The notes beneath the pieces are model-generated. The model was not told the origin of the DNA. It saw only the letters and a program-made list of their open reading frames with translations, and did not search any database. Source: an uncultured Gammaproteobacteria bacterium (GTDB lineage: Bacteria; Patescibacteriota; Microgenomatia; UBA10105; UBA927). Taken from it: a DNA stretch of 64,000 nucleotides. The DNA lies in contig CAYIBX010000003.1 of assembly GCA_964361785.1 (NCBI GenBank), forward strand, positions 4,769 to 68,768. Direction: 5' to 3'. The position numbers and the translations under genes were made by a program. Positions 1-64,000 of the stretch are shown here, piece after piece. Numbering within the stretch: the stretch's first letter is position 1; every line of letters begins with the position of its first letter.

Positions 1-207
1 TTTAGAAATAAATAAAGGAGAGCTGTACTTTATTCCACCCGAAGCCAGACTTACAGTCGTACCAGAAGGATTTACTATCGTGACGGCAGTAGAAAAATTT
101 CCTTTATTATTTACTCCACAGAATAGTAGAGTTGCATTGAAAGATGGCATTCTGTTTATTCCAACCAAAACTACTCAAAAAGGAAAAGCTTGATCTATAG
201 GAGTGAC

Positions 208-2550
208 CTATCGTATTTTTGCTCCCACAGGCATACCTTCTGCAGAAATAAACGACGGTTTTTTTTCACCGTGTTTTCCAAATGGTAATTCTTCCCCATC
301 CACAGCAAGAATCATGCCTTGAGATTCTTCATCCATCATCCGCCTAAAGGCGAGATTTGTAATAAAGAAAAACTGTTTATTCAAAAAATCTTCTGGTGCA
401 TATCCAAATCCACGCACGCCAGTAAAAATAATTCGAGGTTTATCTTCGGAAATATCTACAACGAGTCGAATAAGCTTCTCACTCCCTTCTTTATTTTTTG
501 CTTCCAACACTTTCCCCACCCGAATCTCAACCTTTGCAAAATCATCTATTGTGATTGTTTTTGATAGTTGTTGTTTATCGAGATTATACGTCGTCGTTAA
601 TCCTATCGTTTCTTTCACCTCATTCATCATCTTGCTGGCAATTGCTAGTGCCCTCTCTCTCCCCCGCTCTAATATTTCTTTTACCAGGTTTGGATTTGCT
701 TTCAGTTCTTCATATGCTTTTCGTGCCGGAGCAAAAAATGCCATTAAAGAATCAAATAAATATTGTTTTACTTCTACATCTCCTACTTTTCCTTCAATAT
801 ATGATTTTTTTAGTTCATCAACTTTTTCTTTATGACCAAAGAAATCCAAATAGGTAAACACCATATTGCCCTCAATGTGACCTTTATCCGTCGCGTGTTT
901 TCTGGTGGGATCGGTATACGTTCCATTGACTTGTTTACGTATCACATCTTCCGATTCAAAAATAGAAATAATATTCCCAAGACTTTTGCTCATTTTGCGT
1001 TTTCCATCAGTGCCAAGGATCGCACCGACCTCTTCTGAAATCATAGGATCGGGCAAGGTAAATACTTTTTTCTTGTAGATTTTATTAAACTTATCCGCAA
1101 TATCACGAGTGATCTCGACATGCTGCTTTTGGTCTTTACCAACCGGCACAATGTCAGGGTGATACATAAGAATGTCTGCCGCCATAAGAATGGGATAATT
1201 AAACAATCCAAGGTTAATATCATCTTCTGCAACTTCCTTGGTAAGCTTATCCTTGTACGCATGTGCGCGTTTTAGTAATCCCAATGGGGTAACGTTATTT
1301 AAGATAGATTGCAGCTCACCATGCATTTCTATGTCTGATTGACGATAAAATACCAGTCGATCAAACTCTTCTTTAGTAAGAAATCCTTTAAGAAGCGCGA
1401 GCTCATTTAAAACCAATGCTTCAATGTTTCCGGATAAATGTTTTTTATCTTGTATCGTTGTCAGTCCATGCATATCAGCCACGAACAAGAAGCACTCAAA
1501 TGACTTAACAATTTTTATAAATTGCGCCACTGCTCCTAAATAATTCCCAATGTGAAGCGTCCCATCACCGCTGGGCGTTATCCCAGACACAACTCTTCTC
1601 TTCTCCCGCACGACTCCAATTTCAATCACATCCGCAGCTTTTGCTTTCGTAAAACTTACTAAATCTTTCGGAGAAATTTTTAAATCATATTCCGGACTTC
1701 CTGTACCCAAATATACAAACTCTTTTTCTAAAATAGTTTTATCCATCAACATCAAAAAGTCAGGATTATACAGTGATACATACCCTACCTCGCACCCGGT
1801 CAGTTGCAACACCTCGGTGGGCTTACACATTCGTATTGTGTTAACACCAAGTAGTTGTTTTATTTTTTCTTCTGACAACTGATGATCGTCCCGCCGAAGA
1901 ACGGCAACACTCCCTCTTTCTGTTTGGAAAATAAGTGTCGACACTCCTTGATCTGCATTAATTCCCAAATATGCCAATCCCTCTTCAACAGTTTTAATTG
2001 GCGGGTGTTTAATTATTTCGTGAGGGGTTTTACTCTTTTTTAAGGCATCAAGTGTTTGTGTGTATTTATTTAAATTCACTTTATGAACAGGTTGAATAAA
2101 ATCAACCACTTTTATTCCTGGAATCTTTTTTAGATCTTCTGATTTATACCGAACGGTATAGAGCAAACTTCCCGACCCTGCATTGATATATTCCTTTTCA
2201 AACACCATTGCATCGATATATGTGGGAATATTTGGAATATAAACGCTCGCAGCGCCACTTGGCGCCTTAGTAATTTCCTCAAACTCATCCTCTGTTGCCA
2301 TTCGGAGAGCAGATACACGAAGATACTTTTTTACTTTTGCACTATCAAGCTTGGTGTCCCCTCGACGAATAATCGCAACAAAACGCTCATCTGCTTTCAT
2401 GAGGAGTGTTGCCCCAGCATCATCCATCCCGTACCCTAAATATTTCTGCACATCTTCCACAGAGATAAGCTGTGGGTGCTCAAGCAATTGATGCTCAATC
2501 CCAAACTTTTTTAACTGATCAACATAGTTCTTTACAATTTCATTATTCAT
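208..2550 (-). CDS. trpS: Tryptophanyl-tRNA synthetase (bacterial type) fused to two N-terminal YbaK/ProX-like deacylase domains and a C-terminal Myf/EMAP-type tRNA-binding domain
   Basis: 780-aa ORF. Class I motifs are present, 'ITPSGDGTLHIGNYLGA' (HIGH) and 'KMSKSLGN' (KMSKS), together with 'VPVGKDQKQHVEITRDIA', which is typical of bacterial TrpRS. The N-terminal ~300 aa form two repeats resembling the YbaK/ProX deacylase fold ('...APSGAASVY...INAGSGS', '...TGCEVGYVSL...GTGSPEY'). The C-terminal ~110 aa resemble the OB-fold tRNA-binding domain ('DFAKVEIRVGKVLEAKN...LIRLVVDI'). Confidence 0.8.
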   Translation of the reverse strand: MNNEIVKNYVDQLKKFGIEHQLLEHPQLISVEDVQKYLGYGMDDAGATLLMKADERFVAIIRRGDTKLDSAKVKKYLRVSALRMATEDEFEEITKAPSGAASVYIPNIPTYIDAMVFEKEYINAGSGSLLYTVRYKSEDLKKIPGIKVVDFIQPVHKVNLNKYTQTLDALKKSKTPHEIIKHPPIKTVEEGLAYLGINADQGVSTLIFQTERGSVAVLRRDDHQLSEEKIKQLLGVNTIRMCKPTEVLQLTGCEVGYVSLYNPDFLMLMDKTILEKEFVYLGTGSPEYDLKISPKDLVSFTKAKAADVIEIGVVREKRRVVSGITPSGDGTLHIGNYLGAVAQFIKIVKSFECFLFVADMHGLTTIQDKKHLSGNIEALVLNELALLKGFLTKEEFDRLVFYRQSDIEMHGELQSILNNVTPLGLLKRAHAYKDKLTKEVAEDDINLGLFNYPILMAADILMYHPDIVPVGKDQKQHVEITRDIADKFNKIYKKKVFTLPDPMISEEVGAILGTDGKRKMSKSLGNIISIFESEDVIRKQVNGTYTDPTRKHATDKGHIEGNMVFTYLDFFGHKEKVDELKKSYIEGKVGDVEVKQYLFDSLMAFFAPARKAYEELKANPNLVKEILERGRERALAIASKMMNEVKETIGLTTTYNLDKQQLSKTITIDDFAKVEIRVGKVLEAKNKEGSEKLIRLVVDISEDKPRIIFTGVRGFGYAPEDFLNKQFFFITNLAFRRMMDEESQGMILAVDGEELPFGKHGEKKPSFISAEGMPVGAKIR

Positions 2551-2607
2551 AGATGTTACTTTCTATAATACCGTTTTAATATGCTTTCGGCGAGTATGGA
2601 AAGACAC

Positions 2608-3090
2608 TCACCATAACCATCCATCACCCGATGGACCTTTCGGATTATGATAATACCCATATTCAATTAACTTTTTTGCCATATTGATAATAAATGCAAA
2701 GCTGAAATCTATATTTCTTTCTTCACCTTTGGGTTTTGCAACATACTTAAAGTCAATACCGCTTTTACGATAAATGTCTTGCGTTGCTTCCCAATGATCC
2801 AAGGACCCCCCGATTAATCCCACGCCTCTCGCTCTTTTTGCCACAGGTAACTCATTAAACAGGGCCTGTAAAGGCGGGTCGTGCAACACAAACAACCCTT
2901 TTTGAGTTCTTCCTACCCCAGCCAAACAATTTGATGCATTATCAGTCATGACTACCGCCTTGGGATACCGCTCCGGCCTAAATAGTTGCCTATGACCAGT
3001 CCCTAAGCGGTACGACCGGTCTCCTATTTCCGCAATTTGCTTTTTGTTAAATTCGACTTTATGCAACAAATATTCTCCGAGTTTCATCAT
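2608..3090 (-). CDS. hypothetical protein (possible Rossmann-like fold; function unknown)
   Basis: 160-aa ORF lying between the two TrpRS genes, with a 4-nt overlap with the upstream gene. No motif was recognised with confidence. Confidence 0.45.
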   Translation of the reverse strand: MMKLGEYLLHKVEFNKKQIAEIGDRSYRLGTGHRQLFRPERYPKAVVMTDNASNCLAGVGRTQKGLFVLHDPPLQALFNELPVAKRARGVGLIGGSLDHWEATQDIYRKSGIDFKYVAKPKGEERNIDFSFAFIINMAKKLIEYGYYHNPKGPSGDGWLW

Positions 3091-4178
3091 GCGTTACTCC
3101 TCTTTTTTTGTTGGTCGCCTATCAATGAAACAATAAAATCCGCAGTAATTTTTTTGAGTTCACTTGTGGTCAGGCGACCACTTTCATATTCAGCTCTTAC
3201 TTTTTCGACAAATGCATCATCCGGATGATGGTTCAAAAGAAGCGCAAACACTGAACATATTTCGGGTATCGCCCCATATAATCGGTGGTCTTCAAGCGAA
3301 CTCACTCCTCCCGTATATGCTCTACTAATTTTTTTTCGTATTACTTCTTCCGCATCACTCAAATAAATCGCGGTATTGGGTTTAGATCCGGACATTTTTT
3401 GCTCGGGATCGAGAAGGCTTGGCTGAAACTTTACGACCAATTCACTCGGTGGAATCATGCCCAATTTTTTTGCTACATCCCGCGCCAATAATATATACGG
3501 ATGTTGATCTATGCCGACAGGTATAAGTGTTGGCTTGGAGCCTCCGTATTCTGGCAGTTGTGGTAGAAGAATTTGTGCCAATTGCACCACACCGCGATAA
3601 AATATCTGTCCGACGTTTACAAGCGATTCTTTACCAAACACAGCCATTACCATATCGTAGGTAACCAATCGGCTAATGCTCATCGCGAACCGATAAATGA
3701 TCGGCGTTTCTGTAATGACGTATATGTTTGTCTTTTCCGGCACAAAACCAAATGCGCGAATATCAGGCAGTATTTGTTCGAGTGCGATTTTCTTACTTAC
3801 TTCAATCGTTTCTGCTTTTCCATCTACATATGACTCGTCATTTGTCAGTGGTATCTGCACATCTGCACCAAGCTTTTGGAGATCAACGAGCACGTCAAAG
3901 AGCGCCTTGTGCCCCAAGTGCAACGGTGACGATGGGTTAAGCCCGGACACTACCGTAAACGGCTTGTTCCGCACGATACATTCTATAATCGGCTCGATGT
4001 CCAGATGCGCAAAGACAAACCCCCGGCGCATGGACCGAAAAATATATTTGTCCGGCAAATAGGCTTTCACCCGATCAAGGCTGGATAGTCCGTTTTTCTG
4101 CGCTTCCTTCTTATAATAACGATCAATTTTCTTCGCTGTCTGCAGTTTTTTTTGATATTCTTCAGAATAAATTTTCAT
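3087..4178 (-). CDS. Tryptophanyl-tRNA synthetase, archaeal/eukaryotic type (second TrpRS)
   Basis: The sequence aligns closely with eukaryotic/archaeal TrpRS. 'KPFTVVSGLNPSSPLHLGH' matches '[20 protein letters not shown]', 'LTNDESYV' matches 'MTDDEKYL', 'IPVGIDQHPYILLARDVAKKLG' matches '[22 protein letters not shown]', and 'KMSGSKPNTAIYLSD' matches 'KMSASDPNSSIFLTD'. The start was moved to Met31, which has an AGGAAA ribosome-binding site. Confidence 0.75.
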   Translation of the reverse strand: MKIYSEEYQKKLQTAKKIDRYYKKEAQKNGLSSLDRVKAYLPDKYIFRSMRRGFVFAHLDIEPIIECIVRNKPFTVVSGLNPSSPLHLGHKALFDVLVDLQKLGADVQIPLTNDESYVDGKAETIEVSKKIALEQILPDIRAFGFVPEKTNIYVITETPIIYRFAMSISRLVTYDMVMAVFGKESLVNVGQIFYRGVVQLAQILLPQLPEYGGSKPTLIPVGIDQHPYILLARDVAKKLGMIPPSELVVKFQPSLLDPEQKMSGSKPNTAIYLSDAEEVIRKKISRAYTGGVSSLEDHRLYGAIPEICSVFALLLNHHPDDAFVEKVRAEYESGRLTTSELKKITADFIVSLIGDQQKKRSNA

Positions 4179-5040
4179 ACGTTGTTTCCTTTCTAAAATG
4201 TTTTGCGAGATTAATAATATTCTCAAGATCCCCAACAGGATCGGGAAGCCCCGCCTGTTTCGGGACAAAAGACGTATTAATAAAATCGTTGATACGCTCA
4301 GAAGATGTTTTTTCTAAAAAAATTCTGTGCTCCTGTAATTTATTGCTCCCCGCTTTATACGGCGTAAGACCAAATTCTTCGATTTCTGGGTGTAAAAGAA
4401 AATACATAAAATCCATTCCCAATGGATACGTTGGAGTTAAATAAATACTCTTGTAACACTCTCTTTTTAATTCTTTAGCGACCAACACAGCGGCTTCATC
4501 ATAAAATCGTTCTCGTGGTGGCCCAACTTTAATATCAAACAATAACGACGTGGCTATCGCCTCAGCCCCATATTTATATGCAGTTTTATCTTCCTGATGA
4601 ATCCGATTTTGCAACACTGTTTTTTGAAGCATTGTTTGAATTTTTGGCGACTGTATCACAACATCCTGCATTTGTTTAATCAGCTCTTGCACATGAGGCT
4701 CCTTAAACAACTCACTCATCAACGTCACGTGTATCGGAAGATGATATGTTTGAATAATTTCCTGTATATGACTCAGGCGCTTCTTGCCTTCATCAAAAAT
4801 CGTTTGTGTATCCCCCGAAGACTGATTAATTGCAGACGCGGTATCCGCAATGAGAATAGTTGAATCAGGAAATAACCCCACAAACAAATAATATTTCAAA
4901 GAATCTATCGTGATTCCCAACAGGTCATACGTTTCCCCATACAGAATTTTTACGTTGTCTTTGTTGAACACGTCAAACACCTCCCGTTTTGAAGGGAAGT
5001 AGCCATGAATCATGTTGTTATATTTTTTAAATATCTTCAT
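4162..5040 (-). CDS. TyrRS/TrpRS-like class I aaRS paralog that lacks the HIGH motif (putative pseudo-synthetase)
   Basis: 'GETYDLLGITIDSLKYY...ILIADTASAINQSSG' aligns to archaeal TyrRS 'GFEPSGKIHLGHYLQI...IILLADLHAYLNQKG', but HIGH is replaced by 'TIDS'. A weak KMSKS-like 'KAGSNK' is present. The start was moved to 'MKIFKK' so that the gene does not overlap tRNA-Trp. Confidence 0.45.
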   Translation of the reverse strand: MKIFKKYNNMIHGYFPSKREVFDVFNKDNVKILYGETYDLLGITIDSLKYYLFVGLFPDSTILIADTASAINQSSGDTQTIFDEGKKRLSHIQEIIQTYHLPIHVTLMSELFKEPHVQELIKQMQDVVIQSPKIQTMLQKTVLQNRIHQEDKTAYKYGAEAIATSLLFDIKVGPPRERFYDEAAVLVAKELKRECYKSIYLTPTYPLGMDFMYFLLHPEIEEFGLTPYKAGSNKLQEHRIFLEKTSSERINDFINTSFVPKQAGLPDPVGDLENIINLAKHFRKETTYENLF

Positions 5041-5041
5041 A

Positions 5042-5114
5042 GGTGGGATCATCAGGATTCGAACCTGAACAAAGTGTTCTGGAGACACTTGTGCTACCGT
5101 TACACCATGAACCC
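5042..5114 (-). tRNA. tRNA-Trp (anticodon CCA)
   Basis: On the minus strand the sequence GGGTTCATGGTGTAACGGTAGCACAAGTGTCTCCAGAACACTTTGTTCAGGTTCGAATCCTGATGATCCCACC folds as a cloverleaf. It has a D-arm with GG, an anticodon loop CTCCAGA (CCA) and a T-arm GGTTCGAATCC. There is one T·T mismatch in the acceptor stem. Confidence 0.85.
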
Positions 5115-5144
5115 AAGCTAACTTTCTCGGCTATCGCCGAGTGC

Positions 5145-5423
5145 TTAATGCCAGAGGCCAAATGTTCCTACAGCATCAGCAAATCTTTGCGTTCGATCAG
5201 ATTCTTCAACAGAATGACACTCAAAACATTCAAAAACTTCAATAGTATGATTCATATCGTCTTTTCTTGTCGAGAATACTATGTCTCCAGTTAATGTACA
5301 TTCAGGATTATGTGAATGATTAGCAACTCTTCGTCTGCGTGATCGCTCTTCGTTCGCCTTAGTCCGTTCCGCAAAATAAGATCGAATTTGAGACTCTACT
5401 TTATTTAACTTCATAGGTTTCAC
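5145..5423 (-). CDS. small zinc-ribbon protein, possibly a divergent ribosomal protein L31
   Basis: 92-aa ORF containing '...EVFECFECHSV...', which is similar to the L31 segment 'VEICSECHPF'. The basic N-terminus is not typical of L31, so the assignment is tentative. Confidence 0.3.
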   Translation of the reverse strand: MKPMKLNKVESQIRSYFAERTKANEERSRRRRVANHSHNPECTLTGDIVFSTRKDDMNHTIEVFECFECHSVEESDRTQRFADAVGTFGLWH

Positions 5424-5462
5424 CTCCTTTCAAAAAATATCTTTTTATTCAATCAACAATAT

Positions 5463-5735
5463 CTACCGCTCTTGAAACACCTTCTTTCGCAAACAACCTG
5501 TACATCTAATGTAGGTAGTGTTAGCAAAACCACCATCATGTACTCCCCAAGATCCTCCGCCACCATACACATACACTCTTTCAGCTCCAATCTGTAAATA
5601 ATCCGCTGCCTCAGCAAGAGCCTTACCATTAGCAGGGCATGATTTTGCATGATCAAAAGAAACCATGGCATCTCCTGCCGTAACTTCTTTAGGTTGTAGA
5701 AATTGCATAATAATTGCTACTATTCTTTCTTTCAT
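5463..5735 (-). CDS. hypothetical glycine-rich small protein
   Basis: 90-aa ORF with a GGAG ribosome-binding site upstream of the ATG. An alternative 72-aa frame overlaps it. No homolog was recognised. Confidence 0.35.
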   Translation of the reverse strand: MKERIVAIIMQFLQPKEVTAGDAMVSFDHAKSCPANGKALAEAADYLQIGAERVYVYGGGGSWGVHDGGFANTTYIRCTGCLRKKVFQER

Positions 5736-6185
5736 ATTTTTTACTCCAAAACCACCATCCTCCCCATCTTCCCTCTCGCCTTACCTACTATTCGTAGCGC
5801 GGCTCGAGGAGCGATGTTGGGGGATTGATCGGCAATTAAGCTCATAAATAAGCATTTATTCGCAAAATTGCCATCAAAAAAAGCCCTTGCAAATCCACGA
5901 GATGAAACTCATGAATCTACAAGGGCTCTCAAAAGAGAACGGTACCACCTTGCTTATCGCCTACAATAATCCCGGCAAATGCCGGGAGATGTAAGAAATA
6001 TCTTTACATGCTCCGCTTATGGCGACACATGGTGCTGATATTTTTACAGTTCAGCTTCTGGACTTGATTTAAGAGTCAGCTACCTCAGAACAATTAATAG
6101 GAATTAATTTTCTGAGTAGACCCGGTTCCAACCCTCCGGATCAACGCTTTTATTTACTTCTTGAATACGTAGTATACCACACCTG

Positions 6186-6578
6186 TCAAATTTCATTCTC
6201 AAAATCGTATATTCGTACTCCGAGGATTTTTTCAAAATGCTTTTTATTGAGCGTCACTACCTCTGCTCCAATTTCGTATGCGGTTGCAGCAATAACATAG
6301 TCAGCTAGCGATACACCCTCTCTTGCATCCTGAAACAATATCCCTGCGTGTTGTGCTATTCTTTCGGTTAAATCTACTCTCTGAAAATACTTGAGCATCA
6401 CTCGAATTTTTTTCTCAACATTTTTATTTCTAGTACTTAATCCTGAATACAGCTCAAAAACAACCGCAGTTGGCAAAAACAATTCCATCTCCTTCTCAAC
6501 TTTGGAAAAAAGCATATTCCATCGTTTCCCGCCACGGAGAGCGTCGATAATAATACTCGTGTCTACTACTAATTTCAT
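6186..6578 (-). CDS. vapC: PIN-domain toxin VapC
   Basis: 'MKLVVDTSIIID' is a PIN-domain signature, and the gene is immediately downstream of a Phd/YefM-type antitoxin. Confidence 0.85.
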   Translation of the reverse strand: MKLVVDTSIIIDALRGGKRWNMLFSKVEKEMELFLPTAVVFELYSGLSTRNKNVEKKIRVMLKYFQRVDLTERIAQHAGILFQDAREGVSLADYVIAATAYEIGAEVVTLNKKHFEKILGVRIYDFENEI

Positions 6579-6585
6579 GTTTTTT

Positions 6586-6852
6586 TCATTTTATATCCCA
6601 TGTGCCCCATGATTTTATCATTTTTGGATTTCTAAGCGGGCTTTGTTGAAGATCAAAGTCTTTCGCAATTCCATGAGCCGCCTTCATTGCTTTATAAAGC
6701 CCTTTCCAATCAGTCTTGGTCGTTTTTGGGATTATCTCAGCAACTTCTTTTGTGTCTCTTACTACTGTCACCTTGGCACCCAAGGCCACTTGATTAAGCA
6801 GTTCAAAAAAATTATTCCGTGCGGCAGTTGCCGAGACTCTGATAGTATTCAT
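6586..6852 (-). CDS. Phd/YefM-family antitoxin (VapB-like)
   Basis: 'TAARNNFFELLNQV' is a Phd/YefM N-terminal signature. The 88-aa gene is paired with vapC. Confidence 0.8.
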   Translation of the reverse strand: MNTIRVSATAARNNFFELLNQVALGAKVTVVRDTKEVAEIIPKTTKTDWKGLYKAMKAAHGIAKDFDLQQSPLRNPKMIKSWGTWDIK

Positions 6853-6885
6853 ATAATGGTATTATAGCGTGTAATGTACACCTTG

Positions 6886-7239
6886 TCAATAGACATTCTC
6901 ATAATGAGTTAATCTTAGTACTTCATTATTTTCATCCAACACAATGGCAACGATGTCAATACGGCATGGCAACTCTTTACCTTTCATATACATTATTGCC
7001 ATGTTTCGAATACGAAAAAGCTTGCCTTTCCCAACCATCTCCTCAGGCAATCCAAACTCCTCCCCTGTTTTTGTTTTCACTTCTACAAATACGAGTGTAT
7101 TTTTGTCTTTTGCAATAATATCAATTTCTCCGAACTTATTAGAAAAATTTCTTTCAAGAATTTCATAATTCTTTTTGAAAAGAAAAGTAACAGCGGCATC
7201 TTCACCTAAATCACCTGTTTTACGGTTGTGCTGTTTCAT
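6886..7239 (-). CDS. yraN: YraN-family endonuclease (UPF0102)
   Basis: 'GEIDIIAKDKNTLVFVEVKTK' is the YraN signature. Confidence 0.8.
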   Translation of the reverse strand: MKQHNRKTGDLGEDAAVTFLFKKNYEILERNFSNKFGEIDIIAKDKNTLVFVEVKTKTGEEFGLPEEMVGKGKLFRIRNMAIMYMKGKELPCRIDIVAIVLDENNEVLRLTHYENVY

Positions 7240-7327
7240 GTTTTCGAATGACGAACGTAAATTTTTGCACGCAGCAATCCGGAATTCTTATTCCAGGGAC
7301 GCGAGTACATAAAATTTATGCGAGTCA

Positions 7328-8869
7328 TCATGTAAACTGTTTATACTGCAACGCTTCGGCCATATGCACTGGAAGGATCGTTTCTTCTCCTTCAAGATCT
7401 GCTATTGTTCGAGAAACTTTGATAAGCCTCATATAACTTCTTGCCGAGAAGTCATACTTCTCTGCTGCTACTTTCAAAAAATTCTCAGCTTCCGGCGTGA
7501 GGTGACAATATTTCTTAATGTCGCGATTACGCATTTGAGAGTTGGTATATAATGTCGTTCCCTCAAAACGTTTTGTTTGAACAGATCGAGCTTTCACAAC
7601 CATGTGTTTTGCCTGCCGAGAGGTCAAGCTGTTTGCGTCATGCTCTTGTGTTACAGAAAGCTTCTCTACTTCTACAGGCGCCACCATGACTGTTAAATCA
7701 ATGCGATCAATAATCGGACCTGATAATCGATGTCTATATTTTGCGATCTGTTTTTGCGTGCAGGTACACGCTCTTCGTGGATGCCCCAAGTAGCCGCATG
7801 GGCATGGGTTAATAGCTGCAATCAGTGTAAAACTTGCGGGATATTTTACATGCCCCATCACCCGAACAATTTCTACTACCCCATCTTCCATGGGTTGCCG
7901 TATTCCCTCTAAAACACTTCGCGAAAATTCCGGCATCTCATCCAAAAATAATACGCCAAGATGCGCTAAACTCACTTCCCCAGGCTGTGGACTAGACCCT
8001 CCTCCAATAAGACCGGCAGCCGATACACCATGATGAGGACTGCGAAATGGCCGTTTCGAAATAATTGGGGTGCCTGGAGATAGAAGCCCAGAAACCGAAT
8101 AAATACGCGTCACTTCCAAGGCTTCTTGTGGCTCAAGAGGAGGAAGAATTCCTGGTAAAGCTCGAGCCAACATTGTTTTGCCGGTACCAGGTGGCCCCCA
8201 CATCAATAAATTATGCCCACCGGCCGCTGCAATTATAAGCGCCCGCTTAGCCTGCTCTTGACCTGCAATATCTTTCAAATCACTTTCAGTATTTTCATAT
8301 TCATCAACTGTATGAATTATTTCGTGAACAAGGGGTGTTATAACCCGTGTTCCAAAAATGTGTTCTGCAAGATCAGTGAGTGTCCCAACAGGATAAACAT
8401 CGACACCCTCTACCATCGTCGCTTCACCTGCCGACAATTTAGGTACAAACATCGCGGAATTTTTCAAATTTTTTGCATACAGTGCCAAAAGAAGAATGCC
8501 TCTGGTTGGCCGAAGAGTACCATCAAGAGAAAGTTCACCATAAAAAAATACGTGTGCACCAAAAAACTCTTTTTTCAATTCAAGCTGCCCGCTAGCTGCC
8601 AATACGCCGATTGCAATCGGCAAATCGTACGCTGCCCCATCTTTTGGAAGATCAGCAGGAGCCAAATTTACCGTAATTTTTTTTGGTGGAAAATCAAAAC
8701 CAGAATTAATTATTGCAGTTTTTACCCGCTCACGCGCTTCTTCTACAGCCTTGCTTGCCAAGCCTACAATCGTAAACCCAGGAAATCCTTGGCTTGCTAC
8801 ATCGACCTCTACATCAATCGGAACCGTCTCAAGGCCAATCGTTGCAATAGAACTAATTTTAACCAACAT
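7328..8869 (-). CDS. comM: YifB/ComM-family Mg-chelatase-like AAA+ ATPase
   Basis: The N-terminus 'MLVKISSIATIGLETVPIDVEVDVASQGFPGFTIVGL' is typical of the family, as are the Walker A 'GPPGTGKT' and the C-terminal domain. The start was moved to this Met, which has a GGAGGAAAA ribosome-binding site. Confidence 0.9.
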   Translation of the reverse strand: MLVKISSIATIGLETVPIDVEVDVASQGFPGFTIVGLASKAVEEARERVKTAIINSGFDFPPKKITVNLAPADLPKDGAAYDLPIAIGVLAASGQLELKKEFFGAHVFFYGELSLDGTLRPTRGILLLALYAKNLKNSAMFVPKLSAGEATMVEGVDVYPVGTLTDLAEHIFGTRVITPLVHEIIHTVDEYENTESDLKDIAGQEQAKRALIIAAAGGHNLLMWGPPGTGKTMLARALPGILPPLEPQEALEVTRIYSVSGLLSPGTPIISKRPFRSPHHGVSAAGLIGGGSSPQPGEVSLAHLGVLFLDEMPEFSRSVLEGIRQPMEDGVVEIVRVMGHVKYPASFTLIAAINPCPCGYLGHPRRACTCTQKQIAKYRHRLSGPIIDRIDLTVMVAPVEVEKLSVTQEHDANSLTSRQAKHMVVKARSVQTKRFEGTTLYTNSQMRNRDIKKYCHLTPEAENFLKVAAEKYDFSARSYMRLIKVSRTIADLEGEETILPVHMAEALQYKQFT

Positions 8870-9668
8870 AATATTTTCCTCCCCGTTCTGTAATTTGACC
8901 AGTAATTGACAACAAGGACAACTGAGCACCGATGTCAGACACTGGTTTTCCTAATTTTCTTGACAATTCACTTGCGGTAAAGGCTTCAGTTTGAAGTAAA
9001 GAAATAAGTGGATCATCTGATTTTTGCATCGGCTTTGGATGATCCCCCAACCACATTGTTGCATGCCCATCTTTTATCAACTGATTTGTGCCACTTGATA
9101 AACGATTTGTAATTTCCCCAGGCACCGCCCATACAGTTCGCTTTAATTTACGGCCAAGATTTGCAGTAATGAGCGATCCGCTTTTTTCAGCCGCCTCTAC
9201 CACAATAATATCAGTAGAGAGCGCTGCTACAATACGATTTCTCACAGGAAACGTCCAGAGGGTTGGTTGTTGATGTTCCCACTCGCTTATAATTAATCCT
9301 CCTGAGGAGATGATAGATTCAGCAAGCTTTCTATCTTCATCTTCTAATTCTTTTGAAATCCCCCACCCTAAGATTGCAATTGTTTTCCCTCCGTTTTCAA
9401 TACAAATCTTATGTGCGTATTGATCAGCGCCATACATAAATCCAGAAATGATTGTTTTATTCTCAAAAACAAGCTTTGGAATTATTTTTTCGATCACGCG
9501 CTTTCCGTATTCGGTAATTCGTCGGCTACCAATAACCGCTACACAGTTAGTAAAAAGTCTTGAATGGAGCTCGCCTTGATAAAAGATGTGTTTTGGAGGG
9601 TTAGGAAGATCTAAAAGACCAGAAAACTCTGGCACAGTTTTCCAATCGGACAGACATTGGTACTGCAT
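8859..9668 (-). CDS. dprA: DNA processing protein DprA (Smf)
   Basis: 'IAVIGSRRITEYG...ISGFMYGADQYAH...VVEAAEKSGSLITA' matches the DprA Rossmann domain. Confidence 0.85.
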   Translation of the reverse strand: MQYQCLSDWKTVPEFSGLLDLPNPPKHIFYQGELHSRLFTNCVAVIGSRRITEYGKRVIEKIIPKLVFENKTIISGFMYGADQYAHKICIENGGKTIAILGWGISKELEDEDRKLAESIISSGGLIISEWEHQQPTLWTFPVRNRIVAALSTDIIVVEAAEKSGSLITANLGRKLKRTVWAVPGEITNRLSSGTNQLIKDGHATMWLGDHPKPMQKSDDPLISLLQTEAFTASELSRKLGKPVSDIGAQLSLLSITGQITERGGKYYVG

Positions 9669-9688
9669 GCGCTAAGTGTAGCATATTG

Positions 9689-10357
9689 TTAAGGCTGTAT
9701 GCTTTTGAGCATTTGTTCCGCTTGCACATGAAAGTATCGAACGATATCATCTGATTTAATTGATCCGATAATTTTCGGCCACGTGATAATAGTACTCGCG
9801 TTCGATAAACTATAGGAAAACATAAAAGGTTCAAGTCCCATATCCTTCTTTTTTGCGCGTTCAAAAAGTGCATCAAATGTCCATGAACTATTGTGAAGTA
9901 TGAAGTAAAGATCTATAAAATCCTTAGGTTCGAGTCTTCCAAAAATTGCATTAATTTTATTAGCACCAATATTCTCTAAGTTATCTACGCGTATACCATC
10001 AACAATGGCAATCTCGCCAAAATGAACCGGCTGTTCTCGAACAATATCAATTCGTTGACTCACTCCATCAGGAAAATCCAAGTATATTTCCTTGTATGTT
10101 TGTGTAGAAATTTTTTCAGCGTACGATGCGTCATTATTTAATGCAATTGATTGTATGAATTCTCGTATACGATCCATATCAAAAAATTCTGAAGAAAAAA
10201 AATCAAAATCCTTACTCTGCCTGTGCCCAAAGTAAAACGCTGAAAGGGCAGTCCCTCCCGTTAAAAAAAATGATTGGGTAAGAGGTGAAGAAAAAAACTC
10301 TGCAAGTATCTTTTTTTGAACATCAGTAAGTAGTCGAGCTGTGGAAAGATTATACAT
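9689..10357 (-). CDS. AbiEii/AbiGii-family nucleotidyltransferase toxin (DUF1814)
   Basis: 'FFLTGGTALSAFYF...KDFDFF' is the nucleotidyltransferase motif of AbiEii. The start ('MYNLST') overlaps the stop of the upstream ORF in the arrangement ATGTATAA. Confidence 0.7.
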   Translation of the reverse strand: MYNLSTARLLTDVQKKILAEFFSSPLTQSFFLTGGTALSAFYFGHRQSKDFDFFSSEFFDMDRIREFIQSIALNNDASYAEKISTQTYKEIYLDFPDGVSQRIDIVREQPVHFGEIAIVDGIRVDNLENIGANKINAIFGRLEPKDFIDLYFILHNSSWTFDALFERAKKKDMGLEPFMFSYSLSNASTIITWPKIIGSIKSDDIVRYFHVQAEQMLKSIQP

Positions 10358-10637
10358 AGTACCCCCACGTAGTAAGAGCAAATTTCCATGCCCCAATCAT
10401 TTCTTTTCGCATTCGAAGTTTTGAAAATTCCGATACGATGTCCGCAACCGTAAGATATTTCCATACATCATCATATCTGACATGTGATAATATACGAGCC
10501 ATCATCCATTGCCGTTCGACTGGATTATCCCCCGCCAAAATACGCCGAACATCATCTTCCGTCAGGTCATAATCCCAGAGAAAATACGGACGTTTCAAGG
10601 CTACCTGTGTCATAAATATATTGTACCACGGAAACAT
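10350..10637 (-). CDS. hypothetical small protein, putative cognate partner or antitoxin of the AbiEii toxin
   Basis: 95-aa ORF translationally coupled to the AbiEii gene by an 8-nt overlap. Confidence 0.45.
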   Translation of the reverse strand: MFPWYNIFMTQVALKRPYFLWDYDLTEDDVRRILAGDNPVERQWMMARILSHVRYDDVWKYLTVADIVSEFSKLRMRKEMIGAWKFALTTWGYYV

Positions 10638-11486
10638 TCACTTATTTAAAGACGGAGGCGGAGATTCTTGTCTTTTGCTTTCAATCACGGATACTGCGAT
10701 ATCCTTTACTTGCCGCGTCGCTTCATCAAGCTGCTTTTTAAGCTGTATGATTTCACTCGCCTGCGACTTATTCATCACTTCAAACGATTCTATCTTTAAC
10801 TCCGCTAAACGTATATCATTTTCTGCTTGCTGTTTAACTTGAGAAAGAACTACATCAAAATCTTTTTTTGCTTCTGCAAGCGCCTTACTCACAGCCTCTT
10901 TCACCGCCTTCTCTATGTCTGTCGGTGACGCCGCTACCTTTTTGCGAAGATCAGATAGTTCCGTATGCAGCTTCTCTTGCATTCCCCGCTCATCTTCTTT
11001 AATGTCAGTATCTCGTTTTTTTTGCAATTGTTTCTCATATCGATATTCTTCCTCTTCCCGACTCCTTATGCGCGTAATTTCCTCCGCATGCTCTTTTTCT
11101 TCTTCTGCCCACGTTTTTTCTTTTACTTTCTGCGTTTCAAGTAAACGATACAGCAATCCGGCGGTCACTTTAATCTTCTGAGTTTCTTCAAGTTCCCTTT
11201 TCGCAATAACGATTGCTTTCTGAATAGTTGCAAGTGTTTCTGCTTCCTGTGTGAGTCGATCAGTGAGTTCGTTAGCTGATTGTGTAAATGAGGATTTAAG
11301 TTTAGAAAGTTCAGAAGAAATTTTCTCTACGGTTTGTGAAGACGCAGCGGTTACCACAGCTTTTTCTTCTTGATATTCCAAAGAAGGCGTCACACCAGAA
11401 GATGCCTCCGCCAAAAGATCCTGATACGCTGCAAAAATTTCATTTTTTGTATTCTTTTCACTCACTGATTTCGTACTTCGTGGCAT
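10638..11486 (-). CDS. coiled-coil protein (E/K-rich), function unknown
   Basis: 282-aa ORF rich in E/K/Q heptad-like sequence. Confidence 0.5.
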   Translation of the reverse strand: MPRSTKSVSEKNTKNEIFAAYQDLLAEASSGVTPSLEYQEEKAVVTAASSQTVEKISSELSKLKSSFTQSANELTDRLTQEAETLATIQKAIVIAKRELEETQKIKVTAGLLYRLLETQKVKEKTWAEEEKEHAEEITRIRSREEEEYRYEKQLQKKRDTDIKEDERGMQEKLHTELSDLRKKVAASPTDIEKAVKEAVSKALAEAKKDFDVVLSQVKQQAENDIRLAELKIESFEVMNKSQASEIIQLKKQLDEATRQVKDIAVSVIESKRQESPPPSLNK

Positions 11487-11609
11487 AGTGAGGGTATTGT
11501 AGTGGGATAAATAGAAAAATGCAAATTATCTATGGCTCGTTATTTATGTACTCCAGCTTTCTTTGCGAGTAGATCATACCTCTCTCTCTCTGGAAATCAA
11601 GGACCGGAT

Positions 11610-11645
11610 TGACAAACTCATATTCTCGTTATAATATTGTTATAA
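11610..11645 (+). promoter_or_regulatory. sigma70-like promoter (TTGACA ... TATAAT) for the antitoxin/Doc operon
   Basis: A TTGACA box at 11610 is followed 15-17 nt later by TATAATATT. An AAAGGAG ribosome-binding site lies 7 nt before the ATG. Confidence 0.5.
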
Positions 11646-11660
11646 CAAAAAGGAGTAAAT

Positions 11661-11900
11661 ATGTTACAAACAATTATTAAAGTTGGAAATTCCGCAGCAG
11701 TGTTAATACCAAAATCCGTTTTATTAACAGAAGGCCTTAAAATTGGTTCCACAGTTAACTTCACCGTTGAATCACCAAAAAAAACGGCAAAAACAATCGT
11801 TGATAAAGAAGTCTATGCAGTAGCAACCGACCTTCTCAACCGGTATCTTCCTGCATTCAAGAAGCTCGCTAAACCACATGATCAAATATCTCTCAACTGA
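11661..11900 (+). CDS. AbrB/MazE-fold antitoxin
   Basis: 'IKVGNSAAVLIPKSV' is the SpoVT/AbrB swapped-hairpin signature. The gene overlaps the downstream Doc gene. Confidence 0.75.
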   Translation: MLQTIIKVGNSAAVLIPKSVLLTEGLKIGSTVNFTVESPKKTAKTIVDKEVYAVATDLLNRYLPAFKKLAKPHDQISLN

Positions 11901-12264
11901 AGATGTTCTTCTTCTTCACCATCTCTTGATAGAAAAAAGTGGTGGATCACACGGCCTTCGTGATGCAGGACTTCTGGATGCTGCGATTCACCGACCACAA
12001 GCTACCTTTGCTAGTCAAGATTTATACCCTACGCTTTTTGATAAAGTTGGTGCACTATGTCATTCGCTTATCAAAAATCATGCGTTTGTCGATGGAAACA
12101 AGCGCACATCACTCCTTTCTGCGATGACGATGCTCGAACTCAATGGTTATATATTTAAAAGCGAGCAAAAAGAACTTGTTTTATTTGGACTCAAAATTGA
12201 CAACGATCGTTTATCGGCCGAAACTATCGCTATATGGTTCAAAAACCATTGCACAAAAATATAA
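11878..12264 (+). CDS. doc: Doc/Fic-family toxin
   Basis: Contains the Fic/Doc motif 'HAFVDGNKRTS' (HxFx(D/N)GNKR). Confidence 0.85.
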   Translation: MIKYLSTEDVLLLHHLLIEKSGGSHGLRDAGLLDAAIHRPQATFASQDLYPTLFDKVGALCHSLIKNHAFVDGNKRTSLLSAMTMLELNGYIFKSEQKELVLFGLKIDNDRLSAETIAIWFKNHCTKI

Positions 12265-12288
12265 TCACAATTTCGTTATACTATACAC

Positions 12289-12576
12289 ATGAGCCTCAAC
12301 AAACTTTTCATCTACTCTCGTAAGCTTCACCGCTGGAGTCTTCTCTTTGTCGTGGTATTGGGGCTTATCCAAATGACTACTGGGTTGCCCATGAGATACC
12401 CAATATTCTTTTCGTTCTTAGATCGGGGAAGTGTTCGCCTCCTCCATTTTCAAACTGCTACCTATTTTTCCATTGCCTTTGGCATCCAAATGCTTACTGG
12501 CATCATCATGTACCTTACTCCATGGATGCTAAAGACATTTCATAAACCTCAAAATCCAACAAGCCTTCCAAATTAA
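12289..12576 (+). CDS. hypothetical membrane protein
   Basis: 95-aa ORF with two or three hydrophobic segments. Confidence 0.4.
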   Translation: MSLNKLFIYSRKLHRWSLLFVVVLGLIQMTTGLPMRYPIFFSFLDRGSVRLLHFQTATYFSIAFGIQMLTGIIMYLTPWMLKTFHKPQNPTSLPN

Positions 12577-12627
12577 CTTTGCTTAGCTTCATCAAAACTG
12601 ATATACTACACAAGTACTTTTACGTAT
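12577..12627 (+). promoter_or_regulatory. sigma70-like promoter upstream of the intron-containing tRNA
   Basis: TTGCTT is followed 17 nt later by TATACT, about 8 nt before the predicted tRNA 5' end. Confidence 0.45.
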
Positions 12628-12909
12628 CGCGGGGTAGTGTAAAGTTGCACAGGAGGCTCAAATTGGGCCCACCAAGAAGCAATTCTTTGTGAGAATTTGG
12701 CTATATCGGTGGAATCCCGCTTCGCGGGACAATACCGAGGGAAGGCCGCCAATCATTATTGTGTTTTTAATGAAGGCGTGCCCCCGTAGAGACTACACGC
12801 CGAACTCCTACCAATGTGGCAGGATGATGATATAGTCCGACACTCTCAAGTAATTGGAGATAACAGATTGCATAATCTCCTAGGCTAGGTGCGATTCCTA
12901 GCCCCGCAA
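12628..12909 (+). tRNA. initiator-type tRNA-Met (anticodon CAU) interrupted by a group I intron
   Basis: The exons (12628-12658 and 12871-12909) join to give CGCGGGG-TA-GTGT-AAAGTT-GCAC-A-GGAGG-CT|CATAA-TCTCC-TAGG-CTAGG-TGCGATT-CCTAG-CCCCGCA-A. The anticodon loop is CUCAUAA and the T-arm is present. The acceptor stem carries a C1·A72 mismatch, a hallmark of bacterial initiator tRNA, and closely resembles E. coli tRNA-fMet (CGCGGGG...CCCCGCAACCA). The D-loop lacks GG, which is atypical. Confidence 0.75.
12659..12870 (+). ncRNA. group I intron (212 nt) in the anticodon loop of tRNA-Met(CAU)
   Basis: The R element 'GUAGAGACUACACG' and the S element 'GAUAUAGUCCGAC' match the Tetrahymena consensus ('GAGACUAAAUG' and 'AAGAUAUAGUCGG') and pair as P7 (GACUA/UAGUC). 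The 5' exon ends in U, which pairs with an IGS GGCC at 12666-12669. The intron ends with G. Confidence 0.75.
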
Positions 12910-12915
12910 CAAAAT

Positions 12916-12948
12916 TAAAAAAGATCCTCACATGAGGATCTTTTTTGG
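12916..12948. terminator. bidirectional rho-independent terminator
   Basis: AAAAAA-GATCCTC-ACAT-GAGGATC-TTTTTT is a perfect 7-bp stem flanked by an A-run and a T-run. Confidence 0.7.
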
Positions 12949-12980
12949 TATCGAAACAAATAATGCTACACTAATTTTGT

Positions 12981-13553
12981 ATGGCAGCTCCTCGATCGAA
13001 AATTAAGTCTTCCAAATATGCTATTTGGCTTCTTTCATTTCTTGTAGTAAACATCCTCGCTTTAGACGTAGTTATTCTGGGAAAACTCCTCCAGAATGGT
13101 ACAGTGCTTGGGACGACCACAAATGATACATGTCCCATCGCCTGTATCAATCGGATAAATCAAGCGACGGGAAAAACAGTGACCAATAGCGCCAAAGAGT
13201 ATTATGTACCACTGGGTACTGGCACAAACGTAACTGATGACTGGACTGATGTTTCAGGGGCTAGCGCGTACATTGATACGAGTGCGTACAACAAAATTAA
13301 AGAAGTACGATTTGAAGCAACAGTCGTTACACCTGCAGGGAGTCAACGCATATGGGTGCGTCTGTATAATGCCACAGACAAGCATCCCGTATGGTATTCA
13401 GACGTCACCACCGACGCATCCGGTCCACAACTGCTTACCTCACCGAATATTACTCTTGACAAAGGAAACAAGCTCTACCAAGTACAAATGAAGTCACAAC
13501 TTAAAGTCCTCACCAACCTCAATCAATCTCGCATTCACATAACCACACAGTAA
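12981..13553 (+). CDS. hypothetical membrane-anchored or secreted protein
   Basis: 190-aa ORF with an N-terminal transmembrane or signal segment ('IWLLSFLVVNILALDVVIL'). Confidence 0.5.
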   Translation: MAAPRSKIKSSKYAIWLLSFLVVNILALDVVILGKLLQNGTVLGTTTNDTCPIACINRINQATGKTVTNSAKEYYVPLGTGTNVTDDWTDVSGASAYIDTSAYNKIKEVRFEATVVTPAGSQRIWVRLYNATDKHPVWYSDVTTDASGPQLLTSPNITLDKGNKLYQVQMKSQLKVLTNLNQSRIHITTQ

Positions 13554-13699
13554 ACGCCATTGCCATTAAGGCCCATTTTTCGTAAAATGAAGCCAAAGCC
13601 AGTGTAGCCCTGCCCGCAGTCGCTAAAGCGACAGCTTTTGCAGGCGGGTCAGTGGTAGTCGCCTCGTCGGCGACCCGCCGAAGAGGCGGGAGCAAATTT

Positions 13700-13771
13700 G
13701 TCAGGGTAGCTCAGTGGTAGAGCACCAGTATCATAAACTGGTCGTCGAGAGTTCGATCCTCTCTCCTGACA
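13700..13771 (+). tRNA. tRNA-Met (anticodon CAU), elongator type (or tRNA-Ile2 if modified to lysidine)
   Basis: GTCAGGG-TA-GCTC-AGTGGTA-GAGC-A-CCAGT-ATCATAA-ACTGG-TCGTC-GAGAG-TTCGATC-CTCTC-TCCTGAC-A. Positions 1 and 72 are paired and the D-loop has GG. Confidence 0.85.
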
Positions 13772-13775
13772 CACA

Positions 13776-14114
13776 CTAAAAAAACAACCCCCACCACTGT
13801 TGCCAATGTGTGCGCTCTTCACGTTCTTCTTTTTTACTTCCTCCCTTTGCTTCATCTGGAAGTAAGACTATTGATTCACCGTCCTTCACCATCCCTAGTT
13901 TATCTCTAGCTATTTTTTCCACGTATGCATTGCTCTGTATCGACTCAAGCTGTTTTTGTAGGGTCTCATTTTCCTTTTTCACTTTTTCAACCGCTTCCTT
14001 TCGTTCAGTCACGGTGTATTTACGCGCACGAAGATCGATGATTGTGGCCACCGCCCGCACGCTCAATATAATACTAAGAAGTATGACTATGCCTCCAATC
14101 CAAGGATTTTTCAT
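13776..14114 (-). CDS. ftsB: FtsB/DivIC-like septum formation initiator
   Basis: An N-terminal transmembrane helix is followed by a coiled coil and 'EKIARDKLGMVKDGE', the conserved FtsB/DivIC motif. Confidence 0.65.
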   Translation of the reverse strand: MKNPWIGGIVILLSIILSVRAVATIIDLRARKYTVTERKEAVEKVKKENETLQKQLESIQSNAYVEKIARDKLGMVKDGESIVLLPDEAKGGSKKEEREERTHWQQWWGLFF

Positions 14115-14190
14115 CGTACACCCCTCTCTTGCACAAGAGTCTCAATAATGATATTATAGGCTTCTGGTTCGAGCCCTAAGCTCTTGTCGC

Positions 14191-15084
14191 TTGCTTGTAA
14201 CCTCAAATAGTATGACTAATGATTTCAAAGGAGCACATACACAATTTATCGAACATCTTCAGAGTCGCAGACGCGCTCATGCTACTATCGTAGCATATAG
14301 TAAAGACATCGAGCAGTTGGTGAGCTTTCTTTCTGACACTGGCAAAAAAGATGTAGCCGCAATATCACGTGAAGAACTCGAGGCGTTTTTAAAAAAACTA
14401 GCAGCCGATAATTATACCCCAAAGTCCATCTCACGAAAAATTAACTCCATGAAGACCTTCTACCGATTCTTAAAAACGACAGGGGTCGTCGCTGTCGATC
14501 CCGCAGGAGACATAGAACATCCCAAATACGAAGTGAAGCCTCCACGAATTCTTTCTAAGCTTGAGTATCGCGCACTTCGTGATTCTTGTCGCGGAGATGT
14601 GCGCACCTATGCAATTGTTGAGTTATTTTTGCAAACGGGTATCCGCATCGGAGAGCTAGCAAACCTCATGTTACAAGACGTAAAAGATGTTGACCTTCAT
14701 ATTGCCCCAGAAGAGGGCCATGAAGAGCGCACGGTGCCACTAAACAAAGCAGCCAAAGAAGCGGTCAACAGTTGGCTTCTTGCCAGAGGCAATCCGCCAG
14801 CTGGCGCGAGTAAATCAACCGCTCTTTTTATCACCAAAACAGGTCGTCCACTTCTTATCCGAAATATTCGCACGGCCATTGACCGATTCTTTAAAATTGC
14901 AGGCATTGAAGATGCCAAAGTAAATGACCTTCGCCATACGTTTATTGCTCACCACCTTATGTCAGGAACACCAATCACTACCATTAGTAAGTTGGTCGGA
15001 CACAAACGTCTCTCAACCACAGAAAAGTACCTTGAATTTATTAAAGACAAGCACATCGAACACGTAAAATTAGAAGAACTTTAA
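14191..15084 (+). CDS. xerD: tyrosine recombinase XerD/XerC-like
   Basis: Phage-integrase fold with 'GIRIGELANL', 'LRHTFIAHHL' and 'VGHKRLSTTEKY' (the R..HxxR..Y catalytic pattern). Confidence 0.8.
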   Translation: MLVTSNSMTNDFKGAHTQFIEHLQSRRRAHATIVAYSKDIEQLVSFLSDTGKKDVAAISREELEAFLKKLAADNYTPKSISRKINSMKTFYRFLKTTGVVAVDPAGDIEHPKYEVKPPRILSKLEYRALRDSCRGDVRTYAIVELFLQTGIRIGELANLMLQDVKDVDLHIAPEEGHEERTVPLNKAAKEAVNSWLLARGNPPAGASKSTALFITKTGRPLLIRNIRTAIDRFFKIAGIEDAKVNDLRHTFIAHHLMSGTPITTISKLVGHKRLSTTEKYLEFIKDKHIEHVKLEEL

Positions 15085-15188
15085 GTATGTCTTTGTTTAA
15101 TGATGGTGAACCCATTGCTCACGAAGTGACGGAAAAAAACGGAATTCAATAATTTGCTCAATTTACAATCTTCTCTTACAATAGCTTC

Positions 15189-17444
15189 ATGGACAAAAAT
15201 TATCAGCCCAAAGACGTAGAAGAACCCATATACAACATGTGGGAATCGGGGGGATACTTCAAGCCCACGGGTGATCCGAAGGCCAAACCATTTAGCATCC
15301 TTCTCCCTCCCCCAAACGCAAATGCAGATTTACACGTAGGACACGCGATGTATGTGATTGAAGACATCATGATTCGCTATCACCGCATGCTAGGTGATGC
15401 GTCGTTGTGGTTAGCTGGAGCTGATCATGCAGGATTTGAGACGCAATTTGTGTATGAAAAGCATTTAGCTAAAAAAGGTATGAGTCGTTTTGATTTTGAT
15501 CGCGAAACGCTTTATAAAGATATATGGAGTTTTGTCCATGAAAATCGCGGCAAGATGGAAAACCAATTACGAAGACTTGGCTTTTCTCTTGATTGGTCAA
15601 GAAACATTTTTACCCTAGACCCAAAGATTGTAAAGACAGTCTACAACTCCTTTAAGCGTCTCTTTGATGAAGGGCTAGTATACAGAACCAACAGACTCGT
15701 CAATTACTGCACCAAAGACGGCACGGGATTTTCAGACTTAGAAGTATTGTACGTCGAACGAAACGATCCGATGTATTATTTAACATACGGTCCGTTTACA
15801 ATAGCTACTGCGCGACCGGAAACGAAATTTCGAGACACGGCATTGGCCGTAAACCCCAAAGATAAACGCTATAAAAAATATATTGGTCAAACTCTAGAAA
15901 TCATGGGGTTATTGGGCCCGATAAAAATGACGGTCATCCCCGATCCGGATGTAAATCCTACATTTGGCACGGGCATTATGAAAGTCACTCCAGCTCACGA
16001 TCCACATGACTTTGCGTTAGGACAAAAATTTAATCTTCCGATAACACCAATTATTGATTTTCGCGGAAAGATGGATTTTTCGTGGTTTTTATCGCAAAAA
16101 AATATTGATTCGAAATATAAATCACGAGCCGAAACGTATCATGGAAAAAAAGTTGCCATTGCACGACAACTTATGATTGAGGATTTAAAGACTGATGGGC
16201 TCATGGTAAAAATTGATGAACAATACACACACCGCGTCGGTACGTGCTGGAAGTGTGGAACAGTCATTGAACCATTGCCGCTTGAGCAGTGGTATATAAA
16301 AGTAAAACCATTAGCTGAGAAGGCTATAAAAACAATTAAAGAAAAAAAGGTGGCATTCGTTCCTAAACGATTTGAAAAAACTGCCGTCCTGTGGCTTACT
16401 AATTTTCATGACTGGAATATTAGTCGTCAAAATGTCTGGGGGATACGAATACCAGCGTGGCGGTGCCTTGATTGTGCAACAACAAATTTAACCAATCAAA
16501 CCAATCCGACCCGCTTCGCCGTAACTCCAGCGAGGCGAGCCAATAAGTCCAATCATACTGAGTGGACTGTAACAAAAGGAGAGACTCCAAAAACTTGTAC
16601 AACGTGTGGGGGGGCGAAATTAGAACAAGACACAGACACATTTGATACGTGGTTTTCGTCTGGACAGTGGCCATTTGCGACACTTAAAGCTACGAATAAT
16701 CCAGAAGACTATAAAAGGTTCTATCCCACATCTGTCATGGAGACAGGCTATGATATTTTGCCTTGGTGGGTATGCCGCATGCTTATGCTTGGCACATATT
16801 TAACTGATGATGTACCGTTTAAAACGGTATATCTTCACGGGTTAGTTCGCGACGCCAAAGGTCAAAAAATGAGCAAGTCCAAAGGAAATGTTATCAACCC
16901 TCTGCAAATGGTAGACCTCTACGGAGCAGATGCATTGCGAATGGCATTAGTATTTGGCACAGGAGCTGGTAATGATCAAGCACTTTCTGAAGATAAAATC
17001 AGAAGCATGAGAAACTTTGCCAACAAATTATGGAACATTGCAAGATTTATGATAATGAATATTAATGCGGTAAACGTTCCAATCCCTTTTTATGATGAAG
17101 CCGTGCATAAAAATCTTGACGACAAAAATGATAAACGCATCATTACAGAACTCAATATGCTCACCGCGAAAGTGGCCAAACAAATGGAGACCTATCGTTT
17201 CTCTGATGCTTCCAAATCAATCTACGAATTTGCATGGCACAGATTGGCGGATATTCATCTAGAAAAAAATAAAGAGAGATTTAAAAATGGAGACGTGCAA
17301 GCACTCGCAGTCTTACGGCACGTATTTTCAACTATCTTAAAACTCCTTCATCCATTTATGCCGTTTGTCACAGAACATCTTTGGAATGAATTGCCAAAGA
17401 AAACAAATGTGCCGCTGATTATTTCTCCGTGGCCGAAGATGTAG
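15189..17444 (+). CDS. valS: valyl-tRNA synthetase (short form lacking the C-terminal coiled coil)
   Basis: 'ILLPPPNANADLHVGHAMYVIEDIMIRYHRMLGDASLWLAGADHAGFETQ' matches the ValRS N-terminal region. 'KMSKSKGN' is present. Confidence 0.85.
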   Translation: MDKNYQPKDVEEPIYNMWESGGYFKPTGDPKAKPFSILLPPPNANADLHVGHAMYVIEDIMIRYHRMLGDASLWLAGADHAGFETQFVYEKHLAKKGMSRFDFDRETLYKDIWSFVHENRGKMENQLRRLGFSLDWSRNIFTLDPKIVKTVYNSFKRLFDEGLVYRTNRLVNYCTKDGTGFSDLEVLYVERNDPMYYLTYGPFTIATARPETKFRDTALAVNPKDKRYKKYIGQTLEIMGLLGPIKMTVIPDPDVNPTFGTGIMKVTPAHDPHDFALGQKFNLPITPIIDFRGKMDFSWFLSQKNIDSKYKSRAETYHGKKVAIARQLMIEDLKTDGLMVKIDEQYTHRVGTCWKCGTVIEPLPLEQWYIKVKPLAEKAIKTIKEKKVAFVPKRFEKTAVLWLTNFHDWNISRQNVWGIRIPAWRCLDCATTNLTNQTNPTRFAVTPARRANKSNHTEWTVTKGETPKTCTTCGGAKLEQDTDTFDTWFSSGQWPFATLKATNNPEDYKRFYPTSVMETGYDILPWWVCRMLMLGTYLTDDVPFKTVYLHGLVRDAKGQKMSKSKGNVINPLQMVDLYGADALRMALVFGTGAGNDQALSEDKIRSMRNFANKLWNIARFMIMNINAVNVPIPFYDEAVHKNLDDKNDKRIITELNMLTAKVAKQMETYRFSDASKSIYEFAWHRLADIHLEKNKERFKNGDVQALAVLRHVFSTILKLLHPFMPFVTEHLWNELPKKTNVPLIISPWPKM

Positions 17445-18306
17445 CTGGAATTTTTACTGATTCGATAATTTGATCAAAAATCACATCATCTGCCGCAAAA
17501 TCAGTAAGTATCCCCACTGGTGAAAAATGATTAAATTCTACAGACTCTGTATCAGATACTGAAACCAAAACTCCTCGCATTTTTGTGAATTGATATCCGC
17601 CACCGGTTCTTCCAATAAAATCTCCGACATATTCATAGACATCTTTTCCACCAACGCGCACTTGACGCATGGTAAATTCCTTGCCATTTACGTCAGTAAG
17701 AATTGCTCCACGAAAATCAGGTAAGCGTTCACCCCTGCCTCTGGCTGCTACGGTAAATCGTGTGCCGCCTGAAAAATTGGTGCCAGACGAGGGACATCCG
17801 CTTCCATCACAAGTTGGTAATAAAACCACTTGCGGTAATTGATATGTCACGGATTTAAGTATCGAACCGAGCGCTGATACAGAAACTGTTTGCCACTGGG
17901 ATAAAGAACCTGATCCTGTTGCATTCAATGCGCGTTCATCAGGTGTCGGTGTCGCAAAAAGATTTGGCGATGATACATCTGTACTATTTTCCGAGCTTGT
18001 TTCCGGAGAAACAAAAAATCGAAGTTGTGAACTTAACCAAATACCAAGTCCAAAAAGCAGTGTAATAAAAATACAAGTGCCAAGCCTTTTTCGACGGGGT
18101 TTTTTCACTGGCACATGGGGAACATCAAGCAAATGTTGCGCCACTTCTTGAGGAGTTGATTGAGAAACAGCGGCAGTCTTTGTGTCAGGAACTTGTGACG
18201 GTGTAAGCTCAGGTGCTTCTTCAAAGGTAAGACCTGCTTCTTGCGCTTTTTGTGCTGGTGTTTTTTCTTCGTTTATGGTGTCAACCATGACAATTTTATT
18301 GTACAC
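17419..18306 (-). CDS. hypothetical membrane-anchored protein
   Basis: 295-aa ORF with a single transmembrane helix ('LGTCIFITLLFGLGIWL') and an S/T/G-rich extracytoplasmic part. Confidence 0.5.
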   Translation of the reverse strand: MYNKIVMVDTINEEKTPAQKAQEAGLTFEEAPELTPSQVPDTKTAAVSQSTPQEVAQHLLDVPHVPVKKPRRKRLGTCIFITLLFGLGIWLSSQLRFFVSPETSSENSTDVSSPNLFATPTPDERALNATGSGSLSQWQTVSVSALGSILKSVTYQLPQVVLLPTCDGSGCPSSGTNFSGGTRFTVAARGRGERLPDFRGAILTDVNGKEFTMRQVRVGGKDVYEYVGDFIGRTGGGYQFTKMRGVLVSVSDTESVEFNHFSPVGILTDFAADDVIFDQIIESVKIPATSSATEK

Positions 18307-18869
18307 TATCCGCGTTCAAGATACGTTCCAGTTTCAGGATCTATCCCAATCGTATCGCCTTCTTTGATAAAAAGAGGAACGGTCACAATAGCGCCAGTTT
18401 CTGTCGTTACCATCTTCGTGGCTCCTGACGATGAATTTCCCTTAACCCCCTCAGAACTCTCTAATACCTTTAGCCAAATCTTTTTGGGAAAACGCACACC
18501 TACCGCCTCATCACCCAACACCAACACTTGATACGTATCGTTGGATCGCAAATATTTTACAAAGTCAGAAAGCAATGATTTTTTAATGTTGTATTGTTCA
18601 AAAGAAAAATTATCCATGAAAACAAATGCGTCGCTTTCTTTGTACAAAAACTGCATCTCTCTTGTCACGACATCAAGCTCTGTAGCCGACTCCCCAGACT
18701 TAAAGGTAAATTCTATTACCTTTCCACTTGTGAGCGACTTTAGTTTTGTTCGTACAAAAGCAGAGCCCTTCCCAGGATTTACAAAAGTCATATCGGTCAT
18801 CAGGTTTGGTTCCCCCCGAAACTCAATAAATATGCCTTTTTTGAATTGTGTGGTGGTTATTTTTCCCAT
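18306..18869 (-). CDS. efp: elongation factor P
   Basis: 'NPGKGSAFVRTKLKSLTSGKVIEFTFKSGE' matches the EF-P loop that carries the modifiable Lys. Confidence 0.9.
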   Translation of the reverse strand: MGKITTTQFKKGIFIEFRGEPNLMTDMTFVNPGKGSAFVRTKLKSLTSGKVIEFTFKSGESATELDVVTREMQFLYKESDAFVFMDNFSFEQYNIKKSLLSDFVKYLRSNDTYQVLVLGDEAVGVRFPKKIWLKVLESSEGVKGNSSSGATKMVTTETGAIVTVPLFIKEGDTIGIDPETGTYLERG

Positions 18870-18909
18870 ACAGAGTGTTATTATCCCATGAGTAATGTCT
18901 TTGAGACAA

Positions 18910-19368
18910 CTACACTAAAAGTTTAAATACCTTGCGAGCATGTGTGCCACCACGCTTTTCATAAAATTTGTGGGCACGGGTAAGCGGCAAACTCGACGTT
19001 AATTCGATTGTATGGATATTGTGATCTTTGGCAAACTGTTTAATAAACTCCAGAAGTTTCGTACCAATTCCTTTCCCCCTCAGTGTTTTTTCAACAATAA
19101 AATCGTCAAGATGGGCAAATGGCTTTCCCGTAATAAAATCATGCAGGATGAAAAACGTTGCCGCTGCTATAATCCTGTCATTATCTTCCACGATAAATAC
19201 TTTTCTATCCTCCCGCTTGATTGCCTCCAAATAATTCACACGCCCTTTTTCATGAGCTCTCACATTATCAGGATCAAAGCACACAAGCTCATTTACTATC
19301 TCACCGAGTTGATTTAAAAGGTGAAGCACTTGGTCACAATCAGTTTCTGTAGCAAGTCGTATAGTCAT
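18910..19368 (-). CDS. GNAT-family N-acetyltransferase
   Basis: 'RGKGIGTKLLEFIKQFA' is the acetyl-CoA-binding motif. Confidence 0.8.
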   Translation of the reverse strand: MTIRLATETDCDQVLHLLNQLGEIVNELVCFDPDNVRAHEKGRVNYLEAIKREDRKVFIVEDNDRIIAAATFFILHDFITGKPFAHLDDFIVEKTLRGKGIGTKLLEFIKQFAKDHNIHTIELTSSLPLTRAHKFYEKRGGTHARKVFKLLV

Positions 19369-19373
19369 AAAAT

Positions 19374-20435
19374 TTATGAAAGTAATTCCTCAATAGGAAA
19401 AAATAACGTGTCTTGAATTTTCTCTGTATCAGCAAAGAGCATGATCAGTCTATCAACGCCGACAGCAATTCCGCTGCACTGCGGCATTCCAACTTTAAGC
19501 GCGTCTATAAAATTGTGGTCATATTCATACGTAGTACGGTGTGCGCGTTTAATCGCTCGCAGCTCTTCTTTAAATCGCGAATCTTGTTCTTTCCAATTAG
19601 TAAGCTCTCCATAACAATCGCCAAGCTCCAAACCTTCAATGTAAAATTCAAATCGCTCAGCAAATCGTGGATCAGAATCTTTTTTACGCGCAAGAGCTCC
19701 CATGACAGAGGGAAATTCATACAGGATTGTCGGTTTTCCTCGCCCAAGATTGTGTTCGATTTCATTTAAAAAAATTTGGTTAAATAACGCTTCCCATGTC
19801 GTATGTATTTCTACTGCATACCCTTTCTTACGTGCAATAATTCTGGCTTTTTGTTCATCTAAGAATTCATTAAAATCTATATGTGCCCATTTATTGAATG
19901 CTTCTGTCACCGTTAATCTCTCCCATGATTTTGAAAGATCAACATGAGCATGTTGATACAGCAATTCTTTCGTAGTCCTTCCATTAGAAATCTCAAGAGA
20001 ACGCAATAGGTATGTATTAATAAAAAGAAGTAGGTCTTCACAGTCTTTCATGATCTCTGTATACCCTACCCCCACACGATACCACTCCAAAATCGTAAAC
20101 TCTGGGTTATGGGTGATACTTTGTGTCTCCATGTTTCGAAAGCTTTTCGTCACACTAAAGCAGTTGCCGATGCCGGCCACCAATAATTTTTTGAGCGGCA
20201 CCTCAGGAGACGTTGAAAGATATGCGCGTGTTTTATTTCTATTTCTATCCAATAAGCTTGTTTCAAAAACTTCCAAATAACTTTCAGCAGGTGGGTGGCC
20301 AATGAGGATCGGTGTTTCTACTTCATGAAACCCTTGTCCCTCAAAAAACAATCGTATCGCTCGAAGCACGCGCTCTCGCACAAAATACTGTTGCCACAGC
20401 AAGGGGTTTTCTTTTAATTTTTGCCACGTTTTCAT
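19374..20435 (-). CDS. epmA: EF-P lysyl(beta-lysyl) ligase EpmA (GenX/PoxA), a truncated class II LysRS-like protein
   Basis: Class II aaRS catalytic core ('FRNMETQSITHNPEFTILEWY', 'GIAVGVDRLIMLF') without an anticodon-binding domain, 353 aa, adjacent to efp. Confidence 0.75.
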   Translation of the reverse strand: MKTWQKLKENPLLWQQYFVRERVLRAIRLFFEGQGFHEVETPILIGHPPAESYLEVFETSLLDRNRNKTRAYLSTSPEVPLKKLLVAGIGNCFSVTKSFRNMETQSITHNPEFTILEWYRVGVGYTEIMKDCEDLLLFINTYLLRSLEISNGRTTKELLYQHAHVDLSKSWERLTVTEAFNKWAHIDFNEFLDEQKARIIARKKGYAVEIHTTWEALFNQIFLNEIEHNLGRGKPTILYEFPSVMGALARKKDSDPRFAERFEFYIEGLELGDCYGELTNWKEQDSRFKEELRAIKRAHRTTYEYDHNFIDALKVGMPQCSGIAVGVDRLIMLFADTEKIQDTLFFPIEELLS

Positions 20436-20444
20436 TTCGTAGGG

Positions 20445-21098
20445 TTATAAGAAGCGAAGTACTTTTGCTTTTTGACGAAGCTCTGCAAACCATCCCTGCA
20501 ATTTTTCTGCAACTCCGCTAGTTATAATTGCTTGCTTTGCTTCTGTGCGAAGAGCTCCCTGATCCGTTGCCACGAGTGTCGCGCTATTTGTAGAAATATA
20601 GGCGTCGATATCTTTTTCAGAAACAACCATGTCTTTTGACAAAAGTTTTTCAACAGTCAATTGGAGCAAAACTTGCTTTTCAAAATCGCTTTTTGAAAGT
20701 CCCTGAAATTTTAACAGCTCATCAAGAGACACATCTGCTCCTAAACTTGCGACGATTTCTTTTTCTTTTGCTTCAAGGTCTTCTTTTGATATTATGATCC
20801 CTGCCTTTTTTGCCTCATCTTTGATAAGCATTTCGCCAATCATTCCCTCTAATGTTTGTTGACCAAACCTTGCACGCAATACACTGTGAAGCTGCCATGT
20901 AAAAATTGGTTTACCATTAACCAAAGAGGCTACCACCATGCCCTTATTCATACCAAGCAATACCAAAAGTAAAACAGCAAGAGCTACAGAAACTATTTGC
21001 ACACGTCTTTTATTGGAAACTGGTTGCGTTCTGTAATTAGATACTATCTCGAGAGAATCAACCTTCGTTGTTTGTGGAATGACTTTTTTCTTTTTCAT
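20445..21098 (-). CDS. SurA N-terminal-domain-like periplasmic chaperone (PrsA/SurA-like, no PPIase domain)
   Basis: N-terminal transmembrane helix followed by a helical chaperone-like domain. Assigned by weak similarity. Confidence 0.4.
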   Translation of the reverse strand: MKKKKVIPQTTKVDSLEIVSNYRTQPVSNKRRVQIVSVALAVLLLVLLGMNKGMVVASLVNGKPIFTWQLHSVLRARFGQQTLEGMIGEMLIKDEAKKAGIIISKEDLEAKEKEIVASLGADVSLDELLKFQGLSKSDFEKQVLLQLTVEKLLSKDMVVSEKDIDAYISTNSATLVATDQGALRTEAKQAIITSGVAEKLQGWFAELRQKAKVLRFL

Positions 21099-21138
21099 AT
21101 AGAGTTAAGGATATCACATCGCAACAATAAAGAACAAG

Positions 21139-21678
21139 TTGTATTTTACTCTTCACTTTTTCTCTCCAATCTTCTATAGTCATACTATTATTTATTCTAC
21201 TCGTTGGCTCCTTCATATGGCTATGAAAAAAATTTTTACACACAGTGCTTCTTGGCGCACAAACAGTATTCACGTGGCCGCAATTGTTGGATCAATCACC
21301 GTAATTGCGATCATAAGTTTTTTTTCCTTCATCTATATACAATGTACTTTTCCAATTATGAAGCTCTCTTGGGCTACTGAGGTGTCAAAAAATACGTGCT
21401 CACTCTATGCTAACAATTTTATAGAAAATAATGTTCTTGGTGCTCAAAATCAAAACACTTCAGGTGACATATCTACTCTTGAAAAATCACGGGACTATTG
21501 GCTACAAACCATAACTACTCATCCAGACTATGAAGATGCGTATGTGCAGCTTATTATTCTTTCGTATCAATTAAAAAACAACGAGGGCGTACGTCGCTAC
21601 ATTAATGCTCTCACAATACAAAACCCAATTCATAGTCAGCTGAATTTACTTATAAAACTTCTCGACAATGATAAGTGA
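21139..21678 (+). CDS. hypothetical membrane protein with a TPR-like C-terminus
   Basis: 179-aa ORF. The start may instead be the internal 'MAMKKIF'. Confidence 0.4.
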   Translation: MYFTLHFFSPIFYSHTIIYSTRWLLHMAMKKIFTHSASWRTNSIHVAAIVGSITVIAIISFFSFIYIQCTFPIMKLSWATEVSKNTCSLYANNFIENNVLGAQNQNTSGDISTLEKSRDYWLQTITTHPDYEDAYVQLIILSYQLKNNEGVRRYINALTIQNPIHSQLNLLIKLLDNDK

Positions 21679-21688
21679 AGCGCTCGAA

Positions 21689-22396
21689 TCATTTTTTCTC
21701 TTCTGAGGGAGTCGTCGTAGGTGCTTTTTCTTTTTCACCATCCTTTGCTTCACCTGTGCCCTCAGTTGGGGTAACTCCCTCAGAAGCCGCGGCTGCTGCA
21801 GCTGCTTTTTCTGCCTCAAGCGCTTCTTCTTGAGCTTCTTTGCTGACGATTGCGGTAGCCTTTACTATACCCACCGATATGTCTGTGAGTATGCTAACTC
21901 CCACAGGGATAACAAGGTCTGAGACTAGCACCTCTTGATTTAAGTCAGTGAGCACTGAAACATCTACTTCAATTTTCTCAGGGAGCTCTGCCGGCAACGC
22001 CTCAACTTCCACCTCAGACAATAGTGTTAATAATACGGCCGTCTTAGAAACGACAGTGGGTGCCTCACCAACAAAAATGAGCGGCACGTTTGTTTTTACT
22101 TTCTGTTTAAGATCTACTTGATAAAATTCTACATGAAGTATGTCTGCTGACACAGGGTCCCTCTGAATATTGTGAATAAGCACTGGTTTTACTGTCGAAT
22201 CGACCGTCAACTCTATAACCCCTGTTTCTCCTGCGTGGGCAAAGATTGCTTTAAATGCTAGAGCGTCGACCTCTAAAGAAAGACTTTCAAGTCCCTTTCC
22301 ATAAACGTTTGCTGGGAGCGTTCCTTTCAGTCGTAAATTTTTGACTTTCCGGCCGGTATCCGCTCGTATCTTTCCAATAAGAGTATATTTTTTCAT
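21689..22396 (-). CDS. rplY: 50S ribosomal protein L25 / general stress protein Ctc
   Basis: 'KGTLPANVYGKG...LHVEFYQVDLKQKVKTNVPL' is the L25/Ctc signature, with an acidic C-terminal tail. Confidence 0.85.
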   Translation of the reverse strand: MKKYTLIGKIRADTGRKVKNLRLKGTLPANVYGKGLESLSLEVDALAFKAIFAHAGETGVIELTVDSTVKPVLIHNIQRDPVSADILHVEFYQVDLKQKVKTNVPLIFVGEAPTVVSKTAVLLTLLSEVEVEALPAELPEKIEVDVSVLTDLNQEVLVSDLVIPVGVSILTDISVGIVKATAIVSKEAQEEALEAEKAAAAAAASEGVTPTEGTGEAKDGEKEKAPTTTPSEEKK

Positions 22397-24861
22397 AGCG
22401 GCTTCTCAAACTCTATAGACATCTTTGCGTTTTTCCCAAGAGTTGTATTGTACTCAAGCCACCCTTGTTTTGCAAGGGCGCCATCTGATACAGCACGCCA
22501 GATAGCTGGGTACTGGATTGATATTTTCCAAGGAATTTTCTCTATCCCCGCTTGCTTTCCTATGACTATTGATAACGATGCACCTCGCGTAAACGACAAT
22601 GCCGAAAGTCGTGTCGTTTTCACAGAAAGTCGTTTTGACCGCAATGGATCGACAACGAGGTATACGCCAACAACCATGTTGTCACCCTCATTCCCCACCT
22701 CATAATAAGGGGCTTGTTGTACGCCCTTCGTATTATCCTTTTTTAGTGTAATCGGCGATCCATCAACTTCTATTGACTCTACGTTGGTATACTGAGGATA
22801 ATATGCTCGGATATACGAATGGTATTCCCCTCCCCCCTCAAGAATTTGTGCCGTTGATTTATTTATGATGTCGTACGTAAGCGCGTGGGTAATAGTCCCC
22901 GTGTCAGAAATCGTTATCGTGGATTCTGCCTCCCGTGATATAAAATAATTTACCTTATTCACCCCAAGGTTTGCCTCAATTACTTCCACATGCTCTGTTG
23001 TGCATGGGGCGTCTTTTGCATGCTGTACGCACGCCGCGCTCCCTATCCCTCCTGACCAGCCCCACTGTTGCAGTATTGAGGATAACTCTGTGTTTTGCAT
23101 GTAAAACTGTATGTCTTTGGCGTCAAGCGCGTCGCTTATGGCAGAAAATAACGCACCCACTGACAACGAAGAATTCGTCGTAATATGAGAAAGTAACGCA
23201 TTGGAAAGACTTCCCAAAAAATCTTTTTTTTGCGTAGATCCAGGGAAAAAATCGGTCTGTGTGTACAAAAGAGACTTTGCAAAAAAATTAGTTGAGGATA
23301 TTCGATCGTTATAATCTATCAAATCCAAAGGTCCGGTCATTTCCAATAATTTAGTAATAAATGGCACGCTTATGCCGATGACTCCATCTACCAAAACTCC
23401 CATCTCTTTTTCGTAAAAACGCGCAGCTTGTGCTCCCGAATGCGTAAAATTTGGATCCCAATTACTATCTCGCAAATACCAATGCTCTTGCCCTAATATT
23501 TCTCTTATTGGTATTGGTGGATCAATATGACCTTTAAGTTGTCCATCAGCAGTGTATACATCTTGTACGTCTATATCAATAATTTTTCCATCCAGAAATG
23601 TCACCAACGCTATACTACCAATGAATCCTCCTGTTGGTCGCAGCTCCATACTGTTTTGCAATAACACCATGTATGTTTGCTTCTTACGATACCCAGCTAA
23701 TTGGGGATACAGGGTAAATAATCTATCAAAATACGAAAGCTTATTGCGAATATTCTCTACCTTGTGTAATTGCGTTAAAGCAAAAGATTGAATCACTGGA
23801 ATCGTAAAAGGCAGTCGCTGACTCTCCATGAGGGTTTGAAGCTGCGTTTGTACAAGCGCCAAATGTTGATCAAGCTGGACCACCTCGGATCGCAACGCAA
23901 TGATGTCTGAGAGTCCTGTACCTGATTGACTATCGTCCTTTATACTAAACAGTCCTGTCACGACAGATTTTCCTGAAACGATAATTGAAAAGGCACTTTT
24001 TTCAGCGATTAACAGATTTGTCAATGTCAACACTACTCGTTCTTGATCGTTTATCACATGTTCGCCTACAAAAATCTTTCCTATTGGTGCCGCAATCCGA
24101 ACAAACATATCTGCAGTCTGAATTCCCCGATCAGCAAGAACGAGGGCTCGACGAGCAAATCGTAAGTTTGCTGACGTTATAAATTTACCCCCTGCATACA
24201 ATCCTGCGCCCGCCATGATAAGAGACATTAAGTATGACAAAACAAAAACTCCAATCCCCAACGCGACAACCGCTCCTACGATGAGAAATTTGTAAGCCGC
24301 GTGTTTCGTTTTATCTATTTGATGCAAAGAAGTTGGTTGAAATATTTGTTGCATTATTTCAGTTACGCGCATCTCATCGTTATTGTTTTTTTCGACAGAA
24401 GGAATCGGCTCACGTCTCGCTAGTGACGACATTACACTTTGAGATTGACATAAAGTCTGCTTTGTTCGGATTATCAACGATCTTGATGTTCCAGTAAATA
24501 ATAATAAAAGAAACGTATGTAACATCTCATCATCTATGGGTTTTGCGTTTGTAAGTACTATGTTAAATTTTCGACCAAGATACCCGCTTACTTCGTTCTC
24601 GCCGCCCTCATAGAGTATCAGGAGTGTTTTCTCTGCGTTTTGTGTATAACGCGCAATGATTTCTTTCACATACTCGTTATCACCCGCTACTATATGGTAT
24701 GTAATCCGTTCTTCAGTTTGACCATTCACAATCGTTAAGCACCCGTGCTTTGTAAGATATTCCCGCAACGGTTCTACGAATGCGACGTCTTGCGTGTGTA
24801 TCAGTGCGACGGGCATATGCATATTGCCGTTGTCAGATGGGTGGGCGGCTTTAAGTATCAT
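22393..24861 (-). CDS. large membrane protein with a cytoplasmic N-domain, one transmembrane helix and a ~570-aa extracytoplasmic domain (DUF4012-like)
   Basis: 822-aa ORF with a transmembrane segment 'FLIVGAVVALGIGVFVLSYL'. No catalytic motif was recognised. Confidence 0.5.
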   Translation of the reverse strand: MILKAAHPSDNGNMHMPVALIHTQDVAFVEPLREYLTKHGCLTIVNGQTEERITYHIVAGDNEYVKEIIARYTQNAEKTLLILYEGGENEVSGYLGRKFNIVLTNAKPIDDEMLHTFLLLLFTGTSRSLIIRTKQTLCQSQSVMSSLARREPIPSVEKNNNDEMRVTEIMQQIFQPTSLHQIDKTKHAAYKFLIVGAVVALGIGVFVLSYLMSLIMAGAGLYAGGKFITSANLRFARRALVLADRGIQTADMFVRIAAPIGKIFVGEHVINDQERVVLTLTNLLIAEKSAFSIIVSGKSVVTGLFSIKDDSQSGTGLSDIIALRSEVVQLDQHLALVQTQLQTLMESQRLPFTIPVIQSFALTQLHKVENIRNKLSYFDRLFTLYPQLAGYRKKQTYMVLLQNSMELRPTGGFIGSIALVTFLDGKIIDIDVQDVYTADGQLKGHIDPPIPIREILGQEHWYLRDSNWDPNFTHSGAQAARFYEKEMGVLVDGVIGISVPFITKLLEMTGPLDLIDYNDRISSTNFFAKSLLYTQTDFFPGSTQKKDFLGSLSNALLSHITTNSSLSVGALFSAISDALDAKDIQFYMQNTELSSILQQWGWSGGIGSAACVQHAKDAPCTTEHVEVIEANLGVNKVNYFISREAESTITISDTGTITHALTYDIINKSTAQILEGGGEYHSYIRAYYPQYTNVESIEVDGSPITLKKDNTKGVQQAPYYEVGNEGDNMVVGVYLVVDPLRSKRLSVKTTRLSALSFTRGASLSIVIGKQAGIEKIPWKISIQYPAIWRAVSDGALAKQGWLEYNTTLGKNAKMSIEFEKPL

Positions 24862-24974
24862 AGTAAAGAAGCACGTCTATAATTATTATGCCTGAGCTTA
24901 TGCCCGAAAACAACATGAATCATCATGCTGATCCTTGCGATTGACGATAATGTGACATGAGCATGACAAGCGCA

Positions 24975-25418
24975 CTATCTTGATGTTCTCTCATCCAAGG
25001 CGGCGTTTACTTGACGATCCGCTACTGTATTAAACTCCCTGCGAACCGCAATATAGCGTACTACCCCACCAAGCTCTTTTTCAAGCGCGCGAATGGAAAG
25101 AGCGTGCTTCATAAGCGTTGAATCTTTTATTTTAAACTTACCGTTTAACTGAGAAACCACAAGAAGTGAGTCAAGATAAAACTCATATGTGTTTGCGTCG
25201 CTATCAGATGATGATTGCATAGAAATCAATTGTTTGAGCGCGATAGAAACAGCGCTATATTCCGCAACATTATTGGTGGCAATTCCTATATACTTTCCGT
25301 AACCGTTAATTCTTTTCAATTTGCCATCTGGTTCTATTTGATCAATGATAACTCCCACCGCGGCATGTCCCGGATTACCTCTTGACCCTCCATCTGTATG
25401 AAGTATGTAGTGTTTCAT
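24975..25418 (-). CDS. rnhA: ribonuclease HI
   Basis: 'TDGGSRGNPGHAAVG' and 'NNVAEY' are the RNase H catalytic motifs. Confidence 0.85.
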   Translation of the reverse strand: MKHYILHTDGGSRGNPGHAAVGVIIDQIEPDGKLKRINGYGKYIGIATNNVAEYSAVSIALKQLISMQSSSDSDANTYEFYLDSLLVVSQLNGKFKIKDSTLMKHALSIRALEKELGGVVRYIAVRREFNTVADRQVNAALDERTSR

Positions 25419-26689
25419 TGTTTTTTGTATTCACTCCATGCGCGTAATAATACTGAATGCGTGGCAACCAATACAAGTGCTTCTGAACAGAGGGTAATCC
25501 ACGCAGAAGCGTGCGCCCCATACGTCGGAACAAACAATACATTTGCGCCAATGTTTATCACCATTGCAATCAAATATATGACCGAAAGTTCCCATCGCTT
25601 ATTGAAAACAAAAAGCATCCACATTACAAGTGACGACAAAAAAAATAATGGCAACGATAAAGCTAAAATTCGTAAATACTCGGCGCTAGTAGAAAAATCC
25701 GGCCGTATAACCGAAAGAAATGGCGCCAAAATCCACACACTTACTCCAAACACAACGGAAAGAAGTGTTAATGCAAAACCAAGTTTTCTATACCGCGTCA
25801 CAAGGGAAATAAATGACTGTTGTTTGGATGTAAGCAGTATGGGGTATGAAGCGTTCATAATAAACGTAGGGATAACCAAAATCGTTTCAAAAAATCGGTA
25901 AGCAAATCCATAGGTACCAACTTCTATGGTGGTACGGGTGAGTGTCAATATAACGCTATCCGCGTGAGCATAAATGAGGTTTGCCATAAGCGTTAGCCCC
26001 ACAGGAAACGATGCCACAAACAATTTTTTCATATACTCGCCGTTATAGTGTGTCGTCAACCTTTCGAGCCGACTCATACAGATAAATGCAAAAACAGCGG
26101 ATGCGATGCTTGCGCTAAGGTACACGCCTGCACCAATAAGGGGTGGGGAGAAGGGGATTGTAGAAAAAAAATACAAGGCAAAAAGTCCTACAAAGCTTCC
26201 AAAACTCACGCTATAGAACGAATAGTCATACCGCAAATGTTTCTGAAACACTGCATTTGACGTTGTGATAATCGATTGAAACAGAATGGAGGGCGCATAC
26301 AACAAAATTCCCGTTCTCACTACCAACGTGTATCCGTCATTGATACCTACAGGGACAACACCAAGAAGAACGTACGCTATACCGAGTAAAACAAAAGACC
26401 ATAGGAGACGCAAAAAAAACAATGAGGGGAATGTGTATTGGGTTTGGGCGTCTGACAAATACACCGCATTAAACCCAAAATCCGCGATGATAAAAAATGC
26501 GCTTACATACATCACAACTTTCACGATGTCACCATAACCGAGAGGACCCAATAAGCGAGCAAGATACAGCGTGACAAAAAATGTCGTTCCCGCACCCACA
26601 ATTTTTCCTGCGAGTTGGTAAAAAATGTTCGTAGAAATTTGTATTGCTGCAGATGAAGATTTTGGTGACAAAAACATCTTGGTTTCCAT
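25415..26689 (-). CDS. polysaccharide/O-antigen flippase (Wzx-like MOP superfamily)
   Basis: Multi-pass membrane protein. The start was moved to 'METKMF' to avoid overlap with the upstream gene. Confidence 0.55.
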   Translation of the reverse strand: METKMFLSPKSSSAAIQISTNIFYQLAGKIVGAGTTFFVTLYLARLLGPLGYGDIVKVVMYVSAFFIIADFGFNAVYLSDAQTQYTFPSLFFLRLLWSFVLLGIAYVLLGVVPVGINDGYTLVVRTGILLYAPSILFQSIITTSNAVFQKHLRYDYSFYSVSFGSFVGLFALYFFSTIPFSPPLIGAGVYLSASIASAVFAFICMSRLERLTTHYNGEYMKKLFVASFPVGLTLMANLIYAHADSVILTLTRTTIEVGTYGFAYRFFETILVIPTFIMNASYPILLTSKQQSFISLVTRYRKLGFALTLLSVVFGVSVWILAPFLSVIRPDFSTSAEYLRILALSLPLFFLSSLVMWMLFVFNKRWELSVIYLIAMVINIGANVLFVPTYGAHASAWITLCSEALVLVATHSVLLRAWSEYKKQ

Positions 26690-26709
26690 TGTATCACCAA
26701 GATTTAGTA

Positions 26710-28035
26710 TTACGATCGATGGAAGCGCGAAGAAAGGTATAGGCCGATAAGCCACGCGGTGAGTAATTGTCCCTGCTGCAAGGACCACAGATAGTGATCA
26801 AACAATCCCAGGAAACCAAGAGCAATAAGAGCAGCTCCATATGCCGGAGTGTCAATGCCCACAGGGGTCAAATATTTTTTCATATGCCAGTAATAATAGG
26901 CGAGTATCATAAAGAAACCGCCAACCCCAACAATCCCTATCTCTGATAGCGCCAATAAATAGACGTTGTGCGTGGGCTGAATACCAACAATAAATATTAC
27001 GTTTCGATCTCCTGTAAAAGATAAAACAAAATTACCAAGTCCCACACCTGTTGCCCAATGGTTTCCTATAACGGAAAGTGCAAAAATGTTTAATTTCTGC
27101 CTCACCAAGACGCTTTCATCAGAAACACTCAGAGGCAACACAAAAAGCAAGCCCGTGATTAGTGTGCCAATGACGATCACCGAGCCAAATTGCAATAAAC
27201 GATTGCTCTTGTTTTGCGATCGAAAAACATATCGCCAAACCAAAAGCATTGCTCCTGTCACAATTACCACTCTACTCATGGAAAGAAAAAGCGCAGCGAC
27301 AATAATCGTCGGAACTAAATAATGTACAACGTTCGTATAGACTTTATTAGTCTTTTTGATAATATAATCCTTTAGTGAAACGAGTAGAAATAGCGCGATT
27401 GAGAGATACCCGCCTAATACGTTGGGGTGCGCAAATGTCGCATAGGGACGCAATAATAACTGGCACGACTCAAGAAAGGGAGTGCACACATGGCCTCGCG
27501 CTATCAGAGGAGTATCAATGGTAAAGAGACGTTCTCCTAAAAACCTAAAAACACCGCCCACAGAATGCTGCAGTATAAACTGTACGATCGCTACTATCGA
27601 TGAAAACAAGGCGCTTATTATCAACGCACGAAGGTACCATTTTTTTTCTTTACCATGAGAAGCGACATAAAAAACAATAAAACCAAACAATCCCGCCTTC
27701 GCCCATCGATAAAGAGCAATCTGCCAAGAAAAAGCGTTGAATATATTAAGCAGGGCAATGCTGATAACGGCCGCTGATAGCACTATATAAACGCGGTGTT
27801 TTTTAGACCAAACACGACTACTGCTTGGCGTAAGAAAAAGAAACGATAATGCCCAAAAAATCATAGCAGCAAGAGCTAAACAATCGGTGAAATAGACGGT
27901 TGGAGAGAGATAATCAATGCGTCTTCCTAAAAAAATCGTCCAGATTGGCCAAAAATGAAGCCCCAACTGAACAGGAATACAAAAACCGAGAATGCGCATC
28001 AAATACAAAGAGAATTTTTCTGCCCACATACTCAC
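26710..28035 (-). CDS. O-antigen ligase-like (Wzy_C) membrane protein
   Basis: Multi-pass membrane protein with a periplasmic loop. 'LALSEIGIVGVGGFFMILAYYYW' resembles the O-antigen ligase family. Confidence 0.5.
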   Translation of the reverse strand: MSMWAEKFSLYLMRILGFCIPVQLGLHFWPIWTIFLGRRIDYLSPTVYFTDCLALAAMIFWALSFLFLTPSSSRVWSKKHRVYIVLSAAVISIALLNIFNAFSWQIALYRWAKAGLFGFIVFYVASHGKEKKWYLRALIISALFSSIVAIVQFILQHSVGGVFRFLGERLFTIDTPLIARGHVCTPFLESCQLLLRPYATFAHPNVLGGYLSIALFLLVSLKDYIIKKTNKVYTNVVHYLVPTIIVAALFLSMSRVVIVTGAMLLVWRYVFRSQNKSNRLLQFGSVIVIGTLITGLLFVLPLSVSDESVLVRQKLNIFALSVIGNHWATGVGLGNFVLSFTGDRNVIFIVGIQPTHNVYLLALSEIGIVGVGGFFMILAYYYWHMKKYLTPVGIDTPAYGAALIALGFLGLFDHYLWSLQQGQLLTAWLIGLYLSSRFHRS

Positions 28036-28038
28036 ATC

Positions 28039-28497
28039 TTACGACTTTGGTCTCACAAGAAGCGTTCTGTTTTCGCCTTCGCCAGTTGATTCTGTTTGGA
28101 CACGATCATCTCCTGAGAGTGTTAAATGAACGATGCGCCTTTCAGACGGTGAAAGGCGAGGCAAATCAACTTCGCGACCCATAGAAACTGCGCGATCTGC
28201 AGCTCTAAGCGCCATATGCATGAGCGCTTCTTCTCGCTTCTCTCTATAGTCGCCAACGTTTACATAAATCTTTACCCATCTACCAAGCTCCTTAGAAACA
28301 ATAATGCCCAAAATTACCTGCATACTCTCAAGCGTTTTTCCATGATATCCTATAAGAAGCCCTGTTTCTTCTGTTTCAATCGCCACGCGAAAAGCATCTG
28401 TTTCATCCGTAGACACCGAAACAGCACCTGTTAATTCAAGTTTTGACAGAACCTTCTCTGTAAGCTGTTGAATATGAGTGGTGTCGTCCATAACCAT
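28039..28497 (-). CDS. khpB: RNA-binding protein Jag/KhpB (KH + R3H)
   Basis: R3H motif 'RLSPSERRIVHLTL'. The gene sits downstream of yidC as in the conserved operon. Confidence 0.8.
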   Translation of the reverse strand: MVMDDTTHIQQLTEKVLSKLELTGAVSVSTDETDAFRVAIETEETGLLIGYHGKTLESMQVILGIIVSKELGRWVKIYVNVGDYREKREEALMHMALRAADRAVSMGREVDLPRLSPSERRIVHLTLSGDDRVQTESTGEGENRTLLVRPKS

Positions 28498-29354
28498 TAC
28501 TCCTTATTTACGCGCAGTTGCTGCATGATACCAAAAAGTCCAAACACGTTCCAGTAGAGAGATAATCCGAGCGGGAACTGGAAAGCAAACATACCAAACA
28601 TAATCGGGGTAATAAGCATCATCTGTTTTTGCATCTCTGCTGCTGTGTCAACCTTCGGCTCTTCTTTTTTGCCATCGGTATTCTTCTTAATTTCTTTCTT
28701 GTTAACTGTTGATTGTGAATTGTTCATAGTCGCCGAAGGTTGCGGCATCATTAACTTACTTTGCCAAAACTGTAATGCTGCAGTGATCACAGGGATTGTA
28801 AGCAGCCACCAACCATGCGTCTGCCAGCTTGAGGGCTTCAACCCAAGACTTACCCCAAAAAAATTTAGGTCAAACGATTGAATCTGAAGCACGGTACTAT
28901 AAACCACCTTGTTTAAATCTACTACGAGCTTTTCCATGTTTCCGTTTTGTAATACTTGATAAAACACATTGTAGAGAGCAATAAGAACGGGCATTTGAAC
29001 AAGCAGAGGCAAACACCCCGCGGCAGGATTAACCCCGTGCTGTTTGTACAAATCCATTTGTGCTTTTTGAAGTGCTGGTTTATCGTCTTTATGCCTACTC
29101 GTAAGCTCATCAAGGTGTGGTTTTAACCCCGCCATTTGTTTGGCAGAACGAAGTTGTGCGCGGGTAAGAGGGTAGAGAAGCAAACGAATAGCAACAGTCA
29201 ATAAAATGACTGCAAACCCTAAAGGACCGGGCACGTGAAGCGCTTCAAACGCCTTATAAAATACCATCAATAAATTGATGATTGGCCAAACAAAAAATTG
29301 ATTCCAGAATGTCATTTCTACCATATATAATAATTCACAATCTCCAATGCTCAA
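28497..29354 (-). CDS. yidC: membrane protein insertase YidC (short form)
   Basis: 'AVILLTVAIRLLLYPLT...LKPHLDEL...KQHGVNPAAGCLPLLVQMPVLIALY' is the YidC core. Confidence 0.9.
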   Translation of the reverse strand: MSIGDCELLYMVEMTFWNQFFVWPIINLLMVFYKAFEALHVPGPLGFAVILLTVAIRLLLYPLTRAQLRSAKQMAGLKPHLDELTSRHKDDKPALQKAQMDLYKQHGVNPAAGCLPLLVQMPVLIALYNVFYQVLQNGNMEKLVVDLNKVVYSTVLQIQSFDLNFFGVSLGLKPSSWQTHGWWLLTIPVITAALQFWQSKLMMPQPSATMNNSQSTVNKKEIKKNTDGKKEEPKVDTAAEMQKQMMLITPIMFGMFAFQFPLGLSLYWNVFGLFGIMQQLRVNKE

Positions 29355-29388
29355 TATCCGACATGAAAAAAATCATTTTATATAATCT

Positions 29389-29685
29389 TTAATCCTTGTT
29401 GTGTATTGTGACTTGGTCATTGAGATTTCTTTTCGGTACTGGATCAAAACCCGAACCGCCAAATGGATTACATCGTATAATTCGTCGTACACCTAAATAC
29501 AATCCGTATAGTATACCATAGGTGCTCACCGCCTCGTATGTGTAATCGCTACATCGTGGTGCAAACCGACAAAACGTTCCTGTCGTTGTCCCTGCAAAGC
29601 GATGAAGTGTCACGGCTAGTGGGCCCGTGTCGAAAGACAAAAATCGCTGATAGAAACGGATACTTGCTAATACTATTTTTTTCAT
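29389..29685 (-). CDS. yidD: membrane protein insertion efficiency factor YidD
   Basis: '[15 protein letters not shown]' is the YidD signature. Confidence 0.85.
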
Positions 29686-29689
29686 GGCG

Positions 29690-30025
29690 CTATTTTTTTA
29701 GTGCTGCAAACAATTCTTTAAATAAAGCCTCTGCAAATTGAGATGTAGTTGGGTGTAGTTTTTGCTCGACCACTACTACATATCCAAAAGAGGGTGTAAA
29801 CACATCAATCGTCGACAGGGCTGCGTGGCGCAGGCACCGCTTTATTCTTTTACGAACAACTGCTGTTTTTTCCACCTTCGATGAAACTATAAATCCCACA
29901 TGGGGCGTACCAGTCTCTAATAATTTAGCCCAAACAAGCTTGAGGCCGTTGTAACGAAAAAACTTTCCGCGTCGCAACACGAGGCGCATTTCTTTGGAAG
30001 TGGCTCTATACTGTTTTGGCAGCAT
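29690..30025 (-). CDS. rnpA: RNase P protein component
   Basis: RnpA-like basic protein located between rpmH and yidD. Confidence 0.85.
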
Positions 30026-30049
30026 ACAAAATTTGAGGAGTTGTCAAAG

Positions 30050-30187
30050 CTAAACGGTAAGACGCTTGCGACCCGTAAGTCTTCTGCGCTTCAACACTTT
30101 TCGACTTATGGCCGACTTCATACGACTTCGAAATCCATGTACACGTTTACGTTTAAGTTTTTTTGGCTGATATACTCGCTTTGGCAT
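30050..30187 (-). CDS. rpmH: 50S ribosomal protein L34
   Basis: A 45-codon ORF not in the supplied track because it is under 60 aa. It translates to [45 protein letters not shown], which matches the L34 consensus. Confidence 0.9.
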
Positions 30188-30211
30188 ATACACACAGTAT
30201 ACCAGAATATT

Positions 30212-31534
30212 TCACTTGATCGCAAGTCGCTTCACCCAAAACGCAAATTGTTCGCCACGATCTTTATAATCTTTAAACTGATCAAAGCTCGTTGCGGCGG
30301 GGGAGAGAACACAAATTTTTCCGCTGGCAGTATGGGTATATGCAGCCTCCACCGCGTCTTTCATTGTAAGTACTTCTATGCTGGTAATTGCGTGATTATG
30401 AGTTTGAAGCGCATCAGAAACTCTTCTTCCCGTAGCACCCATAAGGATAAGAGTTTTTATTGATGATCTCGAAAGAGACTTACCAAGATCTTCATACGAA
30501 ATGCCCCGATCAAACCCTCCAGCTATAAGCGTTTCTGTAGCCGGCCCCAACGCTTGGATTGCGTGAATGGTTGCCTCTGGGATAGTAGCAAGAGAGTCGT
30601 TATAAAAACGTATCCCTTTGTGTTCCCCTATAAACTCTAGCCTATGAGGAAGCGGGATAAATGTGCGAAGACCATTTTGTATGTATTCTCTTGGGAGGCC
30701 AAACAACAAACAGGTAGAAACAGCAGCTGCTATATTTTCTTTGTTCCCCAACAGCGCGGTACTAAAATTTAAACTTGTGTCAGATGGAGTATATACTATT
30801 TTTCTTCCCTTAGACCTCACGGCTATTGCCGTTGCGGTTTCGCTTTCACTACTGTACACGACACTGTCTTTTTCTTTTTGAAACATTACCATGCGAGACT
30901 TGGCCGCAAAATATGCATCGAATGAACCATAATAATCCAAATGCTCTGAAACAACAGGCAAAACGACGGCAATGTTTGGACTGTATCGCACATCAGACAA
31001 TTGATGACTAGATAATTCAAAAACGTAAATTGTACCATGTGTCTCGTTTGCGCAGAAATCAAGCGCGGGTTTACCAATATTTCCGACCACTCGAACGTCT
31101 GAAAACTTTTGTGACAAAAGGTGGCCAATCAAACTTGAGGTTGTGCTTTTTCCTTTTGTGCCCGTTACTCCTATAACCATCGCAGGGTTTCGTGAAAAAA
31201 ATATATTTGTAGCACTCGTAAGCCAACCGCCCCCCTTACAATATGAAACCAGCTCTGGGGTGTCTTTGGAAACGCCGGGAGAGCGCACTATTGTGTCAAA
31301 GTGGTGTAAATCAGCAAGCCAACGCTCTCCTGTTTGTGTGGTTATGACGGGAAATTTCGGAGCAATTATTTTTTTGTCGGCTATTGAAATGCGTATATTA
31401 GGACAAGATAGGGCAAGATATCTGTGCACACTCGCGCCTTCACGTCCGTATCCCACGATAAGCACGTTTTTACCACGGATTTCGTTTGTGTGTTTGTTTT
31501 TTTGTTTCATGGTTCTTTTTGCGATTTTTCCCAC
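30212..31534 (-). CDS. murD: UDP-N-acetylmuramoylalanine--D-glutamate ligase
   Basis: MurD-type N-terminal Rossmann segment ('NVLIVGYGREGASV') and Mur ligase P-loop 'GVTGTKGKSTTSSLIGHLL'. Confidence 0.8.
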   Translation of the reverse strand: MGKIAKRTMKQKNKHTNEIRGKNVLIVGYGREGASVHRYLALSCPNIRISIADKKIIAPKFPVITTQTGERWLADLHHFDTIVRSPGVSKDTPELVSYCKGGGWLTSATNIFFSRNPAMVIGVTGTKGKSTTSSLIGHLLSQKFSDVRVVGNIGKPALDFCANETHGTIYVFELSSHQLSDVRYSPNIAVVLPVVSEHLDYYGSFDAYFAAKSRMVMFQKEKDSVVYSSESETATAIAVRSKGRKIVYTPSDTSLNFSTALLGNKENIAAAVSTCLLFGLPREYIQNGLRTFIPLPHRLEFIGEHKGIRFYNDSLATIPEATIHAIQALGPATETLIAGGFDRGISYEDLGKSLSRSSIKTLILMGATGRRVSDALQTHNHAITSIEVLTMKDAVEAAYTHTASGKICVLSPAATSFDQFKDYKDRGEQFAFWVKRLAIK

Positions 31535-32883
31535 GCGCTCAATAGAAGCGTCGCGTGCTCATCAGGAACATTATGATTTCCGTCTATATGATTAAACGCA
31601 CGTGTAGATAGCTCATTTACATCTTGATCTTTTATTCCCGCTTCTACTTTAATCAACAAAAGCCCCTCTGGAATTTTTCGCTTGATGCTTTTATACAACC
31701 GTAATGAAAAAAGAAGGGCCAGTTTTGCCTCATCCCTTGTTCCAACGCACTCAAACGGCTTCACCGCATCAATGCCGACAAGCTCACGAAGAAACGTAAG
31801 TATCGTGGCTTTTAAAAAGTAATCTTCTCCAAATATCTTCATCATCGTTTCATACGATACAAAAGGGAAAAGTGTCAAATACGTAAACGCACACTTGGCG
31901 CAGTTGCCACACCACCCGTTACTAATGCGCGCCTTATTACAGCTTCTAAAAAGGGGCAGTATTTGCAATTCTTGCGAAAACATTTTACTTATCTGAAGAT
32001 CGTTAAATGGTCGCATCGCACTAAAATATGCTATAGACGGGGTCAATTCATTTTCAATATGTGCACGAAACAAATTCTCGTAACGCAATGACTTTGAATA
32101 CTGATGGTTTATTTCTGTCCCTTTGTACAGGACGTTTCCCTCGTTGGCACCCTGCTCGTTTGCTACAATTACATTTTCGTACCCATAAAGCGCTGCAACC
32201 GTCGAGCCAATAAAAGACAACAGCGCTGAAAAGGGTGTGTGTCCATTTAAATACCCATTTTTATTTAATTCTTGCAGTTTAGGATCAAGGACTCGAGTAA
32301 CCACGATTGGATCTTTAAGGCTCAAGGCGCGTATTGTGTCTAATGCCGCTCCTGAGGGGTTAACAACCATTGGCGCAATTTTTCTGTTGCTTTTTTTTGC
32401 TAATAAAGAAAGAAGAAGCGATGAATCTTTTCCGCCGCCAACCAATACAAGGTCGGTAGGTTTCGTATCTATGGCAATTGGTTCTTTTCTTCCCTCGCCC
32501 CCCGATCGAATAGTAAAAAAATCGTTGACTGTAAAATCTATCTTATTTATATAATAAAATTCCCCAAGCCCATGAAAAAATAGGTCTTCAAAAAATCGTG
32601 TGCTGGTGGACGAAAGCTGGCCGGCCTCAACAAACAATTCTTTGGGACAAGCCGCTTTCCAATAGCTTATTGCCTCAACAACTCCCAACTGAAAAAGAAA
32701 CCTATCAATCGTTGTTATGTCAACTCCTTGTGGACGCGGAAAATAAAACGTTGATTTAAGCTCAATGTCCGGTTCTAGTGTGTAGGAGTAAACAACCACA
32801 AGGCCGGCTTCTGTTTTTTTTACGCTGTAAGCCTTGTACACAAGGTTTGGGTGCAGGTCTCGTAATTTCTCGATAGTCATCAT
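31507..32883 (-). CDS. PP-loop superfamily ATP pyrophosphatase with a C-terminal Cys cluster (ThiI/QueC-like; specific function unassigned)
   Basis: 'LVLVGGGKDSSLL' is a PP-loop SGGxDS-type motif. The C-terminus has 'CNKARISNGWCGNCAKCAF'. The ~140-aa N-terminal domain is unrecognised. Confidence 0.45.
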   Translation of the reverse strand: MMTIEKLRDLHPNLVYKAYSVKKTEAGLVVVYSYTLEPDIELKSTFYFPRPQGVDITTIDRFLFQLGVVEAISYWKAACPKELFVEAGQLSSTSTRFFEDLFFHGLGEFYYINKIDFTVNDFFTIRSGGEGRKEPIAIDTKPTDLVLVGGGKDSSLLLSLLAKKSNRKIAPMVVNPSGAALDTIRALSLKDPIVVTRVLDPKLQELNKNGYLNGHTPFSALLSFIGSTVAALYGYENVIVANEQGANEGNVLYKGTEINHQYSKSLRYENLFRAHIENELTPSIAYFSAMRPFNDLQISKMFSQELQILPLFRSCNKARISNGWCGNCAKCAFTYLTLFPFVSYETMMKIFGEDYFLKATILTFLRELVGIDAVKPFECVGTRDEAKLALLFSLRLYKSIKRKIPEGLLLIKVEAGIKDQDVNELSTRAFNHIDGNHNVPDEHATLLLSAWEKSQKEP

Positions 32884-32910
32884 TCACATTGTATCAAACA
32901 TGCTTTACCC

Positions 32911-32957
32911 TTGACAAAGCTGCTCCTGTTTTGTAGGATGTGGATAACTTTTCCACA
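32911..32957 (+). promoter_or_regulatory. dnaA promoter with autoregulatory DnaA boxes
   Basis: TTGACA (32911) is followed 17 nt later by TAGGAT. A perfect DnaA box TGTGGATAA lies at 32939-32947 and TTTTCCACA at 32949-32957. Confidence 0.6.
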
Positions 32958-32979
32958 CTGTCTCCTTGCCCCACTTTTT

Positions 32980-34341
32980 ATGGATCTTACACGTATTTGG
33001 AAGTCTGTTTTGTCTGAGATAGAACTTTCTGTATCAAAAGCTACGTATCAAACACACTTTGCCCACTCACTGCTGCTTTCTATTGATAATGACGTTGTGT
33101 CGCTGGGGTTTCCTAGCCCAATAATGCGAACGCTTGCTGAGACTCGCTATTATAGTTTAATTAAAAGCATTTTAGACAACAAGACGGGTCGAAACACAAG
33201 TCTCGTATTTTCTGTGATTGCCAAAAAAGAATCATCAACAGCCTCCATGGGCCCGCTATTTTCACAAACAGCAGAGCCTCAAGCGCCAACCGCCGCGTCC
33301 GTCGCGCGCCGATATCACATCAGCCCAGACCTAACTTTTGACAACTTTGCTGTTTCGACAAGCAATCAGTTAGCGTACGCTGCAGCGACTGCGGTAGCTA
33401 AATCCCCAAGCTCTGCATACAACCCTCTCTTTCTCTATGGTGGGGTGGGGGTAGGAAAAACACATCTTATGCATGCTATCGCAAACAGCATGCTCAAAAA
33501 AGGAAGCCTGCGAGTAGTGTACTGTATGGGCGAAGAATTTTTAAATGAAATCATAGAGGCCATACAAACCAAAACCGCTCGTCAGTTTAAACAAAAGTAT
33601 CGAAGCGCACAGCTTTTAATCGTCGACGACGTACAATTTATCGCAGGGAAACAAACCGCGCAAGAGGAGTTCTTCCACACCTTTAACGCCGTACTTCGTG
33701 AGGGGGGTCAAATTTTGCTTTCATCAGACAGGCCGCCACACGAAATATCAAAATTAGAAGACAGACTGCGAAGCCGATTCGAGGGTGGATTAATAGTAGA
33801 CATTTCTCAGCCAGACTTTGAACTTCGCGCGGCCATTATAAACATCAAAGCTATTATGTTGGGTCTGTCCATGCCAAACGACTGTGCACAGCTTATTGCG
33901 GCAAACATCATGGACGCAAGAGCAATTGAGGGGTTCCTTAGAAGACTTACGACCGTGAGCGCGTCAAAAAGTGAACCCATAACGCCCGAGCTTATTTCTG
34001 GGATACTAAACACCAAGCCCCTTTCTGCTGGTCAAGCAAACAAACTAACCAAACGCGTCAATCCACAAGAGGTGTTGGAGGCGGTGGCATCCTACTATGA
34101 CATTAAATCTACACAACTAAAGGGTCCAAAACGCGACAGGCCCATCGCAAGACCAAGACAGGTATTTATGTACATAGCAAAAAATGAGCTTGGCCTTACG
34201 TACCAAGACATTGGTGGGCTTTTGGGCGGGCGAGACCACACCACAATAATGCACGGGGTCGAGACTGTTACACACGAGTTGTCCACAAACGAGCACCTTC
34301 GAAACGCGCTTGTGGGGATAAAACAAAAATTATGGGTTTAG
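32980..34341 (+). CDS. dnaA: chromosomal replication initiator DnaA
   Basis: AAA+ Walker A 'GGVGVGKTHLMHAIAN', Walker B 'LLIVDDVQFIAGK' and the C-terminal DNA-binding signature 'DIGGLLGGRDHTTIMHGV'. The start was moved to 'MDLTRIW'. Confidence 0.9.
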   Translation: MDLTRIWKSVLSEIELSVSKATYQTHFAHSLLLSIDNDVVSLGFPSPIMRTLAETRYYSLIKSILDNKTGRNTSLVFSVIAKKESSTASMGPLFSQTAEPQAPTAASVARRYHISPDLTFDNFAVSTSNQLAYAAATAVAKSPSSAYNPLFLYGGVGVGKTHLMHAIANSMLKKGSLRVVYCMGEEFLNEIIEAIQTKTARQFKQKYRSAQLLIVDDVQFIAGKQTAQEEFFHTFNAVLREGGQILLSSDRPPHEISKLEDRLRSRFEGGLIVDISQPDFELRAAIINIKAIMLGLSMPNDCAQLIAANIMDARAIEGFLRRLTTVSASKSEPITPELISGILNTKPLSAGQANKLTKRVNPQEVLEAVASYYDIKSTQLKGPKRDRPIARPRQVFMYIAKNELGLTYQDIGGLLGGRDHTTIMHGVETVTHELSTNEHLRNALVGIKQKLWV

Positions 34342-34345
34342 TAAG

Positions 34346-34545
34346 GATTGGGTTTTCCACTTCTCCACATTTTCCCTCTTTTTATCCACAAACTTATCCA
34401 CTTTTCTTTCTTCTTGTTTTTTCGTTTTTCCACTTTTTTCTTTTACTTGTTTTTCCCGCCATTGACAGACAAACACAAAAACCATACACTTTTCCACACC
34501 CATTTCTAATTACTACTACTAATTAGATTACTTATTAAACAACAC
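34346..34545. promoter_or_regulatory. oriC: DnaA-box cluster plus an AT-rich unwinding element between dnaA and dnaN
   Basis: At least six same-orientation DnaA boxes: TTTTCCACT (34354), TCTCCACAT (34364), TTATCCACA (34382, perfect), TTATCCACT (34395), TTTTCCACT (34428) and TTTTCCACA (34489). They are followed by the AT-rich 'TTCTAATTACTACTACTAATTAGATTACTTATTAAAC'. Confidence 0.75.
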
Positions 34546-35652
34546 ATGAACACACAAATACTCCAAGAAAATTTTATGCGGGCGCTTTCCCGCGTAGGAA
34601 GAATAATTCCCCCAAGACCACAAATCCCAATATTACAAAATATTAAACTGAAAGCCACAAAAGAAGGAATAGAGATGATTACCACAAACATGGAGACTAC
34701 AATTGCATTGTGGGCCGGCGGAAAAACACAAAAGGCAGGAGAGGCGTGCGTCCCAGCAAGACTTCTGACAGAGTTCGTTTCTACACTTCCTCAATCCACA
34801 GTTACCCTGTCTTTTGAAGACGGAAGCCTTGTCGTTTCGTGTGGAACGTACAAGGCAAGCATCCCAACAGCCCCAGTTGCGGAGTTTCCTGAAACCCCAG
34901 TGTTTGAAGAGAAAAAAAGTGCAAAAACAGACAAGGCTCTTTTTATGGACGCCGTGTCCTCTGTGTTGTTTGCAGCAGCATCAGACGAGGGAAGACCAGT
35001 GCTCACGGGAATAAAGGTAAAAAAAGATGAGGAAGGAATAGTGTTAGCCGCCACCGACGGGTATAGATTATCTGTACGACACGTCAGGGCAAACCTGTCA
35101 CTAGAAGAAGGAATCATCATTCCGGCAAAGGCGTTGTTTGAAGTTGTTAAAATGTGTCAGGAAGAGAAAGAAGATCAAGAGCTTGTTGTAAGCAACTTAC
35201 AGGACAAGCAAATAGGGTTTAAAATAGGAGAAACCTCTCTTTATACGCGTCTTCTTTCGGGAGAATATCCGTCTTTTGAAAGAATTATCCCAAAAAACTT
35301 TACGACGAGAACGCTGGTCGATAAAGAATTGCTTTTACATGCGGCCAAGTCTGCAGCCGTTTTTGCTCGGGACAACGCAAACATAATAAAATTAAGCTTT
35401 GCCAAGCAAAAAATTATCGTCTCTGCAAACGCTCCCCAAACAGGAGGAAATACTGTAGATGTGGATGCGAAAATAGACGGCGACGGGGGAGAAATCGCAT
35501 TTAATTCAAGGTTTCTTATCGAATATCTTTCAAATACCACGGAAGAAGAAGTGCTGTTTGAAATGACGGGAGCATTAAATCCGGGAGTTTTTAAGTCTCC
35601 TAAAGACGAAGGGCAACTTCATATTATAATGCCTGTACGGATTAGCGGGTAA
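34546..35652 (+). CDS. dnaN: DNA polymerase III beta subunit (sliding clamp)
   Basis: Three-domain clamp layout with an N-terminus 'MNTQILQENFMRALSRVGRII...ILQNIKLKA' typical of DnaN. Confidence 0.85.
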   Translation: MNTQILQENFMRALSRVGRIIPPRPQIPILQNIKLKATKEGIEMITTNMETTIALWAGGKTQKAGEACVPARLLTEFVSTLPQSTVTLSFEDGSLVVSCGTYKASIPTAPVAEFPETPVFEEKKSAKTDKALFMDAVSSVLFAAASDEGRPVLTGIKVKKDEEGIVLAATDGYRLSVRHVRANLSLEEGIIIPAKALFEVVKMCQEEKEDQELVVSNLQDKQIGFKIGETSLYTRLLSGEYPSFERIIPKNFTTRTLVDKELLLHAAKSAAVFARDNANIIKLSFAKQKIIVSANAPQTGGNTVDVDAKIDGDGGEIAFNSRFLIEYLSNTTEEEVLFEMTGALNPGVFKSPKDEGQLHIIMPVRISG

Positions 35653-35663
35653 AAGCATGACCC

Positions 35664-36221
35664 CTATTCTTGTTCTGTGGGTGGTGGTATCAATGAATAT
35701 CCTGTTGAGTAGGCGGAAAGAAAGTAATCCTTAGTTGTAATTGGAAAATACCAACGCTCATAAATAATTTGTGAGGCGGGGTTTGCAAGAACCGCCACTC
35801 CCCGTGTAAGATTTACAAAGAGATTAAACCCAAGGGGCGAATAAGGACCATAAAGCACCAAGTCCGGTTTTTGAAAATTTTCATACACTTCCGAAAAAGG
35901 CGCGTTTGGCAATACGGGCTCAATAATTAAAGAAACAACCCCATCTTTATTCAAATATACGGAAACGCTTCTTTCTTTATCTAATGACGGATACTCATAT
36001 ATTAATGAACCACCAATTGTCGTCTCCTTAATTGGTTTTTCAAAAAAATCTTCAACAATAGATTTTAGCGTTTTCCCCGGAACAAGTGAGCGATAAGAAG
36101 ATTGTTGAATTGATAAGGGGGGTTGTTGGGTTTTTGGTGTTGTGCTGCGGGAAACGAAAAACCAAACCCCCAAAAGAATTGCAATTATTACAACAATAAC
36201 TATTTTTAGTTTTATTGGCAT
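35664..36221 (-). CDS. hypothetical membrane-anchored protein (last gene of the T4SS-like operon)
   Basis: 185-aa ORF with an N-terminal transmembrane helix 'IVIVVIIAILLGVWFFV'. It overlaps the upstream gene by 10 nt. Confidence 0.5.
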   Translation of the reverse strand: MPIKLKIVIVVIIAILLGVWFFVSRSTTPKTQQPPLSIQQSSYRSLVPGKTLKSIVEDFFEKPIKETTIGGSLIYEYPSLDKERSVSVYLNKDGVVSLIIEPVLPNAPFSEVYENFQKPDLVLYGPYSPLGFNLFVNLTRGVAVLANPASQIIYERWYFPITTKDYFLSAYSTGYSLIPPPTEQE

Positions 36222-38404
36222 GTTGAAAACATATTTTGCATAAAAGAATATCCCTTTTCACATTTTTGTTTAAGAAGTGGGTCGCCAATCATATACATGC
36301 CCGCCGCCTCAGCAAAAGTTTCTGATGGCCACTCGATCCATCCATAAGTTCCAAGAGGACCACAATAGCCTTTAGCAAGATAAGAATTATAAATATTTAT
36401 CTTACTATATTGTATTTGATGTGCTAATTCATGCGCAATAAGACGGGCCAGAGATCGGGTAGAGGATGCAGAAAAGGCGCCATCATAGAAAAAAATATAC
36501 CCAGGCTTAGCACTGGGCGCCCACGCCCAATACCCGCTTGAGCTCGTTGTATTAAAAGCCGTGAAGTTAACGGCGTTGGCAGGACACTCAAGAATGCACG
36601 AATAAAGCCCAATTTGGGGGTACGCTTTAAGTGCTGTGTTCATTTTGTCTTGTTGCGAAGAGTTAAATTGATATGATTTTTTGTTGTCTGGGGCGCTGGT
36701 TCCAGCGCCATATTGTATACACGCATTCGGGCTTTGTTTGATGGGACCAAAATCAGGAACAGGAAAATTTCTATTATCTTCATGAAAATCTTCGCCCTTA
36801 GATTGTAGAGACGCTAACAACGCGCTCATTTTTTGCATGATTGAGAGATGAGGGATATTTAAAAATGTCGGAAAGACAAAAAGAATAACAATAGTTGCAA
36901 TGACCACAAGCGAAAGAAGGAGTGGTAAATCTTCTGAAAGAGGGGTAGGGACAGCGGCAGCACGACGGGATGCGTGAAGTTGTCTTGAAATTGACGGGCC
37001 GGCAAACGCAAATCCGACGAACCGATCAAAAGCGCTCGCGAGAGCATCCCCTCCTAACGATCCGAGCTTATACAGCCCTACAGAAGGAAGCCACCCTCGT
37101 TGGATCGTGCTTTTTTTGAAAGACATCGCGTATTGGGAACGCATCGACTCAATGTGCCACGGCATGATATTTGGTCCTAAAAAAGAAAATCCTTTTGGGG
37201 CATTGCTACTGGCTCTCGCTAGTTCAAAATAATCAAATAATTTTTCTTTTGTTCCTTGGTTTGTCGCTATATTGAGTGGGCCGCGAAACACTGCGCCAAA
37301 CACGTCACCAAAAATGGCGGTTGACTGCGACATTGTGGGTTTTTCGTTGGCCCCCTTGAGGATATTCTGGGTGACGAATCCAAAGACAGAAGAGTGAATA
37401 AATTTTTCACCCAACCTATCTGATAACTGATTAACCCCCGTTATGACCGAACGAAGCGTGCCATTAATTTTTTCCTTAAGAAGCATTTCTCGCAGTGGTT
37501 CCCCAACGAGAGAGAGGATGCTGTCGGCCGCTTGTTGCGCCCCCTTTATCGCGCCCCTTGTGTTCGAGTTTGAAAAAAACGGCCCCCTTGTCGTGAGCGG
37601 TTTTGTTCCAAGCGAGGCAACAGCCTCTGCGGTTTGTGCTAGTTTTACGGCGCGTACAGAGACGTCAGAGAGTAAAGCGTTTTCACCTGCATGCAAAAAT
37701 ACGTCTGCCACCACGTCAGGGCGGGAAAGGTCGGCGTGGGTGAAAAGGGTGGCAAGCGCCTCGCGCTCCATGTTTGTTTCTCTCCACGACCCCAAAACGG
37801 TACTGGTGGCATCTTTAGATATGGTTGACCCGATTATTTTTTCAAACGCTGGGTCAGAAATTCCAAGTCCTGCTGTGAGGCCTTTGACGAATTTTTGTTG
37901 TGCCTCTTGGGAAGATGGTTCTCTCGATGAGAGAGACAACGCGGCATCAACAGCGGTGTCCATTTTTGTTTCAGGAATTATGCTGCTTGTGCGAATGCTG
38001 TATTGAGAAACAAGTGCGTGTATGAACTCTCTCCGTGTTTGTTTTTGGTGTATAGCCCTTGTCTTTGTTTCTTTGCGTATGGTTTCAAATGCAAAATGTT
38101 CAAGTTCTGCCGCATTGCGCGTTTGTTTCTCGTCGCGTAAAACGTCTGGGGCTTGTGAAGAAAATGCGGGTAACTCCAGCAGGCGACTTTTGGTTTGGCT
38201 AAAAATTGAAAGAAGAGTGGCTTTTAATGATTCGTCGCTTTCAGCTGTCGCGCTGGATAAGTCTTGCGCGTGTTGGGAAAGAAGCGCGCGCATGTATTCG
38301 TATTGAGACGACGCGACTATCGCTTCTTCTGTCGTTATTGCTCCAGACTGTAAGTCGTCAAGGATGTTGTCTATAAATTCGCCTAATTGTTGTTTGTTTG
38401 CCAT
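36212..38404 (-). CDS. large T4SS-associated protein with an internal transmembrane helix and a C-terminal HExxH zincin-like domain
   Basis: 730-aa ORF with the transmembrane segment 'LLLSLVVIATIVILFVFPTFL' and the C-terminal motif 'SLARLIAHELAHQIQY' (HExxH). It lies 8 nt downstream of virB4. Confidence 0.5.
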   Translation of the reverse strand: MANKQQLGEFIDNILDDLQSGAITTEEAIVASSQYEYMRALLSQHAQDLSSATAESDESLKATLLSIFSQTKSRLLELPAFSSQAPDVLRDEKQTRNAAELEHFAFETIRKETKTRAIHQKQTRREFIHALVSQYSIRTSSIIPETKMDTAVDAALSLSSREPSSQEAQQKFVKGLTAGLGISDPAFEKIIGSTISKDATSTVLGSWRETNMEREALATLFTHADLSRPDVVADVFLHAGENALLSDVSVRAVKLAQTAEAVASLGTKPLTTRGPFFSNSNTRGAIKGAQQAADSILSLVGEPLREMLLKEKINGTLRSVITGVNQLSDRLGEKFIHSSVFGFVTQNILKGANEKPTMSQSTAIFGDVFGAVFRGPLNIATNQGTKEKLFDYFELARASSNAPKGFSFLGPNIMPWHIESMRSQYAMSFKKSTIQRGWLPSVGLYKLGSLGGDALASAFDRFVGFAFAGPSISRQLHASRRAAAVPTPLSEDLPLLLSLVVIATIVILFVFPTFLNIPHLSIMQKMSALLASLQSKGEDFHEDNRNFPVPDFGPIKQSPNACIQYGAGTSAPDNKKSYQFNSSQQDKMNTALKAYPQIGLYSCILECPANAVNFTAFNTTSSSGYWAWAPSAKPGYIFFYDGAFSASSTRSLARLIAHELAHQIQYSKINIYNSYLAKGYCGPLGTYGWIEWPSETFAEAAGMYMIGDPLLKQKCEKGYSFMQNMFSTCQ

Positions 38405-38411
38405 ACATTAG

Positions 38412-40283
38412 TTATGTGACGGTTTCGACGGTAAACACTGGGCGATTGGTTGATGGGGGCGCGGGCACAGCAGGCGCTTGTGGTTCTAGTTTTTTCACTG
38501 CGTCTTGTGGTTTGGTGGTGGCCAGCGCGTGTTCTTCTGGGCTTGCCACCACTCTCATGGCAGCATGTGCGGGACCAGCAAAAAACAATCCTTGTCCAAC
38601 GTCTGACGAGAGGAGAAGATGTTTTTCTCCTTCGGACAAGAAAAACACGTCTGCTATTTTTTCTATCGCCGCGGTTGATTGCTTTAGGAGTATCTGCATG
38701 CTGCTGTTTTGGATGATCGCGGTGCCCATGTCTGTGCCCAAGAAATCTTCGACATCTTGTGTAATTGTGGTCATCCCAAGAAAGTATTTGCGCGCGCGCT
38801 TAGCGATGCTATAGAGAAACGTAGCCGAGTCTTGATACTTCATAAGATACCACGCCTCGTCTACGATAAGAAGCCGACGTCTCTTATCGTGTCTAATTTT
38901 GTTCCAGATAAAGTCCAAGATGAGAAACATGGCAATGGGCCGTAATTCGTCTTCAAGATCGCGTATAGAGAAGACAGTAAGCTGATTGCGTATAGCGACA
39001 TTTGTTTGCTGATCAAAGATGCCCACTAAACTTCCTCGGACAAATTTTTCTATGCGGTCAGCTAACCCCTTGGCGAGGGCTTCTTCCATGCCAACGAGCG
39101 TTTTATATAGGTCTTCCATCAGCGGCGGCTCCTTACTGTGGGTTTCAGGATCAGGAGTAATGCCTTTTTGTTTATAGGTTAAAATGAGCGCGCGATCCAA
39201 AAGCGCATCTTCAGAGGGCGTTAATTTTCCCATAACGACACGGAAGAATCCGTGAAGTGATAGTATTTTTTGGCTCAGTTCCCCAGCGTTTGCGTCTTGC
39301 CCCGCAAGAAGCGCTAAATCAAACGGATTTATTTTTGTTTCCGATCCGAAACGGAAGCGCACATACTCGCCGCCCATCGCAAAGGTAAGCGCTTCGTATT
39401 CATTTTCAGGATCAAGAATTATAACTTCCGTGTCAAACATCATTGATCGCATGATTTCAAGCTTAATCATAAAACTTTTACCGCTACCAGACTTACCAAA
39501 AACAACCGCGTTTGCATTCTCTAAAGTGAAGCGATCAAAGATAATTAACGAATCATTGTGCTCGTTTAGCCCATATAATATTCCTTCGTTGGCGGTAAGT
39601 TCTGAAGTGGTAAACGGAAAAGTTGTAGCGAGTGACGTTGTGTCCATGTTTCGTGTGACCATGAGCCTATCTTTACCCATAGGGAGGGTTGTTTTAAATC
39701 CCTCTTCCATCTGAAGTACCGCCTTTTTAGTGACGATAAGAAGTGATCCCAAAGTTGCCTCTACTTGGTTGGTGGTTTTATCAAGGTCTTCTTTAGATTT
39801 TGCCGGTATCGTGACGTAGAGTGCAAATTGGAAAAATCGTTCTGACCCCTTTGCTAATTCTTGTTGAAGCCCCAAGGCATCTTCAAGCGCCACCTGAATG
39901 GAAGGCTCTATCACGCGACCGCGTTTAAGATCTGATTGTATGGTGGCTTCCATTTCTCCCACCTTGCGTTTTAAACTTTCAAGCACTTCTTCTGATCGAG
40001 TGGGGTAGATGTACATAGAAATGTTTAGCGTATGGTTAAATGATATAAGAGGCTCTAACCAATTAGCAGAAACAAATCGAGGATAGCCAGCAGTAAACAG
40101 TGTTCTGTAGTGCCAATCGCCTATCGTTACATCGTTGAAATCTACCTCAATTGCCGGAGGAGATATGACGTCCAAGATGGAGATTGATTCCTCAGTAGTA
40201 GCAGTGGTGACTGAAATTTTATTGCCAGCTTGGGTTTTTGTAAATGTACCAAGAAGTGATGATAAAAGCGTGTTATTTGACAT
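38412..40283 (-). CDS. virB4: type IV secretion/conjugation ATPase VirB4 (TrbE/PrgJ family)
   Basis: Walker A 'GKSGSGKS', Walker B 'LLIVDEAWYLM' and an N-terminus '...TAGYPRFV' typical of VirB4. The start was moved to 'MSNNTLL'. Confidence 0.85.
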   Translation of the reverse strand: MSNNTLLSSLLGTFTKTQAGNKISVTTATTEESISILDVISPPAIEVDFNDVTIGDWHYRTLFTAGYPRFVSANWLEPLISFNHTLNISMYIYPTRSEEVLESLKRKVGEMEATIQSDLKRGRVIEPSIQVALEDALGLQQELAKGSERFFQFALYVTIPAKSKEDLDKTTNQVEATLGSLLIVTKKAVLQMEEGFKTTLPMGKDRLMVTRNMDTTSLATTFPFTTSELTANEGILYGLNEHNDSLIIFDRFTLENANAVVFGKSGSGKSFMIKLEIMRSMMFDTEVIILDPENEYEALTFAMGGEYVRFRFGSETKINPFDLALLAGQDANAGELSQKILSLHGFFRVVMGKLTPSEDALLDRALILTYKQKGITPDPETHSKEPPLMEDLYKTLVGMEEALAKGLADRIEKFVRGSLVGIFDQQTNVAIRNQLTVFSIRDLEDELRPIAMFLILDFIWNKIRHDKRRRLLIVDEAWYLMKYQDSATFLYSIAKRARKYFLGMTTITQDVEDFLGTDMGTAIIQNSSMQILLKQSTAAIEKIADVFFLSEGEKHLLLSSDVGQGLFFAGPAHAAMRVVASPEEHALATTKPQDAVKKLEPQAPAVPAPPSTNRPVFTVETVT

Positions 40284-40938
40284 GTGTCTCCTTTTTGATA
40301 ATAAGACGTGATATGTCAGGCGGGGGAGACCCAGCGTTGTATGCAGAAAAGTAGAGCTTGATAAGTTGTTCGGTAGAAAGCTGTGAGGCGCGAAGCCCCA
40401 CACGCGTTAAAAGTCGCACCAAATGATCCTTTTTGGGAATAAGTACTATTTCTGCGCGATCTAAGATGTATTTTTTTTCAAACGGAAGACCTGATTTTTT
40501 TGTATTAAAAAGCGCTGACGCAGAAATTCCAAGTTCCACAGCAGTAAACGGGAGGACGATATAAAATTTTTTATCTAGCACCACCTTTTCTTTGACCATT
40601 GAAGCCACGAATGAACGATAACTATGAATGCTTTTTTGAAGCTTTGGATTTTTTTGAGTTTTTTCTTTTTCTTCAAGAAGCCCTAAGTATGCAGATATGT
40701 CTTTGTGTATGGTTTGGATAATAAGCTGTATGGGAAACGAAAGCGAATTTAAGAGTCCAGCGTAAGAATAGATGATTGCATCTTGCTCCTTTTCTGATAA
40801 TAACCCAAAATTTACGGCAGTTGTTGCTATGACTAGCGCCACTGATCCGTCAGAAAAAAGGATGAGGTCGCGATCCACGTCAGCAATCTCGGTGAAAAGT
40901 TGTGTGGAGGAACGGATGGGTGAGATTGGGTTTGTCAT
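40273..40938 (-). CDS. hypothetical T4SS-associated protein
   Basis: 221-aa ORF with an 11-nt overlap with virB4 and a 4-nt gap from the upstream PrgI-like gene. No transmembrane segment or motif was recognised. Confidence 0.45.
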   Translation of the reverse strand: MTNPISPIRSSTQLFTEIADVDRDLILFSDGSVALVIATTAVNFGLLSEKEQDAIIYSYAGLLNSLSFPIQLIIQTIHKDISAYLGLLEEKEKTQKNPKLQKSIHSYRSFVASMVKEKVVLDKKFYIVLPFTAVELGISASALFNTKKSGLPFEKKYILDRAEIVLIPKKDHLVRLLTRVGLRASQLSTEQLIKLYFSAYNAGSPPPDISRLIIKKETHVK

Positions 40939-40941
40939 ACG

Positions 40942-42189
40942 TTACATTGGTGGTTTACCAAAAATGTCTTGCGCGATTTTATCGCGCGTTACCTGTTTTT
41001 GACTTTTGGCAATTATTTCTAATGCTGGTACTACAGACCCGTTTAGCGTTACCTGCGCGCGATCAAAGGTAAAGCGCCCTCGTGGATCTTCAATTTCTAT
41101 GACATAGACGCCATTTGGTAGTGGTGTGGATGCCGCAAGTTGTCCTAATTTGTTGGTTTTTAACGCTCGCATAGGGATGCCGTCGGCGTTTGTAACCGTA
41201 ATAAGAATGGCAGGAAGAAATCCTCCCGCACCGTCTTTTACGATACCCGTAATGACGTTTGGAACACTGGTAAATCGCGGGATGCCAGCTCGCACCCCCG
41301 CATCTATGGAACTGAAAGGGCGCACAGTAGGCGCGCTGTTTGTGATTGATGCGACAAGGTCTTTTTCTTCTGCATTGGTGGCTTTTTTTGTGGAGGACGT
41401 GTTTTCAATTTGTCTTTTGAGACGGATAAGCTCGTCGTCTGTGTGCGTTTTTTCTTTGAGCACATTGGTCAACTGCGCTTGTAATTCAAGCACACGATCA
41501 TCCGTGACGTTTTTTGTGGAAAGCTGGTTGCGAAGTGCGGCGACTGCCGCTTCTAATTCTTGTATGTGATGGGTGTCTACAGGAGCCTGTGCGGGCCCAG
41601 CCAGGGGCTGGTCAGCCTTTGGCTGAGGTTCAGGTGGTTTTACCCCTGTGACAGACCTCGTCGTTGGCGTTACCCCTTGTGACGGATGAGAAGGGGTCGT
41701 AAAAAATCCCAATACCTGATCGATAAAGGATGTTGGTTTATGTGAGGAGATGATTTTTGGCGTTGCCGTGAGCGATGGTGGCGCATAAATATGTGAGACT
41801 GATGGTTGTGTGGGCGACACGAGAACTGTAACCCCTTGTGTTCCTTGTGGAGGCGTTGTAGGCGGCATTTTTGATATTTTTGGAGCTGCGATAATCGGTG
41901 CGTGACCCTTTTGCCAAATATATTGCGTCGGACTATAAATACTTTTGAAAAAAGAAAATACCCAGACATCCATAGGTCGTTCTTCTATAGGAACAAACGC
42001 AAATCCTACACCGAGTAAGGCAAATCCGGCAGCAAGAGGCCATGTGAAGAAAAAAGGCAAGGGCAACTTGTATGAAATAATTGCCAAGACGCCCCCAGCA
42101 CACAAGTACCCAAATTGCTTTAAGGTCATGTCGCCGACTAAGCGAAATTGAAATGTGGTAACGTTTTGAGGAACTGGATGTTGCTCCAT
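40942..42189 (-). CDS. PrgI/VirB3-like two-TM protein fused to a Pro/Thr-rich linker, a coiled coil and a C-terminal beta-rich domain
   Basis: 'FQFRLVGDMTLKQFGYLCAGGVLAIISYKL' matches the PrgI-family motif (FGLTxRQLxYLxxG). It is followed by two transmembrane helices, a 'PPTTPPQGTQG...' linker and a C-terminal 'VYVIEIEDPRGRFTF'. Confidence 0.55.
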   Translation of the reverse strand: MEQHPVPQNVTTFQFRLVGDMTLKQFGYLCAGGVLAIISYKLPLPFFFTWPLAAGFALLGVGFAFVPIEERPMDVWVFSFFKSIYSPTQYIWQKGHAPIIAAPKISKMPPTTPPQGTQGVTVLVSPTQPSVSHIYAPPSLTATPKIISSHKPTSFIDQVLGFFTTPSHPSQGVTPTTRSVTGVKPPEPQPKADQPLAGPAQAPVDTHHIQELEAAVAALRNQLSTKNVTDDRVLELQAQLTNVLKEKTHTDDELIRLKRQIENTSSTKKATNAEEKDLVASITNSAPTVRPFSSIDAGVRAGIPRFTSVPNVITGIVKDGAGGFLPAILITVTNADGIPMRALKTNKLGQLAASTPLPNGVYVIEIEDPRGRFTFDRAQVTLNGSVVPALEIIAKSQKQVTRDKIAQDIFGKPPM

Positions 42190-42313
42190 ATAACCATTGT
42201 AGGAATGGATGTGACATGTGACAAGGGGCACAAAGCGCATCAGGACCGTGAAAACTCGTATTTTAATGTTTCACGAACACGGAGAATTTTTTCACGTATG
42301 ATAAGATAGATGC

Positions 42314-44488
42314 ATGGAAAAGGGTAATGTTTTGTTGGAAGTTACAAATAGTCGTGACAGCGAAGAAAAACCCCTTGCGATGGAACAGGTGTTTGCAGCA
42401 CTAGGCGGAAAATCCCACATTGGTTTTATAGAATGGCTGATGGGGAAACGTGAACACCATGAATTTATTAGTTTTGAAATCGTTGCAGTAAACAGCCAAG
42501 TTCATTTTTTTGTGGGCGTATCTTTAGAGAAACGCTCGTATATTGAGAGTCAACTTACTGCTCAATATCCAAGAGTAATGTTGACGCCTGTTTCAGATTA
42601 TGCCCAAGCATTTTTTTCGTTGCCCCACGCGACAGGAACTATTGTTTTGTCCAACAGTTTCTACTACCCACTAAAAACGTACAAAGATTTAAAAGACGTG
42701 GATATATTAGCAAGTGTTTTAGGGCAAATCGCAAAATTACCAAAACAGCAAGCAGTTGCTTTGCAGTTATGCATTACGCCCGCTGGAAACAGCTGGCAAC
42801 GGAAGGGAGCAAGCGTGATTGCGGCGGGTGTTCCCGATGCATCATCAACCACGGGACGAACAAAAACTCATCCGCACAGTCGCATTATCGAACAAAAACT
42901 TTCCCAAGTCGGGTTTCTTTCCGCGTTTCGTGTTGTAAGCGTTGGACAAACAGAGACTCAAGCAGACGGGCTGCTTTCAAGTATCGCGGGGACGCTCGGT
43001 GTATATACGCTGGGCGAAGGAAATGCGCTTGTCATTACCAAGCATGCGTTTTGGCAAAAGAAGGCATTTATGAACGGGTTCATTAAGAGAAATGGTCAGG
43101 GTGCTCTAAAGGGTCAAATATTGGGCAACGCAGAATTAGCTTCCGTTTGGCATCCGCCAGGATTAGGACTCTCGATGATAAAAAATATACAATGGGGTGT
43201 GCGCCTTTTGGGTGAACCCCCCGCAAATCTTCCGATTGCTACTGATGATGAGGAGCAACGAAAACATATTAATTTTTTTGCGCGCACAGAATTCAAAAAT
43301 ACGATAACCACGTTTGGTGTTGAGCGGACGGATAGAAGAAAGCATCTCTATATAATCGGAAAAACAGGGACAGGGAAGTCAACCCTCATTGCAAATATGG
43401 CGATTAACGACATGAAAAATGGTGAAGGGGTGGCAGTCATTGATCCGCATGGAGATCTTACAGATATTTTGTTAACATACGTGCCATCACACCGCATTAA
43501 TGATGTCGCATATTTAGACCCTGCTGATATTGAGCACCCGTTTCACTTAAATCCTTTGGAGGTAAAAAATCCAGCATATAGAGATTTGGTGGCATCAGGC
43601 ATAGTCTCGATATTTTATAAGCTGTATCACATGAGTTGGGGGCCCCGCCTTGAATATATTTTACGTAATACTATCTTGACGCTCACACACGTTCCCGACT
43701 CTACATTTTTAGATATTCCGGAACTTCTCACGAATGAAAAATTTCGTATGAAGGTCATAGAAAATCTTGATGACAAAGTGCTCAAGAGTTTTTGGGTAAA
43801 TGAGTTTAATAAATTATCACCTCAACTTCGCAGCGAATCCATCTCACCAATTTTAAATAAAGTGGGGCAATTTTTGTCGTCGCAAACTATACGAAATATT
43901 GTCGGCAAACCGCATTCAACAATTGATCTTGAGAACATGATGAATGAAGGGAAAATTATTCTCGTCAATTTGTCTCAAGGAAAGCTCGGAGAAGATACCA
44001 GCGCCCTTTTGGGAGCCATGCTTATCACTAAAATTCAGTTAGCCGCGATGAATAGAGTGTACATTGAAGAAGAAAGGCGGAGAGATTTTTATTTGTATGT
44101 CGATGAATTTCAAAATTTTGCGACGCAATCATTTATCAAAATTTTATCAGAAGCCAGAAAGTATCGCCTAGATTTAACACTTGCCAATCAGTATGTGGGA
44201 CAAATAGATGAGGAGGTGCAAAAAGCAATTTTTGGCAATGCAGGCTCACTCATTTCATTTTCTGTGGGAGCGGCAGATAGTAGGTTATTATCTCGCGAAT
44301 TTGGAGAACGGTATAAAGAGGATGAATTAGTGTCTCTTGGCAATTATCAGATTGTATTAAAGCTCTCCATTGACAATCAAACATCACCGCCGTTTTCAGC
44401 GACGACCCTGCCGCTTCCGCGATCTGTCAACCAAAACAGAGAGAAAGTAGTGAGGGGCTCTCGCGAGAGGTATACAAAAATGCTTTAG
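42314..44488 (+). CDS. VirD4/TraG/TraD-like type IV coupling-protein ATPase (FtsK/HerA superfamily)
   Basis: Walker A 'IIGKTGTGKSTLIANMA', Walker B 'FYLYVDEFQNFAT' and 'VIDPHGDL'. It is divergent from the virB4 operon. No N-terminal transmembrane segment is evident. Confidence 0.6.
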   Translation: MEKGNVLLEVTNSRDSEEKPLAMEQVFAALGGKSHIGFIEWLMGKREHHEFISFEIVAVNSQVHFFVGVSLEKRSYIESQLTAQYPRVMLTPVSDYAQAFFSLPHATGTIVLSNSFYYPLKTYKDLKDVDILASVLGQIAKLPKQQAVALQLCITPAGNSWQRKGASVIAAGVPDASSTTGRTKTHPHSRIIEQKLSQVGFLSAFRVVSVGQTETQADGLLSSIAGTLGVYTLGEGNALVITKHAFWQKKAFMNGFIKRNGQGALKGQILGNAELASVWHPPGLGLSMIKNIQWGVRLLGEPPANLPIATDDEEQRKHINFFARTEFKNTITTFGVERTDRRKHLYIIGKTGTGKSTLIANMAINDMKNGEGVAVIDPHGDLTDILLTYVPSHRINDVAYLDPADIEHPFHLNPLEVKNPAYRDLVASGIVSIFYKLYHMSWGPRLEYILRNTILTLTHVPDSTFLDIPELLTNEKFRMKVIENLDDKVLKSFWVNEFNKLSPQLRSESISPILNKVGQFLSSQTIRNIVGKPHSTIDLENMMNEGKIILVNLSQGKLGEDTSALLGAMLITKIQLAAMNRVYIEEERRRDFYLYVDEFQNFATQSFIKILSEARKYRLDLTLANQYVGQIDEEVQKAIFGNAGSLISFSVGAADSRLLSREFGERYKEDELVSLGNYQIVLKLSIDNQTSPPFSATTLPLPRSVNQNREKVVRGSRERYTKML

Positions 44489-44751
44489 TACACCTGATTA
44501 TGCGTTCCGATGTCATAGAATATGACAATATCAGAGCGGTCGCGCTCAAAAATGATGCGTATATCTCCTGTAACAGAGAATGATCACAAATCCCCCTTTG
44601 TTCCTTTAAGGTGATGAACACGAAGCAACGGGTGGCTGGCGTTGTTGAGGAAGAGCTGGATACGACGGTTGACGCGCTTAGAAAGTTGTGAGTCGTGCTG
44701 GATTCTTTGGCGATAGGCCTTGCGGTACCGCGGGTGCAGATGAATAATCAT
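44485..44751 (-). pseudogene. RelE/ParE-family toxin interrupted by an in-frame TGA
   Basis: Not in the ORF track. The minus-strand translation is MIIHLHPRYRKAYRQRIQHDSQLSKRVNRRIQLFLNNASHPLLRVHHLKGTKGDL-[TGA]-SFSVTGDIRIIFERDRSDIVIFYDIGTHNQVY, giving 88 aa in total with a RelE/ParE-like C-terminus. The ATG overlaps the antitoxin stop (ATGA). Confidence 0.6.
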
Positions 44752-45032
44752 GTATTAAGATAGCGCATCATGTCTTTTACGTTGGTAAATTCCTTCGTTT
44801 TTACTTTTTTGGACTTAATTTCATCAATCATTTTGTTATAGCGATGGATCGCGCGTGTAGAAAGTTGAATTTTTGGAGGCTCAAACGTCACGCGGTGTAT
44901 TCCCGTTGCCATGCCAGAGAGAAACACCCTCACCGCTTCTTGTAAAGAAGAAAAACCTTGAGAGCGAACTGCGATAGTCGCGTCGTCACGCAATTTTCTA
45001 TTCATAGGAACCTGAAGGATTGTGTTGTTCAT
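44748..45032 (-). CDS. RelB/DinJ-like ribbon-helix-helix antitoxin
   Basis: 'LRDDATIAVRSQGFSSLQEAVRVFLSGMA' resembles RelB/DinJ, and the gene is coupled to the downstream RelE-like ORF. Confidence 0.6.
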   Translation of the reverse strand: MNNTILQVPMNRKLRDDATIAVRSQGFSSLQEAVRVFLSGMATGIHRVTFEPPKIQLSTRAIHRYNKMIDEIKSKKVKTKEFTNVKDMMRYLNT

Positions 45033-45097
45033 ATAATATAATTATAACAGTTTGGTAGTGGATGTCAACGCAGTGGAATTGGTATAATACGTTTTGT

Positions 45098-45661
45098 ATG
45101 AACATCGTATTGTTTGGGGGCGCGTTTAACCCGCCGCATTTAGGGCATCTTCAGATAGCACAACAAGTGTTGGATTTTACTCCCACTGACCAGGTGTGGC
45201 TTCTTTCCAATTACGGACAAATACCACCCAAAACGGATATGGCATCAGCCAGTGATCGTCTCGCTATGACAAAAATGCTTGAGACGAAACGGATAAAAAT
45301 ATGTGATCTTGAGATTGTGCACAAACTCTCTGGAGACACGATTGAGCTTCTTACGTTTTTACCACCAGAGCATGTGTATCACTTTTTAATTGGGAGCGAT
45401 TGGATTTCACGAATGGATGAGTGGGGCGACTGGAGGGCGCTTCTTAATAAATTGCCTTTCTATGTTTTCCCAAGACAAGGATATTCGTATGCGCCATTGC
45501 CAAGTGGAATGACGGTGGTTTCTGATCCGCTTCTTACCGTAACAGATATTTCATCAACCAAAATTAGAGAACGTGTAAAACGAGGATTGCCCATCGATAC
45601 ATTTGTCCCTTTGGGAATAGAGGAGTACATGAAAAAGCATAGATTATATTTACCTCGCTGA
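45098..45661 (+). CDS. nadD: nicotinate-nucleotide adenylyltransferase
   Basis: 'LFGGAFNPPHLGHL' is the (H/T)xGH nucleotidyltransferase motif. The start was chosen downstream of a TATAAT box. Confidence 0.8.
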   Translation: MNIVLFGGAFNPPHLGHLQIAQQVLDFTPTDQVWLLSNYGQIPPKTDMASASDRLAMTKMLETKRIKICDLEIVHKLSGDTIELLTFLPPEHVYHFLIGSDWISRMDEWGDWRALLNKLPFYVFPRQGYSYAPLPSGMTVVSDPLLTVTDISSTKIRERVKRGLPIDTFVPLGIEEYMKKHRLYLPR

Positions 45662-45705
45662 CACCTCGTCTTGTATGCACTTTCTTTAAAGGATAGAATA
45701 AATAC

Positions 45706-48700
45706 ATGGCAGGAGAAGAATTATCCAGAAGAATTGCTGAGGCTGCGAAAAAAGCAGCAGAGCAAGCTACGCAACAAAAGGCTGAGCAGCCACAACCTGT
45801 CGAAAACGCTCCCACAGAAAATGCAGCACCAAACGATGTGCATGAAGTACCTGCCGAGCGCATGGTTGAATTTACCAATAAAGTGACACAAGGTGTGCCA
45901 GAAGCTGCGCAAAAAATAATTGGAGCAGGTGAGTATCCCAAAGATGAGCGCGTGTTTTCTATCGTCGAGTCGCTTCTTGTGGCAGACGAGGCGATGCTTT
46001 CAGACAGCGCATACATGCGTACGATTGGAGAGAAACTAGCGACCGTTGTAAACGAGACAGGATACTTTAGCGACACAGGGGTTGAAGCACGTAAATATCT
46101 TAATCGTATTATTGCAGAAAATCCAAGTTTGGAGGATCTGCGTTTACGAGCCATGCCGGAGGTTTCTGGAGTATCTGGGTTACAAGATCAACCCGAAGAA
46201 TTATCAGGGGTCACTGACCCAGAGTATAAAGAAGTAGTTAAACAGCTTTACGACGAGCCAAACGAATCAATTCTTAAGGACACTTCTATTGGGAAAGAAC
46301 TGCAGAATTTGCAGTTTAGGTTAGAAGTTGATCCTAATTCCTTGTTTCGCGATCAGCACATGATTGACGGTGTGGTGACGCGGATGGTGATAGCGGGGCA
46401 GAAAGATGGCCTTGACGCGAAAATTGTACGTGAAGGGGTGAATAGAGCACGGGCGCTTGAAGCATGGGTGGGTGAGAGGTTGGAGGCGGAAGATACGCGA
46501 GGCATTATCAGATGGTCAGAAGTGAAAAATGATGCACCTAAAGGGGTTGAGCATGTTGATAATCAAGCATTTATGTTTCGAGACATTACTAAAGATGAAA
46601 TAGATAAGTATTTCAAACGAGGCGCCGAGGGAGAAGCAGACTGGTACTTTAACTTTATAGATCAAATTTATTCATTGGGGAGAGAAGAGTCGCGACCCGG
46701 CTTAACGCACGAGCAGCGTTTTCAAGAGTTTAAAGATTATCTAGTGTGGAAGTATGGCGACGAGTATCATTTGGCAGTCCAGCTGTATCAAAAACATTGG
46801 GACAGCCGTGGTCAGTTTGAGTACGCGGTAAAAGGCTTGATGTATAACCCTGGTGACGTAAAAGATCGTTTGAAAGCCATGTCGCTTTTGACTGGCGCAG
46901 ACCTAGACCATTTATACAAAAATTTTAATAACTCAAACGTTGCTTATAGTTTGTACGAAGGCGTCATGTTTGAGACGATGGCAGAAAAGCGTAGAAAGTA
47001 TGGAGAAGCAATTAAATATTTAGGCGAAGAGGTGACGTGGGACAAAAAACATATTAAAAGAGAGGATTTGCTTAAAGAATTAAAGAGTAAACACCGAGAA
47101 GAGGGGTTTGATCCCGAGACGGGCAAAAGGACGCAGAGCTCATTGTCTGTCGAAGACCAAAAGCTCATGTTTGAAATTCAACATCAAAACGATTTGGCGG
47201 CAGAGGGCGTAATGCTTTGGGACGATGACGTGCAAAGTTACACAGAAATGCACATAACGCTTTCCAAGCTACAGACTGAACGTGAGGGTCTTATGAAGAA
47301 AAAAAATTCAGGTGAGCCGCTTTCGGAAAAAGAAATGGATCAACTGCATGAAGTAGATAGGAAATATCAAATATATGCACATCGCGAACACATGCTCAAC
47401 GAAAATTTTACTCAAGAGTTGTTACAGACAAGAGGCTTGTCTCCCGTTGATATAGAAGTTCGCAAACGTCTCACTGAGTACTACAAAAGCACGCATAGTG
47501 GACAAGAACCGCCAGAGTATGAAGTGCGTATGGCGTTGTGGGCCGCTCGTACCGCCATGATTGGGTCAGGACGCATGGCAATGATTGGGTCCATGATGTC
47601 TATAGGGCCTCGTGAGTCTGGATACACATCTTCATCAGGCAAGGACGTTATGCGCGCACCGGCATTTGAAGATTTGCAGCGCATTTTTAATCCGGAAGTG
47701 TTTGCCTCTCGTTTTAGTATTGGTGGCGATTTTGGGAAAGTAGCACGGCAAGTGTTCAGAAAGAATTTGTTAAACACCAAGGGTATAGATGAGAAAAAGC
47801 AGGGATGGCTTAAAAAAACATGGAATGGATTGTTTAGTGGTGGAGAAGAGTCGCACGGGAAATTGAGTTATACGAAAGAATGGGGACATGCTAAAGAGCA
47901 TGAGCACGATGCCGCAAGGCGAGCCGCCATGGAAACAGCAGAATTTGCAGAAGACGCAAGCGGGATATCGTTTAGTGAATTGCTCGGCCCTGGGTTTATG
48001 AACTCGGGAGGATTTTACGATGGTACGGGATGGCGGTTAGAAAAAGGAGTGTTTGATGAATTGCGAAATAAAGTGATGGACATGAGAAAGCTGCCTGAAG
48101 GAGCGACACTTCTGGATAACCAAGCGCTCTCCATTCAGTTGTTGACGGCTAGTAACGCCGAAGAGCGTAGACCAATACTTGATCGGATGCTTAGAAGAAA
48201 CCCATCAAAATTCTTGGAGCTTTTGCAAGAAGATTCAGAAAAAATATTACAAAAGCATAATGTGACGCATGAAGAGTGGGGACAGTTTAAAGAAGCATTA
48301 TCTTTGGCTGAATTAAAGATAGCACATGAAAAAGAATGGCAGTTCGTCAGAATTGATATGGCAGACAAGAAAGATTACGATGCTCTTATTGCTCCATTTT
48401 TAAAAACCTTGGGACTTGAAGATATAGGACGCCAAGAAAATTTACGTCAAGTGTTGGTCGACATGCAGTCGGTACTGTATGAAAAACGAACAGTTGAGAC
48501 TGGAGGCGGGAAGGTGTTTCACACAAAAATGGATGCAGTCGCTGAATTAAAGCTCCCATTGACTATGTCCATGACAGATTTTGATTGGAAGGAAAGTAAC
48601 TTTTATCAATTAGGAACAGTCGCAATGCATCGTAGAATTCGTGATGTAGGATCTCAAATGCGCGCGCGCGACGCAATTTTGGGCATTATATCCAATCAAG

Positions 48701-49311
48701 AAATGGTGCTTTCACCCGTTGACTACTCAAAGACACTTGAAAAGTTTCGGGAAGTGAGGGAGGCGATTATAGACTATTCCGGCGCAGACGCGGCTGAGGC
48801 GACGGTGAAAGAGTTAGCCCGCGTCTTTTTGGAGATGAACAGACACAAGCACATAAATCTCGAGTGGATACCATTTGATTTGGGAACGAAAGCTTTTAAA
48901 GAAATGGCTGAGTGGGATTTGCGATGGTTGAAAAATGCATGGATTTTAACACCATTTAAGCTTGCCGCTGGGAAAGAGCGGTGGAATAAATTAATGGATG
49001 ATAAGGTGATGCACTGGCCACATTCATTCGGTGAATACATATCATATGCAGTGCGTTACACAGGCAGCCATGCCAATGCCTATGATGAGGCGAAAATGGA
49101 AGAGATTATTTCCGGCATGGAACAAATGGGTTTATTTATCAATCACCATGAGTATGGACATGATTTGCGAAACGAGTTTAAGACGCGTTTAGGGTTTCGG
49201 TTGTGGAGCCAAGTACGTAAATATTGGTTTGTGCTTTTTGCAATCACCGTTGCTACTGCTGCCACGCAGGCAGTGACAGAAGAAGGTAAAAAGGATGGAG
49301 GAGGACATTAA
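45706..49311 (+). CDS. very large (1201 aa) hypothetical protein with a C-terminal transmembrane anchor, inside the T4SS-like locus
   Basis: Single uninterrupted ORF. It has an acidic/Lys-rich helical N-terminus, the motif 'HHEYGH' near the C-terminus and a final hydrophobic segment 'YWFVLFAITVATAATQA'. No known domain was recognised. Confidence 0.55.
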   Translation: MAGEELSRRIAEAAKKAAEQATQQKAEQPQPVENAPTENAAPNDVHEVPAERMVEFTNKVTQGVPEAAQKIIGAGEYPKDERVFSIVESLLVADEAMLSDSAYMRTIGEKLATVVNETGYFSDTGVEARKYLNRIIAENPSLEDLRLRAMPEVSGVSGLQDQPEELSGVTDPEYKEVVKQLYDEPNESILKDTSIGKELQNLQFRLEVDPNSLFRDQHMIDGVVTRMVIAGQKDGLDAKIVREGVNRARALEAWVGERLEAEDTRGIIRWSEVKNDAPKGVEHVDNQAFMFRDITKDEIDKYFKRGAEGEADWYFNFIDQIYSLGREESRPGLTHEQRFQEFKDYLVWKYGDEYHLAVQLYQKHWDSRGQFEYAVKGLMYNPGDVKDRLKAMSLLTGADLDHLYKNFNNSNVAYSLYEGVMFETMAEKRRKYGEAIKYLGEEVTWDKKHIKREDLLKELKSKHREEGFDPETGKRTQSSLSVEDQKLMFEIQHQNDLAAEGVMLWDDDVQSYTEMHITLSKLQTEREGLMKKKNSGEPLSEKEMDQLHEVDRKYQIYAHREHMLNENFTQELLQTRGLSPVDIEVRKRLTEYYKSTHSGQEPPEYEVRMALWAARTAMIGSGRMAMIGSMMSIGPRESGYTSSSGKDVMRAPAFEDLQRIFNPEVFASRFSIGGDFGKVARQVFRKNLLNTKGIDEKKQGWLKKTWNGLFSGGEESHGKLSYTKEWGHAKEHEHDAARRAAMETAEFAEDASGISFSELLGPGFMNSGGFYDGTGWRLEKGVFDELRNKVMDMRKLPEGATLLDNQALSIQLLTASNAEERRPILDRMLRRNPSKFLELLQEDSEKILQKHNVTHEEWGQFKEALSLAELKIAHEKEWQFVRIDMADKKDYDALIAPFLKTLGLEDIGRQENLRQVLVDMQSVLYEKRTVETGGGKVFHTKMDAVAELKLPLTMSMTDFDWKESNFYQLGTVAMHRRIRDVGSQMRARDAILGIISNQEMVLSPVDYSKTLEKFREVREAIIDYSGADAAEATVKELARVFLEMNRHKHINLEWIPFDLGTKAFKEMAEWDLRWLKNAWILTPFKLAAGKERWNKLMDDKVMHWPHSFGEYISYAVRYTGSHANAYDEAKMEEIISGMEQMGLFINHHEYGHDLRNEFKTRLGFRLWSQVRKYWFVLFAITVATAATQAVTEEGKKDGGGH

Positions 49312-49317
49312 TTTTTA

Positions 49318-50925
49318 TTAGTGCTCTTCACCCTGTCCTTCGCCGGTGAGCGCCCCAAATCCTTGTTGTGAGCCTTTTCTGACGACTTGTGAAGGGGATG
49401 CCCCGTGCCCCTTGCTTCCAAACATGCTTTTGATCATACTTCCTTGATACCAGATATTCATAAGAGATCCTGCGCCTTGACCAAGAGGCCCAAACATGGC
49501 GCCAAGGCCTCCTGGGATTGCTGGTTCTGCCTTCATAGATTTTTGAATACCAGCAACAAACGTTGGAATGATAAGAATCATGCCAAGTCCTATAATTCCC
49601 GCCATCCCGTAACTACCCCCCCCTGATGATAATAGCGGAGGCGCCCAAATAGTGGCTGCGTTATCAGTGTATGTGAGAATAGCAGACACCAAAAGAAGAA
49701 TAATCGTGATCGGAAACACGATGAGCTTTGATACTAAATGTCGAAGCCATGAGTTAAATGATGTAGATCCTGGAATTGCTTCTAGAACGAGCTGAAATGG
49801 TGCGGTCAGAAGGGCAATAATGATGTTTATATACGCATCAATGAGCATGAAGAGGATGCGAATAAATCCAAACAGGAGCACGAGTAAAATAATGAGAATT
49901 AAAAGCACAGGACCGCTAAAAAGAGAAAGTCCTAGAAGAGCGCCCTTGGTTCCTCCAATAAAGGCACCAAGAAGACCAGGGATGATAAAAGAGAGCTTTT
50001 GTACAACTGGATTTGTACCCCCAAACACGTCTCCAATATCATTCCATGCACCTAAGCCACTGCCAAAGAAAAATCGTGTAAATCCCCAGAATCCACCACT
50101 GAATAAATAATCGGTTGCTTCTTTGGTCGTCCATGTCAAGTTAACAGGCTGTCCTGAAAGATAGTTTGGTATTGCAGCAGCTTTGCACACACTACTAGAG
50201 ACGCTGAGCGCTTTCCCAATGCTATCACCGATAGAGCTGTTGGCAATCATGGAGATGGCTAGGGCAATAAGAAGATACATACCGTCTATAAGAAGCCCGA
50301 CAATTGCGTAGGAAAATGTGACCAGAAGCAGGGCTACAACTATACGGGGGATTGAGTTTTGTACCGTGACGACAGTTTTGGGGTCAATTTTTTTGCGAAA
50401 CATAACCATGAGTCCAACCATGATGAGAATGACTGCCAGTATTCCATACGAGATGTCTCGAAATACTTTCCAGAGAGGAAGCAGTGTGGCAAGGCCCGAA
50501 AATCCTATGCCCTGTGCGTTGACACGAGGTGTTACAAATCCTAATGACCGACCAATGTCCATGGCATATTCAGCGGTAGACGCAGGGGGGTTGGTATAGA
50601 TTGCTGTAATAGACCCACCAATGCCGCTGAGCGCACCTTTTTGGAAATTAAGAGCTGTTGGACACTGTGCGTCTGTCGTGTCCCATGCGCCACCAATCAT
50701 GATGGATAACGCGTTGATGCTATTATTGGTGGTCGCAAAATTTGATCCTTCTAAATTCAGGGTCCCCTCATTTGATTTTTTGAGTACTTGGGTAAAACAC
50801 GACATTGATTGACCAATCCACGAGCATTCTTCGTTTTCTAGTGCTAAAACAGAAAAGATAGGATAACTTACGGCAAGAAATGTTAAAAAGAGCGCCGTAA
50901 TAAGATATTGTATTGTTTTTTTCAT
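49318..50925 (-). CDS. VirB6/TrbL-like polytopic inner-membrane T4SS protein
   Basis: 535-aa ORF with a signal or transmembrane segment, a ~130-aa extracytoplasmic loop, at least six transmembrane helices and a Gly-rich C-terminus. It lies immediately downstream of the pilin array. Confidence 0.55.
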   Translation of the reverse strand: MKKTIQYLITALFLTFLAVSYPIFSVLALENEECSWIGQSMSCFTQVLKKSNEGTLNLEGSNFATTNNSINALSIMIGGAWDTTDAQCPTALNFQKGALSGIGGSITAIYTNPPASTAEYAMDIGRSLGFVTPRVNAQGIGFSGLATLLPLWKVFRDISYGILAVILIMVGLMVMFRKKIDPKTVVTVQNSIPRIVVALLLVTFSYAIVGLLIDGMYLLIALAISMIANSSIGDSIGKALSVSSSVCKAAAIPNYLSGQPVNLTWTTKEATDYLFSGGFWGFTRFFFGSGLGAWNDIGDVFGGTNPVVQKLSFIIPGLLGAFIGGTKGALLGLSLFSGPVLLILIILLVLLFGFIRILFMLIDAYINIIIALLTAPFQLVLEAIPGSTSFNSWLRHLVSKLIVFPITIILLLVSAILTYTDNAATIWAPPLLSSGGGSYGMAGIIGLGMILIIPTFVAGIQKSMKAEPAIPGGLGAMFGPLGQGAGSLMNIWYQGSMIKSMFGSKGHGASPSQVVRKGSQQGFGALTGEGQGEEH

Positions 50926-50977
50926 GCTAAAATTATTATCTCAAAACCATTTGCATGGCGCAATGACCGTAACGTTT

Positions 50978-51310
50978 TTATTGAAATTCAGGGACGGTAA
51001 ATGTGGTGATGCTCTCAATTCCTGTAAATCTGCCGATAAGATTTATAATAAGATACGCCGCAGACATGATGATAAGTCCCATAATGGCTTGGCTTATAGT
51101 GCCTCGTGCCTGTTCGAGCTTTTTAGGGTCCCCTGATGAGAAGAGAAAGTTAAATCCACCGACCAAGAGCATAAGAAAGAGCGCAATGCCCCCAAACGCA
51201 ACTACCGCCCTCACGATGTTTTCAAAGAGCGGGCCAAGACAAGAAAGTGTCGCTACGTCCTCAGAGTTTGGTACGCCTTTAGCAAAACAAGCAGTATCCC
51301 ATGCAGCCAT
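50978..51310 (-). CDS. VirB2/TrbC-like pilin paralog 1
   Basis: Two-helix hydrophobic protein containing 'LLVGGFNFLFSSGDPKKLEQARGTISQAIMGLIIM', which shares the family motif GGF..TSGGD.KL..A...I..A..GL. Confidence 0.6.
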   Translation of the reverse strand: MAAWDTACFAKGVPNSEDVATLSCLGPLFENIVRAVVAFGGIALFLMLLVGGFNFLFSSGDPKKLEQARGTISQAIMGLIIMSAAYLIINLIGRFTGIESITTFTVPEFQ

Positions 51311-51329
51311 AAAGAGAGTATATCAAAAA

Positions 51330-51662
51330 TTAGTACGGCTTGGGGAAGTTTAAGCTTCCGCCGATGATCTGCACGCCCAAGAAGTTTTGGACGAGATTCA
51401 TGATGGCCCATGCAGCTCCTACGATGATAAGACCAACAATTGCATGGGTAATTTTATTTCTGGCTTCTTCCATGCCTGCCTTGTCGCCGCCAGAGGTAAT
51501 CCACTTTATGCCACCCAGCAGTAAATATAAGAAAGCCAAAAGTGAAGCGATGATAAGCGTCGTGCCGACAAGCGCTGAAATAAGCTGACCAATGTCAGTA
51601 ATTTTGACGACATCTGTAGGCTGTTTGATTTCGAGTTTCGCTTGCGCAAATATTTTTTCCAT
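51330..51662 (-). CDS. VirB2/TrbC-like pilin paralog 2
   Basis: 'LLLGGIKWITSGGDKAGMEEARNKITHAIVGLIIV'. Confidence 0.6.
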   Translation of the reverse strand: MEKIFAQAKLEIKQPTDVVKITDIGQLISALVGTTLIIASLLAFLYLLLGGIKWITSGGDKAGMEEARNKITHAIVGLIIVGAAWAIMNLVQNFLGVQIIGGSLNFPKPY

Positions 51663-51739
51663 AGATGTAATTATATCCTACTTACCATTCTTGCGCAAGA
51701 AATTGATCCTTGTCAAGGACCATCGTTAGTATAGGCACA

Positions 51740-52087
51740 TTAGCTTCCAACGGTGGGAATAGGAATGTTTGGAAAATCAATGCCAATAAATTGGCTGACC
51801 AATGTAGTGATAGCCCAGACCGTGCCGACGATGATAAGGCCTACTAACGCGTTGGTAATTTTGTCTCTAGCCGATGTAAGTTTTGTTTTATCCCCTCCTG
51901 ATGTAATCCAATCAAATCCGCCCAGAAGTAAATAGAGAAAAGCGATGATAAAACAAAGTATCATGATAGCCCCTATTACACCGCCCAATACTGCTCCGAG
52001 AGCAGAAGCGCCAGCTTCTGTGCCGCCGCTTCCAAGACTGCCAGGGAGAACGGGGTTTGTAATTTGTGTGAGCAAACGATTGGTCAT
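51740..52087 (-). CDS. VirB2/TrbC-like pilin paralog 3
   Basis: 'LLLGGFDWITSGGDKTKLTSARDKITNALVGLIIV'. Confidence 0.6.
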   Translation of the reverse strand: MTNRLLTQITNPVLPGSLGSGGTEAGASALGAVLGGVIGAIMILCFIIAFLYLLLGGFDWITSGGDKTKLTSARDKITNALVGLIIVGTVWAITTLVSQFIGIDFPNIPIPTVGS

Positions 52088-52092
52088 AGTGT

Positions 52093-52464
52093 TTATTGTG
52101 AGAGAGAATCCATAATGCCACCAGGATTTGATAGTGTGAAATCGACACCAAAGAATTGACCAGCAAGAGAAAGTATTGCCCAGCCTACAACCACGACAAG
52201 AAGACCAATAAGTGAGTTTGTTATCCGGTCGCGAGCTGATTGCAGCTTGGCTTTATCGCCTCCTGATGTGATCCAGTTAAATCCGCCGATAAGAAATTGA
52301 AAAATAAACCATATAAATCCTGAGATGGTCATGAAGCCTATTATGGAAGAAACGAGTCGCGATATGTTTATAAGGCCTTCGGTGCCGTCGGAGACATTGG
52401 CAAATGGACCGAGCCCACCGCCTTCACCGATTCGCCCTAATTCTTGTGCAAATATTGTTTTCAT
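52093..52464 (-). CDS. VirB2/TrbC-like pilin paralog 4
   Basis: 'FLIGGFNWITSGGDKAKLQSARDRITNSLIGLLVV'. Confidence 0.6.
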   Translation of the reverse strand: MKTIFAQELGRIGEGGGLGPFANVSDGTEGLINISRLVSSIIGFMTISGFIWFIFQFLIGGFNWITSGGDKAKLQSARDRITNSLIGLLVVVVGWAILSLAGQFFGVDFTLSNPGGIMDSLSQ

Positions 52465-52466
52465 TA

Positions 52467-52823
52467 TTATGGACTGACTATTTTCGGATTGAGTATAAAC
52501 GTTGCGTCATTAAAGAGAAGTTTTCCCACCACAGCCGCGAGAGCAAAAGACCCCACGATCACGACAAGTCCTAATAGCGAATTCCAAATTTTATCCCACG
52601 CAGAGTTTAGTGCCTTTGTGTCTCCGCCAGCGTTCATATATTGAAAGCCTGCGATAATAAAATTAAAGAGCGCTAAAATACCGCCCCCTACAAATACAAG
52701 GCGTAATATATTTGTGATAAGCAGTCCAAATCCACCGAAAACATTTGCGTAACCGCCGATTAAAGGGCTGGTGACCGATCCTACTATGTCATCTTCTGCA
52801 AAGATGCGTTCTATAAGCGTCAT
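52467..52823 (-). CDS. VirB2/TrbC-like pilin paralog 5 (divergent)
   Basis: 'FIIAGFQYMNAGGDTKALNSAWDKIWNSLLGLVVI'. Confidence 0.55.
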   Translation of the reverse strand: MTLIERIFAEDDIVGSVTSPLIGGYANVFGGFGLLITNILRLVFVGGGILALFNFIIAGFQYMNAGGDTKALNSAWDKIWNSLLGLVVIVGSFALAAVVGKLLFNDATFILNPKIVSP

Positions 52824-52827
52824 ATCG

Positions 52828-53133
52828 TTATGGTATCACAGGGTTTAATATCTGGATACCAGTGAGCGTTTCTATAAGTTGTATTATCCAAAATGATGCA
52901 AAAATAAGAAGGAGCCCAACAACGGCTCCTGTGAGCGCCGCTTTTCCTTTTTCTGCGTGTTTAGGGTTGCCAGCGGAAGTGATGATTTGAAATCCGCCAA
53001 AGACGATCATAAACAATGTTACTACCCCAGCGATTACAAATACGTTTGACACAATGACTTTTACAAATCCGCCAAACGTTGTTATGGTGGAGGGGGAAAG
53101 CTCTGAGAGTTCGACTGCGTGTACAATGTTCAT
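52828..53133 (-). CDS. VirB2/TrbC-like pilin paralog 6 (divergent)
   Basis: 'VFGGFQIITSAGNPKHAEKGKAALTGAVVGLLLI'. Confidence 0.55.
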   Translation of the reverse strand: MNIVHAVELSELSPSTITTFGGFVKVIVSNVFVIAGVVTLFMIVFGGFQIITSAGNPKHAEKGKAALTGAVVGLLLIFASFWIIQLIETLTGIQILNPVIP

Positions 53134-53187
53134 ATTTTAAGTGTACGAAAACTCGCACAGAATCTCAAGATCTTGTATACTCACCGC

Positions 53188-53727
53188 ATGGACGACGTCA
53201 CCCTCGTTTCTCAGCTTCTTAAAAAGGATCGTCGCAGCGCTGGCATCTTTTACCAGACGTACGCGCCGAAGATTAAAAGGTACGTGCATGCAAAGGTAGG
53301 AGTATACGAAGACGCAGAAGATTTGGTGCAAGATATTCTTTTTTCGTTTCTTGAGGCTGCTCGTGATTTTCGTGGGAATAGCAGTATACAGACATACCTT
53401 TACTCTATAGCACATCACAAAGTGATTGATTATTATCGTAAGAAAAAAATTAAACAACTCGTGTTTTCTCAAATGCCACAATTGGAATCGTTGATTTCTC
53501 CGCTTCTTGATCCACAAGCGCAGCTTGATGCGACACTGGTGAGTGAAAAGATACAGCACGCGTTGGGAACATTGCTCCCCATTCATCGCACTGTGTTGCT
53601 TCTCAAATACCTTGACGATGTTTCAGTATCGGGTATAGCAAAGCAGTTGTCCATAACGCTCAAAAGCGCTGAGTCACGATTGTTTCGTGCACGACGAGCC
53701 TTTGTAGCATCATTTCTTTCGTTATAA
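53188..53727 (+). CDS. ECF-type RNA polymerase sigma-70 factor
   Basis: Region 2 'EDLVQDILFSFLEAARDFRG...TYLYSIAHHKVIDYYRKK' and region 4 'IHRTVLLLKYLDDVSVSGIAKQLSITLKSAESRLFRAR'. Confidence 0.8.
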   Translation: MDDVTLVSQLLKKDRRSAGIFYQTYAPKIKRYVHAKVGVYEDAEDLVQDILFSFLEAARDFRGNSSIQTYLYSIAHHKVIDYYRKKKIKQLVFSQMPQLESLISPLLDPQAQLDATLVSEKIQHALGTLLPIHRTVLLLKYLDDVSVSGIAKQLSITLKSAESRLFRARRAFVASFLSL

Positions 53728-53728
53728 T

Positions 53729-53959
53729 ATGGCAGATCTTTTGTTTACAAATTTTATGAAACGTTGGGAAGAGGTGACTGAATTACCACCCCAACAGTTT
53801 GGCAGGCTTACCAATGTATATAAGATGGTGACTGGACGCATAAAAACTATGCCATGGCTTGCTTTTTTTGGCGTGAGTTCGCTTGTGGTTGGTTCTGTGT
53901 ACTTCTTTTTAGGTTCAACGATTGTGTGGATAGTCTCACTTTTGCAAAAAGGATTTTAA
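53729..53959 (+). CDS. small membrane protein, putative anti-sigma factor partner
   Basis: 76-aa ORF starting 2 nt after the sigma-factor stop, with a single transmembrane helix 'LAFFGVSSLVVGSVYFFL'. Confidence 0.4.
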   Translation: MADLLFTNFMKRWEEVTELPPQQFGRLTNVYKMVTGRIKTMPWLAFFGVSSLVVGSVYFFLGSTIVWIVSLLQKGF

Positions 53960-54001
53960 CTTCTCTCCGCGGGTTTTAGCCCGCATTTACGACTAGTATA
54001 T

Positions 54002-54619
54002 ATGCTCGTTGCGCTCCTTCAATCAGGTTTTGCGTTTTTTCGTCACTTTGTGGGAATTATCATTTCGCCCTACGAGACCTATAGGGATATCGAAAAACGT
54101 GGTCGTATAGGAGAGATGGTGTATATCGGTCTTTTAGTTGGGCTGTATTTTTCTCTTTCAAGTGTGGTAAAAATAGCTTCATTTCACCCATTACTTCTTT
54201 CTCGGTACGCATTCGTATTATTCGCTTCAGCACTGAGTGGATTTGGGCTCATCGTTTCAGTGCTGGTTTTGACTGGGCGATTATTAGGGCGACAGACAAG
54301 TATCGGACGCATAAGTCTTTTGTGGGCGTATACGCTTGTGCCGACGGTTGTATGGTTTTTATGTACGTCACTTTTATATATATTTATTCCTCCACCTAGA
54401 ACCACCAATATCTCTGGAGTAGCCTTAAGCATCGTGTACCTTGTTGTTTCAGCAATGATTTTTTGGTGGAAATTGACGCTTTCGTATCTTGCGTTGCGGT
54501 TTGGTTTGAAGCTTGATTTTAGCAAAATTTTGATTTTCGTTTTGGTTTCAGTACCCATACTTATTCTATGGTCATACATGATGTATGCCATTGGCATATA
54601 TAAGGTACCATTTTTATGA
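54002..54619 (+). CDS. Yip1-like polytopic membrane protein
   Basis: 205-aa ORF with five transmembrane segments and an N-terminal 'SPYETYRDI' resembling Yip1/DUF1282. Confidence 0.4.
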   Translation: MLVALLQSGFAFFRHFVGIIISPYETYRDIEKRGRIGEMVYIGLLVGLYFSLSSVVKIASFHPLLLSRYAFVLFASALSGFGLIVSVLVLTGRLLGRQTSIGRISLLWAYTLVPTVVWFLCTSLLYIFIPPPRTTNISGVALSIVYLVVSAMIFWWKLTLSYLALRFGLKLDFSKILIFVLVSVPILILWSYMMYAIGIYKVPFL

Positions 54620-55755
54620 AATTGCGATCAGCACTATCAGTAAAATCTCGTCGCGAAGAAGTAGAGAAAGAGACTCGTGTATTGTTAACCAACATTGGGA
54701 CGTTTAGCGTCGATGAGAATGTGGCGAGCAAAAGAAATTGTGAAAACATGATTGGCGTCGCTCAAGTGCCGTTGGGTATTGCAGGACCCCTCGCACTGTT
54801 AACTGTTAAAGGTGAATTGTTAAATGTTTATCTTCCTCTCGCAACGACTGAAGGAGCGTTGGTGGCGTCGGTTAGTCGCGGCTGCAAGGCGATAACGGAG
54901 TCTGGAGGAGCAGGTGTAGATAGTTACCGTGTTGGGGCCACCCGCGGTCCGGTTTTTAAGGTCAAGAATTTGCATGAAAGCGATGTATTTAATAAATTTT
55001 TGGAAGAACACTTCGAGAGTTTGCAAAAAATTACAAAGACAACCTCAAACCACTTAACACTTACAAAATATATGGATCGCGGAGTCGGTCGGTATAGATA
55101 TGTACGATTTGTGTTTGACACAGAAGACGCCATGGGCATGAACATGGTAACAATTGCGACACAAAAACTAGTTGAATATATTGAGCTCCATACGTCTTCA
55201 CGATGTATTTCCTTGGCGGGAAATTACGACGTCGACAAAAAACCTTCGTGGCTCAATGTTATTGAAGGACGAGGTATAAAAGCGTGGGCGGAGGTGACGC
55301 TTCCGTCAAAAATACTCAAAGACGTTTTAAAAACGACTGCTCAAAAATTTTATGACGTGTGGCTTTCAAAGTGCATGATTGGCAGTGCCATGGCAGGATC
55401 GATGGCATTTAATGCCCAGTTTGCAAATATAATTGCTGCCGTATTTTTAGCGACGGGACAGGATCTTGGGCATGTGGGCGAGGCAAGCTTGGGTGTGACA
55501 ACCGCTGAGGTAGTGAATGGAAAAGACTTATATGTAAGTATATATCTTCCTGATCTTATGGTAGGTATCGTGGGTGGAGGCACAGGCCTTGCAACACAGA
55601 AAGAGGCGTTATCGATTGTGAGAGCCGCAAATAGTAAACAATTTGCTGAAATAATTGCAGGTGCGGTGCTAGCAGGAGAAATTTCATTATTAGCGTCGCT
55701 TAGTGAGGGGACGTTAGCAAAAGCACATCAAGAACTAGCAAGAGGAAAGAGATAA
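54616..55755 (+). CDS. hmgA: HMG-CoA reductase, class I (archaeal-type)
   Basis: 'ENMIGVAQVPLGIAGPL', 'EGALVASVSRGCKAI' and 'DAMGMNMV' are conserved HMGR motifs. Confidence 0.85.
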   Translation: MKLRSALSVKSRREEVEKETRVLLTNIGTFSVDENVASKRNCENMIGVAQVPLGIAGPLALLTVKGELLNVYLPLATTEGALVASVSRGCKAITESGGAGVDSYRVGATRGPVFKVKNLHESDVFNKFLEEHFESLQKITKTTSNHLTLTKYMDRGVGRYRYVRFVFDTEDAMGMNMVTIATQKLVEYIELHTSSRCISLAGNYDVDKKPSWLNVIEGRGIKAWAEVTLPSKILKDVLKTTAQKFYDVWLSKCMIGSAMAGSMAFNAQFANIIAAVFLATGQDLGHVGEASLGVTTAEVVNGKDLYVSIYLPDLMVGIVGGGTGLATQKEALSIVRAANSKQFAEIIAGAVLAGEISLLASLSEGTLAKAHQELARGKR

Positions 55756-55756
55756 T

Positions 55757-56800
55757 ATGATCGGCATCATTTCATACGGCACATATATTCCTTTGTATCG
55801 TTTAGCAGTAGCAGAGATTGCAAAAGCGTGGCACAAAGAAGCGAAAGAAATAGAACAAGCGCTTGGGGTTATAGAAAAGGCCGTGCCATCCTATGATGAA
55901 GACGCGGTGACCATTGCAACTGAAGCTGCGCTTTCAGCGTATAGGAATACTATTGTTAAGCCAGAAGACACAGATGTTTTATTAGTTGGTAGCGAAAGTC
56001 ATCCGTATGCCGTGAATCCAACGGCCACAATTGTAGGGGAATTTGTAGGGTTTAGCCATCAGTATTTAGCATCAGACATGCAATTTGCATGTAAAGCAGG
56101 AACTGCTGCTGTGCAATCGATTGCAGGCTTGGTTTCTGCAGGACATGCGCGAACTGGTCTAGCTATTGGAGCAGATACTGCACAGAGTAAACCTCACGAT
56201 GTACTTGAGTACGCTTCTGCCGCTGGTGGAGCGGCGTTCCTTATTGGTAAAGAAAATCTTGTAGTAGAGATGTTGGCGGACACATCGTTTTCATCTGACA
56301 CTCCAGATTTTTGGCGACGTGATGGCATACGTTATCCGTCGCACGCTGGGCGATTTACCGGAGAACCTGCATATTTTACGCATGTGATGGGAGCCGCAAG
56401 ACAATTATTGAATATGTCGAAATTGAACCCCAAAGATTTTAAGTATTGCGTGTTTCACATGCCAAACGGAAAATTTCCTCGGGATGTTGCCAAGCGTTTA
56501 GGATTTACCGACAGTCAACTTGTTCCCTCGCTTATTGTTGAGTCTATCGGCAACTCGTATAGCGCTACAGCACTTTTAGGATTAGCAGCGGTTTTGGATA
56601 TCGCAAAGCCAAATGAGAAGATATTTATGGTGTCGTATGGATCAGGGGCTGGAAGTGACGGATTTATTTTTCGCGCGACAAAAGCACTTCCAGCTTTGCA
56701 AAAAAAACGGCTGGTCTCACACGATCGGGTGATTGATCATATCAATCGTCGTATGCCGATTGACTATCTGACGTATTTACAAAAGACTCATAAAATATGA
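55757..56800 (+). CDS. HMG-CoA synthase (archaeal-type, DUF35-partnered)
   Basis: Thiolase-fold condensing enzyme whose N-terminus 'IGIISYGTYIPLYRL' is typical of archaeal HMGCS. It lies between hmgA and a thiolase gene. Confidence 0.75.
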   Translation: MIGIISYGTYIPLYRLAVAEIAKAWHKEAKEIEQALGVIEKAVPSYDEDAVTIATEAALSAYRNTIVKPEDTDVLLVGSESHPYAVNPTATIVGEFVGFSHQYLASDMQFACKAGTAAVQSIAGLVSAGHARTGLAIGADTAQSKPHDVLEYASAAGGAAFLIGKENLVVEMLADTSFSSDTPDFWRRDGIRYPSHAGRFTGEPAYFTHVMGAARQLLNMSKLNPKDFKYCVFHMPNGKFPRDVAKRLGFTDSQLVPSLIVESIGNSYSATALLGLAAVLDIAKPNEKIFMVSYGSGAGSDGFIFRATKALPALQKKRLVSHDRVIDHINRRMPIDYLTYLQKTHKI

Positions 56801-57945
56801 AACCAGTTATATCAGTTATTGGTGTTGCTACGACACAATTTGGAGAATTGTGGGGCGTGTCACCGCGTCGATTGGCACAAGACGCAGTTACGAGAGCGCT
56901 TCACGACGCGAATATACAACATTCTGCTGTGCAAGCGCTGTTTGTGGGAAACATGCTTTCAGGGATGCTTGGCGGTCAAGAACACTTAGGCGCTTTTTTT
57001 GCGGATGAACTTCATATGTTAGTTCCTGCGTTTAAAATTGAAGGCGCGTGTGCATCAGGGGGACTTTCAGTGCATGCAGCGGTCAACGCATTAATGTCTG
57101 GCCAGTATGAGACAGTATTAGTATTGGGAGTAGAGAAGATGACGGATCATAAACCAGAAGACGTGGCGACTGCCCTTATGGGAGCTGGATCAGACGAAGA
57201 GCGCACGGCGGGAATGACATTTCCAGGATTATATGCGTTGCTTTCGAGCATGCATATGGAAGAATACGGTACGACGTTAGAGCAGTTAGCATCTGTAGCG
57301 GTGAAAAATCATTATCACGCAACTCTCAATCCTAATGCACAGTTTCATAATACGATTACCGTCGAACAGGTGTTAAAAAGCACGTGTATAGCAGATCCGT
57401 TGCGACTTTTGGATTGTTCACCAATTTCTGATGGGGCTTCGGCTGTGATTCTTACGACAGTTCCTAATAACGCCGTTAGAATACTTGCGTCAACCGTTGG
57501 CACAGATTCATTAGGTCTTGCGCGGAGGAAGAGCCTTACCAGCTTGCAGGCGACAAAAGATGCCGCTAATCGCGCGTACACGCTTGCAAAAGTCAAACCG
57601 TCTGACGTCGATGTAGCAGAAGTGCATGATTGCTTTACGATTGCAGAAATATTAGCGATGGAAGATTTGGGATTTTTTGCCAAAGGAAAGGCGGCCGCGG
57701 CAATTGAAAGAGGAGAGACGAGACTTGGGACATCAAAACATTTAGTGGTCAATCCGTCAGGAGGGCTCAAAGGTTGTGGTCATCCGGTGGGGGCAACGGG
57801 TGTCAAACAGATTGTAGAGCTGGTTGAGCAGTTGCGCGGTGTAGCTGGCGCGCGTCAAGTGAAAAATGCAAAAATTGGATTAGCACAAAATGTAGGAGGA
57901 AGCGGTGCAACGGCTGTTGTACACATATTATGCAATCACCAGTGA
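56797..57945 (+). CDS. acetyl-CoA acetyltransferase (thiolase, archaeal-type)
   Basis: Active-site cysteine motif 'GACASGGLSVHAAVNALMSG' and a C-terminal 'GHPVGATG'. Confidence 0.8.
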   Translation: MKPVISVIGVATTQFGELWGVSPRRLAQDAVTRALHDANIQHSAVQALFVGNMLSGMLGGQEHLGAFFADELHMLVPAFKIEGACASGGLSVHAAVNALMSGQYETVLVLGVEKMTDHKPEDVATALMGAGSDEERTAGMTFPGLYALLSSMHMEEYGTTLEQLASVAVKNHYHATLNPNAQFHNTITVEQVLKSTCIADPLRLLDCSPISDGASAVILTTVPNNAVRILASTVGTDSLGLARRKSLTSLQATKDAANRAYTLAKVKPSDVDVAEVHDCFTIAEILAMEDLGFFAKGKAAAAIERGETRLGTSKHLVVNPSGGLKGCGHPVGATGVKQIVELVEQLRGVAGARQVKNAKIGLAQNVGGSGATAVVHILCNHQ

Positions 57946-58238
57946 AATTATGGAGAAATCAAAAGTCGACCACGAACTTGGTGGGGCTTTTGGGCACAGT
58001 GGAAACATGGACCATTGTTCGCGTACCACCTGCAGGATTTTCTGATCAAGCACCGTATGCAGTTGTTTTGGTTCGGTTAAAGTCCGGCCAATCTATAGAA
58101 GCGCAGTTGGTGGATTCGTATAAAGACGGTCAAATTGATGTGTATAAAGACATGAACGTACGAACTGTTATTCGCCGCATCACACATCCAGATAGTGATG
58201 GTGTGATATCATATGGAATTAAGGTGAAACCCATATGA
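57930..58238 (+). CDS. DUF35 OB-fold scaffold protein of the thiolase/HMGCS complex
   Basis: 102-aa OB-fold-like ORF that overlaps the thiolase stop, in the conserved archaeal gene order. Confidence 0.6.
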   Translation: MQSPVKLWRNQKSTTNLVGLLGTVETWTIVRVPPAGFSDQAPYAVVLVRLKSGQSIEAQLVDSYKDGQIDVYKDMNVRTVIRRITHPDSDGVISYGIKVKPI

Positions 58239-59194
58239 AAAAAGTTGTTGTAACAGTTCCAGGAAAAGTACACCTTATGGGAGAGCATGCGGTTGTGTAT
58301 GGTAAGCCTGCGCTTCTTGCGGCAATAAATCTTCGACTGTCGGTAACCATTGAAGAACAACTCAAAAAATCTTCAACACCAGAAAAAATAATCATTATGT
58401 CTACCGAACCCACAGAACACGCGCGCTACGCAGTAGATTTTTTACTCGATCAGTTTAAGGTGAAAGATCCTACAGCATTTAAAATCATCATTGATTCGCA
58501 GATTCCTGCTGGGTTTCATCTAGGCTCATCTGCTGCGGTAGCCGTAGGATTATCGGGCGCGATGATGTATTTTTTCAAAAAATTATGGAATCCTATACGG
58601 ATAAACGAACTCGCGTATGAAATCGAAAAAAAACAACATGGAAATCCATCAGGTGGAGATAACACAACCGTTACTGTTGGAGGATTTGTATGGTTTAGAA
58701 AAGAATTGGAATTTTTAAAAAGTATTTGGCAGCTTCCATTTAAGCCACATGAATCTCTCAATCATTTTTTTCTTATTAACACCGGTCGACCCAAAGAAAC
58801 CACAGGCGAAATGGTTGCAATGGTCAAAGAACACATACAAAAAGAACCAGAGCAAATGCAAAAATTATTGAATCTCAATGAGATTCAGGTGAAGCGTGTC
58901 ACTGTCGCACTGAAAGAAGGCAACGAGGCAGAGTTATTGGATGCGATGAAAGTTGGCGAGCGGACGCTTGAGGGGATGGGAGTGGTTAGTCAAAAAGCTA
59001 TTCCTCTCATTCGAAAAATAGAAGAAGCAGGGGGTGCAGCGAAAATTCTTGGAGGAGGGGGAAAAGAAGAAGGAGTAGGGTTTTTGCTCTGTTATCATCG
59101 CAATCCCACTCAAGTAGAGGAAATTTGTAAATCGTATGGATTTACTATACAGGAGATTGGACTCGGGGAAGAAGGAGTGAGACTAGAAAAATAG
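58235..59194 (+). CDS. mvk: mevalonate kinase (GHMP family)
   Basis: 'VPGKVHLMGEHAVVYG' and 'PAGFHLGSSAAVAV' are GHMP motifs 1 and 2. Confidence 0.8.
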   Translation: MKKVVVTVPGKVHLMGEHAVVYGKPALLAAINLRLSVTIEEQLKKSSTPEKIIIMSTEPTEHARYAVDFLLDQFKVKDPTAFKIIIDSQIPAGFHLGSSAAVAVGLSGAMMYFFKKLWNPIRINELAYEIEKKQHGNPSGGDNTTVTVGGFVWFRKELEFLKSIWQLPFKPHESLNHFFLINTGRPKETTGEMVAMVKEHIQKEPEQMQKLLNLNEIQVKRVTVALKEGNEAELLDAMKVGERTLEGMGVVSQKAIPLIRKIEEAGGAAKILGGGGKEEGVGFLLCYHRNPTQVEEICKSYGFTIQEIGLGEEGVRLEK

Positions 59195-59197
59195 TTA

Positions 59198-59500
59198 TTG
59201 AAAGGAGATATACCAAATATGTCTAATATGGTAGATAGACCTACAGAAGAAGTACTTGCAGATTTGCAAAAATATGCCCAGGAGAATGAATGGTTTGCTA
59301 GTGGATTGAAGAAACATGGAAATGAATTGACCCAGGAATGGCTAACTCGTCGAGCTGAACAATACGCATTTAAGGGGCATCGCGTATTGAGAAAGCTTGT
59401 TCCGTCTGTAGCCAATCACTGGAGAACAGCGCACGAGCGGACAATTTTAAATGCACTCTGTGTTGTAACAGGCGTTTCAGACAAATCAGCAAAGTCATAA
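59198..59500 (+). CDS. hypothetical small protein embedded in the mevalonate operon
   Basis: 100-aa ORF with a GGAG ribosome-binding site. No homolog was recognised. Confidence 0.4.
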   Translation: MKGDIPNMSNMVDRPTEEVLADLQKYAQENEWFASGLKKHGNELTQEWLTRRAEQYAFKGHRVLRKLVPSVANHWRTAHERTILNALCVVTGVSDKSAKS

Positions 59501-59509
59501 GTTTCCTCC

Positions 59510-60481
59510 ATGAAAAAAATAACTGTGTCTGCTCCCGGCAAGCTCATGTTGTTTGGCGAGCATGCGGTAGTCTATAACCGGTCGTGTTTGGTAACTGCTG
59601 TTGATCAGCGGATGAAGGCAACGGTAGAAATTACCGATGACAACATGTTCTGCCTTGATGCTCCGGAAGTAGACATTGCGGGATACCAAAAGCCGATGGA
59701 CTGTTTGGGAACAGGCGAGATTCCTAGTGGTGCAAAATTCGTTGAATTTGCAGTTAAAAATTTTATTGAGAAATACCCATTGACGTACGGGGTCAAGGTG
59801 ACCACAGCATCAGATTTTTCATCGCAGTTTGGATTCGGATCGTCTTCTGCTTCTACTGTTTGTGTGTTGAAGGCATTATCGGAATTATCAGGAAAAAAAT
59901 TGGATAATAAAAAACTATTTGATCTTTCGTATAAAACAGTTTTAGATATTCAAGGTAAAGGATCGGGGTTTGATGTGGCAGCAGCTATTTATGGTGGGAC
60001 TCTGTATTTTGTGACAGGCGGAAAAGTTATAGAGCCATTAACAATAAACGAAATATCCTTGGTCATTGGGTATACGGGCATAAAAGCGGATACGGTAACG
60101 ATAATGGCCTCAGTTTTTGAAAAGATGAAGGCACAACCAGAACGAGTGGAGAGAATCTATGACGCGATAGAAAAACTTACTGAAGATGCAAAGATAAAAA
60201 TGCTCGAAGGAGACTGGGAACGTGTTGGAAAGTTTATGGATTTTAATCAGGAATATTTGCGCGATCTTGGAGTAAGTAGTGAAAAGTTAGAGGCGCTTAT
60301 TGTCGCAGCCAAACAAGCGGGTGCATTGGGCGCAAAACTTTCGGGCGCTGGGGGAGGCGACTGTATGATTGCGCTTGTAACCAATGACACAAAAAAAGCT
60401 GTTGAAGATGCGATAGAAAAGGTAGGTGGGCAAGTGCTGCCTCTTTCTATTAATGCTGCTGGTGTAAGGAGTGAGGTATGA
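59510..60481 (+). CDS. second GHMP kinase, putative phosphomevalonate kinase (or MVK-like paralog)
   Basis: 'APGKLMLFGEHAVVY', 'GFGSSSASTVCV' and 'SGAGGGDCMIAL'. Confidence 0.65.
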   Translation: MKKITVSAPGKLMLFGEHAVVYNRSCLVTAVDQRMKATVEITDDNMFCLDAPEVDIAGYQKPMDCLGTGEIPSGAKFVEFAVKNFIEKYPLTYGVKVTTASDFSSQFGFGSSSASTVCVLKALSELSGKKLDNKKLFDLSYKTVLDIQGKGSGFDVAAAIYGGTLYFVTGGKVIEPLTINEISLVIGYTGIKADTVTIMASVFEKMKAQPERVERIYDAIEKLTEDAKIKMLEGDWERVGKFMDFNQEYLRDLGVSSEKLEALIVAAKQAGALGAKLSGAGGGDCMIALVTNDTKKAVEDAIEKVGGQVLPLSINAAGVRSEV

Positions 60482-61422
60482 AAGCGACGGCAGTAGCACC
60501 GGCAAACATTGCATTTATCAAATACTGGGGGAAAAAGGATGCGAGCCGTCAAATTCCACGCAATTCATCTATTTCTATGAATCTGTCGGCGTGTACAACG
60601 ACAACAACTGTAGAATTCTCAAAAGATTTTTCTACAGACACGATTTCAGAAGGATTTGATGCACAACGGATTATTAAACATATTGATCGATTACGGAGTC
60701 TTGTTGGGATAAATGAACGAGTTTGTGTCGCAACATCAAATAATTTTCCAGCTTCTTCTGGGATTGCCTCATCTGCTTCAGGGTTTGCGGCTTTAACAAT
60801 TGCTGCTACTGCGGCACTTCATTTAAATCTCTCAGAGAAAGAATTATCAGCGCTAGCCCGATTAGGAAGCGGATCGGCATGCAGGAGTATTCCTGATGGA
60901 TTTGTGAAATGGGACGGAGAATTTGCACATTCGCTGTATCCAGCTGATTATTGGGATCTTTGTGATATTGTGGCAATCGTTGAGAAAGCGAAGAAAAAAG
61001 TTTCGTCATCAAAAGGCCACGAAGCAGTAGAAACGAGCCCATTTTTCAAACAACGTCTGGATGCAATACCAAAAAGAATTCACAAGATCGAGTTGGCATT
61101 TCAAAAGAAAAATTTTCAATCGTTAGGCGAGATTATAGAAGAAGATTGCTTGGATATGCATCACGTGATGCAAACACAAACGCCTCCACTTATGTATTGG
61201 AACGATGCGACGAAACGTATTATGGAAGCAGTGAGAGATTGGAGAAAAAATGGCTTGTCGGTTTATTTTACGATTGACGCCGGACCAAATGTTCATTTGA
61301 TTTGTGAAGGAAAAGATGAGGCACGCGTTATTGAATCTTTAAAAAATATCAGTGGGGTAGAAGAAATTATTCTCAATAAACCGAGTAAGGGAGCACAGAT
61401 AGTTTCTACGCACCTATTTTAG
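60478..61422 (+). CDS. mvaD: diphospho-/phospho-mevalonate decarboxylase family enzyme
   Basis: 'PANIAFIKYWGKKD' is the MVD signature. The 314-aa length is short for the family. Confidence 0.75.
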   Translation: MKATAVAPANIAFIKYWGKKDASRQIPRNSSISMNLSACTTTTTVEFSKDFSTDTISEGFDAQRIIKHIDRLRSLVGINERVCVATSNNFPASSGIASSASGFAALTIAATAALHLNLSEKELSALARLGSGSACRSIPDGFVKWDGEFAHSLYPADYWDLCDIVAIVEKAKKKVSSSKGHEAVETSPFFKQRLDAIPKRIHKIELAFQKKNFQSLGEIIEEDCLDMHHVMQTQTPPLMYWNDATKRIMEAVRDWRKNGLSVYFTIDAGPNVHLICEGKDEARVIESLKNISGVEEIILNKPSKGAQIVSTHLF

Positions 61423-61432
61423 ATTATATGAA

Positions 61433-61470
61433 TATATTAGCATGCTAACATGTTAGCATGCTAATATTCT
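61433..61470. repeat. ~36-bp perfect palindrome containing two copies of the self-complementary 12-mer TTAGCATGCTAA
   Basis: 'ATATTAGCATGCTAACATGTTAGCATGCTAATAT' is centred at 61450/61451. It is flanked by a direct repeat TATATGAATA and lies between mvaD and uppS. Confidence 0.8.
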
Positions 61471-61476
61471 CTATTC

Positions 61477-62169
61477 TTGTATATGAATACAAAAAAAATA
61501 ATACCAAAACATATAGCAATCATTATGGATGGCAACCGTCGGTGGGCAAAGGAGCGCGGCCTCCCTGTTTTGGCTGGGCACAAAAAAGTGGCTGATGATA
61601 TCCTCATTCCTCTTGTGGAACACGCAGCGGACAGGGGTATTTCCTACATGACCTTTTGGGCATTTTCTACTGAGAATTGGCAAAGAGACATAGAAGAAGT
61701 GAGTGGCATCATGGAGATATTTCGCCATGTCATAAAAAAGCGTTGGCAAAGGCTCCATGAAAAGGGTGTGCGGATAAAGGTTATTGGCGACCTCTCCAAA
61801 TTTTCTGATGATATTAGAGAGTCGATGATTGCCGTGCAAGAACAGACAAAAAATAATAAAAAAATTACTGCTATGTTTGCTCTCAATTATGGAGGACGAG
61901 ATGAGATACTTCGTGCAGTAAATAAAGCTATCAGACAAAAAAAGAAAGAAGCTGATGACTTTTCGCAGTTTTTAGATACAAAAGGAATCCCGGATCCTGA
62001 CATTATTGTCCGTACGGGCGGAGAGCAGCGGCTAAGTGGGTTTTTGCCGTGGCAAGGAGTGTATAGCGAGCTTTATTTTCCGTTGTGGTACATGCCAGAA
62101 TTTACGAGTGAGAAATTAGATGATGTGATCAAAGAGTATGCAAATAGGCAGCGACGGTTTGGAAAATAA
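61477..62169 (+). CDS. uppS: undecaprenyl diphosphate synthase (isoprenyl transferase)
   Basis: 'IAIIMDGNRRWA' and 'RTGGEQRLSGFLPWQ'. Confidence 0.85.
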   Translation: MYMNTKKIIPKHIAIIMDGNRRWAKERGLPVLAGHKKVADDILIPLVEHAADRGISYMTFWAFSTENWQRDIEEVSGIMEIFRHVIKKRWQRLHEKGVRIKVIGDLSKFSDDIRESMIAVQEQTKNNKKITAMFALNYGGRDEILRAVNKAIRQKKKEADDFSQFLDTKGIPDPDIIVRTGGEQRLSGFLPWQGVYSELYFPLWYMPEFTSEKLDDVIKEYANRQRRFGK

Positions 62170-62170
62170 A

Positions 62171-62503
62171 TTAGAGAAATGATTGTTCAATAGAATTCCA
62201 ACCAAAAATTATTCCCAAAAGCTGTACCATCCAATAGGCGGCAAAAATGAGGAAAAATCCAATTAAGGCATTCATTAAACGACCCTTTCCTGCCTCAAGT
62301 TGTTTTGGGTTACCAGCGGAGGTGAGCATAGTAAATCCGGAAGAGACAATCATCAAGAGTAATCCAAATCCCGCAAACGCGAATATATACGGAATTGCTG
62401 CTTGGACTATCTGACCAATTTTAGCATCAGCAAATGCAAATCCTGCGGGTCCTTCTACGGTATAGGATCCTATGTTTACTGATTGTGCAACTACCTTTTC
62501 CAT
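62171..62503 (-). CDS. VirB2/TrbC-like pilin paralog 7
   Basis: 'VSSGFTMLTSAGNPKQLEAGKGRLMNALIGFFLI'. Confidence 0.55.
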   Translation of the reverse strand: MEKVVAQSVNIGSYTVEGPAGFAFADAKIGQIVQAAIPYIFAFAGFGLLLMIVSSGFTMLTSAGNPKQLEAGKGRLMNALIGFFLIFAAYWMVQLLGIIFGWNSIEQSFL

Positions 62504-62508
62504 ACGCG

Positions 62509-62997
62509 TTATCCAAATTCGGGTATTCCCAGTATATCTACACCAATAATTTTTAGGATAAAAATAGAAAATATGATAAGAAGAAGGCCCGAGATGGCGC
62601 CACCCAACAATTCTTTGGCTGCGTGAAGCTTTTCAGGATTGCCAGTCGACGTCATCGTCTGAAAGCCCGAGACGAGAATAATGAGAAACGCAAGGCCTCC
62701 ACCGATACTAATGCCAAGCTTTAAAAAATTGGAGATAAAGTCGCTCGGATTGCCCCCTTTTCCAACGCACCCAAACGCTGTCCATGCGCCTCCACCGTCA
62801 AAACACGTCTTGCATAGGCTTTGATTTCCATCTTTCAGAAAGCTGCAAGCTCCTGTGCCTGTTGAGGGGATTGTACCGCTTCCTGCTTTTGCGCCTGAAA
62901 GCCCTTGGGCGTACAGAGGTCGTGTAAACGTGCCTATAAGTGGCAATATGGCCACAAAGAGGAATATAGCAAGTCCCAACGGCATAAATCGTTTCAT
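62509..62997 (-). CDS. VirB2/TrbC-like pilin paralog 8 with an N-terminal Cys/Gly-rich extension
   Basis: A signal peptide is followed by 'GTGACSFLKDGNQSLCKTCFDGGGAWTAFGC' and the pilin core 'LVSGFQTMTSTGNPEKLHAAKELLGGAISGLLLI'. Confidence 0.5.
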   Translation of the reverse strand: MKRFMPLGLAIFLFVAILPLIGTFTRPLYAQGLSGAKAGSGTIPSTGTGACSFLKDGNQSLCKTCFDGGGAWTAFGCVGKGGNPSDFISNFLKLGISIGGGLAFLIILVSGFQTMTSTGNPEKLHAAKELLGGAISGLLLIIFSIFILKIIGVDILGIPEFG

Positions 62998-63060
62998 CTT
63001 TATAAGTGTAGCAAAAAAAGTGGGTGAAAGGAAGATTTGTTTGTTACAATAGAGCTACTA

Positions 63061-64000
63061 TGGCGTCATTTTTCCGATGTGTTGTTGTTTTCGTTCTATT
63101 CGTTTGTAGCTTACTCTTTCTCCCGCAGGTGTTTGCTGAGGAGTGTGACACTTCCCGTTTGTCTTCGATGAATGAGGGTGACGTCGTTTCCATGATGCAG
63201 AAGTGTCAGTCGGCTTGGAATCAAATGGAGGCTGCCAAAAAGCCACATGTGGATGCCCTCAAAAAAATGGAAGCAGACATAAAGCTTTTCCAATTGAAAA
63301 TAAAGAGTATAGAAGCTGATGTGATAAAAAAGACTGCAGCAATCGTAGATGGTGAAAAAGAGCTTTCGGGATTTATGACGCTTGCCGTCAGGCGTATCGC
63401 CACCTTATATCGGAGGACGGTATCGTACAATCCTCTGCTACCGTTTCTTACAGGCGCCAACGTTGGGTCTGTACTTCGGGCATTTACCTATCAACACAAA
63501 GTGATCAACGAGGATAAAAAGGCTATCGCCCAAACGGCAGTTTCCATACAAGGTCTTCAGACTAAAAAGATCCAACTTGAAAGTCAAAAAACGAGCCTTG
63601 CATTTTTAAAAGAAGAAACAGATAAACGTGCGATTTCTGTTCGTAAATTGGTGGGTGATGCGGAAGCGTATCAGAGCAAATTAACCTCTGCCATTGGTGC
63701 ACTCTCAGCCAGACAACAGTCCTTTTTGGCGCAAAAACTTTCGGGTCTTAACCTTCCTACGAGTTTGGGAGCAGGACCACTTTTTTGTACAGATGATAGA
63801 AAGCTTGATCCTAGATTTAGTCCAGCTTTCGCATTTTTTACCTTTGGCATACCGCATCGTGTGGGTATGAATCAGTATGGGGCGCTGGGGCGAGCACAAA
63901 AAGGAGATTCTGCGGAACAAATTCTTTCTGCATATTTTCAAAACTTTGTGTTTCAAAATGGCAAAGAGAATGAAAACGTCGTGGTAAACGGAACGAATGA
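63061..64000 (+). CDS. secreted SpoIID/LytB-domain protein (3'-truncated by the window edge)
   Basis: Open frame from the ATG at 63061 to the window end. It has a signal peptide and a coiled coil, and the C-terminal 'PHRVGMNQYGALGRAQKGDSAEQILSAYF' matches the SpoIID/LytB motif. Confidence 0.6.

Follow-up and report, generated by a model that had tools for sequence, protein, structure and literature searches.

Group I introns in the tRNA genes of Patescibacteria have been described by Nakagawa et al. (mSystems 2026; bioRxiv July 2025) in a survey of 95 complete genomes (PMC13011429). Introns at position 33/34 of tRNA-Met(CAU) are listed there for two Microgenomatia genomes, GCA_001029755.1 and GCA_013426185.1 (PMC13011429, Table 1, Table S3). 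The same site of tRNA-fMet is described as a well-characterised one in other phyla, no IC introns are reported among the tRNA introns of Patescibacteria, and a related tRNA-Asp intron from these bacteria self-splices in vitro (PMC13011429, section 7). The tRNA homologous to the one analysed here is called 'Met' in that work, without discussion of its initiator identity.

The stretch of DNA that was analysed (64,000 nucleotides, the window in what follows) carries an intron that is homologous to those of the two Microgenomatia genomes. Its host gene belongs to the same tRNA family (YGCGGGGUAGUGUA...GCAC...AGGCU|CAUAAUCU...) and is interrupted at the same site, the introns can be aligned throughout (with GGCUAUAUCGG, GUAGAGACUAYACGCC and GAYAUAGUCCGRCACUC in common), and all of them are compact and devoid of an endonuclease gene. 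The differences lie in the species and in the sequence, the nearest intron found being around 75% identical, and also in the tRNA itself, as the window gene has C1.A72 together with A18/G55 whereas both published genes have U1-A72 together with G18/U55. An earlier note on this DNA had called an intron in a tRNA of the fMet type notable for a CPR-like genome. Novelty cannot be claimed, as the same intron, site and tRNA were already listed (PMC13011429) and occur in roughly one in five of the sampled species. Because the same intron, site and lineage were published in 2025/2026, the window intron adds one more case to a known kind.

The interrupted gene and its family

A tRNA-Met(CAU) gene interrupted by a group I intron between tRNA positions 33 and 34 is present on the forward strand at 12628-12909, with the coordinates and segment lengths proposed in the earlier note. 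The 5' exon (12628-12658, +, 31 nt, tRNA positions 1-33, CGCGGGGUAGUGUAAAGUUGCACAGGAGGCU) ends in ...GGCU and consists of the acceptor strand CGCGGGG, the D-arm GUGU-AAAGUU-GCAC, the 5' strand of the anticodon stem GGAGG and the residues C32 and U33. The intron that follows (12659-12870, +, 212 nt) runs from CAAAUUGGGCC to GAUUG, with the omega-G at 12870. The 3' exon (12871-12909, +, 39 nt, tRNA positions 34-73, CAUAAUCUCCUAGGCUAGGUGCGAUUCCUAGCCCCGCAA) runs from CAUAAUCUCC to CCCCGCAA and is made up of the anticodon CAU, the residues AA, the stem strand UCUCC, the variable loop UAGG, the T-arm CUAGG-UGCGAUU-CCUAG, the acceptor strand CCCCGCA and A73; CCA is absent from the encoded 3' end. The predicted spliced junction reads GGAGGCU-CAUAAUCUCC, with GGAGGCUCAUAAUCUCC as the string that spans it. 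When the exons were joined, ARAGORN recognised them as tRNA-Met(CAU), and the same program overlooked the interrupted gene when run without intron search.

The assignment of the intervening segment to the group I introns was checked with Rfam and was borne out. A scan of the whole 64 kb gave one group I intron match, to RF00028 (Intron_gpI) at 12649-12860 (+), which covered the full model (1-253) with 63.2 bits and an E-value of 1.1e-13, compared to a gathering cut-off of 50 bits. No ORF or homing endonuclease gene was found within the 212 nt of the window intron.

Upstream of the gene, a promoter-like TTGCTT-17 nt-TATACT was located with a regular expression at 12579-12607 (+), 21 nt from the 5' end of the tRNA. 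It may tentatively be regarded as a candidate promoter, and is a site that a consensus scan did not list. A palindromic terminator-like hairpin, AAAAAAGAUCCUCA...UGAGGAUCUUUUUU, is found at 12917-12946, 8 nt past the 3' end of the tRNA. The region upstream of the tRNA also holds, according to precomputed Pfam hits, a gene for an AbiEii-family toxin (9689-10396, -) and a MazE-like antitoxin/Fic-domain pair (11661-11900 and 11878-12264, +). The source contig comes from the 0.1 um fraction of Hainich groundwater (ERZ1292632).

To place the gene among its relatives, a pattern based on the exons was scanned against the GTDB species representatives, yielding at least 119 loci, among them the published CP011214 locus. 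The names attached to the matches listed include Gottesman-, Woese-, Shapiro-, Levy-, Ames- and Blackburnbacteria, and the same exon pattern gave no match in the viral contigs of IMG/VR. The title 'uncultured Gammaproteobacteria bacterium' is attached to many of the GTDB representative MAGs in which this Microgenomatia-type tRNA occurs; these titles, which come from binchicken/SRP co-assemblies, look like placeholder taxonomy rather than true affiliation.

The family set used below comprises 113 full-length genes, that is, the window gene and those of 112 species representatives among the matches listed. In this listed set, 87 genes are uninterrupted and read ...GGCU-CAUAAUCU... straight through CU|CAUAA, and 26 (the window gene and 25 representatives) are interrupted, all at the identical site. 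Among the matches listed, the introns measure 184-266 nt, too short for any copy to encode a homing endonuclease, and in 26 of 26 a U precedes the intron and a G terminates it. The interrupted share thus amounts to 25 of the 112 full-length representatives listed, approximately a fifth, and four more incomplete loci among the matches listed appear to be interrupted too.

In group I introns, the 5' splice site is preceded by a U that forms U.G with the guide and the intron terminates in G, and these rules place the junction at CU|CAUAA. In three intron-less members (L006, L017 and L053) the 5' exon is identical to that of the window and is directly followed by CAUAAUCUCC, and their 3' exons differ from that of the window at a few T-stem positions only. 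The predicted junction is therefore independently confirmed by intron-less relatives of the same tRNA family.

Fold of the intron

All the pairs of the group I core can be formed in the window. In P1, the exon segment GGCU (12655-12658, +) pairs with the guide GGCC (12666-12669, intron positions 8-11), which puts U12658.G12666 at the 5' splice site; both this pairing of the terminal U of the exon with the guide and the final G of the intron are thus present as described. G12665 and U12664 are able to pair with C12871 and A12872 (+), giving a P10 of 2 bp. P2 (12670-12691, +) is a hairpin with a GNRA loop, CACCAAGAA-GCAA-UUCUUUGUG, in which compensatory changes were detected at nine of nine pairs in the family. 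P3 (12696-12701 with 12799-12804, +) encloses P4 (12706-12710/12734-12738, +), P5 (12715-12719/12725-12729, +, as drawn in the hand-built structure), the hairpin segment of P6, P6a and P6b (12739-12785, +) and the 5' strand of P7. The R element GUAGAGACUACACG and the S element GAUAUAGUCCGAC were located at 12786-12799 (+) and 12829-12841 (+), respectively, and their complementarity through GACUA (12791-12795) and UAGUC (12833-12837) corresponds to the P7 pseudoknot, the guanosine-binding helix, which encloses P8 (12806-12813/12817-12824, +). The last element, P9 (CUCUCAA-GUAA-UUGGAG, 12843-12859, +), is again a hairpin with a GNRA loop.

The hand-built P1-P9 structure, including the P3/P7 pseudoknot, was tested for covariation in an alignment of 38 distinct interrupted genes, namely the window gene, 25 from genome representatives and 12 from metagenome contigs. 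The latter are the distinct tRNA-Met introns added by an intron-core pattern scan of metagenomes, which gave 125 matches. Overall, 86.7% of the cells in the 38 sequences were paired, compared to 29-49% when the partners were slid by 1-3 columns, and the covariation score was 0.290, a value of 0.136 not being exceeded by any slid version; in 500 shuffles the observed values were never reached. By helix, the paired fraction in the 38 sequences was 98.7% for P1, 100% for P3, 99.5% for P4 and P7, and 100% for P9, the pairs of which also covary. Four of the five P3 pairs tested covary in this alignment, and P7 shows one compensatory change, from AU to GC.

The lower alignment scores of P5, distal P6 and P8 are explained by their variable lengths. 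When these regions were folded without alignment, mean z values of -2.4 (P4-P5), -2.6 (P6) and -4.1 (P8) were obtained, with hairpins in nearly all members. RNAalifold recovered the cloverleaf of the tRNA in spite of the intron, each pair of the upper anticodon stem showing 13-16 double changes, and it also recovered P2, P3, P4, P6 and P9. The putative P1-P9 fold is thus supported by covariation in the 38 homologues.

Two further features were seen in the alignment. The triplet AUG, which is the complement of CAU and allows a P10 of 3 bp, lies directly 5' of the guide in 29 of the 38 genes, and the window has UUG at this place, with its 2 bp. A receptor-like motif CCUAA...AUGG in P4-P5 was confined to members with the P9 loop GAAA (five) or with a loop that the script did not call (two), and it was found in none of the 28 members with GUAA, GCAA or GGAA as the P9 loop. 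Both the AUG/P10 complementarity and the association between P9 loop and receptor would fit a working ribozyme.

The core motif itself (AGAGACUAYACGCC...GAYAUAGUCCG) was also detected outside this tRNA, in 111 of the 125 metagenome matches. All six of these loci that were tested turned out to be 23S rRNA genes with the motif inside the gene; RF00028 matched in four of the six, and some loci had two motif matches. The same motif was present in 56 IMG/VR contigs classed as viral.

Identity of the tRNA and its maturation

Taken together, the gene is probably (at a probability of about 0.8) the initiator tRNA-Met(CAU) gene of a member of the Microgenomatia (Patescibacteria/CPR) from Hainich groundwater, split by an endonuclease-less group I intron, and the assignment of the tRNA as an initiator is judged just as probable by itself. 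The window tRNA has C1.A72, A73, G2:C71 and C3:G70. Its acceptor, CGCGGGG/CCCCGCA-A, is that of E. coli tRNA-fMet. The earlier description of an initiator-like tRNA with a CAU anticodon and C1.A72 can be maintained. In the 113 family members among the matches listed, the pair 1:72 is U-A in 80, C.A in 32 and A-U in one, and never G-C; A73 is invariant in the same listed genes.

The leading alternative, though an unlikely one, would accept the intron but assign it to a host tRNA that does not initiate, either the elongator tRNA-Met or a different tRNA with the CAU anticodon; the initiator would then be the second CAU tRNA or a gene that escaped detection. The D-stem pair A11:U24, with a purine at 11 and a pyrimidine at 24, is usually counted as a mark of bacterial initiators, and the window tRNA has U11:A24 instead, in a part of the D-stem that was fixed by the search pattern. 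A second such mark, three G:C pairs in a row (29:41, 30:40 and 31:39), is also absent from the window tRNA, and both absences favour a non-initiator host, as does the label 'Met', not 'fMet', of the published homologues, which goes back to what tRNAscan-SE called in relatives without the intron (PMC13011429). Against this, nearly all of the 113 genes among the matches listed have A:U, G:C, G.U as their lower anticodon stem (one has G:C at 29:41), where only the 3' strand of 29:41-31:39 is an independent observation because the search pattern fixed positions 29-31, and this au/GC/gu stem is a natural initiator variant of some mycoplasmas and alpha-proteobacteria (PMC5389676). None of the 113 listed members has G at position 1 or a strong pair at 1:72, which, like the acceptor shared with E. 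coli tRNA-fMet, argues against an elongator.

The remaining evidence against a non-initiator host comes from the other CAU tRNAs. The window holds one such gene besides the interrupted one, an uninterrupted tRNA-Met(CAU) at 13700-13772 (+), which has G1-C72 and a D-loop and T-loop of the canonical kind and is presumed to be the elongator. Among the matches listed, the surroundings of the family gene, taken as stretches of up to 8 kb from 119 genomes, contained 88 other tRNA(CAU) genes, 84 of which have G1 opposite C72 or U72 and are thus elongator-like at 1:72 (four were parsed otherwise); those that were inspected have canonical D-loops. The same 119 stretches among the matches listed contained 45 tRNA-Ile(UAU) genes, and the presence of this tRNA makes a CAU-anticodon isoleucine tRNA unnecessary. 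Two CAU tRNAs per Microgenomatia genome are reported (PMC13011429, Table S2), and GCA_013426185.1 has one uninterrupted CAU gene plus the interrupted one. It was also observed that around half of the neighbouring elongator-type genes among the matches listed have G1.U72 in place of G1-C72, and that the initiator-like tRNA is often clustered with the elongator-type tRNA-Met(CAU) and tRNA-Ile(UAU).

The D-loop of the window tRNA (AAAGUU, 12641-12646) had been described as lacking G18G19. This is correct for G18 but not for G19, which is kept and which, like C56, is invariant across the family among the matches listed. The T-loop (UGCGAUU, 12890-12896) has a matching change, G55. Among the 113 genes listed, a D-loop with NGG goes with U55 in 73 (and with C55 in two more), and a D-loop with NAG goes with G55 in 38, many of them uninterrupted. 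From this perfect covariation, the A18/G55 combination is predicted to take the place of the near-universal elbow contact between G18 and psi55. Only the initiator-like tRNA is affected, since the loops of the two further tRNAs of the window are canonical.

We infer that the intron is catalytically active, and maturation of the initiator would then proceed as follows. The precursor would be transcribed from around 12610 to the hairpin at 12917-12946, and the intron would fold into its P1-P9 core, GGCU being drawn from the anticodon stem and loop into P1 with the guide GGCC. Free guanosine bound in P7 would attack after U33; G12870 would then take the same site and the 3'-OH of U33 would attack after G12870, so that the exons would be joined as the loop CU-CAU-AA and the intron would be freed. 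RNase P, 3' trimming and CCA addition would finish the tRNA.

A decaying pseudogene, or an intron that has ceased to splice, with a functional intron-less copy elsewhere in the genome, is a very unlikely explanation of the same data. The unusual D-loop and T-loop of the window copy, its weak P10 with UUG where most members have AUG, and the fact that the window is only part of the genome could be read in this way. However, the loop changes form the perfect covariation found in 38 of the 113 listed members, the window forms all the core pairs and also has the invariant columns of the 38-sequence alignment (these by construction, as its row is part of it), and complete Microgenomatia genomes carry the interrupted gene and just one other CAU tRNA. 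Finally, a tRNA-Leu(CAA), returned by ARAGORN with the option -i as tRNA-Leu(caa) with a 212-nt intron beginning at position 35, was rejected as having a negligible probability, as moving the junction by four bases deprives the 5' splice site of its preceding U and the intron of its terminal G, all 87 uninterrupted homologues among the matches listed have CUCAUAA and so read CAU, and the identical miscall is documented for GCA_013426185.1 (PMC13011429, Table 1).

Standard tRNA finders overlook the interrupted gene or call it tRNA-Leu(CAA), and therefore the genome seems to be without an initiator tRNA and completeness estimates suffer. With the interrupted gene as a functional initiator gene, presumably in single copy in a source genome of which the window represents 64 kb only, there is probably no other initiator gene, and translation initiation would therefore depend on splicing. 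If this is the sole initiator, protein synthesis in the host depends on the activity of a ribozyme, and the same dependence may hold in around a fifth of the sampled Microgenomatia species among the matches listed. A more far-reaching proposal would be that the sole initiator gene of around a fifth of Microgenomatia species is split by an endonuclease-less intron of the Patescibacteria type and not of the cyanobacterial IC3 tRNA-fMet lineage, that site 33/34 was colonised independently by two lineages, and that all initiation in these reduced genomes passes through a guanosine- and Mg2+-dependent ribozyme step, possibly acting as a growth-state gate; as a whole, this proposal is doubtful.

Comparison with other group I introns

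The general phenomenon is already published, and what is added here to PMC13011429 is modest, being limited to the initiator assignment, the estimate of a frequency of around a fifth, the A18/G55 covariation and the comparison of lineage, and hence of distance, with the cyanobacterial tRNA-fMet intron. For this comparison, a sequence profile of the family was scored against introns from other hosts. The Elusimicrobiota tRNA-Phe 31/32 intron (IA3 in Table S5 of PMC13011429) reached 67.2 bits and the Patescibacteria tRNA-Asp 35/36 intron 55.6 bits, compared to 38 bits for the Bacteroidota fMet IC3 intron and 19-26 bits for the cyanobacterial fMet IC3 introns. In this comparison, made by sequence profile only, the IC3 fMet introns were thus not the closest kin of the family. 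From the two introns that are closest by the profile, those of Elusimicrobiota tRNA-Phe and Patescibacteria tRNA-Asp, the window intron differs in its host tRNA and in its insertion position within the anticodon loop, the Patescibacteria tRNA-Asp/Asn introns being located at 35/36 and the window intron at 33/34.

The intron of the Azoarcus pre-tRNA-Ile(CAU) (IC3) resembles the window intron in its compact size of around 200 nt and in the GNRA loops on P2 and P9, and some family members combine the CCUAAG...UAUGG receptor with GAAA as the P9 loop. In contrast, its insertion site (36/37) differs from the 33/34 of the window, and its score against the family profile was weak (15.7 bits, obtained with a partial Azoarcus sequence).

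With the cyanobacterial tRNA-fMet intron (IC3 in Table S5, PMC13011429), the window intron shares the insertion at CU|CAUAA in a homologous tRNA and the same splicing chemistry. However, some cyanobacterial copies carry a PD-(D/E)XK endonuclease gene, whereas the window intron has none, and the P2 and P9 regions are shorter in the window intron. The host tRNAs differ as well, as the cyanobacterial one has the canonical A11:U24 and GGG/CCC, neither of which is present in the window tRNA. Thus, the site is shared with the classic cyanobacterial intron, whereas the lineage of the intron, as judged from the profile scores, appears to be different.

What the first reader, a model, noticed from the sequence alone, without database searches (positions are those of the whole stretch)
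35664..50925. Gram-positive-style type IV secretion/conjugation-like gene set located next to oriC
A tightly packed minus-strand operon of five genes (overlaps of 4-11 nt) encodes a PrgI/VirB3-like fusion protein, a 221-aa unknown, VirB4, a 730-aa protein with one transmembrane helix and a C-terminal HExxH domain, and a membrane protein. A VirD4/TraG-like ATPase lacking obvious N-terminal transmembrane helices is transcribed divergently. A VirB6-like polytopic protein lies downstream of the pilin genes. No relaxase, primase or oriT is evident, and comM and dprA lie about 30 kb away. The system may therefore act in DNA uptake or host-cell attachment rather than plasmid transfer. It is chromosomal, at the replication origin, with no integrase beside it.
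Basis: partly seen in the sequence, partly recalled or inferred. Interest (0 to 1): 0.7.

Follow-up and report, generated by a model that had tools for sequence, protein, structure and literature searches.

The report
Known-type CPR type IV secretion locus
This is a chromosomal type IV secretion gene cluster of the kind already described in ultra-small 'candidate phyla radiation' (Patescibacteria) bacteria: it sits beside the replication origin, has no conjugation genes, and is thought to connect the parasite to its host cell; this copy is an ordinary member with a few lineage-specific extras.

Summary
The genes exist as described, and the locus is a real type IV secretion system (T4SS). VirB4 passes the NCBIfam CD1110 cut-off. 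The 221-aa protein is the split-off VirB4 N-domain (TrsD). The 432-aa protein is PrgI fused to a conserved beta-sandwich. The 724-aa ATPase is a coupling protein with no transmembrane helix. Six VirB2-like pilins follow, just outside the stated coordinates. oriC lies between dnaA and dnaN.

The organism is a Gottesmanbacteria-like member of Microgenomatia. PrgI-TrsD-VirB4 occurs in 75-78 of 80 related genomes. dnaN follows in 51 of 55 loci with enough downstream sequence, and VirB4 is more conserved than DnaA in 55 of 55. I found no relaxase, and every flanking gene is housekeeping, so this is not an integrative element.

This system class, including its origin-proximal position, missing relaxase, TrsD and pilin arrays, was published in 2023-2025, and its function is still unknown.

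Modest additions:
- The 730-aa protein has a conserved cytoplasmic part and a swappable wall-hydrolase ectodomain (M23, C39-like or HExxH).
- The coupling protein is adjacent only in this clade.
- A Gottesmanbacteria-specific 1201-aa all-helical protein sits next to the putative VirB6 and matches no known fold.
- The VirB6 assignment remains unproven.

The parts
34279..34498 (.). oriC DnaA-box cluster in the dnaA-dnaN spacer (context). dnaA is 32911-34341 (+) and dnaN is 34546-35652 (+).
   Evidence: Eight of the 24 window matches to TTATCCACA (1 mismatch or fewer) lie here or at 32939-32957, including both perfect boxes. The GC-skew minimum is at 34-35 kb. DnaA and DnaN are confirmed by Pfam.
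35664..36221 (-). 185-aa protein with an N-terminal membrane anchor; last gene of the core operon. It occupies the position of PrgL (VirB8-like) in pCF10 and of the 'exported protein' SEML1_0005 in S. epibionticum.
   Evidence: One TM helix at residues 5-23. No Pfam or NCBIfam hit. hhalign against PrgL is not significant. A small N-anchored protein occupies this position in most related loci, but its domains vary.
36212..38404 (-). 730-aa bitopic protein: conserved cytoplasmic helical N-part (about 490 aa), one TM helix, and a swappable extracellular hydrolase domain (here HExxH). Positional equivalent of PrgK and of SEML1_0007.
   Evidence: TM helix at 493-511. In 13 homologues, the region up to about residue 535 (through the TM helix) is conserved while the C-terminal domain is Peptidase_M23 (10), Peptidase_C39_2 (2) or HExxH (1, plus the window copy). 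The C-terminal domain alone scores 22 bits on Peptidase_M57 (gathering score 21). AF2 is confident only for residues 4-265, and there is no fold match.
38412..40286 (-). VirB4 ATPase, 624 aa, lacking the usual N-terminal domain.
   Evidence: NF045971 conju_CD1110 scores 401.5 bits (cut-off 325) but matches profile positions 168-730 of 752 only. PDB 4ag5 scores E 3e-45. Identity is 56-92% to Microgenomatia VirB4s and 38% or less to plasmid VirB4s.
40273..40938 (-). 221-aa TrsD-like protein: the VirB4 N-terminal domain encoded as a separate polypeptide.
   Evidence: All 22 family members hit the N-region of the VirB4_plasma profile and 18 of 22 hit TrsD, best E 1.2e-13. hhalign aligns the family to residues 28-198 of a full-length 797-aa CD1110 VirB4, E 3.3e-5. 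It is present in 78 of 80 loci.
40942..42240 (-). 432-aa PrgI/VirB3-like protein fused to a Pro-rich linker, a coiled coil and a C-terminal beta-sandwich.
   Evidence: PrgI scores 27.5 bits (gathering score 27). Of 34 homologues, 33 hit PrgI and all 34 hit CarboxypepD_reg at the C-terminus.
42314..44488 (+). 724-aa coupling-protein-like ATPase (T4CP) with no TM helix and a 330-aa soluble N-domain. It is divergent from the core operon across a 73-bp spacer.
   Evidence: TrwB_AAD_bind, TraG-D_C and DUF87 all score above their gathering scores. It is below all NCBIfam cut-offs. It has no TM helix. The Walker A motif GKTGTGKS and the Walker B DE are invariant in 16 orthologues, with 76% mean column identity. 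The orthologue in L083 carries PF26449 DUF8128. It is adjacent to virB4 in 14 of 16 loci with VirB4 above 70% identity and in 0 of 32 more distant loci.
45706..49311 (+). 1201-aa all-helical protein, probably C-terminally anchored, convergent with the VirB6-like gene. It is a lineage-specific candidate accessory; whether it belongs to the system is inferred from synteny only.
49318..50925 (-). 535-aa polytopic membrane protein directly downstream of the pilin array; putative VirB6 analogue (unproven).
   Evidence: A signal-like segment plus about 6-8 hydrophobic segments. All 434 homologues are 'hypothetical' and have no Pfam hit. hhalign against PrgH and CD1112 is not significant. A polytopic protein follows the pilin array in all nine related loci listed and in L083.
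50978..53133 (-). Array of six VirB2-like pilin genes: 50978-51310, 51330-51662, 51740-52087, 52093-52464, 52467-52823 and 52828-53133.
   Evidence: PF18895 T4SS_pilin scores 35.6, 40.0, 30.2, 23.2, 22.4 and 30.6 bits (gathering score 26.6). Each has two hydrophobic helices. Pairwise identity is 22-43%, mean 31%. One pilin also hits the mycoplasma ICE pilin-like family NF045849, below its cut-off.
53119..54619 (+). ECF-type sigma factor (53119-53727), a 76-aa ORF (53729-53959) and a Yip1 membrane protein (54002-54619), divergent from the pilin array. They are conserved neighbours and a candidate regulator (inferred).
   Evidence: Sigma70_r2 and Sigma70_r4_2 hits and a Yip1 hit. The same three genes flank the pilin array in L083.

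Best explanation
This is the chromosomal, vertically inherited, non-conjugative T4SS typical of Patescibacteria, here in a Gottesmanbacteria-like Microgenomatia genome.

Proposed mechanism:
- PrgI, TrsD and VirB4 form the membrane-associated ATPase platform. VirB4 is split into two polypeptides.
- The bitopic 730-aa protein sits in the membrane and uses its extracellular peptidase to open the peptidoglycan around the channel. It may also act on the host wall.
- The polytopic 535-aa protein provides the membrane channel.
- The six divergent VirB2-like pilins build a tube that reaches the host cell.
- The soluble coupling-type ATPase docks on the cytoplasmic face.

I favour the tube acting as a conduit through which the epibiont takes up host macromolecules, mainly nucleic acid for nucleotide supply, rather than exporting plasmid DNA.

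Shown here: component identities (except VirB6 and the VirB8 position), collinearity with Gram-positive conjugative systems, no detectable relaxase domain, the origin-proximal conserved position, and very strong purifying selection.

Inferred: pilus formation, contact with a host, the substrate and the direction of transport.
For: Component identities rest.

The gene order PrgI-(TrsD)-VirB4-large wall hydrolase-small anchored protein matches three known systems:
- pCF10: PrgI-PrgJ-PrgK-PrgL.
- pCDC3875.
- S. epibionticum SEML1_0010 to SEML1_0005.

I found no relaxase domain, and all neighbours are housekeeping genes.

Conservation:
- PrgI-TrsD-VirB4 is present in 75-78 of 80 species-level genomes.
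- dnaN is adjacent in 51 of 55 loci with enough downstream sequence.
- VirB4 is more conserved than DnaA in 55 of 55 loci, mean 67.7% against 53.4%.

The pilin paralogues are divergent (mean 31% identity) and the hydrolase ectodomains are swapped. Both fit a surface exposed to variable host or wall chemistry.

Literature:
- The T4SS and its pilins are essential for epibiotic growth in S. epibionticum (PMC10633639), while competence (ComEC) is dispensable (PMC12857230).
- The T4SS has been proposed as a route for nucleotide acquisition (PMC11665869).
- In a cultivated relative, tubular structures that may be T4SS pili penetrate the host envelope while host RNA is taken up (bioRxiv 10.64898/2026.06.21.733656).

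Precedents for import by VirB4-type machines are ComB and Ced. The window VirB4 and T4CP give sub-threshold hits to CedB and CedD.
Against: Nothing in the sequence gives the direction of transport or the substrate.

- Coupling proteins are classically export receptors, and one is tightly linked here. This favours export at least as much as import.
- The CedB and CedD hits are far below their cut-offs and mostly cover P-loop regions.
- VirB6 and a VirB8-like component are not demonstrated.
- No experiment exists for any Microgenomatia member, and the host is unknown.
- The RNA-uptake work is a preprint that itself calls the mechanism unresolved.
Confidence: 0.4

Rival explanations
1. The same machine works outward. 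It is a contact-dependent effector translocator that injects proteins (hydrolases, toxins or host-manipulating factors) into or onto the host bacterium, with the adjacent coupling ATPase as substrate receptor.
For: A coupling-protein-type ATPase is divergently paired with the core operon and is highly conserved. T4SSs with coupling proteins are normally exporters (established knowledge of VirD4-dependent systems). Published speculation for Saccharibacteria favours effector delivery (PMC10633639, PMC11665869). The 89K island T4SS of Streptococcus suis is a Gram-positive precedent (PMC12857230).
Against: No candidate effector with a recognisable toxin or enzyme domain lies in the locus. The only large unknown protein (1201 aa) appears to be membrane-anchored and cytoplasmic. 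In S. epibionticum the coupling-protein homologue is not essential while the T4SS is (PMC12102498). The coupling protein is adjacent only in one clade.
Confidence: 0.3
2. The system is mainly an attachment organelle. The VirB2-like pilus and surface domains hold the epibiont on its host, and no substrate passes through.
For: There are six divergent pilins, and surface-type beta-sandwich domains are fused to PrgI. Conjugative pili act mainly in attachment (PMC12857230).
Against: Adhesion in Saccharibacteria is already assigned to type IV pili (PMC12206443; Xie 2022, cited in PMC12857230). Keeping two ATPases under very strong purifying selection is hard to explain by adhesion alone.
Confidence: 0.1
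3. It is a ComB-like DNA-uptake machine for natural transformation, working with ComM and DprA.
For: comM and dprA are in the window. ComB of H. pylori is a T4SS used for DNA uptake (PMC11665869). In the ABY1 class, T4SS loci co-localise with comF, recG and radA (PMC12102498).
Against: comM and dprA lie 26-28 kb away, behind about 25 housekeeping genes. In S. epibionticum, transformation depends on type IV pili and ComEC and is dispensable, while the T4SS is essential (PMC12857230). A coupling protein and a pilin array are not ComB features.
Confidence: 0.1
4. It is the transfer module of an integrated conjugative element, and its relaxase lies outside the window or is too divergent to recognise.
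For: The core genes are homologous to and collinear with conjugative MPF-FATA systems. A few Patescibacteria genomes do carry relaxases (PMC12102498).
Against: No ORF I scanned has a relaxase domain. The only recombinase is Xer-like and 20 kb away. The flanks are dnaA/dnaN on one side and the mevalonate pathway on the other, and there is no compositional break. The position next to dnaN is conserved in 51 of 55 genomes, and VirB4 diverges more slowly than DnaA. The best plasmid VirB4 is only 37-38% identical.
Confidence: 0.03

Closest known systems
Patescibacteria-clade T4SS: S. epibionticum SEML1_0005-0019 (Wang et al. 2023, PMC10633639) and the survey of Quinonero-Coronel et al. 2025 (PMC12102498)
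   Same: - The order PrgI-TrsD-VirB4-large protein with C-terminal peptidase-small exported protein is shared.
- Both have an array of six PF18895 pilins and a polytopic protein near the pilins.
- Both lack a relaxase.
- Both sit next to dnaA/dnaN on the chromosome.
   Different: - A coupling-type ATPase is divergently adjacent here. This holds for only 148 of 5,713 Patescibacteria T4CPs in the survey, and the S. epibionticum homologue is distant and non-essential.
- The hydrolase ectodomain is an HExxH domain here, not M15/M23 plus lysozyme.
- No NTF2/VirB8-like protein was detected.
- PrgI carries a conserved beta-sandwich.
- A Gottesmanbacteria-specific 1201-aa protein is present.
Conjugative MPF-FATA T4SS of Firmicutes: pCF10 Prg/Pcf and the CTn2/CD1110 type (pCDC3875)
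   Same: - VirB4 belongs to the CD1110 family at above-threshold score.
- A PrgI is present.
- The order VirB3-VirB4-wall hydrolase-small anchored protein is shared.
- There are no outer-membrane core proteins.
   Different: - No relaxase, MobC, oriT or adhesin was found.
- VirB4 is split into TrsD plus an ATPase part.
- VirB2-like pilins are present, which Gram-positive systems lack.
- The coupling protein has no TM domain and only weak similarity to CD1115 (hhalign E 0.002).
- VirB4 identity is only 29-38%.
Mycoplasma ICE T4SS (Mbov_0395 pilin-like protein, Mbov_0397 VirB4)
   Same: The second-best NCBIfam family for VirB4 (260 bits), and the family hit by all 22 TrsD-family members scanned (the TrsD model itself hit 18), is the mycoplasma ICE VirB4. 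One pilin hits the mycoplasma ICE 'pilin-like' family.
   Different: All these scores are below the family cut-offs. Mycoplasma ICEs are mobile and encode their own DDE recombinase; this locus is fixed.
DNA-import machines built on VirB4-type ATPases: H. pylori ComB and Sulfolobales Ced
   Same: They are non-conjugative uses of T4SS-type ATPases, without a relaxase, and they transport inward. This is the functional analogy I favour.
   Different: The window proteins hit CedB and CedD far below their cut-offs (57.6 vs 700 bits; 34.6 vs 600 bits). ComB has neither a coupling protein nor a pilin array. No functional evidence exists for this locus.

Membership tests
T4SS superfamily | VirB4-family ATPase with Walker A and B motifs | tested here: met
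   NF045971 scores 401.5 bits (cut-off 325). P-loop_TraG scores 7e-26. PDB 4ag5 scores E 3e-45.
MPF-FATA / Gram-positive-type T4SS | PrgI/VirB3-like small membrane protein next to virB4 | tested here: met
   The window copy scores 27.5 bits (gathering score 27). Of 34 homologues, 33 hit PrgI, best E 4.2e-10. It is upstream of virB4 in 75 of 80 loci.
MPF-FATA / Gram-positive-type T4SS | VirB6/PrgH/CD1112-type polytopic channel protein | tested here: inconclusive
   The protein is polytopic and positionally conserved next to the pilins. It has no Pfam, NCBIfam or PDB-sequence hit, and hhalign against PrgH and CD1112 gives E 0.15-0.28.
MPF-FATA / Gram-positive-type T4SS | VirB8-like (NTF2-fold) bitopic protein such as PrgL, TraM or TcpC | tested here: inconclusive
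   The 185-aa N-anchored protein sits in the PrgL position. hhalign against PrgL is not significant, and there is no PDB-sequence hit. I predicted no structure for it.
MPF-FATA / Gram-positive-type T4SS | Membrane-anchored cell-wall hydrolase encoded after virB4 (PrgK, TraG, CD419) | tested here: met
   Ten of the 13 homologues of the 730-aa protein carry Peptidase_M23 and two carry Peptidase_C39_2 in the ectodomain. The window copy has an HExxH domain instead, scoring 22 bits on M57 (gathering score 21). Activity on peptidoglycan is inferred.
Type IV coupling protein (VirD4/TraG/TrwB) | TrwB-type nucleotide-binding domain with Walker motifs and a TraG-D_C region | tested here: met
   TrwB_AAD_bind scores 29.3 bits (gathering score 20.5) and TraG-D_C scores 25.5 bits (gathering score 22). 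PDB TrwB scores E 4e-6 over the P-loop region only. The Walker motifs are invariant.
Type IV coupling protein (VirD4/TraG/TrwB) | N-terminal transmembrane anchor | tested here: not met
   No hydrophobic segment was found. Instead there is a 330-aa soluble N-domain, which is PF26449 DUF8128 in the L083 orthologue. The protein is also below all NCBIfam T4CP family cut-offs.
Conjugative plasmid or integrative conjugative element | Relaxase (MOB) and oriT | tested here: not met
   No relaxase Pfam domain was found in any window ORF scanned. I did not search for oriT, because no relaxase family was available to guide the search.
Conjugative plasmid or integrative conjugative element | Integrase or att borders, and patchy distribution among relatives | tested here: not met
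   The nearest recombinase is Xer-like and 20 kb away. The locus is at a conserved position next to dnaN in 51 of 55 genomes, and VirB4 is more conserved than DnaA in 55 of 55.
Patescibacteria-clade T4SS (PMC12102498) | VirB4 groups with Patescibacteria VirB4s rather than with mobile-element VirB4s | tested here: met
   Identity is 56-92% to Microgenomatia genomes against 38% or less to any of 72,556 plasmids. I built no phylogenetic tree.
Patescibacteria-clade T4SS (PMC12102498) | TrsD homologue associated with virB4 | tested here: met
   the homologue is present in 78 of 80 loci.
Patescibacteria-clade T4SS (PMC12102498) | Array of divergent VirB2-like (PF18895) pilins | tested here: met
   Six genes, of which four score above the gathering score. 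Mean pairwise identity is 31% and the maximum is 43%. The paper reports a mean of 25% and a maximum of 54%.
Patescibacteria-clade T4SS (PMC12102498) | Essential for epibiotic growth on a host | not testable with these tools
   Known only for S. epibionticum (PMC10633639). Strong purifying selection here is consistent with essentiality but is not a test.
ComB/Ced-type DNA import systems | Sequence membership in the CedB/CedD or ComB families | tested here: not met
   CedB scores 57.6 bits (cut-off 700) and CedD scores 34.6 bits (cut-off 600).

The most novel reading that the evidence does not exclude
In the Gottesmanbacteria lineage the ancestral Patescibacteria T4SS may have gained a dedicated cytoplasmic substrate-handling module. 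This would comprise the TM-less, DUF8128-type coupling ATPase that is divergently co-regulated with the core operon. It would also include the 1201-aa, confidently modelled all-helical protein of no known fold that is always convergent with the channel and pilin genes. Together they would feed or receive a macromolecular substrate such as host nucleic acid. If so, this clade would be the best place to identify what these essential but functionally unknown secretion systems actually transport.
Probability: 0.15. Interest if true: 0.65.

Novelty: new member of a known kind. Interest (0 to 1): 0.3.

Why it matters
Patescibacteria make up a large share of bacterial diversity. Their T4SS is the only one known to be essential for its owner's growth, yet its substrate and direction of transport are unknown.

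This locus does not change that picture. It is a textbook member of the class. It does give clean, conserved examples of four features that the published HMM surveys under-detect in Microgenomatia:
- PrgI next to virB4.
- A candidate VirB6.
- A modular wall hydrolase.
- An adjacent coupling ATPase.

These could guide annotation and the choice of targets once a Microgenomatia member is cultivated.

Tried and rejected
1. Structure of the 730-aa protein. AF2 with a 14-sequence alignment gave a confident model only for residues 4-265 (helical). The HExxH domain was not modelled, and Foldseek against the PDB found nothing (best E 1.6).

2. A fused 730+185-aa query, meant to save a database search, returned only 730-aa homologues, although the 185-aa protein is in the collection. 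I therefore obtained no alignment or structure for the 185-aa protein.

3. VirB6 tests all failed to reach significance. I tried Pfam on 10 family members, NCBIfam, PDB sequence profiles (10 and 46 sequences), and hhalign against PrgH and CD1112. Both hhalign runs picked the same stretch (residues 359-402), which is suggestive but not evidence.

4. The 185-aa family compared with PrgL and with the 227-aa pCDC3875 protein was not significant.

5. The N-domain of the coupling ATPase compared with the TrsD family showed no similarity. The idea that it docks through a VirB4-like N-domain is not supported.

7. The promoter and terminator scans were no better than shuffled sequence for promoters (32 found against 35.7 expected). 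I did not use them to define the operon.

8. The ICE reading is rejected on context and conservation.

Full report
**Observation**

On the minus strand, from 42240 down to 35664, lie five tightly packed genes:
- a 432-aa PrgI-like protein;
- a 221-aa protein;
- VirB4, most likely starting at the ATG at 40286 (624 aa), which matches the 612-655 aa of its homologues;
- a 730-aa protein;
- a 185-aa protein.

The junctions are a 3-nt gap, a 14-nt overlap, a 7-nt gap and a 10-nt overlap. A 724-aa ATPase is transcribed divergently across a 73-bp spacer. Further right come nadD, a 1201-aa ORF, a convergent 535-aa polytopic protein and six small pilin genes. The pilin array (50978-53133) lies outside the coordinates given in the finding.

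The replication origin is real. Cumulative GC skew has its minimum at 34-35 kb. DnaA boxes, including both perfect copies, cluster just upstream of dnaA and in the dnaA-dnaN spacer.

**Component identities**

- VirB4 scores 401.5 bits on NCBIfam NF045971 (CD1110 family, cut-off 325), but it covers only profile positions 168-730.
- The missing N-terminal part is the 221-aa protein. All 22 family members tested hit the N-region of a VirB4 profile, and 18 hit TrsD. The family profile aligns end to end with residues 28-198 of a full-length 797-aa VirB4 (E 3.3e-5). VirB4 is therefore split, as already noted for Patescibacteria 'TrsD' (PMC12102498).
- PrgI is marginal in the window copy (27.5 bits against 27). 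It is solid for the family: 33 of 34 members hit PrgI, and all 34 also carry a C-terminal CarboxypepD_reg-like beta-sandwich.
- The 724-aa ATPase passes the Pfam thresholds for TrwB_AAD_bind and TraG-D_C and fails all NCBIfam coupling-protein families. It has no transmembrane helix. Its 330-aa N-domain is annotated DUF8128 in an orthologue.
- Four of the six pilins pass PF18895. The pilins share 22-43% identity.
- The 535-aa protein is polytopic, but no sequence or profile test links it to VirB6.

**The 730-aa protein**

Its homologues keep the first 530 or so residues, a cytoplasmic helical region plus one TM helix. They exchange the extracellular C-terminal domain: ten carry Peptidase_M23, two carry Peptidase_C39_2, and one, like the window copy, carries an HExxH domain.

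In nearly all related loci the gene after virB4 encodes a 600-1200-aa protein with a TM helix near residue 400-600, followed by a small N-anchored protein. This is the position of PrgK-PrgL in pCF10 and of an SLT-domain protein in pCDC3875. In S. epibionticum the same position holds SEML1_0007 (C-terminal DD-peptidase-like), SEML1_0006 and SEML1_0005.

I conclude that it is the system's wall hydrolase with an interchangeable catalytic head. The structure prediction did not resolve the head.

**Organism and inheritance**

The closest genomes are Candidatus Gottesmanbacteria and other Microgenomatia MAGs. Across 80 species-level loci:
- PrgI-TrsD-VirB4 is present in 75-78.
- dnaN follows in 51 of the 55 loci with at least 7 kb downstream, and is convergent in 46.
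- VirB4 is more conserved than DnaA and DnaN in all 55 comparable loci (means 67.7%, 53.4% and 42.1%).

The best of 72,556 plasmids reaches only 37-38% identity. The rest of the window is housekeeping: aminoacyl-tRNA synthetases, comM, dprA, yidC, mur genes, the mevalonate pathway and uppS. I found no relaxase domain, and the only recombinase is a Xer-like one 20 kb away. The ICE alternative is therefore rejected.

**What is known**

This class of system is published.
- Wang et al. 2023 (PMC10633639) showed that the T4SS and its pilin array (SEML1_0006-0019, next to the origin) are essential for epibiotic growth of a Saccharibacterium. They noted the absence of a relaxase.
- Quinonero-Coronel et al. 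2025 (PMC12102498) surveyed thousands of Patescibacteria genomes. They reported the MPF-FATA affinity of VirB4, the presence of TrsD, PrgI, VirB6 and VirB2 arrays, the lack of relaxases, and the proximity to dnaA/dnaN, explicitly including Microgenomatia.
- A 2025 review lists these systems as a new T4SS group (PMC12857230).

The function is described as 'completely unknown' (PMC11665869). Proposals include effector delivery and nucleotide or nucleic-acid acquisition. A 2026 preprint reports tubular structures, possibly T4SS pili, penetrating the host envelope together with uptake of host RNA.

**Mechanism**

I favour a host-contact conduit used for uptake of host macromolecules (0.4), with effector export close behind (0.3). 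Adhesion only (0.1), transformation-type DNA uptake (0.1) and conjugation (0.03) follow.

Only the parts list, the collinearity with Gram-positive systems, the lack of a detectable relaxase domain and the strong selection are shown here. Pilus formation, host contact, substrate and direction are inferred from relatives and from the literature.

**What this locus adds**

1. The coupling ATPase is adjacent to virB4 in 14 of 16 loci of the close clade and in none of 32 more distant loci. The survey found such adjacency for only 148 of 5,713 homologues.
2. With a lineage-specific query, PrgI is next to virB4 in almost all Microgenomatia loci examined, whereas the survey found only 22.6% associated.
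3. A 434-member family of polytopic proteins next to the pilin array is the obvious candidate for the VirB6 that the survey found 'scarce' in this class, but I could not prove homology.

**Verdict**

This is a new member of a known kind, with minor lineage-specific variations. Interest is 0.3.

Noticed in passing
window 12628-12917 (+): A tRNA(CAU) gene is interrupted in its anticodon loop by a 212-nt group I intron. Rfam RF00028 scores 63.2 bits (gathering score 50). ARAGORN misses the gene in the raw sequence but calls tRNA-Met(CAT) after in-silico splicing at U12658/G12870. A second, uninterrupted tRNA-Met(CAT) lies at 13700-13772, followed by a Xer-like recombinase at 14191-15084.
   Followed up: partly
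window 44485-45068 (-): A type II toxin-antitoxin remnant lies between the coupling ATPase and nadD. It has a 94-aa antitoxin-like ORF (44748-45032) behind a perfect extended sigma-70 promoter (TTGACA-16-TATAAT, 45068 to 45041). It also has a RelE/YafQ-like toxin ORF interrupted by an in-frame TGA at 44581-44583, where I would expect a Trp in such toxins from memory (not tested). The toxin is probably inactivated.
   Followed up: partly
window 35664-42240 (-) relative to oriC at about 34.4 kb: The core T4SS operon is convergent with dnaA-dnaN, so it is transcribed head-on to the rightward replication fork. The pilin and VirB6-like genes are also head-on. The convergent virB4/dnaN arrangement is conserved in 46 of 55 related loci. 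This sits awkwardly with the published idea that origin proximity simply serves gene dosage.
   Followed up: partly
window 53119-54619 (+); L083 6294-7714: An ECF-type sigma factor, a 76-aa ORF and a Yip1-family membrane protein are divergent from the pilin array. The same trio flanks the pilins in a relative whose VirB6-like protein is 54% identical. It may be a dedicated regulator of pilin expression.
   Followed up: partly
window 40942-42240 (-) and 33 homologues in loci L001-L079: In Microgenomatia, PrgI is always fused to a linker, a coiled coil and a C-terminal CarboxypepD_reg-like beta-sandwich with a highly conserved motif (GIVKD..G..LPG...RALKTN.LGQF). Classical PrgI (pCF10) is only 117 aa. 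I did not determine the topology or role of the extra domain.
   Followed up: partly
window 51330-51662 (-); The pilins and the VirB4 and TrsD proteins give their next-best NCBIfam hits to mycoplasma ICE families (Mbov_0395 'pilin-like' and Mbov_0397 VirB4). All are below the cut-offs. This hints that pilin-like proteins are not entirely absent from the MPF-FATA group, contrary to the usual statement.
   Followed up: no
window 9689-10396 (-) and 24975-25418 (-): An AbiEii-type toxin (nucleotidyltransferase) gene lies directly beside dprA. An RNase H/RVT_3-like 147-aa ORF lies near polysaccharide-synthesis genes. I did not examine either further.
   Followed up: no

Follow-up and report, generated by a model that had tools for sequence, protein, structure and literature searches.

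A 1,201-residue orphan protein paired with a polytopic membrane protein in a type IV secretion locus of Microgenomatia

Results and discussion

Gene content of the locus

In a 64,000-nucleotide stretch of a Microgenomatia genome (hereafter the window), a single 3.6 kb open reading frame (ORF) encodes a 1,201-aa protein, here called BIG, within a type IV secretion system (T4SS) locus. BIG and its surroundings comprise the following features:

36212–42240, reverse strand: rest of the T4SS block, four proteins assigned by domain matches and synteny (a 730-aa peptidase-like membrane protein, a VirB4-like ATPase, a TrsD/TraC-like protein, and a 432-aa PrgI/VirB3-like protein)
42314–44488, forward strand: VirD4-like type IV coupling protein upstream of BIG (TrwB_AAD_bind, TraG-D_C, DUF87)
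44748–45032, antisense: small ORF between the VirD4-like gene and BIG
45062–45661, forward strand: NadD-like nucleotidyltransferase (CTP_transf_like) between VirD4 and BIG
45706–49311 including the stop codon, forward strand: BIG, supported by an ATG-to-TAA frame, homologues, dN/dS, and an AF2 model
49318–50925, reverse strand: convergent partner gene in the VirB6 position, a 535-aa polytopic membrane protein with ~8–10 transmembrane (TM) segments that ends in '...GEGQGEEH'
50978–53133, reverse strand: array of six divergent T4SS (VirB2-like) pilin genes (PF18895), after the partner gene

BIG is a genuine gene rather than a chance ORF. Its dN/dS against three relatives is ~0.06, indicating strong purifying selection; VirB4 gives 0.03, VirD4 and the partner 0.07 each, and PrgI 0.09. 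The ATG start codon is backed by an 'M..EEL' N-terminus kept among homologues. The product has a mass of 137.9 kDa and a pI of 5.5, and the abundance of Trp noticed in an earlier note on this DNA is borne out (23 residues, 1.9%, compared with 1.08% in the other proteins of the window), as are the extent of the ORF and the absence of any recognizable catalytic domain, none being found with Pfam, NCBIfam, or other searches.

The same note had described the locus as T4SS-like, and its gene content agrees: a VirB4-like protein with a VirB4/TraG P-loop, TrsD-like, PrgI/VirB3-like, and VirD4-like proteins, and six T4SS_pilin genes. As in the MPF-FATA-like systems of Patescibacteria (PMC12102498), VirB4 is accompanied by TrsD and PrgI, a pilin array is present, and the system is chromosomal: the locus is carried on chromosomal contigs of 1.2–1.3 Mb, beside dnaA and dnaN, with a GC-skew minimum that agrees with origin proximity. 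Besides VirB4, TrsD, PrgI, and pilin arrays, that published catalogue shares with our locus VirD4, a peptidase acting as VirB1, the closeness to dnaA, and a VirB6 that is hard to detect in Microgenomatia. [quoted passage not shown] The NadD and NadE genes are probably passengers. BIG had been placed between the VirD4-like gene and VirB6; this order stands, although the NadD gene and the antisense ORF intervene and no VirB6 homology was found for the downstream neighbor.

A conserved tail-to-tail gene pair

Every one of the 40 distinct loci in which a complete gene pair was scored has BIG and its partner tail to tail, with a gap of 6 bp in the window and, across related loci, of −4 to 211 bp; the partner has 8–10 TM segments and a called product of 432–570 aa across these loci. 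VirD4 is found upstream, on the same strand as BIG, in nearly every locus, six T4SS pilin genes follow directly after the partner in most longer loci, and in nearly all longer loci the pair has VirD4 on one side and the pilin array on the other. It is also retained where the surroundings change: one of the most divergent members (L027) carries HicAB beyond the partner in place of the pilins, L049 has NadD/NadE inverted and L042 lacks them, L019 has no VirD4 at the usual place, and L021 carries an inserted transposase. The conservation and synteny with T4SS genes that the earlier note had suggested checking in related genomes are thus strict.

The partner is the only multi-spanning protein of the T4SS block, the others having ≤2 TM segments. 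It has no Pfam or NCBIfam match, a profile search of PDB sequences came back empty, and no Pfam domain was found in the best 120 of its 435 homologues. With 8–10 TM segments (at least 5 are expected of VirB6/TrbL), a place within a T4SS locus, and pilins beside it in most longer loci, it has the topology expected of VirB6/TrbL; the previous naming of this gene as VirB6 has the support of position and topology only, as homology to TrbL/VirB6 or PrgH was not found.

Conserved gene order could also be inherited for reasons that have nothing to do with secretion, and BIG could then be a lineage-specific, membrane-associated cytoplasmic protein unrelated to the T4SS, involved for instance in the envelope, division, or origin-proximal organization. 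NadD/NadE, an ECF-type sigma factor, Yip1, and the mevalonate pathway are conserved in place as well, across a collinear region of ~25 kb, no homology links BIG to any T4SS component, and the lack of VirB6 homology in the partner means that the two genes could form a separate module. We nonetheless consider this unlikely. The adjacency of BIG and partner survives every local rearrangement seen, including in divergent members with other flanks, and VirD4 and the pilin array flank it in nearly all longer loci. Moreover, a T4SS needs a polytopic channel protein, for which the partner is the sole multi-spanning candidate in the locus, and the published survey (PMC12102498) ascribes the scarcity of VirB6 matches in Microgenomatia to extreme divergence.

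An undescribed family

No match to BIG was obtained in Pfam, NCBIfam, PHROGs, PADLOC, or PDB sequences. BIG has 41 full-length homologues at 45–100% identity; in an exhaustive search, clustering at 50% identity gave 108 clusters for the family, whose near-full-length members measure 992–1,590 aa. All informatively named sources are Candidatus Gottesmanbacteria or Woesebacteria (Microgenomatia, CPR), a taxonomic range defined from these names only, as the remaining record titles are generic or mislabelled. The family was not detectable in other CPR classes possessing the same T4SS. It is previously undescribed and, as far as informative names show, confined to Gottesmanbacteria-type Microgenomatia. 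BIG probably adds a component not described before to an already known system, the CPR T4SS; neither a family of ~1,200 aa nor its pairing with a polytopic protein is mentioned in the consulted sections of the Patescibacteria T4SS catalogue (Quinonero-Coronel et al. 2025, PMC12102498). Between clades, identity falls to 21–31% for BIG, compared with 66–68% for VirD4 and 68–73% for VirB4, and among the genes of the locus only a pilin gene shows a comparable jump.

Architecture and predicted structure

The AlphaFold (AF2) model of BIG, computed on a trimmed sequence of 1,161 residues (trimmed numbering + 40 gives full numbering), is compact and all-alpha, with a pLDDT of 89.5 and a pTM of 0.79, a value over this length that indicates one integrated architecture and not beads on a string. 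Foldseek searches with the model gave no significant match in the PDB or among viral structures, no PDB chain was significant by sequence or by fold, and within the PDB the fold is unlike solved relaxases, recombinases, nucleases, and other T4SS subunits. The description of the protein as an orphan in the earlier note accordingly holds for its fold as well as for its sequence. The following features were delineated, all on the forward strand:

45706–46575: variable N-terminal region, aa 1–290, from the conservation profile
46603–49185: conserved all-alpha core, aa ~300–1160, from conservation and high pLDDT
47635–47745: top-conserved motif block 'SGKDVMRAPAFEDLQRIFNPEVFASRFSIGGDFG', aa 644–680, with the highest block conservation (0.52)
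49144–49161: 'HHEYGH', aa 1147–1152, a HExxH-like string unconserved in the family
49189–49278: long C-terminal helix, aa 1162–1191, from family conservation and a predicted helix at 1122–1157 (trimmed numbering)
49279–49308: polar, Gly-rich C-terminal tail 'EEGKKDGGGH', ending in His

The N-terminal region begins with a low-complexity, acidic/Lys-rich stretch that is predicted to be helical, as previously noted from its composition, and varies across the family in both length and sequence (top-residue frequency 0.19–0.33, occupancy 0.63–0.88). Some members have N-terminal extensions of up to ~390 aa, no Pfam domain was found in the long members, and profile coverage of distant members begins only at about position 170–290. 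The core holds the invariant or near-invariant polar residues of the family (E655, D656, R659, N662, R669, D772, W776, R777, N805, Q806, R831, D958, R976, R977, D980, Y1024, E1031, and N1045). Only four columns show no variation among 80 diverse members, and these (E655, R659, F670, and G677) all fall in the 644–680 block.

Such invariant polar residues clustered in motifs (E655, R659, R777, R976, R977, D980, Y1024, E1031) exceed what a passive scaffold would need, and the gene occupies a relaxase-like position beside the coupling protein. BIG might on these grounds be a novel nucleic-acid-handling enzyme, with the invariant Glu/Asp/Arg/Tyr of the core as a putative active site, standing in for the missing relaxase or processing host RNA or DNA that arrives through the T4SS. 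We regard this as improbable: no motif or domain of the HUH, nuclease, helicase, primase, or P-loop type was found in BIG, its fold has no similarity to a solved relaxase, recombinase, or nuclease, the His strings HAKEH, HKH, and HHEYGH are unconserved, and an all-alpha architecture of 1,200 aa is, to our knowledge, without precedent among relaxases. The import of host RNA by a Microgenomatia ectoparasite (bioRxiv 10.64898/2026.06.21.733656) would be in line with such an enzyme.

Several more specific identities were rejected. Taking as the mark of a conjugative (MOB) relaxase a conserved HUH metal-binding motif with a catalytic Tyr, or the Rep_trans or PD-(D/E)XK variants, we found no relaxase match (Pfam E ≤ 10, NCBIfam E ≤ 0.1), no conserved HUH motif, and no Foldseek match in the PDB, which leaves the earlier suggestion of a relaxase-like protein unsupported. 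BIG does resemble MOB relaxases and pilot proteins in its large size, in the place of its gene by the coupling-protein gene, and as a would-be VirD4 client, but it lacks a relaxase domain, a conserved HUH, a catalytic-Tyr context, and a fold match. A zincin-type metalloprotease was rejected since HExxH is confined to the window protein and its nearest relatives, with no peptidase Pfam match and no fold match; the 'HHEYGH' string proposed as a possible metal site is present, but because the family consensus at this place is 'NHPEYxxDL' and the motif is unconserved, it is not a functional metal site. Housekeeping homology, for example to an SMC or chromosome-partition protein, was likewise not found: an SMC protein would be expected to have a Walker A/B ATPase head, a long antiparallel coiled coil, and a hinge, but there was no P-loop or SMC family match, PDB profile searches were negative, and the model is a compact body of many helices with no long coiled coil. 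An ARM/HEAT-type alpha-solenoid was also rejected, as HHalign self-comparison gave off-diagonal probabilities ≤5% and thus no detectable internal repeats, and Foldseek matches to importin/CRM1 reached only a TM of ~0.07 (E ≥ 0.015, probability ≤ 0.16).

The C-terminal helix and possible export

The helix near the C-terminus carries a basic/aromatic collar, 'R..RKYW(W/F)', ahead of 14–18 hydrophobic residues. Basic residues precede the hydrophobic helix and acidic ones follow, an arrangement kept even in the most divergent members. It is a candidate membrane tether or partner-binding helix. The hydrophobic segment of the window protein (residues 1173–1188) has a KD19 of 1.42, within a family range of 0.8–1.9, compared with 2.0–3.3 for true TM helices of neighboring genes. 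The terminal TM anchor described earlier corresponds to a family-wide helix, but one that is short and only moderately hydrophobic. A tail-anchored protein would have no N-terminal signal, a single hydrophobic segment within ~30 residues of the C-terminus, and basic residues on the cytoplasmic side; architecture and charge fit, while the segment is short and its KD19 falls below that of nearby TM helices.

No signal peptide and no N-terminal TM or hydrophobic segment was found in BIG. This bears on the possibility of a surface adhesin, raised in the earlier note and considered here as an analogue of PrgB. Large size and a monoderm-type T4SS locus would suit an adhesin, a role left unfilled in that the published survey (PMC12102498) reports no canonical adhesin in CPR T4SS loci. 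With no N-terminal Sec signal, no LPXTG or other wall anchor, an all-alpha model devoid of Ig-like or beta-rich domains, and charges around the C-terminal helix that fit a cytoplasmic bulk, we rejected a PrgB-like protein and hold an adhesin of any kind to be highly improbable.

The lack of a Sec signal is equally expected of a protein exported by the T4SS itself, and the main rival to the reading that we favor below is that BIG is a translocated substrate, recognized by VirD4 and passed through the channel into or onto a host bacterium. Its C-terminal helix would then insert in the host membrane, and BIG would serve as effector or pilot protein, or else form a conduit or receptor at the epibiotic interface. 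T4SS translocation signals are located at the C-terminus, and BIG has a conserved element at its extreme C-terminus. TM segments of membrane effectors exported by secretion systems are reported to be sub-threshold in hydrophobicity, as is this helix (KD19 0.8–1.9) for insertion in the producer's own membrane. The very large, clade-typed divergence between clades, comparable only to that of a pilin gene, and the ~8-fold depletion of Cys across the BIG family would also fit export. [quoted passage not shown]

Other observations argue against export. Cys depletion does not discriminate, because the cytoplasmic VirB4, VirD4, and TrsD proteins are depleted too. Among close relatives the dN/dS of BIG is just as low as those of VirD4 and the channel protein, and so gives no hint of diversifying selection at work. 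The C-terminal tail of BIG is acidic and Gly-rich, unlike the Arg-rich translocation signals of VirB/D4-type systems. BIG is strictly single-copy, with fixed position and length across the family, a pattern more usual for structural parts than for effectors, and the large compact fold predicted for it would need to unfold for transport. An effector or pilot-protein role may still be entertained as a live rival, and we consider translocation possible but doubtful.

A tentative role as accessory subunit

The reading that we tentatively favor makes BIG an accessory subunit of the CPR T4SS that is specific to this lineage, cytoplasmic but tethered to the membrane, and works with VirD4 and the channel protein. 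The localization, physical partners, and role that we infer are as follows. BIG would be made in the cytoplasm, as proposed because it has no signal peptide, and its conserved C-terminal helix ('RKYWW' collar, 14–18 hydrophobic residues, acidic Gly-rich tail) would hold it at the membrane or at the channel protein. The helical body of ~1,150 residues could then serve as a docking or gating platform linking the VirD4 coupling ATPase to the polytopic protein in the VirB6 position, and might thereby do the job of the large hydrophilic helical domains of 'extended VirB6' proteins such as SEML1_0011 and SEML1_0013.

Consistent with such a subunit, the make-up of the locus and its position by dnaA/dnaN match published CPR T4SSs (PMC12102498), the BIG–partner pair outlasts the rearrangement of nearby genes, VirD4 lies upstream on the same strand in nearly all loci, and the dN/dS of BIG is like that of VirD4 and the partner, a level of constraint usual for a machine part. 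The absence of an N-terminal signal or TM segment, the conserved C-terminal helix, and the single integrated architecture of the model fit as well, and the His-terminal, Gly-rich tails of the two proteins, described below, favor a link between BIG and its partner, although their co-occurrence tracks phylogeny. Other observations argue against it. Synteny is weak evidence in this clade, as unrelated genes keep their place too, an identity of 21–31% between clades is unusual for a core machine part, and the family was undetected in other CPR classes with the same T4SS. Membrane insertion is uncertain because of the modest KD19 of the C-terminal helix relative to neighboring TM helices, and BIG and its partner are not co-transcribed because their genes are convergent.

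Comparable arrangements exist in other systems. Rickettsiales VirB6 paralogues with large hydrophilic domains, and the adaptor complexes of other coupling proteins, are comparable to BIG. Among the latter, DotM is a coupling-protein adaptor subunit of the Legionella DotL-DotM-DotN-IcmSW complex. It is encoded with its T4SS and, as proposed here for BIG, is membrane-anchored, mostly alpha-helical, and cytoplasmic, and cooperates with a VirD4-type ATPase in substrate docking; DotM is however anchored by N-terminal TM helices and measures ~380 aa, so that the analogy is functional only.

A closer comparison is offered by the saccharibacterium S. epibionticum, whose T4SS is essential and in which SEML1_0011 (998 aa) and SEML1_0013 (1,088 aa), both essential in Tn-seq, are VirB6-position proteins whose polytopic part is joined to a helical C-terminal domain classified by ECOD as 'ARM repeat' (Wang et al. 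2023, Table S2). The role of the hydrophilic domains of extended VirB6 proteins is unknown according to a review (PMC12857230). Both loci belong to a CPR T4SS with a six-pilin array, both place these genes between PrgI and the pilins, and both set a large alpha-helical hydrophilic mass by a polytopic channel protein, a likeness drawn from the published ECOD class. In Saccharibacteria, however, this mass is a C-terminal domain of 250–300 aa in proteins of ~1,000–1,090 aa, whereas BIG is a separate, convergently encoded polypeptide of 1,201 aa and the polytopic protein beside it has only ~500 aa. No sequence similarity between these proteins and BIG was detected, and BIG has no detectable internal repeats.

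Wider implications and the His-terminal tails

BIG is probably part of the machine by which one group of ultrasmall parasitic bacteria exploits its hosts. A more speculative extension, to which we attach little likelihood, is that BIG and its partner form a module, specific to the lineage, by which a conjugation-type T4SS becomes the feeding apparatus of Microgenomatia, BIG being either a translocated factor that inserts in the host membrane or a cytoplasmic platform that receives or processes host macromolecules such as RNA. Its fold would then be one without known relative, and the Gly-rich, His-terminal tail shared by the two proteins a new docking or metal-binding signal. The presence of such tails coincides across loci (22 with both, 10 with neither, 8 discordant; Fisher p = 0.001), a co-occurrence that tracks phylogeny, the loci counted in the test not being independent. 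They were found in 69 of 101 BIG homologues and 68 of 120 partner homologues, and within the window BIG and its partner are the only 2 of 66 genes to end in His.

Genomic setting of the BIG protein

The 1,201-aa protein considered here (BIG) is encoded by a single ORF running from ATG to TAA, exactly as first described, and has a predicted mass of 137.9 kDa and a pI of 5.5. It is embedded in a type IV secretion system (T4SS)-like locus of a CPR/Patescibacteria genome, arranged as follows:

32911-35652, forward strand: dnaA and dnaN
35664-36221, reverse strand: 185-aa membrane protein
36212-38404, reverse strand: 730-aa peptidase-like protein
38412-40403, reverse strand: VirB4-like ATPase
40273-40938, reverse strand: TrsD/TraC-like protein
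40942-42240, reverse strand: PrgI/VirB3-like protein
42314-44488, forward strand: VirD4-like coupling protein
44748-45032, reverse strand: 94-aa ORF, found in the window only
45062-45661, forward strand: NadD
45706-49311, forward strand: BIG, 1,201 aa
49318-50925, reverse strand: 535-aa polytopic membrane protein (the partner)
50978-53133, reverse strand: six T4SS_pilin genes
53188-53727, forward strand: ECF-type sigma factor (Sigma70_r2 and r4_2)
54002-54619, forward strand: Yip1
54616-61422, forward strand: mevalonate pathway

According to a published catalogue of Patescibacteria T4SS (PMC12102498), CPR systems lack a relaxase, carry pilin arrays, and have a VirB6 that is hard to recognise in Microgenomatia. 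The window locus agrees with the catalogue on each of these points, and also in being MPF-FATA-related, chromosomal, and located beside dnaA. The replication origin appears to lie directly beside the T4SS locus, as has been reported for many Patescibacteria: dnaA and dnaN directly precede the T4SS block, and cumulative GC skew is lowest at ~34-36 kb.

Extent and source of the BIG family

A word-indexed search returned 41 full-length homologues of BIG, all ~1,200 aa and 45-100% identical, and repeating it with the wide alignment added none to these 41. When 1.84 billion representatives were searched exhaustively with a profile, the family grew to 108 clusters (E < 1e-30 for 78), with near-full-length members of 992-1,590 aa, most of which aligned across most of the profile. 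Two proteins of ~1,200 aa (P0143 and P0145) matched by HMMER at the N-terminus only; HHalign identified them as co-linear, very divergent members, aligning the 'WR...NQxLGxQL' and 'LG..A..RR..D...AW' motifs with probabilities of 67% and 84%, and both retain the C-terminal hydrophobic helix and polar tail. These homologues, together with a dN/dS of ~0.06, indicate a real gene, and the annotated start codon is supported by conservation of the N-terminal 'M..EEL'. A promoter and terminator scan around the gene performed no better than on shuffled sequence.

The family is apparently limited to one lineage, the Gottesmanbacteria. Titles of 17 related GTDB loci included six Candidatus Gottesmanbacteria and one Woesebacteria, the others being generic or 'uncultured Gammaproteobacteria'. 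Titles of the latter kind stand on CPR MAG contigs (loci L004, L006, L007, L013, L017, L018, and L019) and appear to be taxonomic mislabels. Look-ups of the family clusters gave no name other than 'hypothetical protein'.

BIG and its neighbor form an invariant pair

We examined 55 loci for synteny around BIG. Wherever downstream sequence sufficed, the next gene, on the opposite strand, encoded a partner of 432-570 aa with 8-10 transmembrane segments, separated from BIG by -4 to 211 bp. A stricter, de-duplicated scan for complete pairs, window included, recovered the pair in 40 of 40 distinct loci. The pairing persists at ~20% identity (P0116, P0127), and the P0143 locus keeps the partner beside BIG, with HicAB instead of pilins beyond it. 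With the exception of L019, nearly every locus has VirD4 upstream of BIG in the same orientation. The initial view of BIG as an orphan that sits within a T4SS locus and keeps synteny with it is supported. Its neighbor fits VirB6 in topology and position only.

The genes upstream are less constant. NadD and NadE are probably passengers, because L049 has them inverted and L042 lacks them, and a link of BIG to NAD metabolism was rejected on the same grounds. In L021, a distant relative, a Y1 transposase gene of the IS200/IS605 type (9003-9704, reverse strand) separates NadE from BIG on the upstream side, and BIG itself carries an N-terminal extension (1,590 aa). Since the BIG-partner pairing outlasts both the inversion or loss of NadD/NadE and this insertion, the pair is the invariant unit of the locus. 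Gene order throughout this region, even for unrelated genes, is collinear in these genomes, and BIG might thus have a role unrelated to the T4SS, its gene order merely inherited; given the persistence of the pair, we consider this rather unlikely.

Both members of the pair also end alike. The BIG tail reads '...EEGKKDGGGH' (49279-49308) and the partner tail '...GEGQGEEH', and among the 66 predicted genes of the window these two, both with Gly-rich tails, are the only ones ending in His. A terminal His, usually after a Gly run, occurs in 69 of 101 BIG homologues and in 68 of the best 120 of 435 partner homologues. Across 40 distinct loci, 22 had the tail on both proteins, 10 on neither, and 8 were discordant (Fisher p = 0.001), a co-occurrence pattern that tracks phylogeny. 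For this reason, the shared tails may be taken as a lead for functional coupling of BIG and its partner, not as proof.

Conserved core and C-terminal helix

While the N-terminal ~290 residues vary in both sequence and length across the family, residues ~300-1201 form a conserved core. Four columns (E655, R659, F670, and G677) are invariant in all 80 aligned members and sit in the block 'GK.VM.AP..ED..RI.NPE.F..RF.MGG'; near-invariant positions include D656, N662, D772, W776, R777, N805, Q806, R831, D958, R976, R977, D980, Y1024, E1031, and N1045, and the C-terminal 'RKYWW' collar is likewise kept. BIG is indeed rich in Trp (1.9% vs 1.08% in the window's other proteins). It contains no Cys, which is ~8-fold depleted family-wide; we rejected this composition as a mark of export, since VirB4, VirD4, and TrsD of the same locus are also Cys-poor.

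Two proposals of the earlier note concerned the C-terminus. The putative metal site 'HHEYGH' (aa 1147-1152) did not hold up, as HExxH is confined to the window protein and those nearest to it in the family, and the family consensus at this position is 'NHPEYxxDL'. As for the terminal transmembrane anchor, a hydrophobic C-terminal segment is conserved family-wide, but it is short (14-18 residues), and its hydrophobicity (KD19) of 1.42 in BIG and 0.8-1.9 in relatives is below the 2.0-3.3 of real transmembrane helices in neighboring proteins. A moderately hydrophobic helix of this kind could instead enter a host membrane if BIG were a VirD4-dependent translocated substrate. Such a role would fit the position of VirD4 upstream of BIG, and we regard it as the main rival explanation, though an unlikely one.

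A predicted helical fold with no significant structural match

BIG matched no Pfam (E ≤ 10) or NCBIfam family, neither it nor five distant members had a match in PHROGs or PADLOC, and Pfam detected no fused domains in six long members. At the sequence level, the PDB offered only chance matches or designed helical repeats, whether the query was BIG itself or one of the profiles A1 and A4. An AlphaFold2 model from a shallow alignment was poor (pLDDT 62). A second run with 80 diverse sequences (17-84% identity) yielded a confident model (pLDDT 89.5, pTM 0.79 over 1,161 residues), in which BIG is predicted to consist of ~60 helices, three small hairpins, and a 36-residue C-terminal helix. Foldseek searches with this second model found nothing at E ≤ 0.001 in the PDB (entries to April 2026) or in BFVD. 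The top matches were generic importin/CRM1-type solenoids, none significant, and the best PDB match had E = 0.015, probability 0.12, and TM ~0.07.

Profile self-comparison detected no internal repeats, and the reading of BIG as a repeat solenoid was rejected accordingly. Membership tests placed BIG in none of the ARM/HEAT, zincin, relaxase, PrgB-like adhesin, or SMC groups. The specific functional hints initially offered (a metal site, a relaxase-like protein, an adhesin) are not supported. A new kind of enzyme that handles nucleic acids would suit a locus in which the relaxase niche is vacant; next to these results, we judge it improbable. A surface adhesin, another suggestion for a protein of this size in a T4SS locus, is the least credible of the roles considered and very improbable.

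Constraint within clades, remodeling between them

Against three relatives at ~80% identity, dN/dS was ~0.06, a rough value with dS near saturation. Among close relatives, the corresponding values were 0.07 for VirD4, 0.07 for the partner, 0.09 for PrgI, and 0.03 for VirB4, and ongoing diversifying selection on BIG was rejected because its value resembles those of these neighboring machine genes. We further compared identity to the window's proteins between a 'core' clade and distant clades.

Identity to the window's proteins in the core clade and in distant clades
VirD4: core clade 67-73%; distant clades 66-68%
VirB4: core clade 78-80%; distant clades 68-73%
HMGR: core clade 58-66%; distant clades 57-67%
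Partner: core clade 47-54%; distant clades 35-45%
BIG: core clade 61-64%; distant clades 21-31%

At L027, HMMER no longer detects BIG, although partner identity is still 43%. Given a dN/dS of 0.06 nearby but 21-31% identity across clades, BIG is tightly constrained inside clades and remodeled between them. Its divergence is not clock-like (window vs L021, L024, L027, and L044-L054). Separately, NadD of the window and of L030 differ by a dS of only ~0.18, while all flanking genes have dS ~0.9-4, which may reflect a recent local exchange or an unusual codon constraint on NadD alone.

A candidate accessory subunit of a divergent T4SS

The best-supported reading, which we hold tentatively, is that BIG is a lineage-specific accessory subunit of this T4SS. 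BIG would be made in the cytoplasm, its C-terminal helix would tether it either to the polytopic partner or to the membrane itself, and BIG and VirD4 might act together as a docking or gating platform. A useful comparison is the essential T4SS of S. epibionticum (SEML1_0006-0019), whose VirB6-position proteins of 998 and 1,088 aa are polytopic in one part and helical at the C-terminus, the helical region being an 'ARM repeat' in ECOD (Wang et al. 2023, Table S2). In the Gottesmanbacteria locus, by contrast, the polytopic protein reaches only ~500 aa, and the helical protein next to it, of 1,200 aa, has a gene of its own. The hydrophilic domains of 'extended VirB6' proteins have roles without known assignment, according to a recent review (PMC12857230).

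BIG is apparently an undescribed, Gottesmanbacteria-specific component of a known, poorly understood system. What is new is a conserved 138-kDa protein strictly paired with a candidate channel protein and downstream of the coupling ATPase; we found no mention of a protein of ~1,200 aa in the sections consulted of the Patescibacteria catalogue (PMC12102498). CPR/Patescibacteria account for a large share of bacterial diversity, and the T4SS is essential for epibiotic growth in Saccharibacteria, the sole class tested (Wang et al. 2023; PMC12857230). A 2026 preprint reports that the first Microgenomatia strain to be cultivated extends tubes to its host, which 'may be T4SS pili', and imports host RNA (bioRxiv 10.64898/2026.06.21.733656); BIG, with a confident predicted model lacking a structural relative, offers specialists a concrete target in this same class. 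As a structural or adaptor subunit, it would lengthen the known parts list of divergent T4SS; if it is exported, no candidate substrate of a CPR T4SS would precede it. We consider its significance real but moderate, because the family is apparently confined to one lineage and its function is one that we infer.

Other features of the locus

The 94-aa ORF between VirD4 and NadD has no family match. It is preceded by a promoter-like site (45068-45041, reverse strand) with a perfect sigma-70 consensus (TTGACA, 16-nt spacer, TATAAT, and an upstream TG). The ORF looks like an insertion specific to the window, because relatives lack it and, in those loci that are annotated, only 5-10 bp separate VirD4 from NadD. 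A 149-aa ORF (53137-53586, reverse strand) overlapping the ECF-type sigma-70 gene is probably spurious.

Beside VirB4, the 730-aa protein shows weak, sub-threshold similarity to HEIGH-type metallopeptidases. No other gene of the block is less conserved, tblastn found no match to it in the distant loci, and a Peptidase_M23 protein occupies its position in relatives. The six tandem pilin genes are VirB2-like and mutually divergent; conservation across genomes is far higher for pil2 (65-98%) than for the other five, which are much more variable. The adjoining mevalonate set comprises HMG-CoA reductase, HMG-CoA synthase, thiolase, two GHMP kinases, and diphosphomevalonate decarboxylase. HMG-CoA reductase, the first of these genes, is in the same place in every related locus reaching that far, and the remaining mevalonate genes are present among the called genes of four loci.
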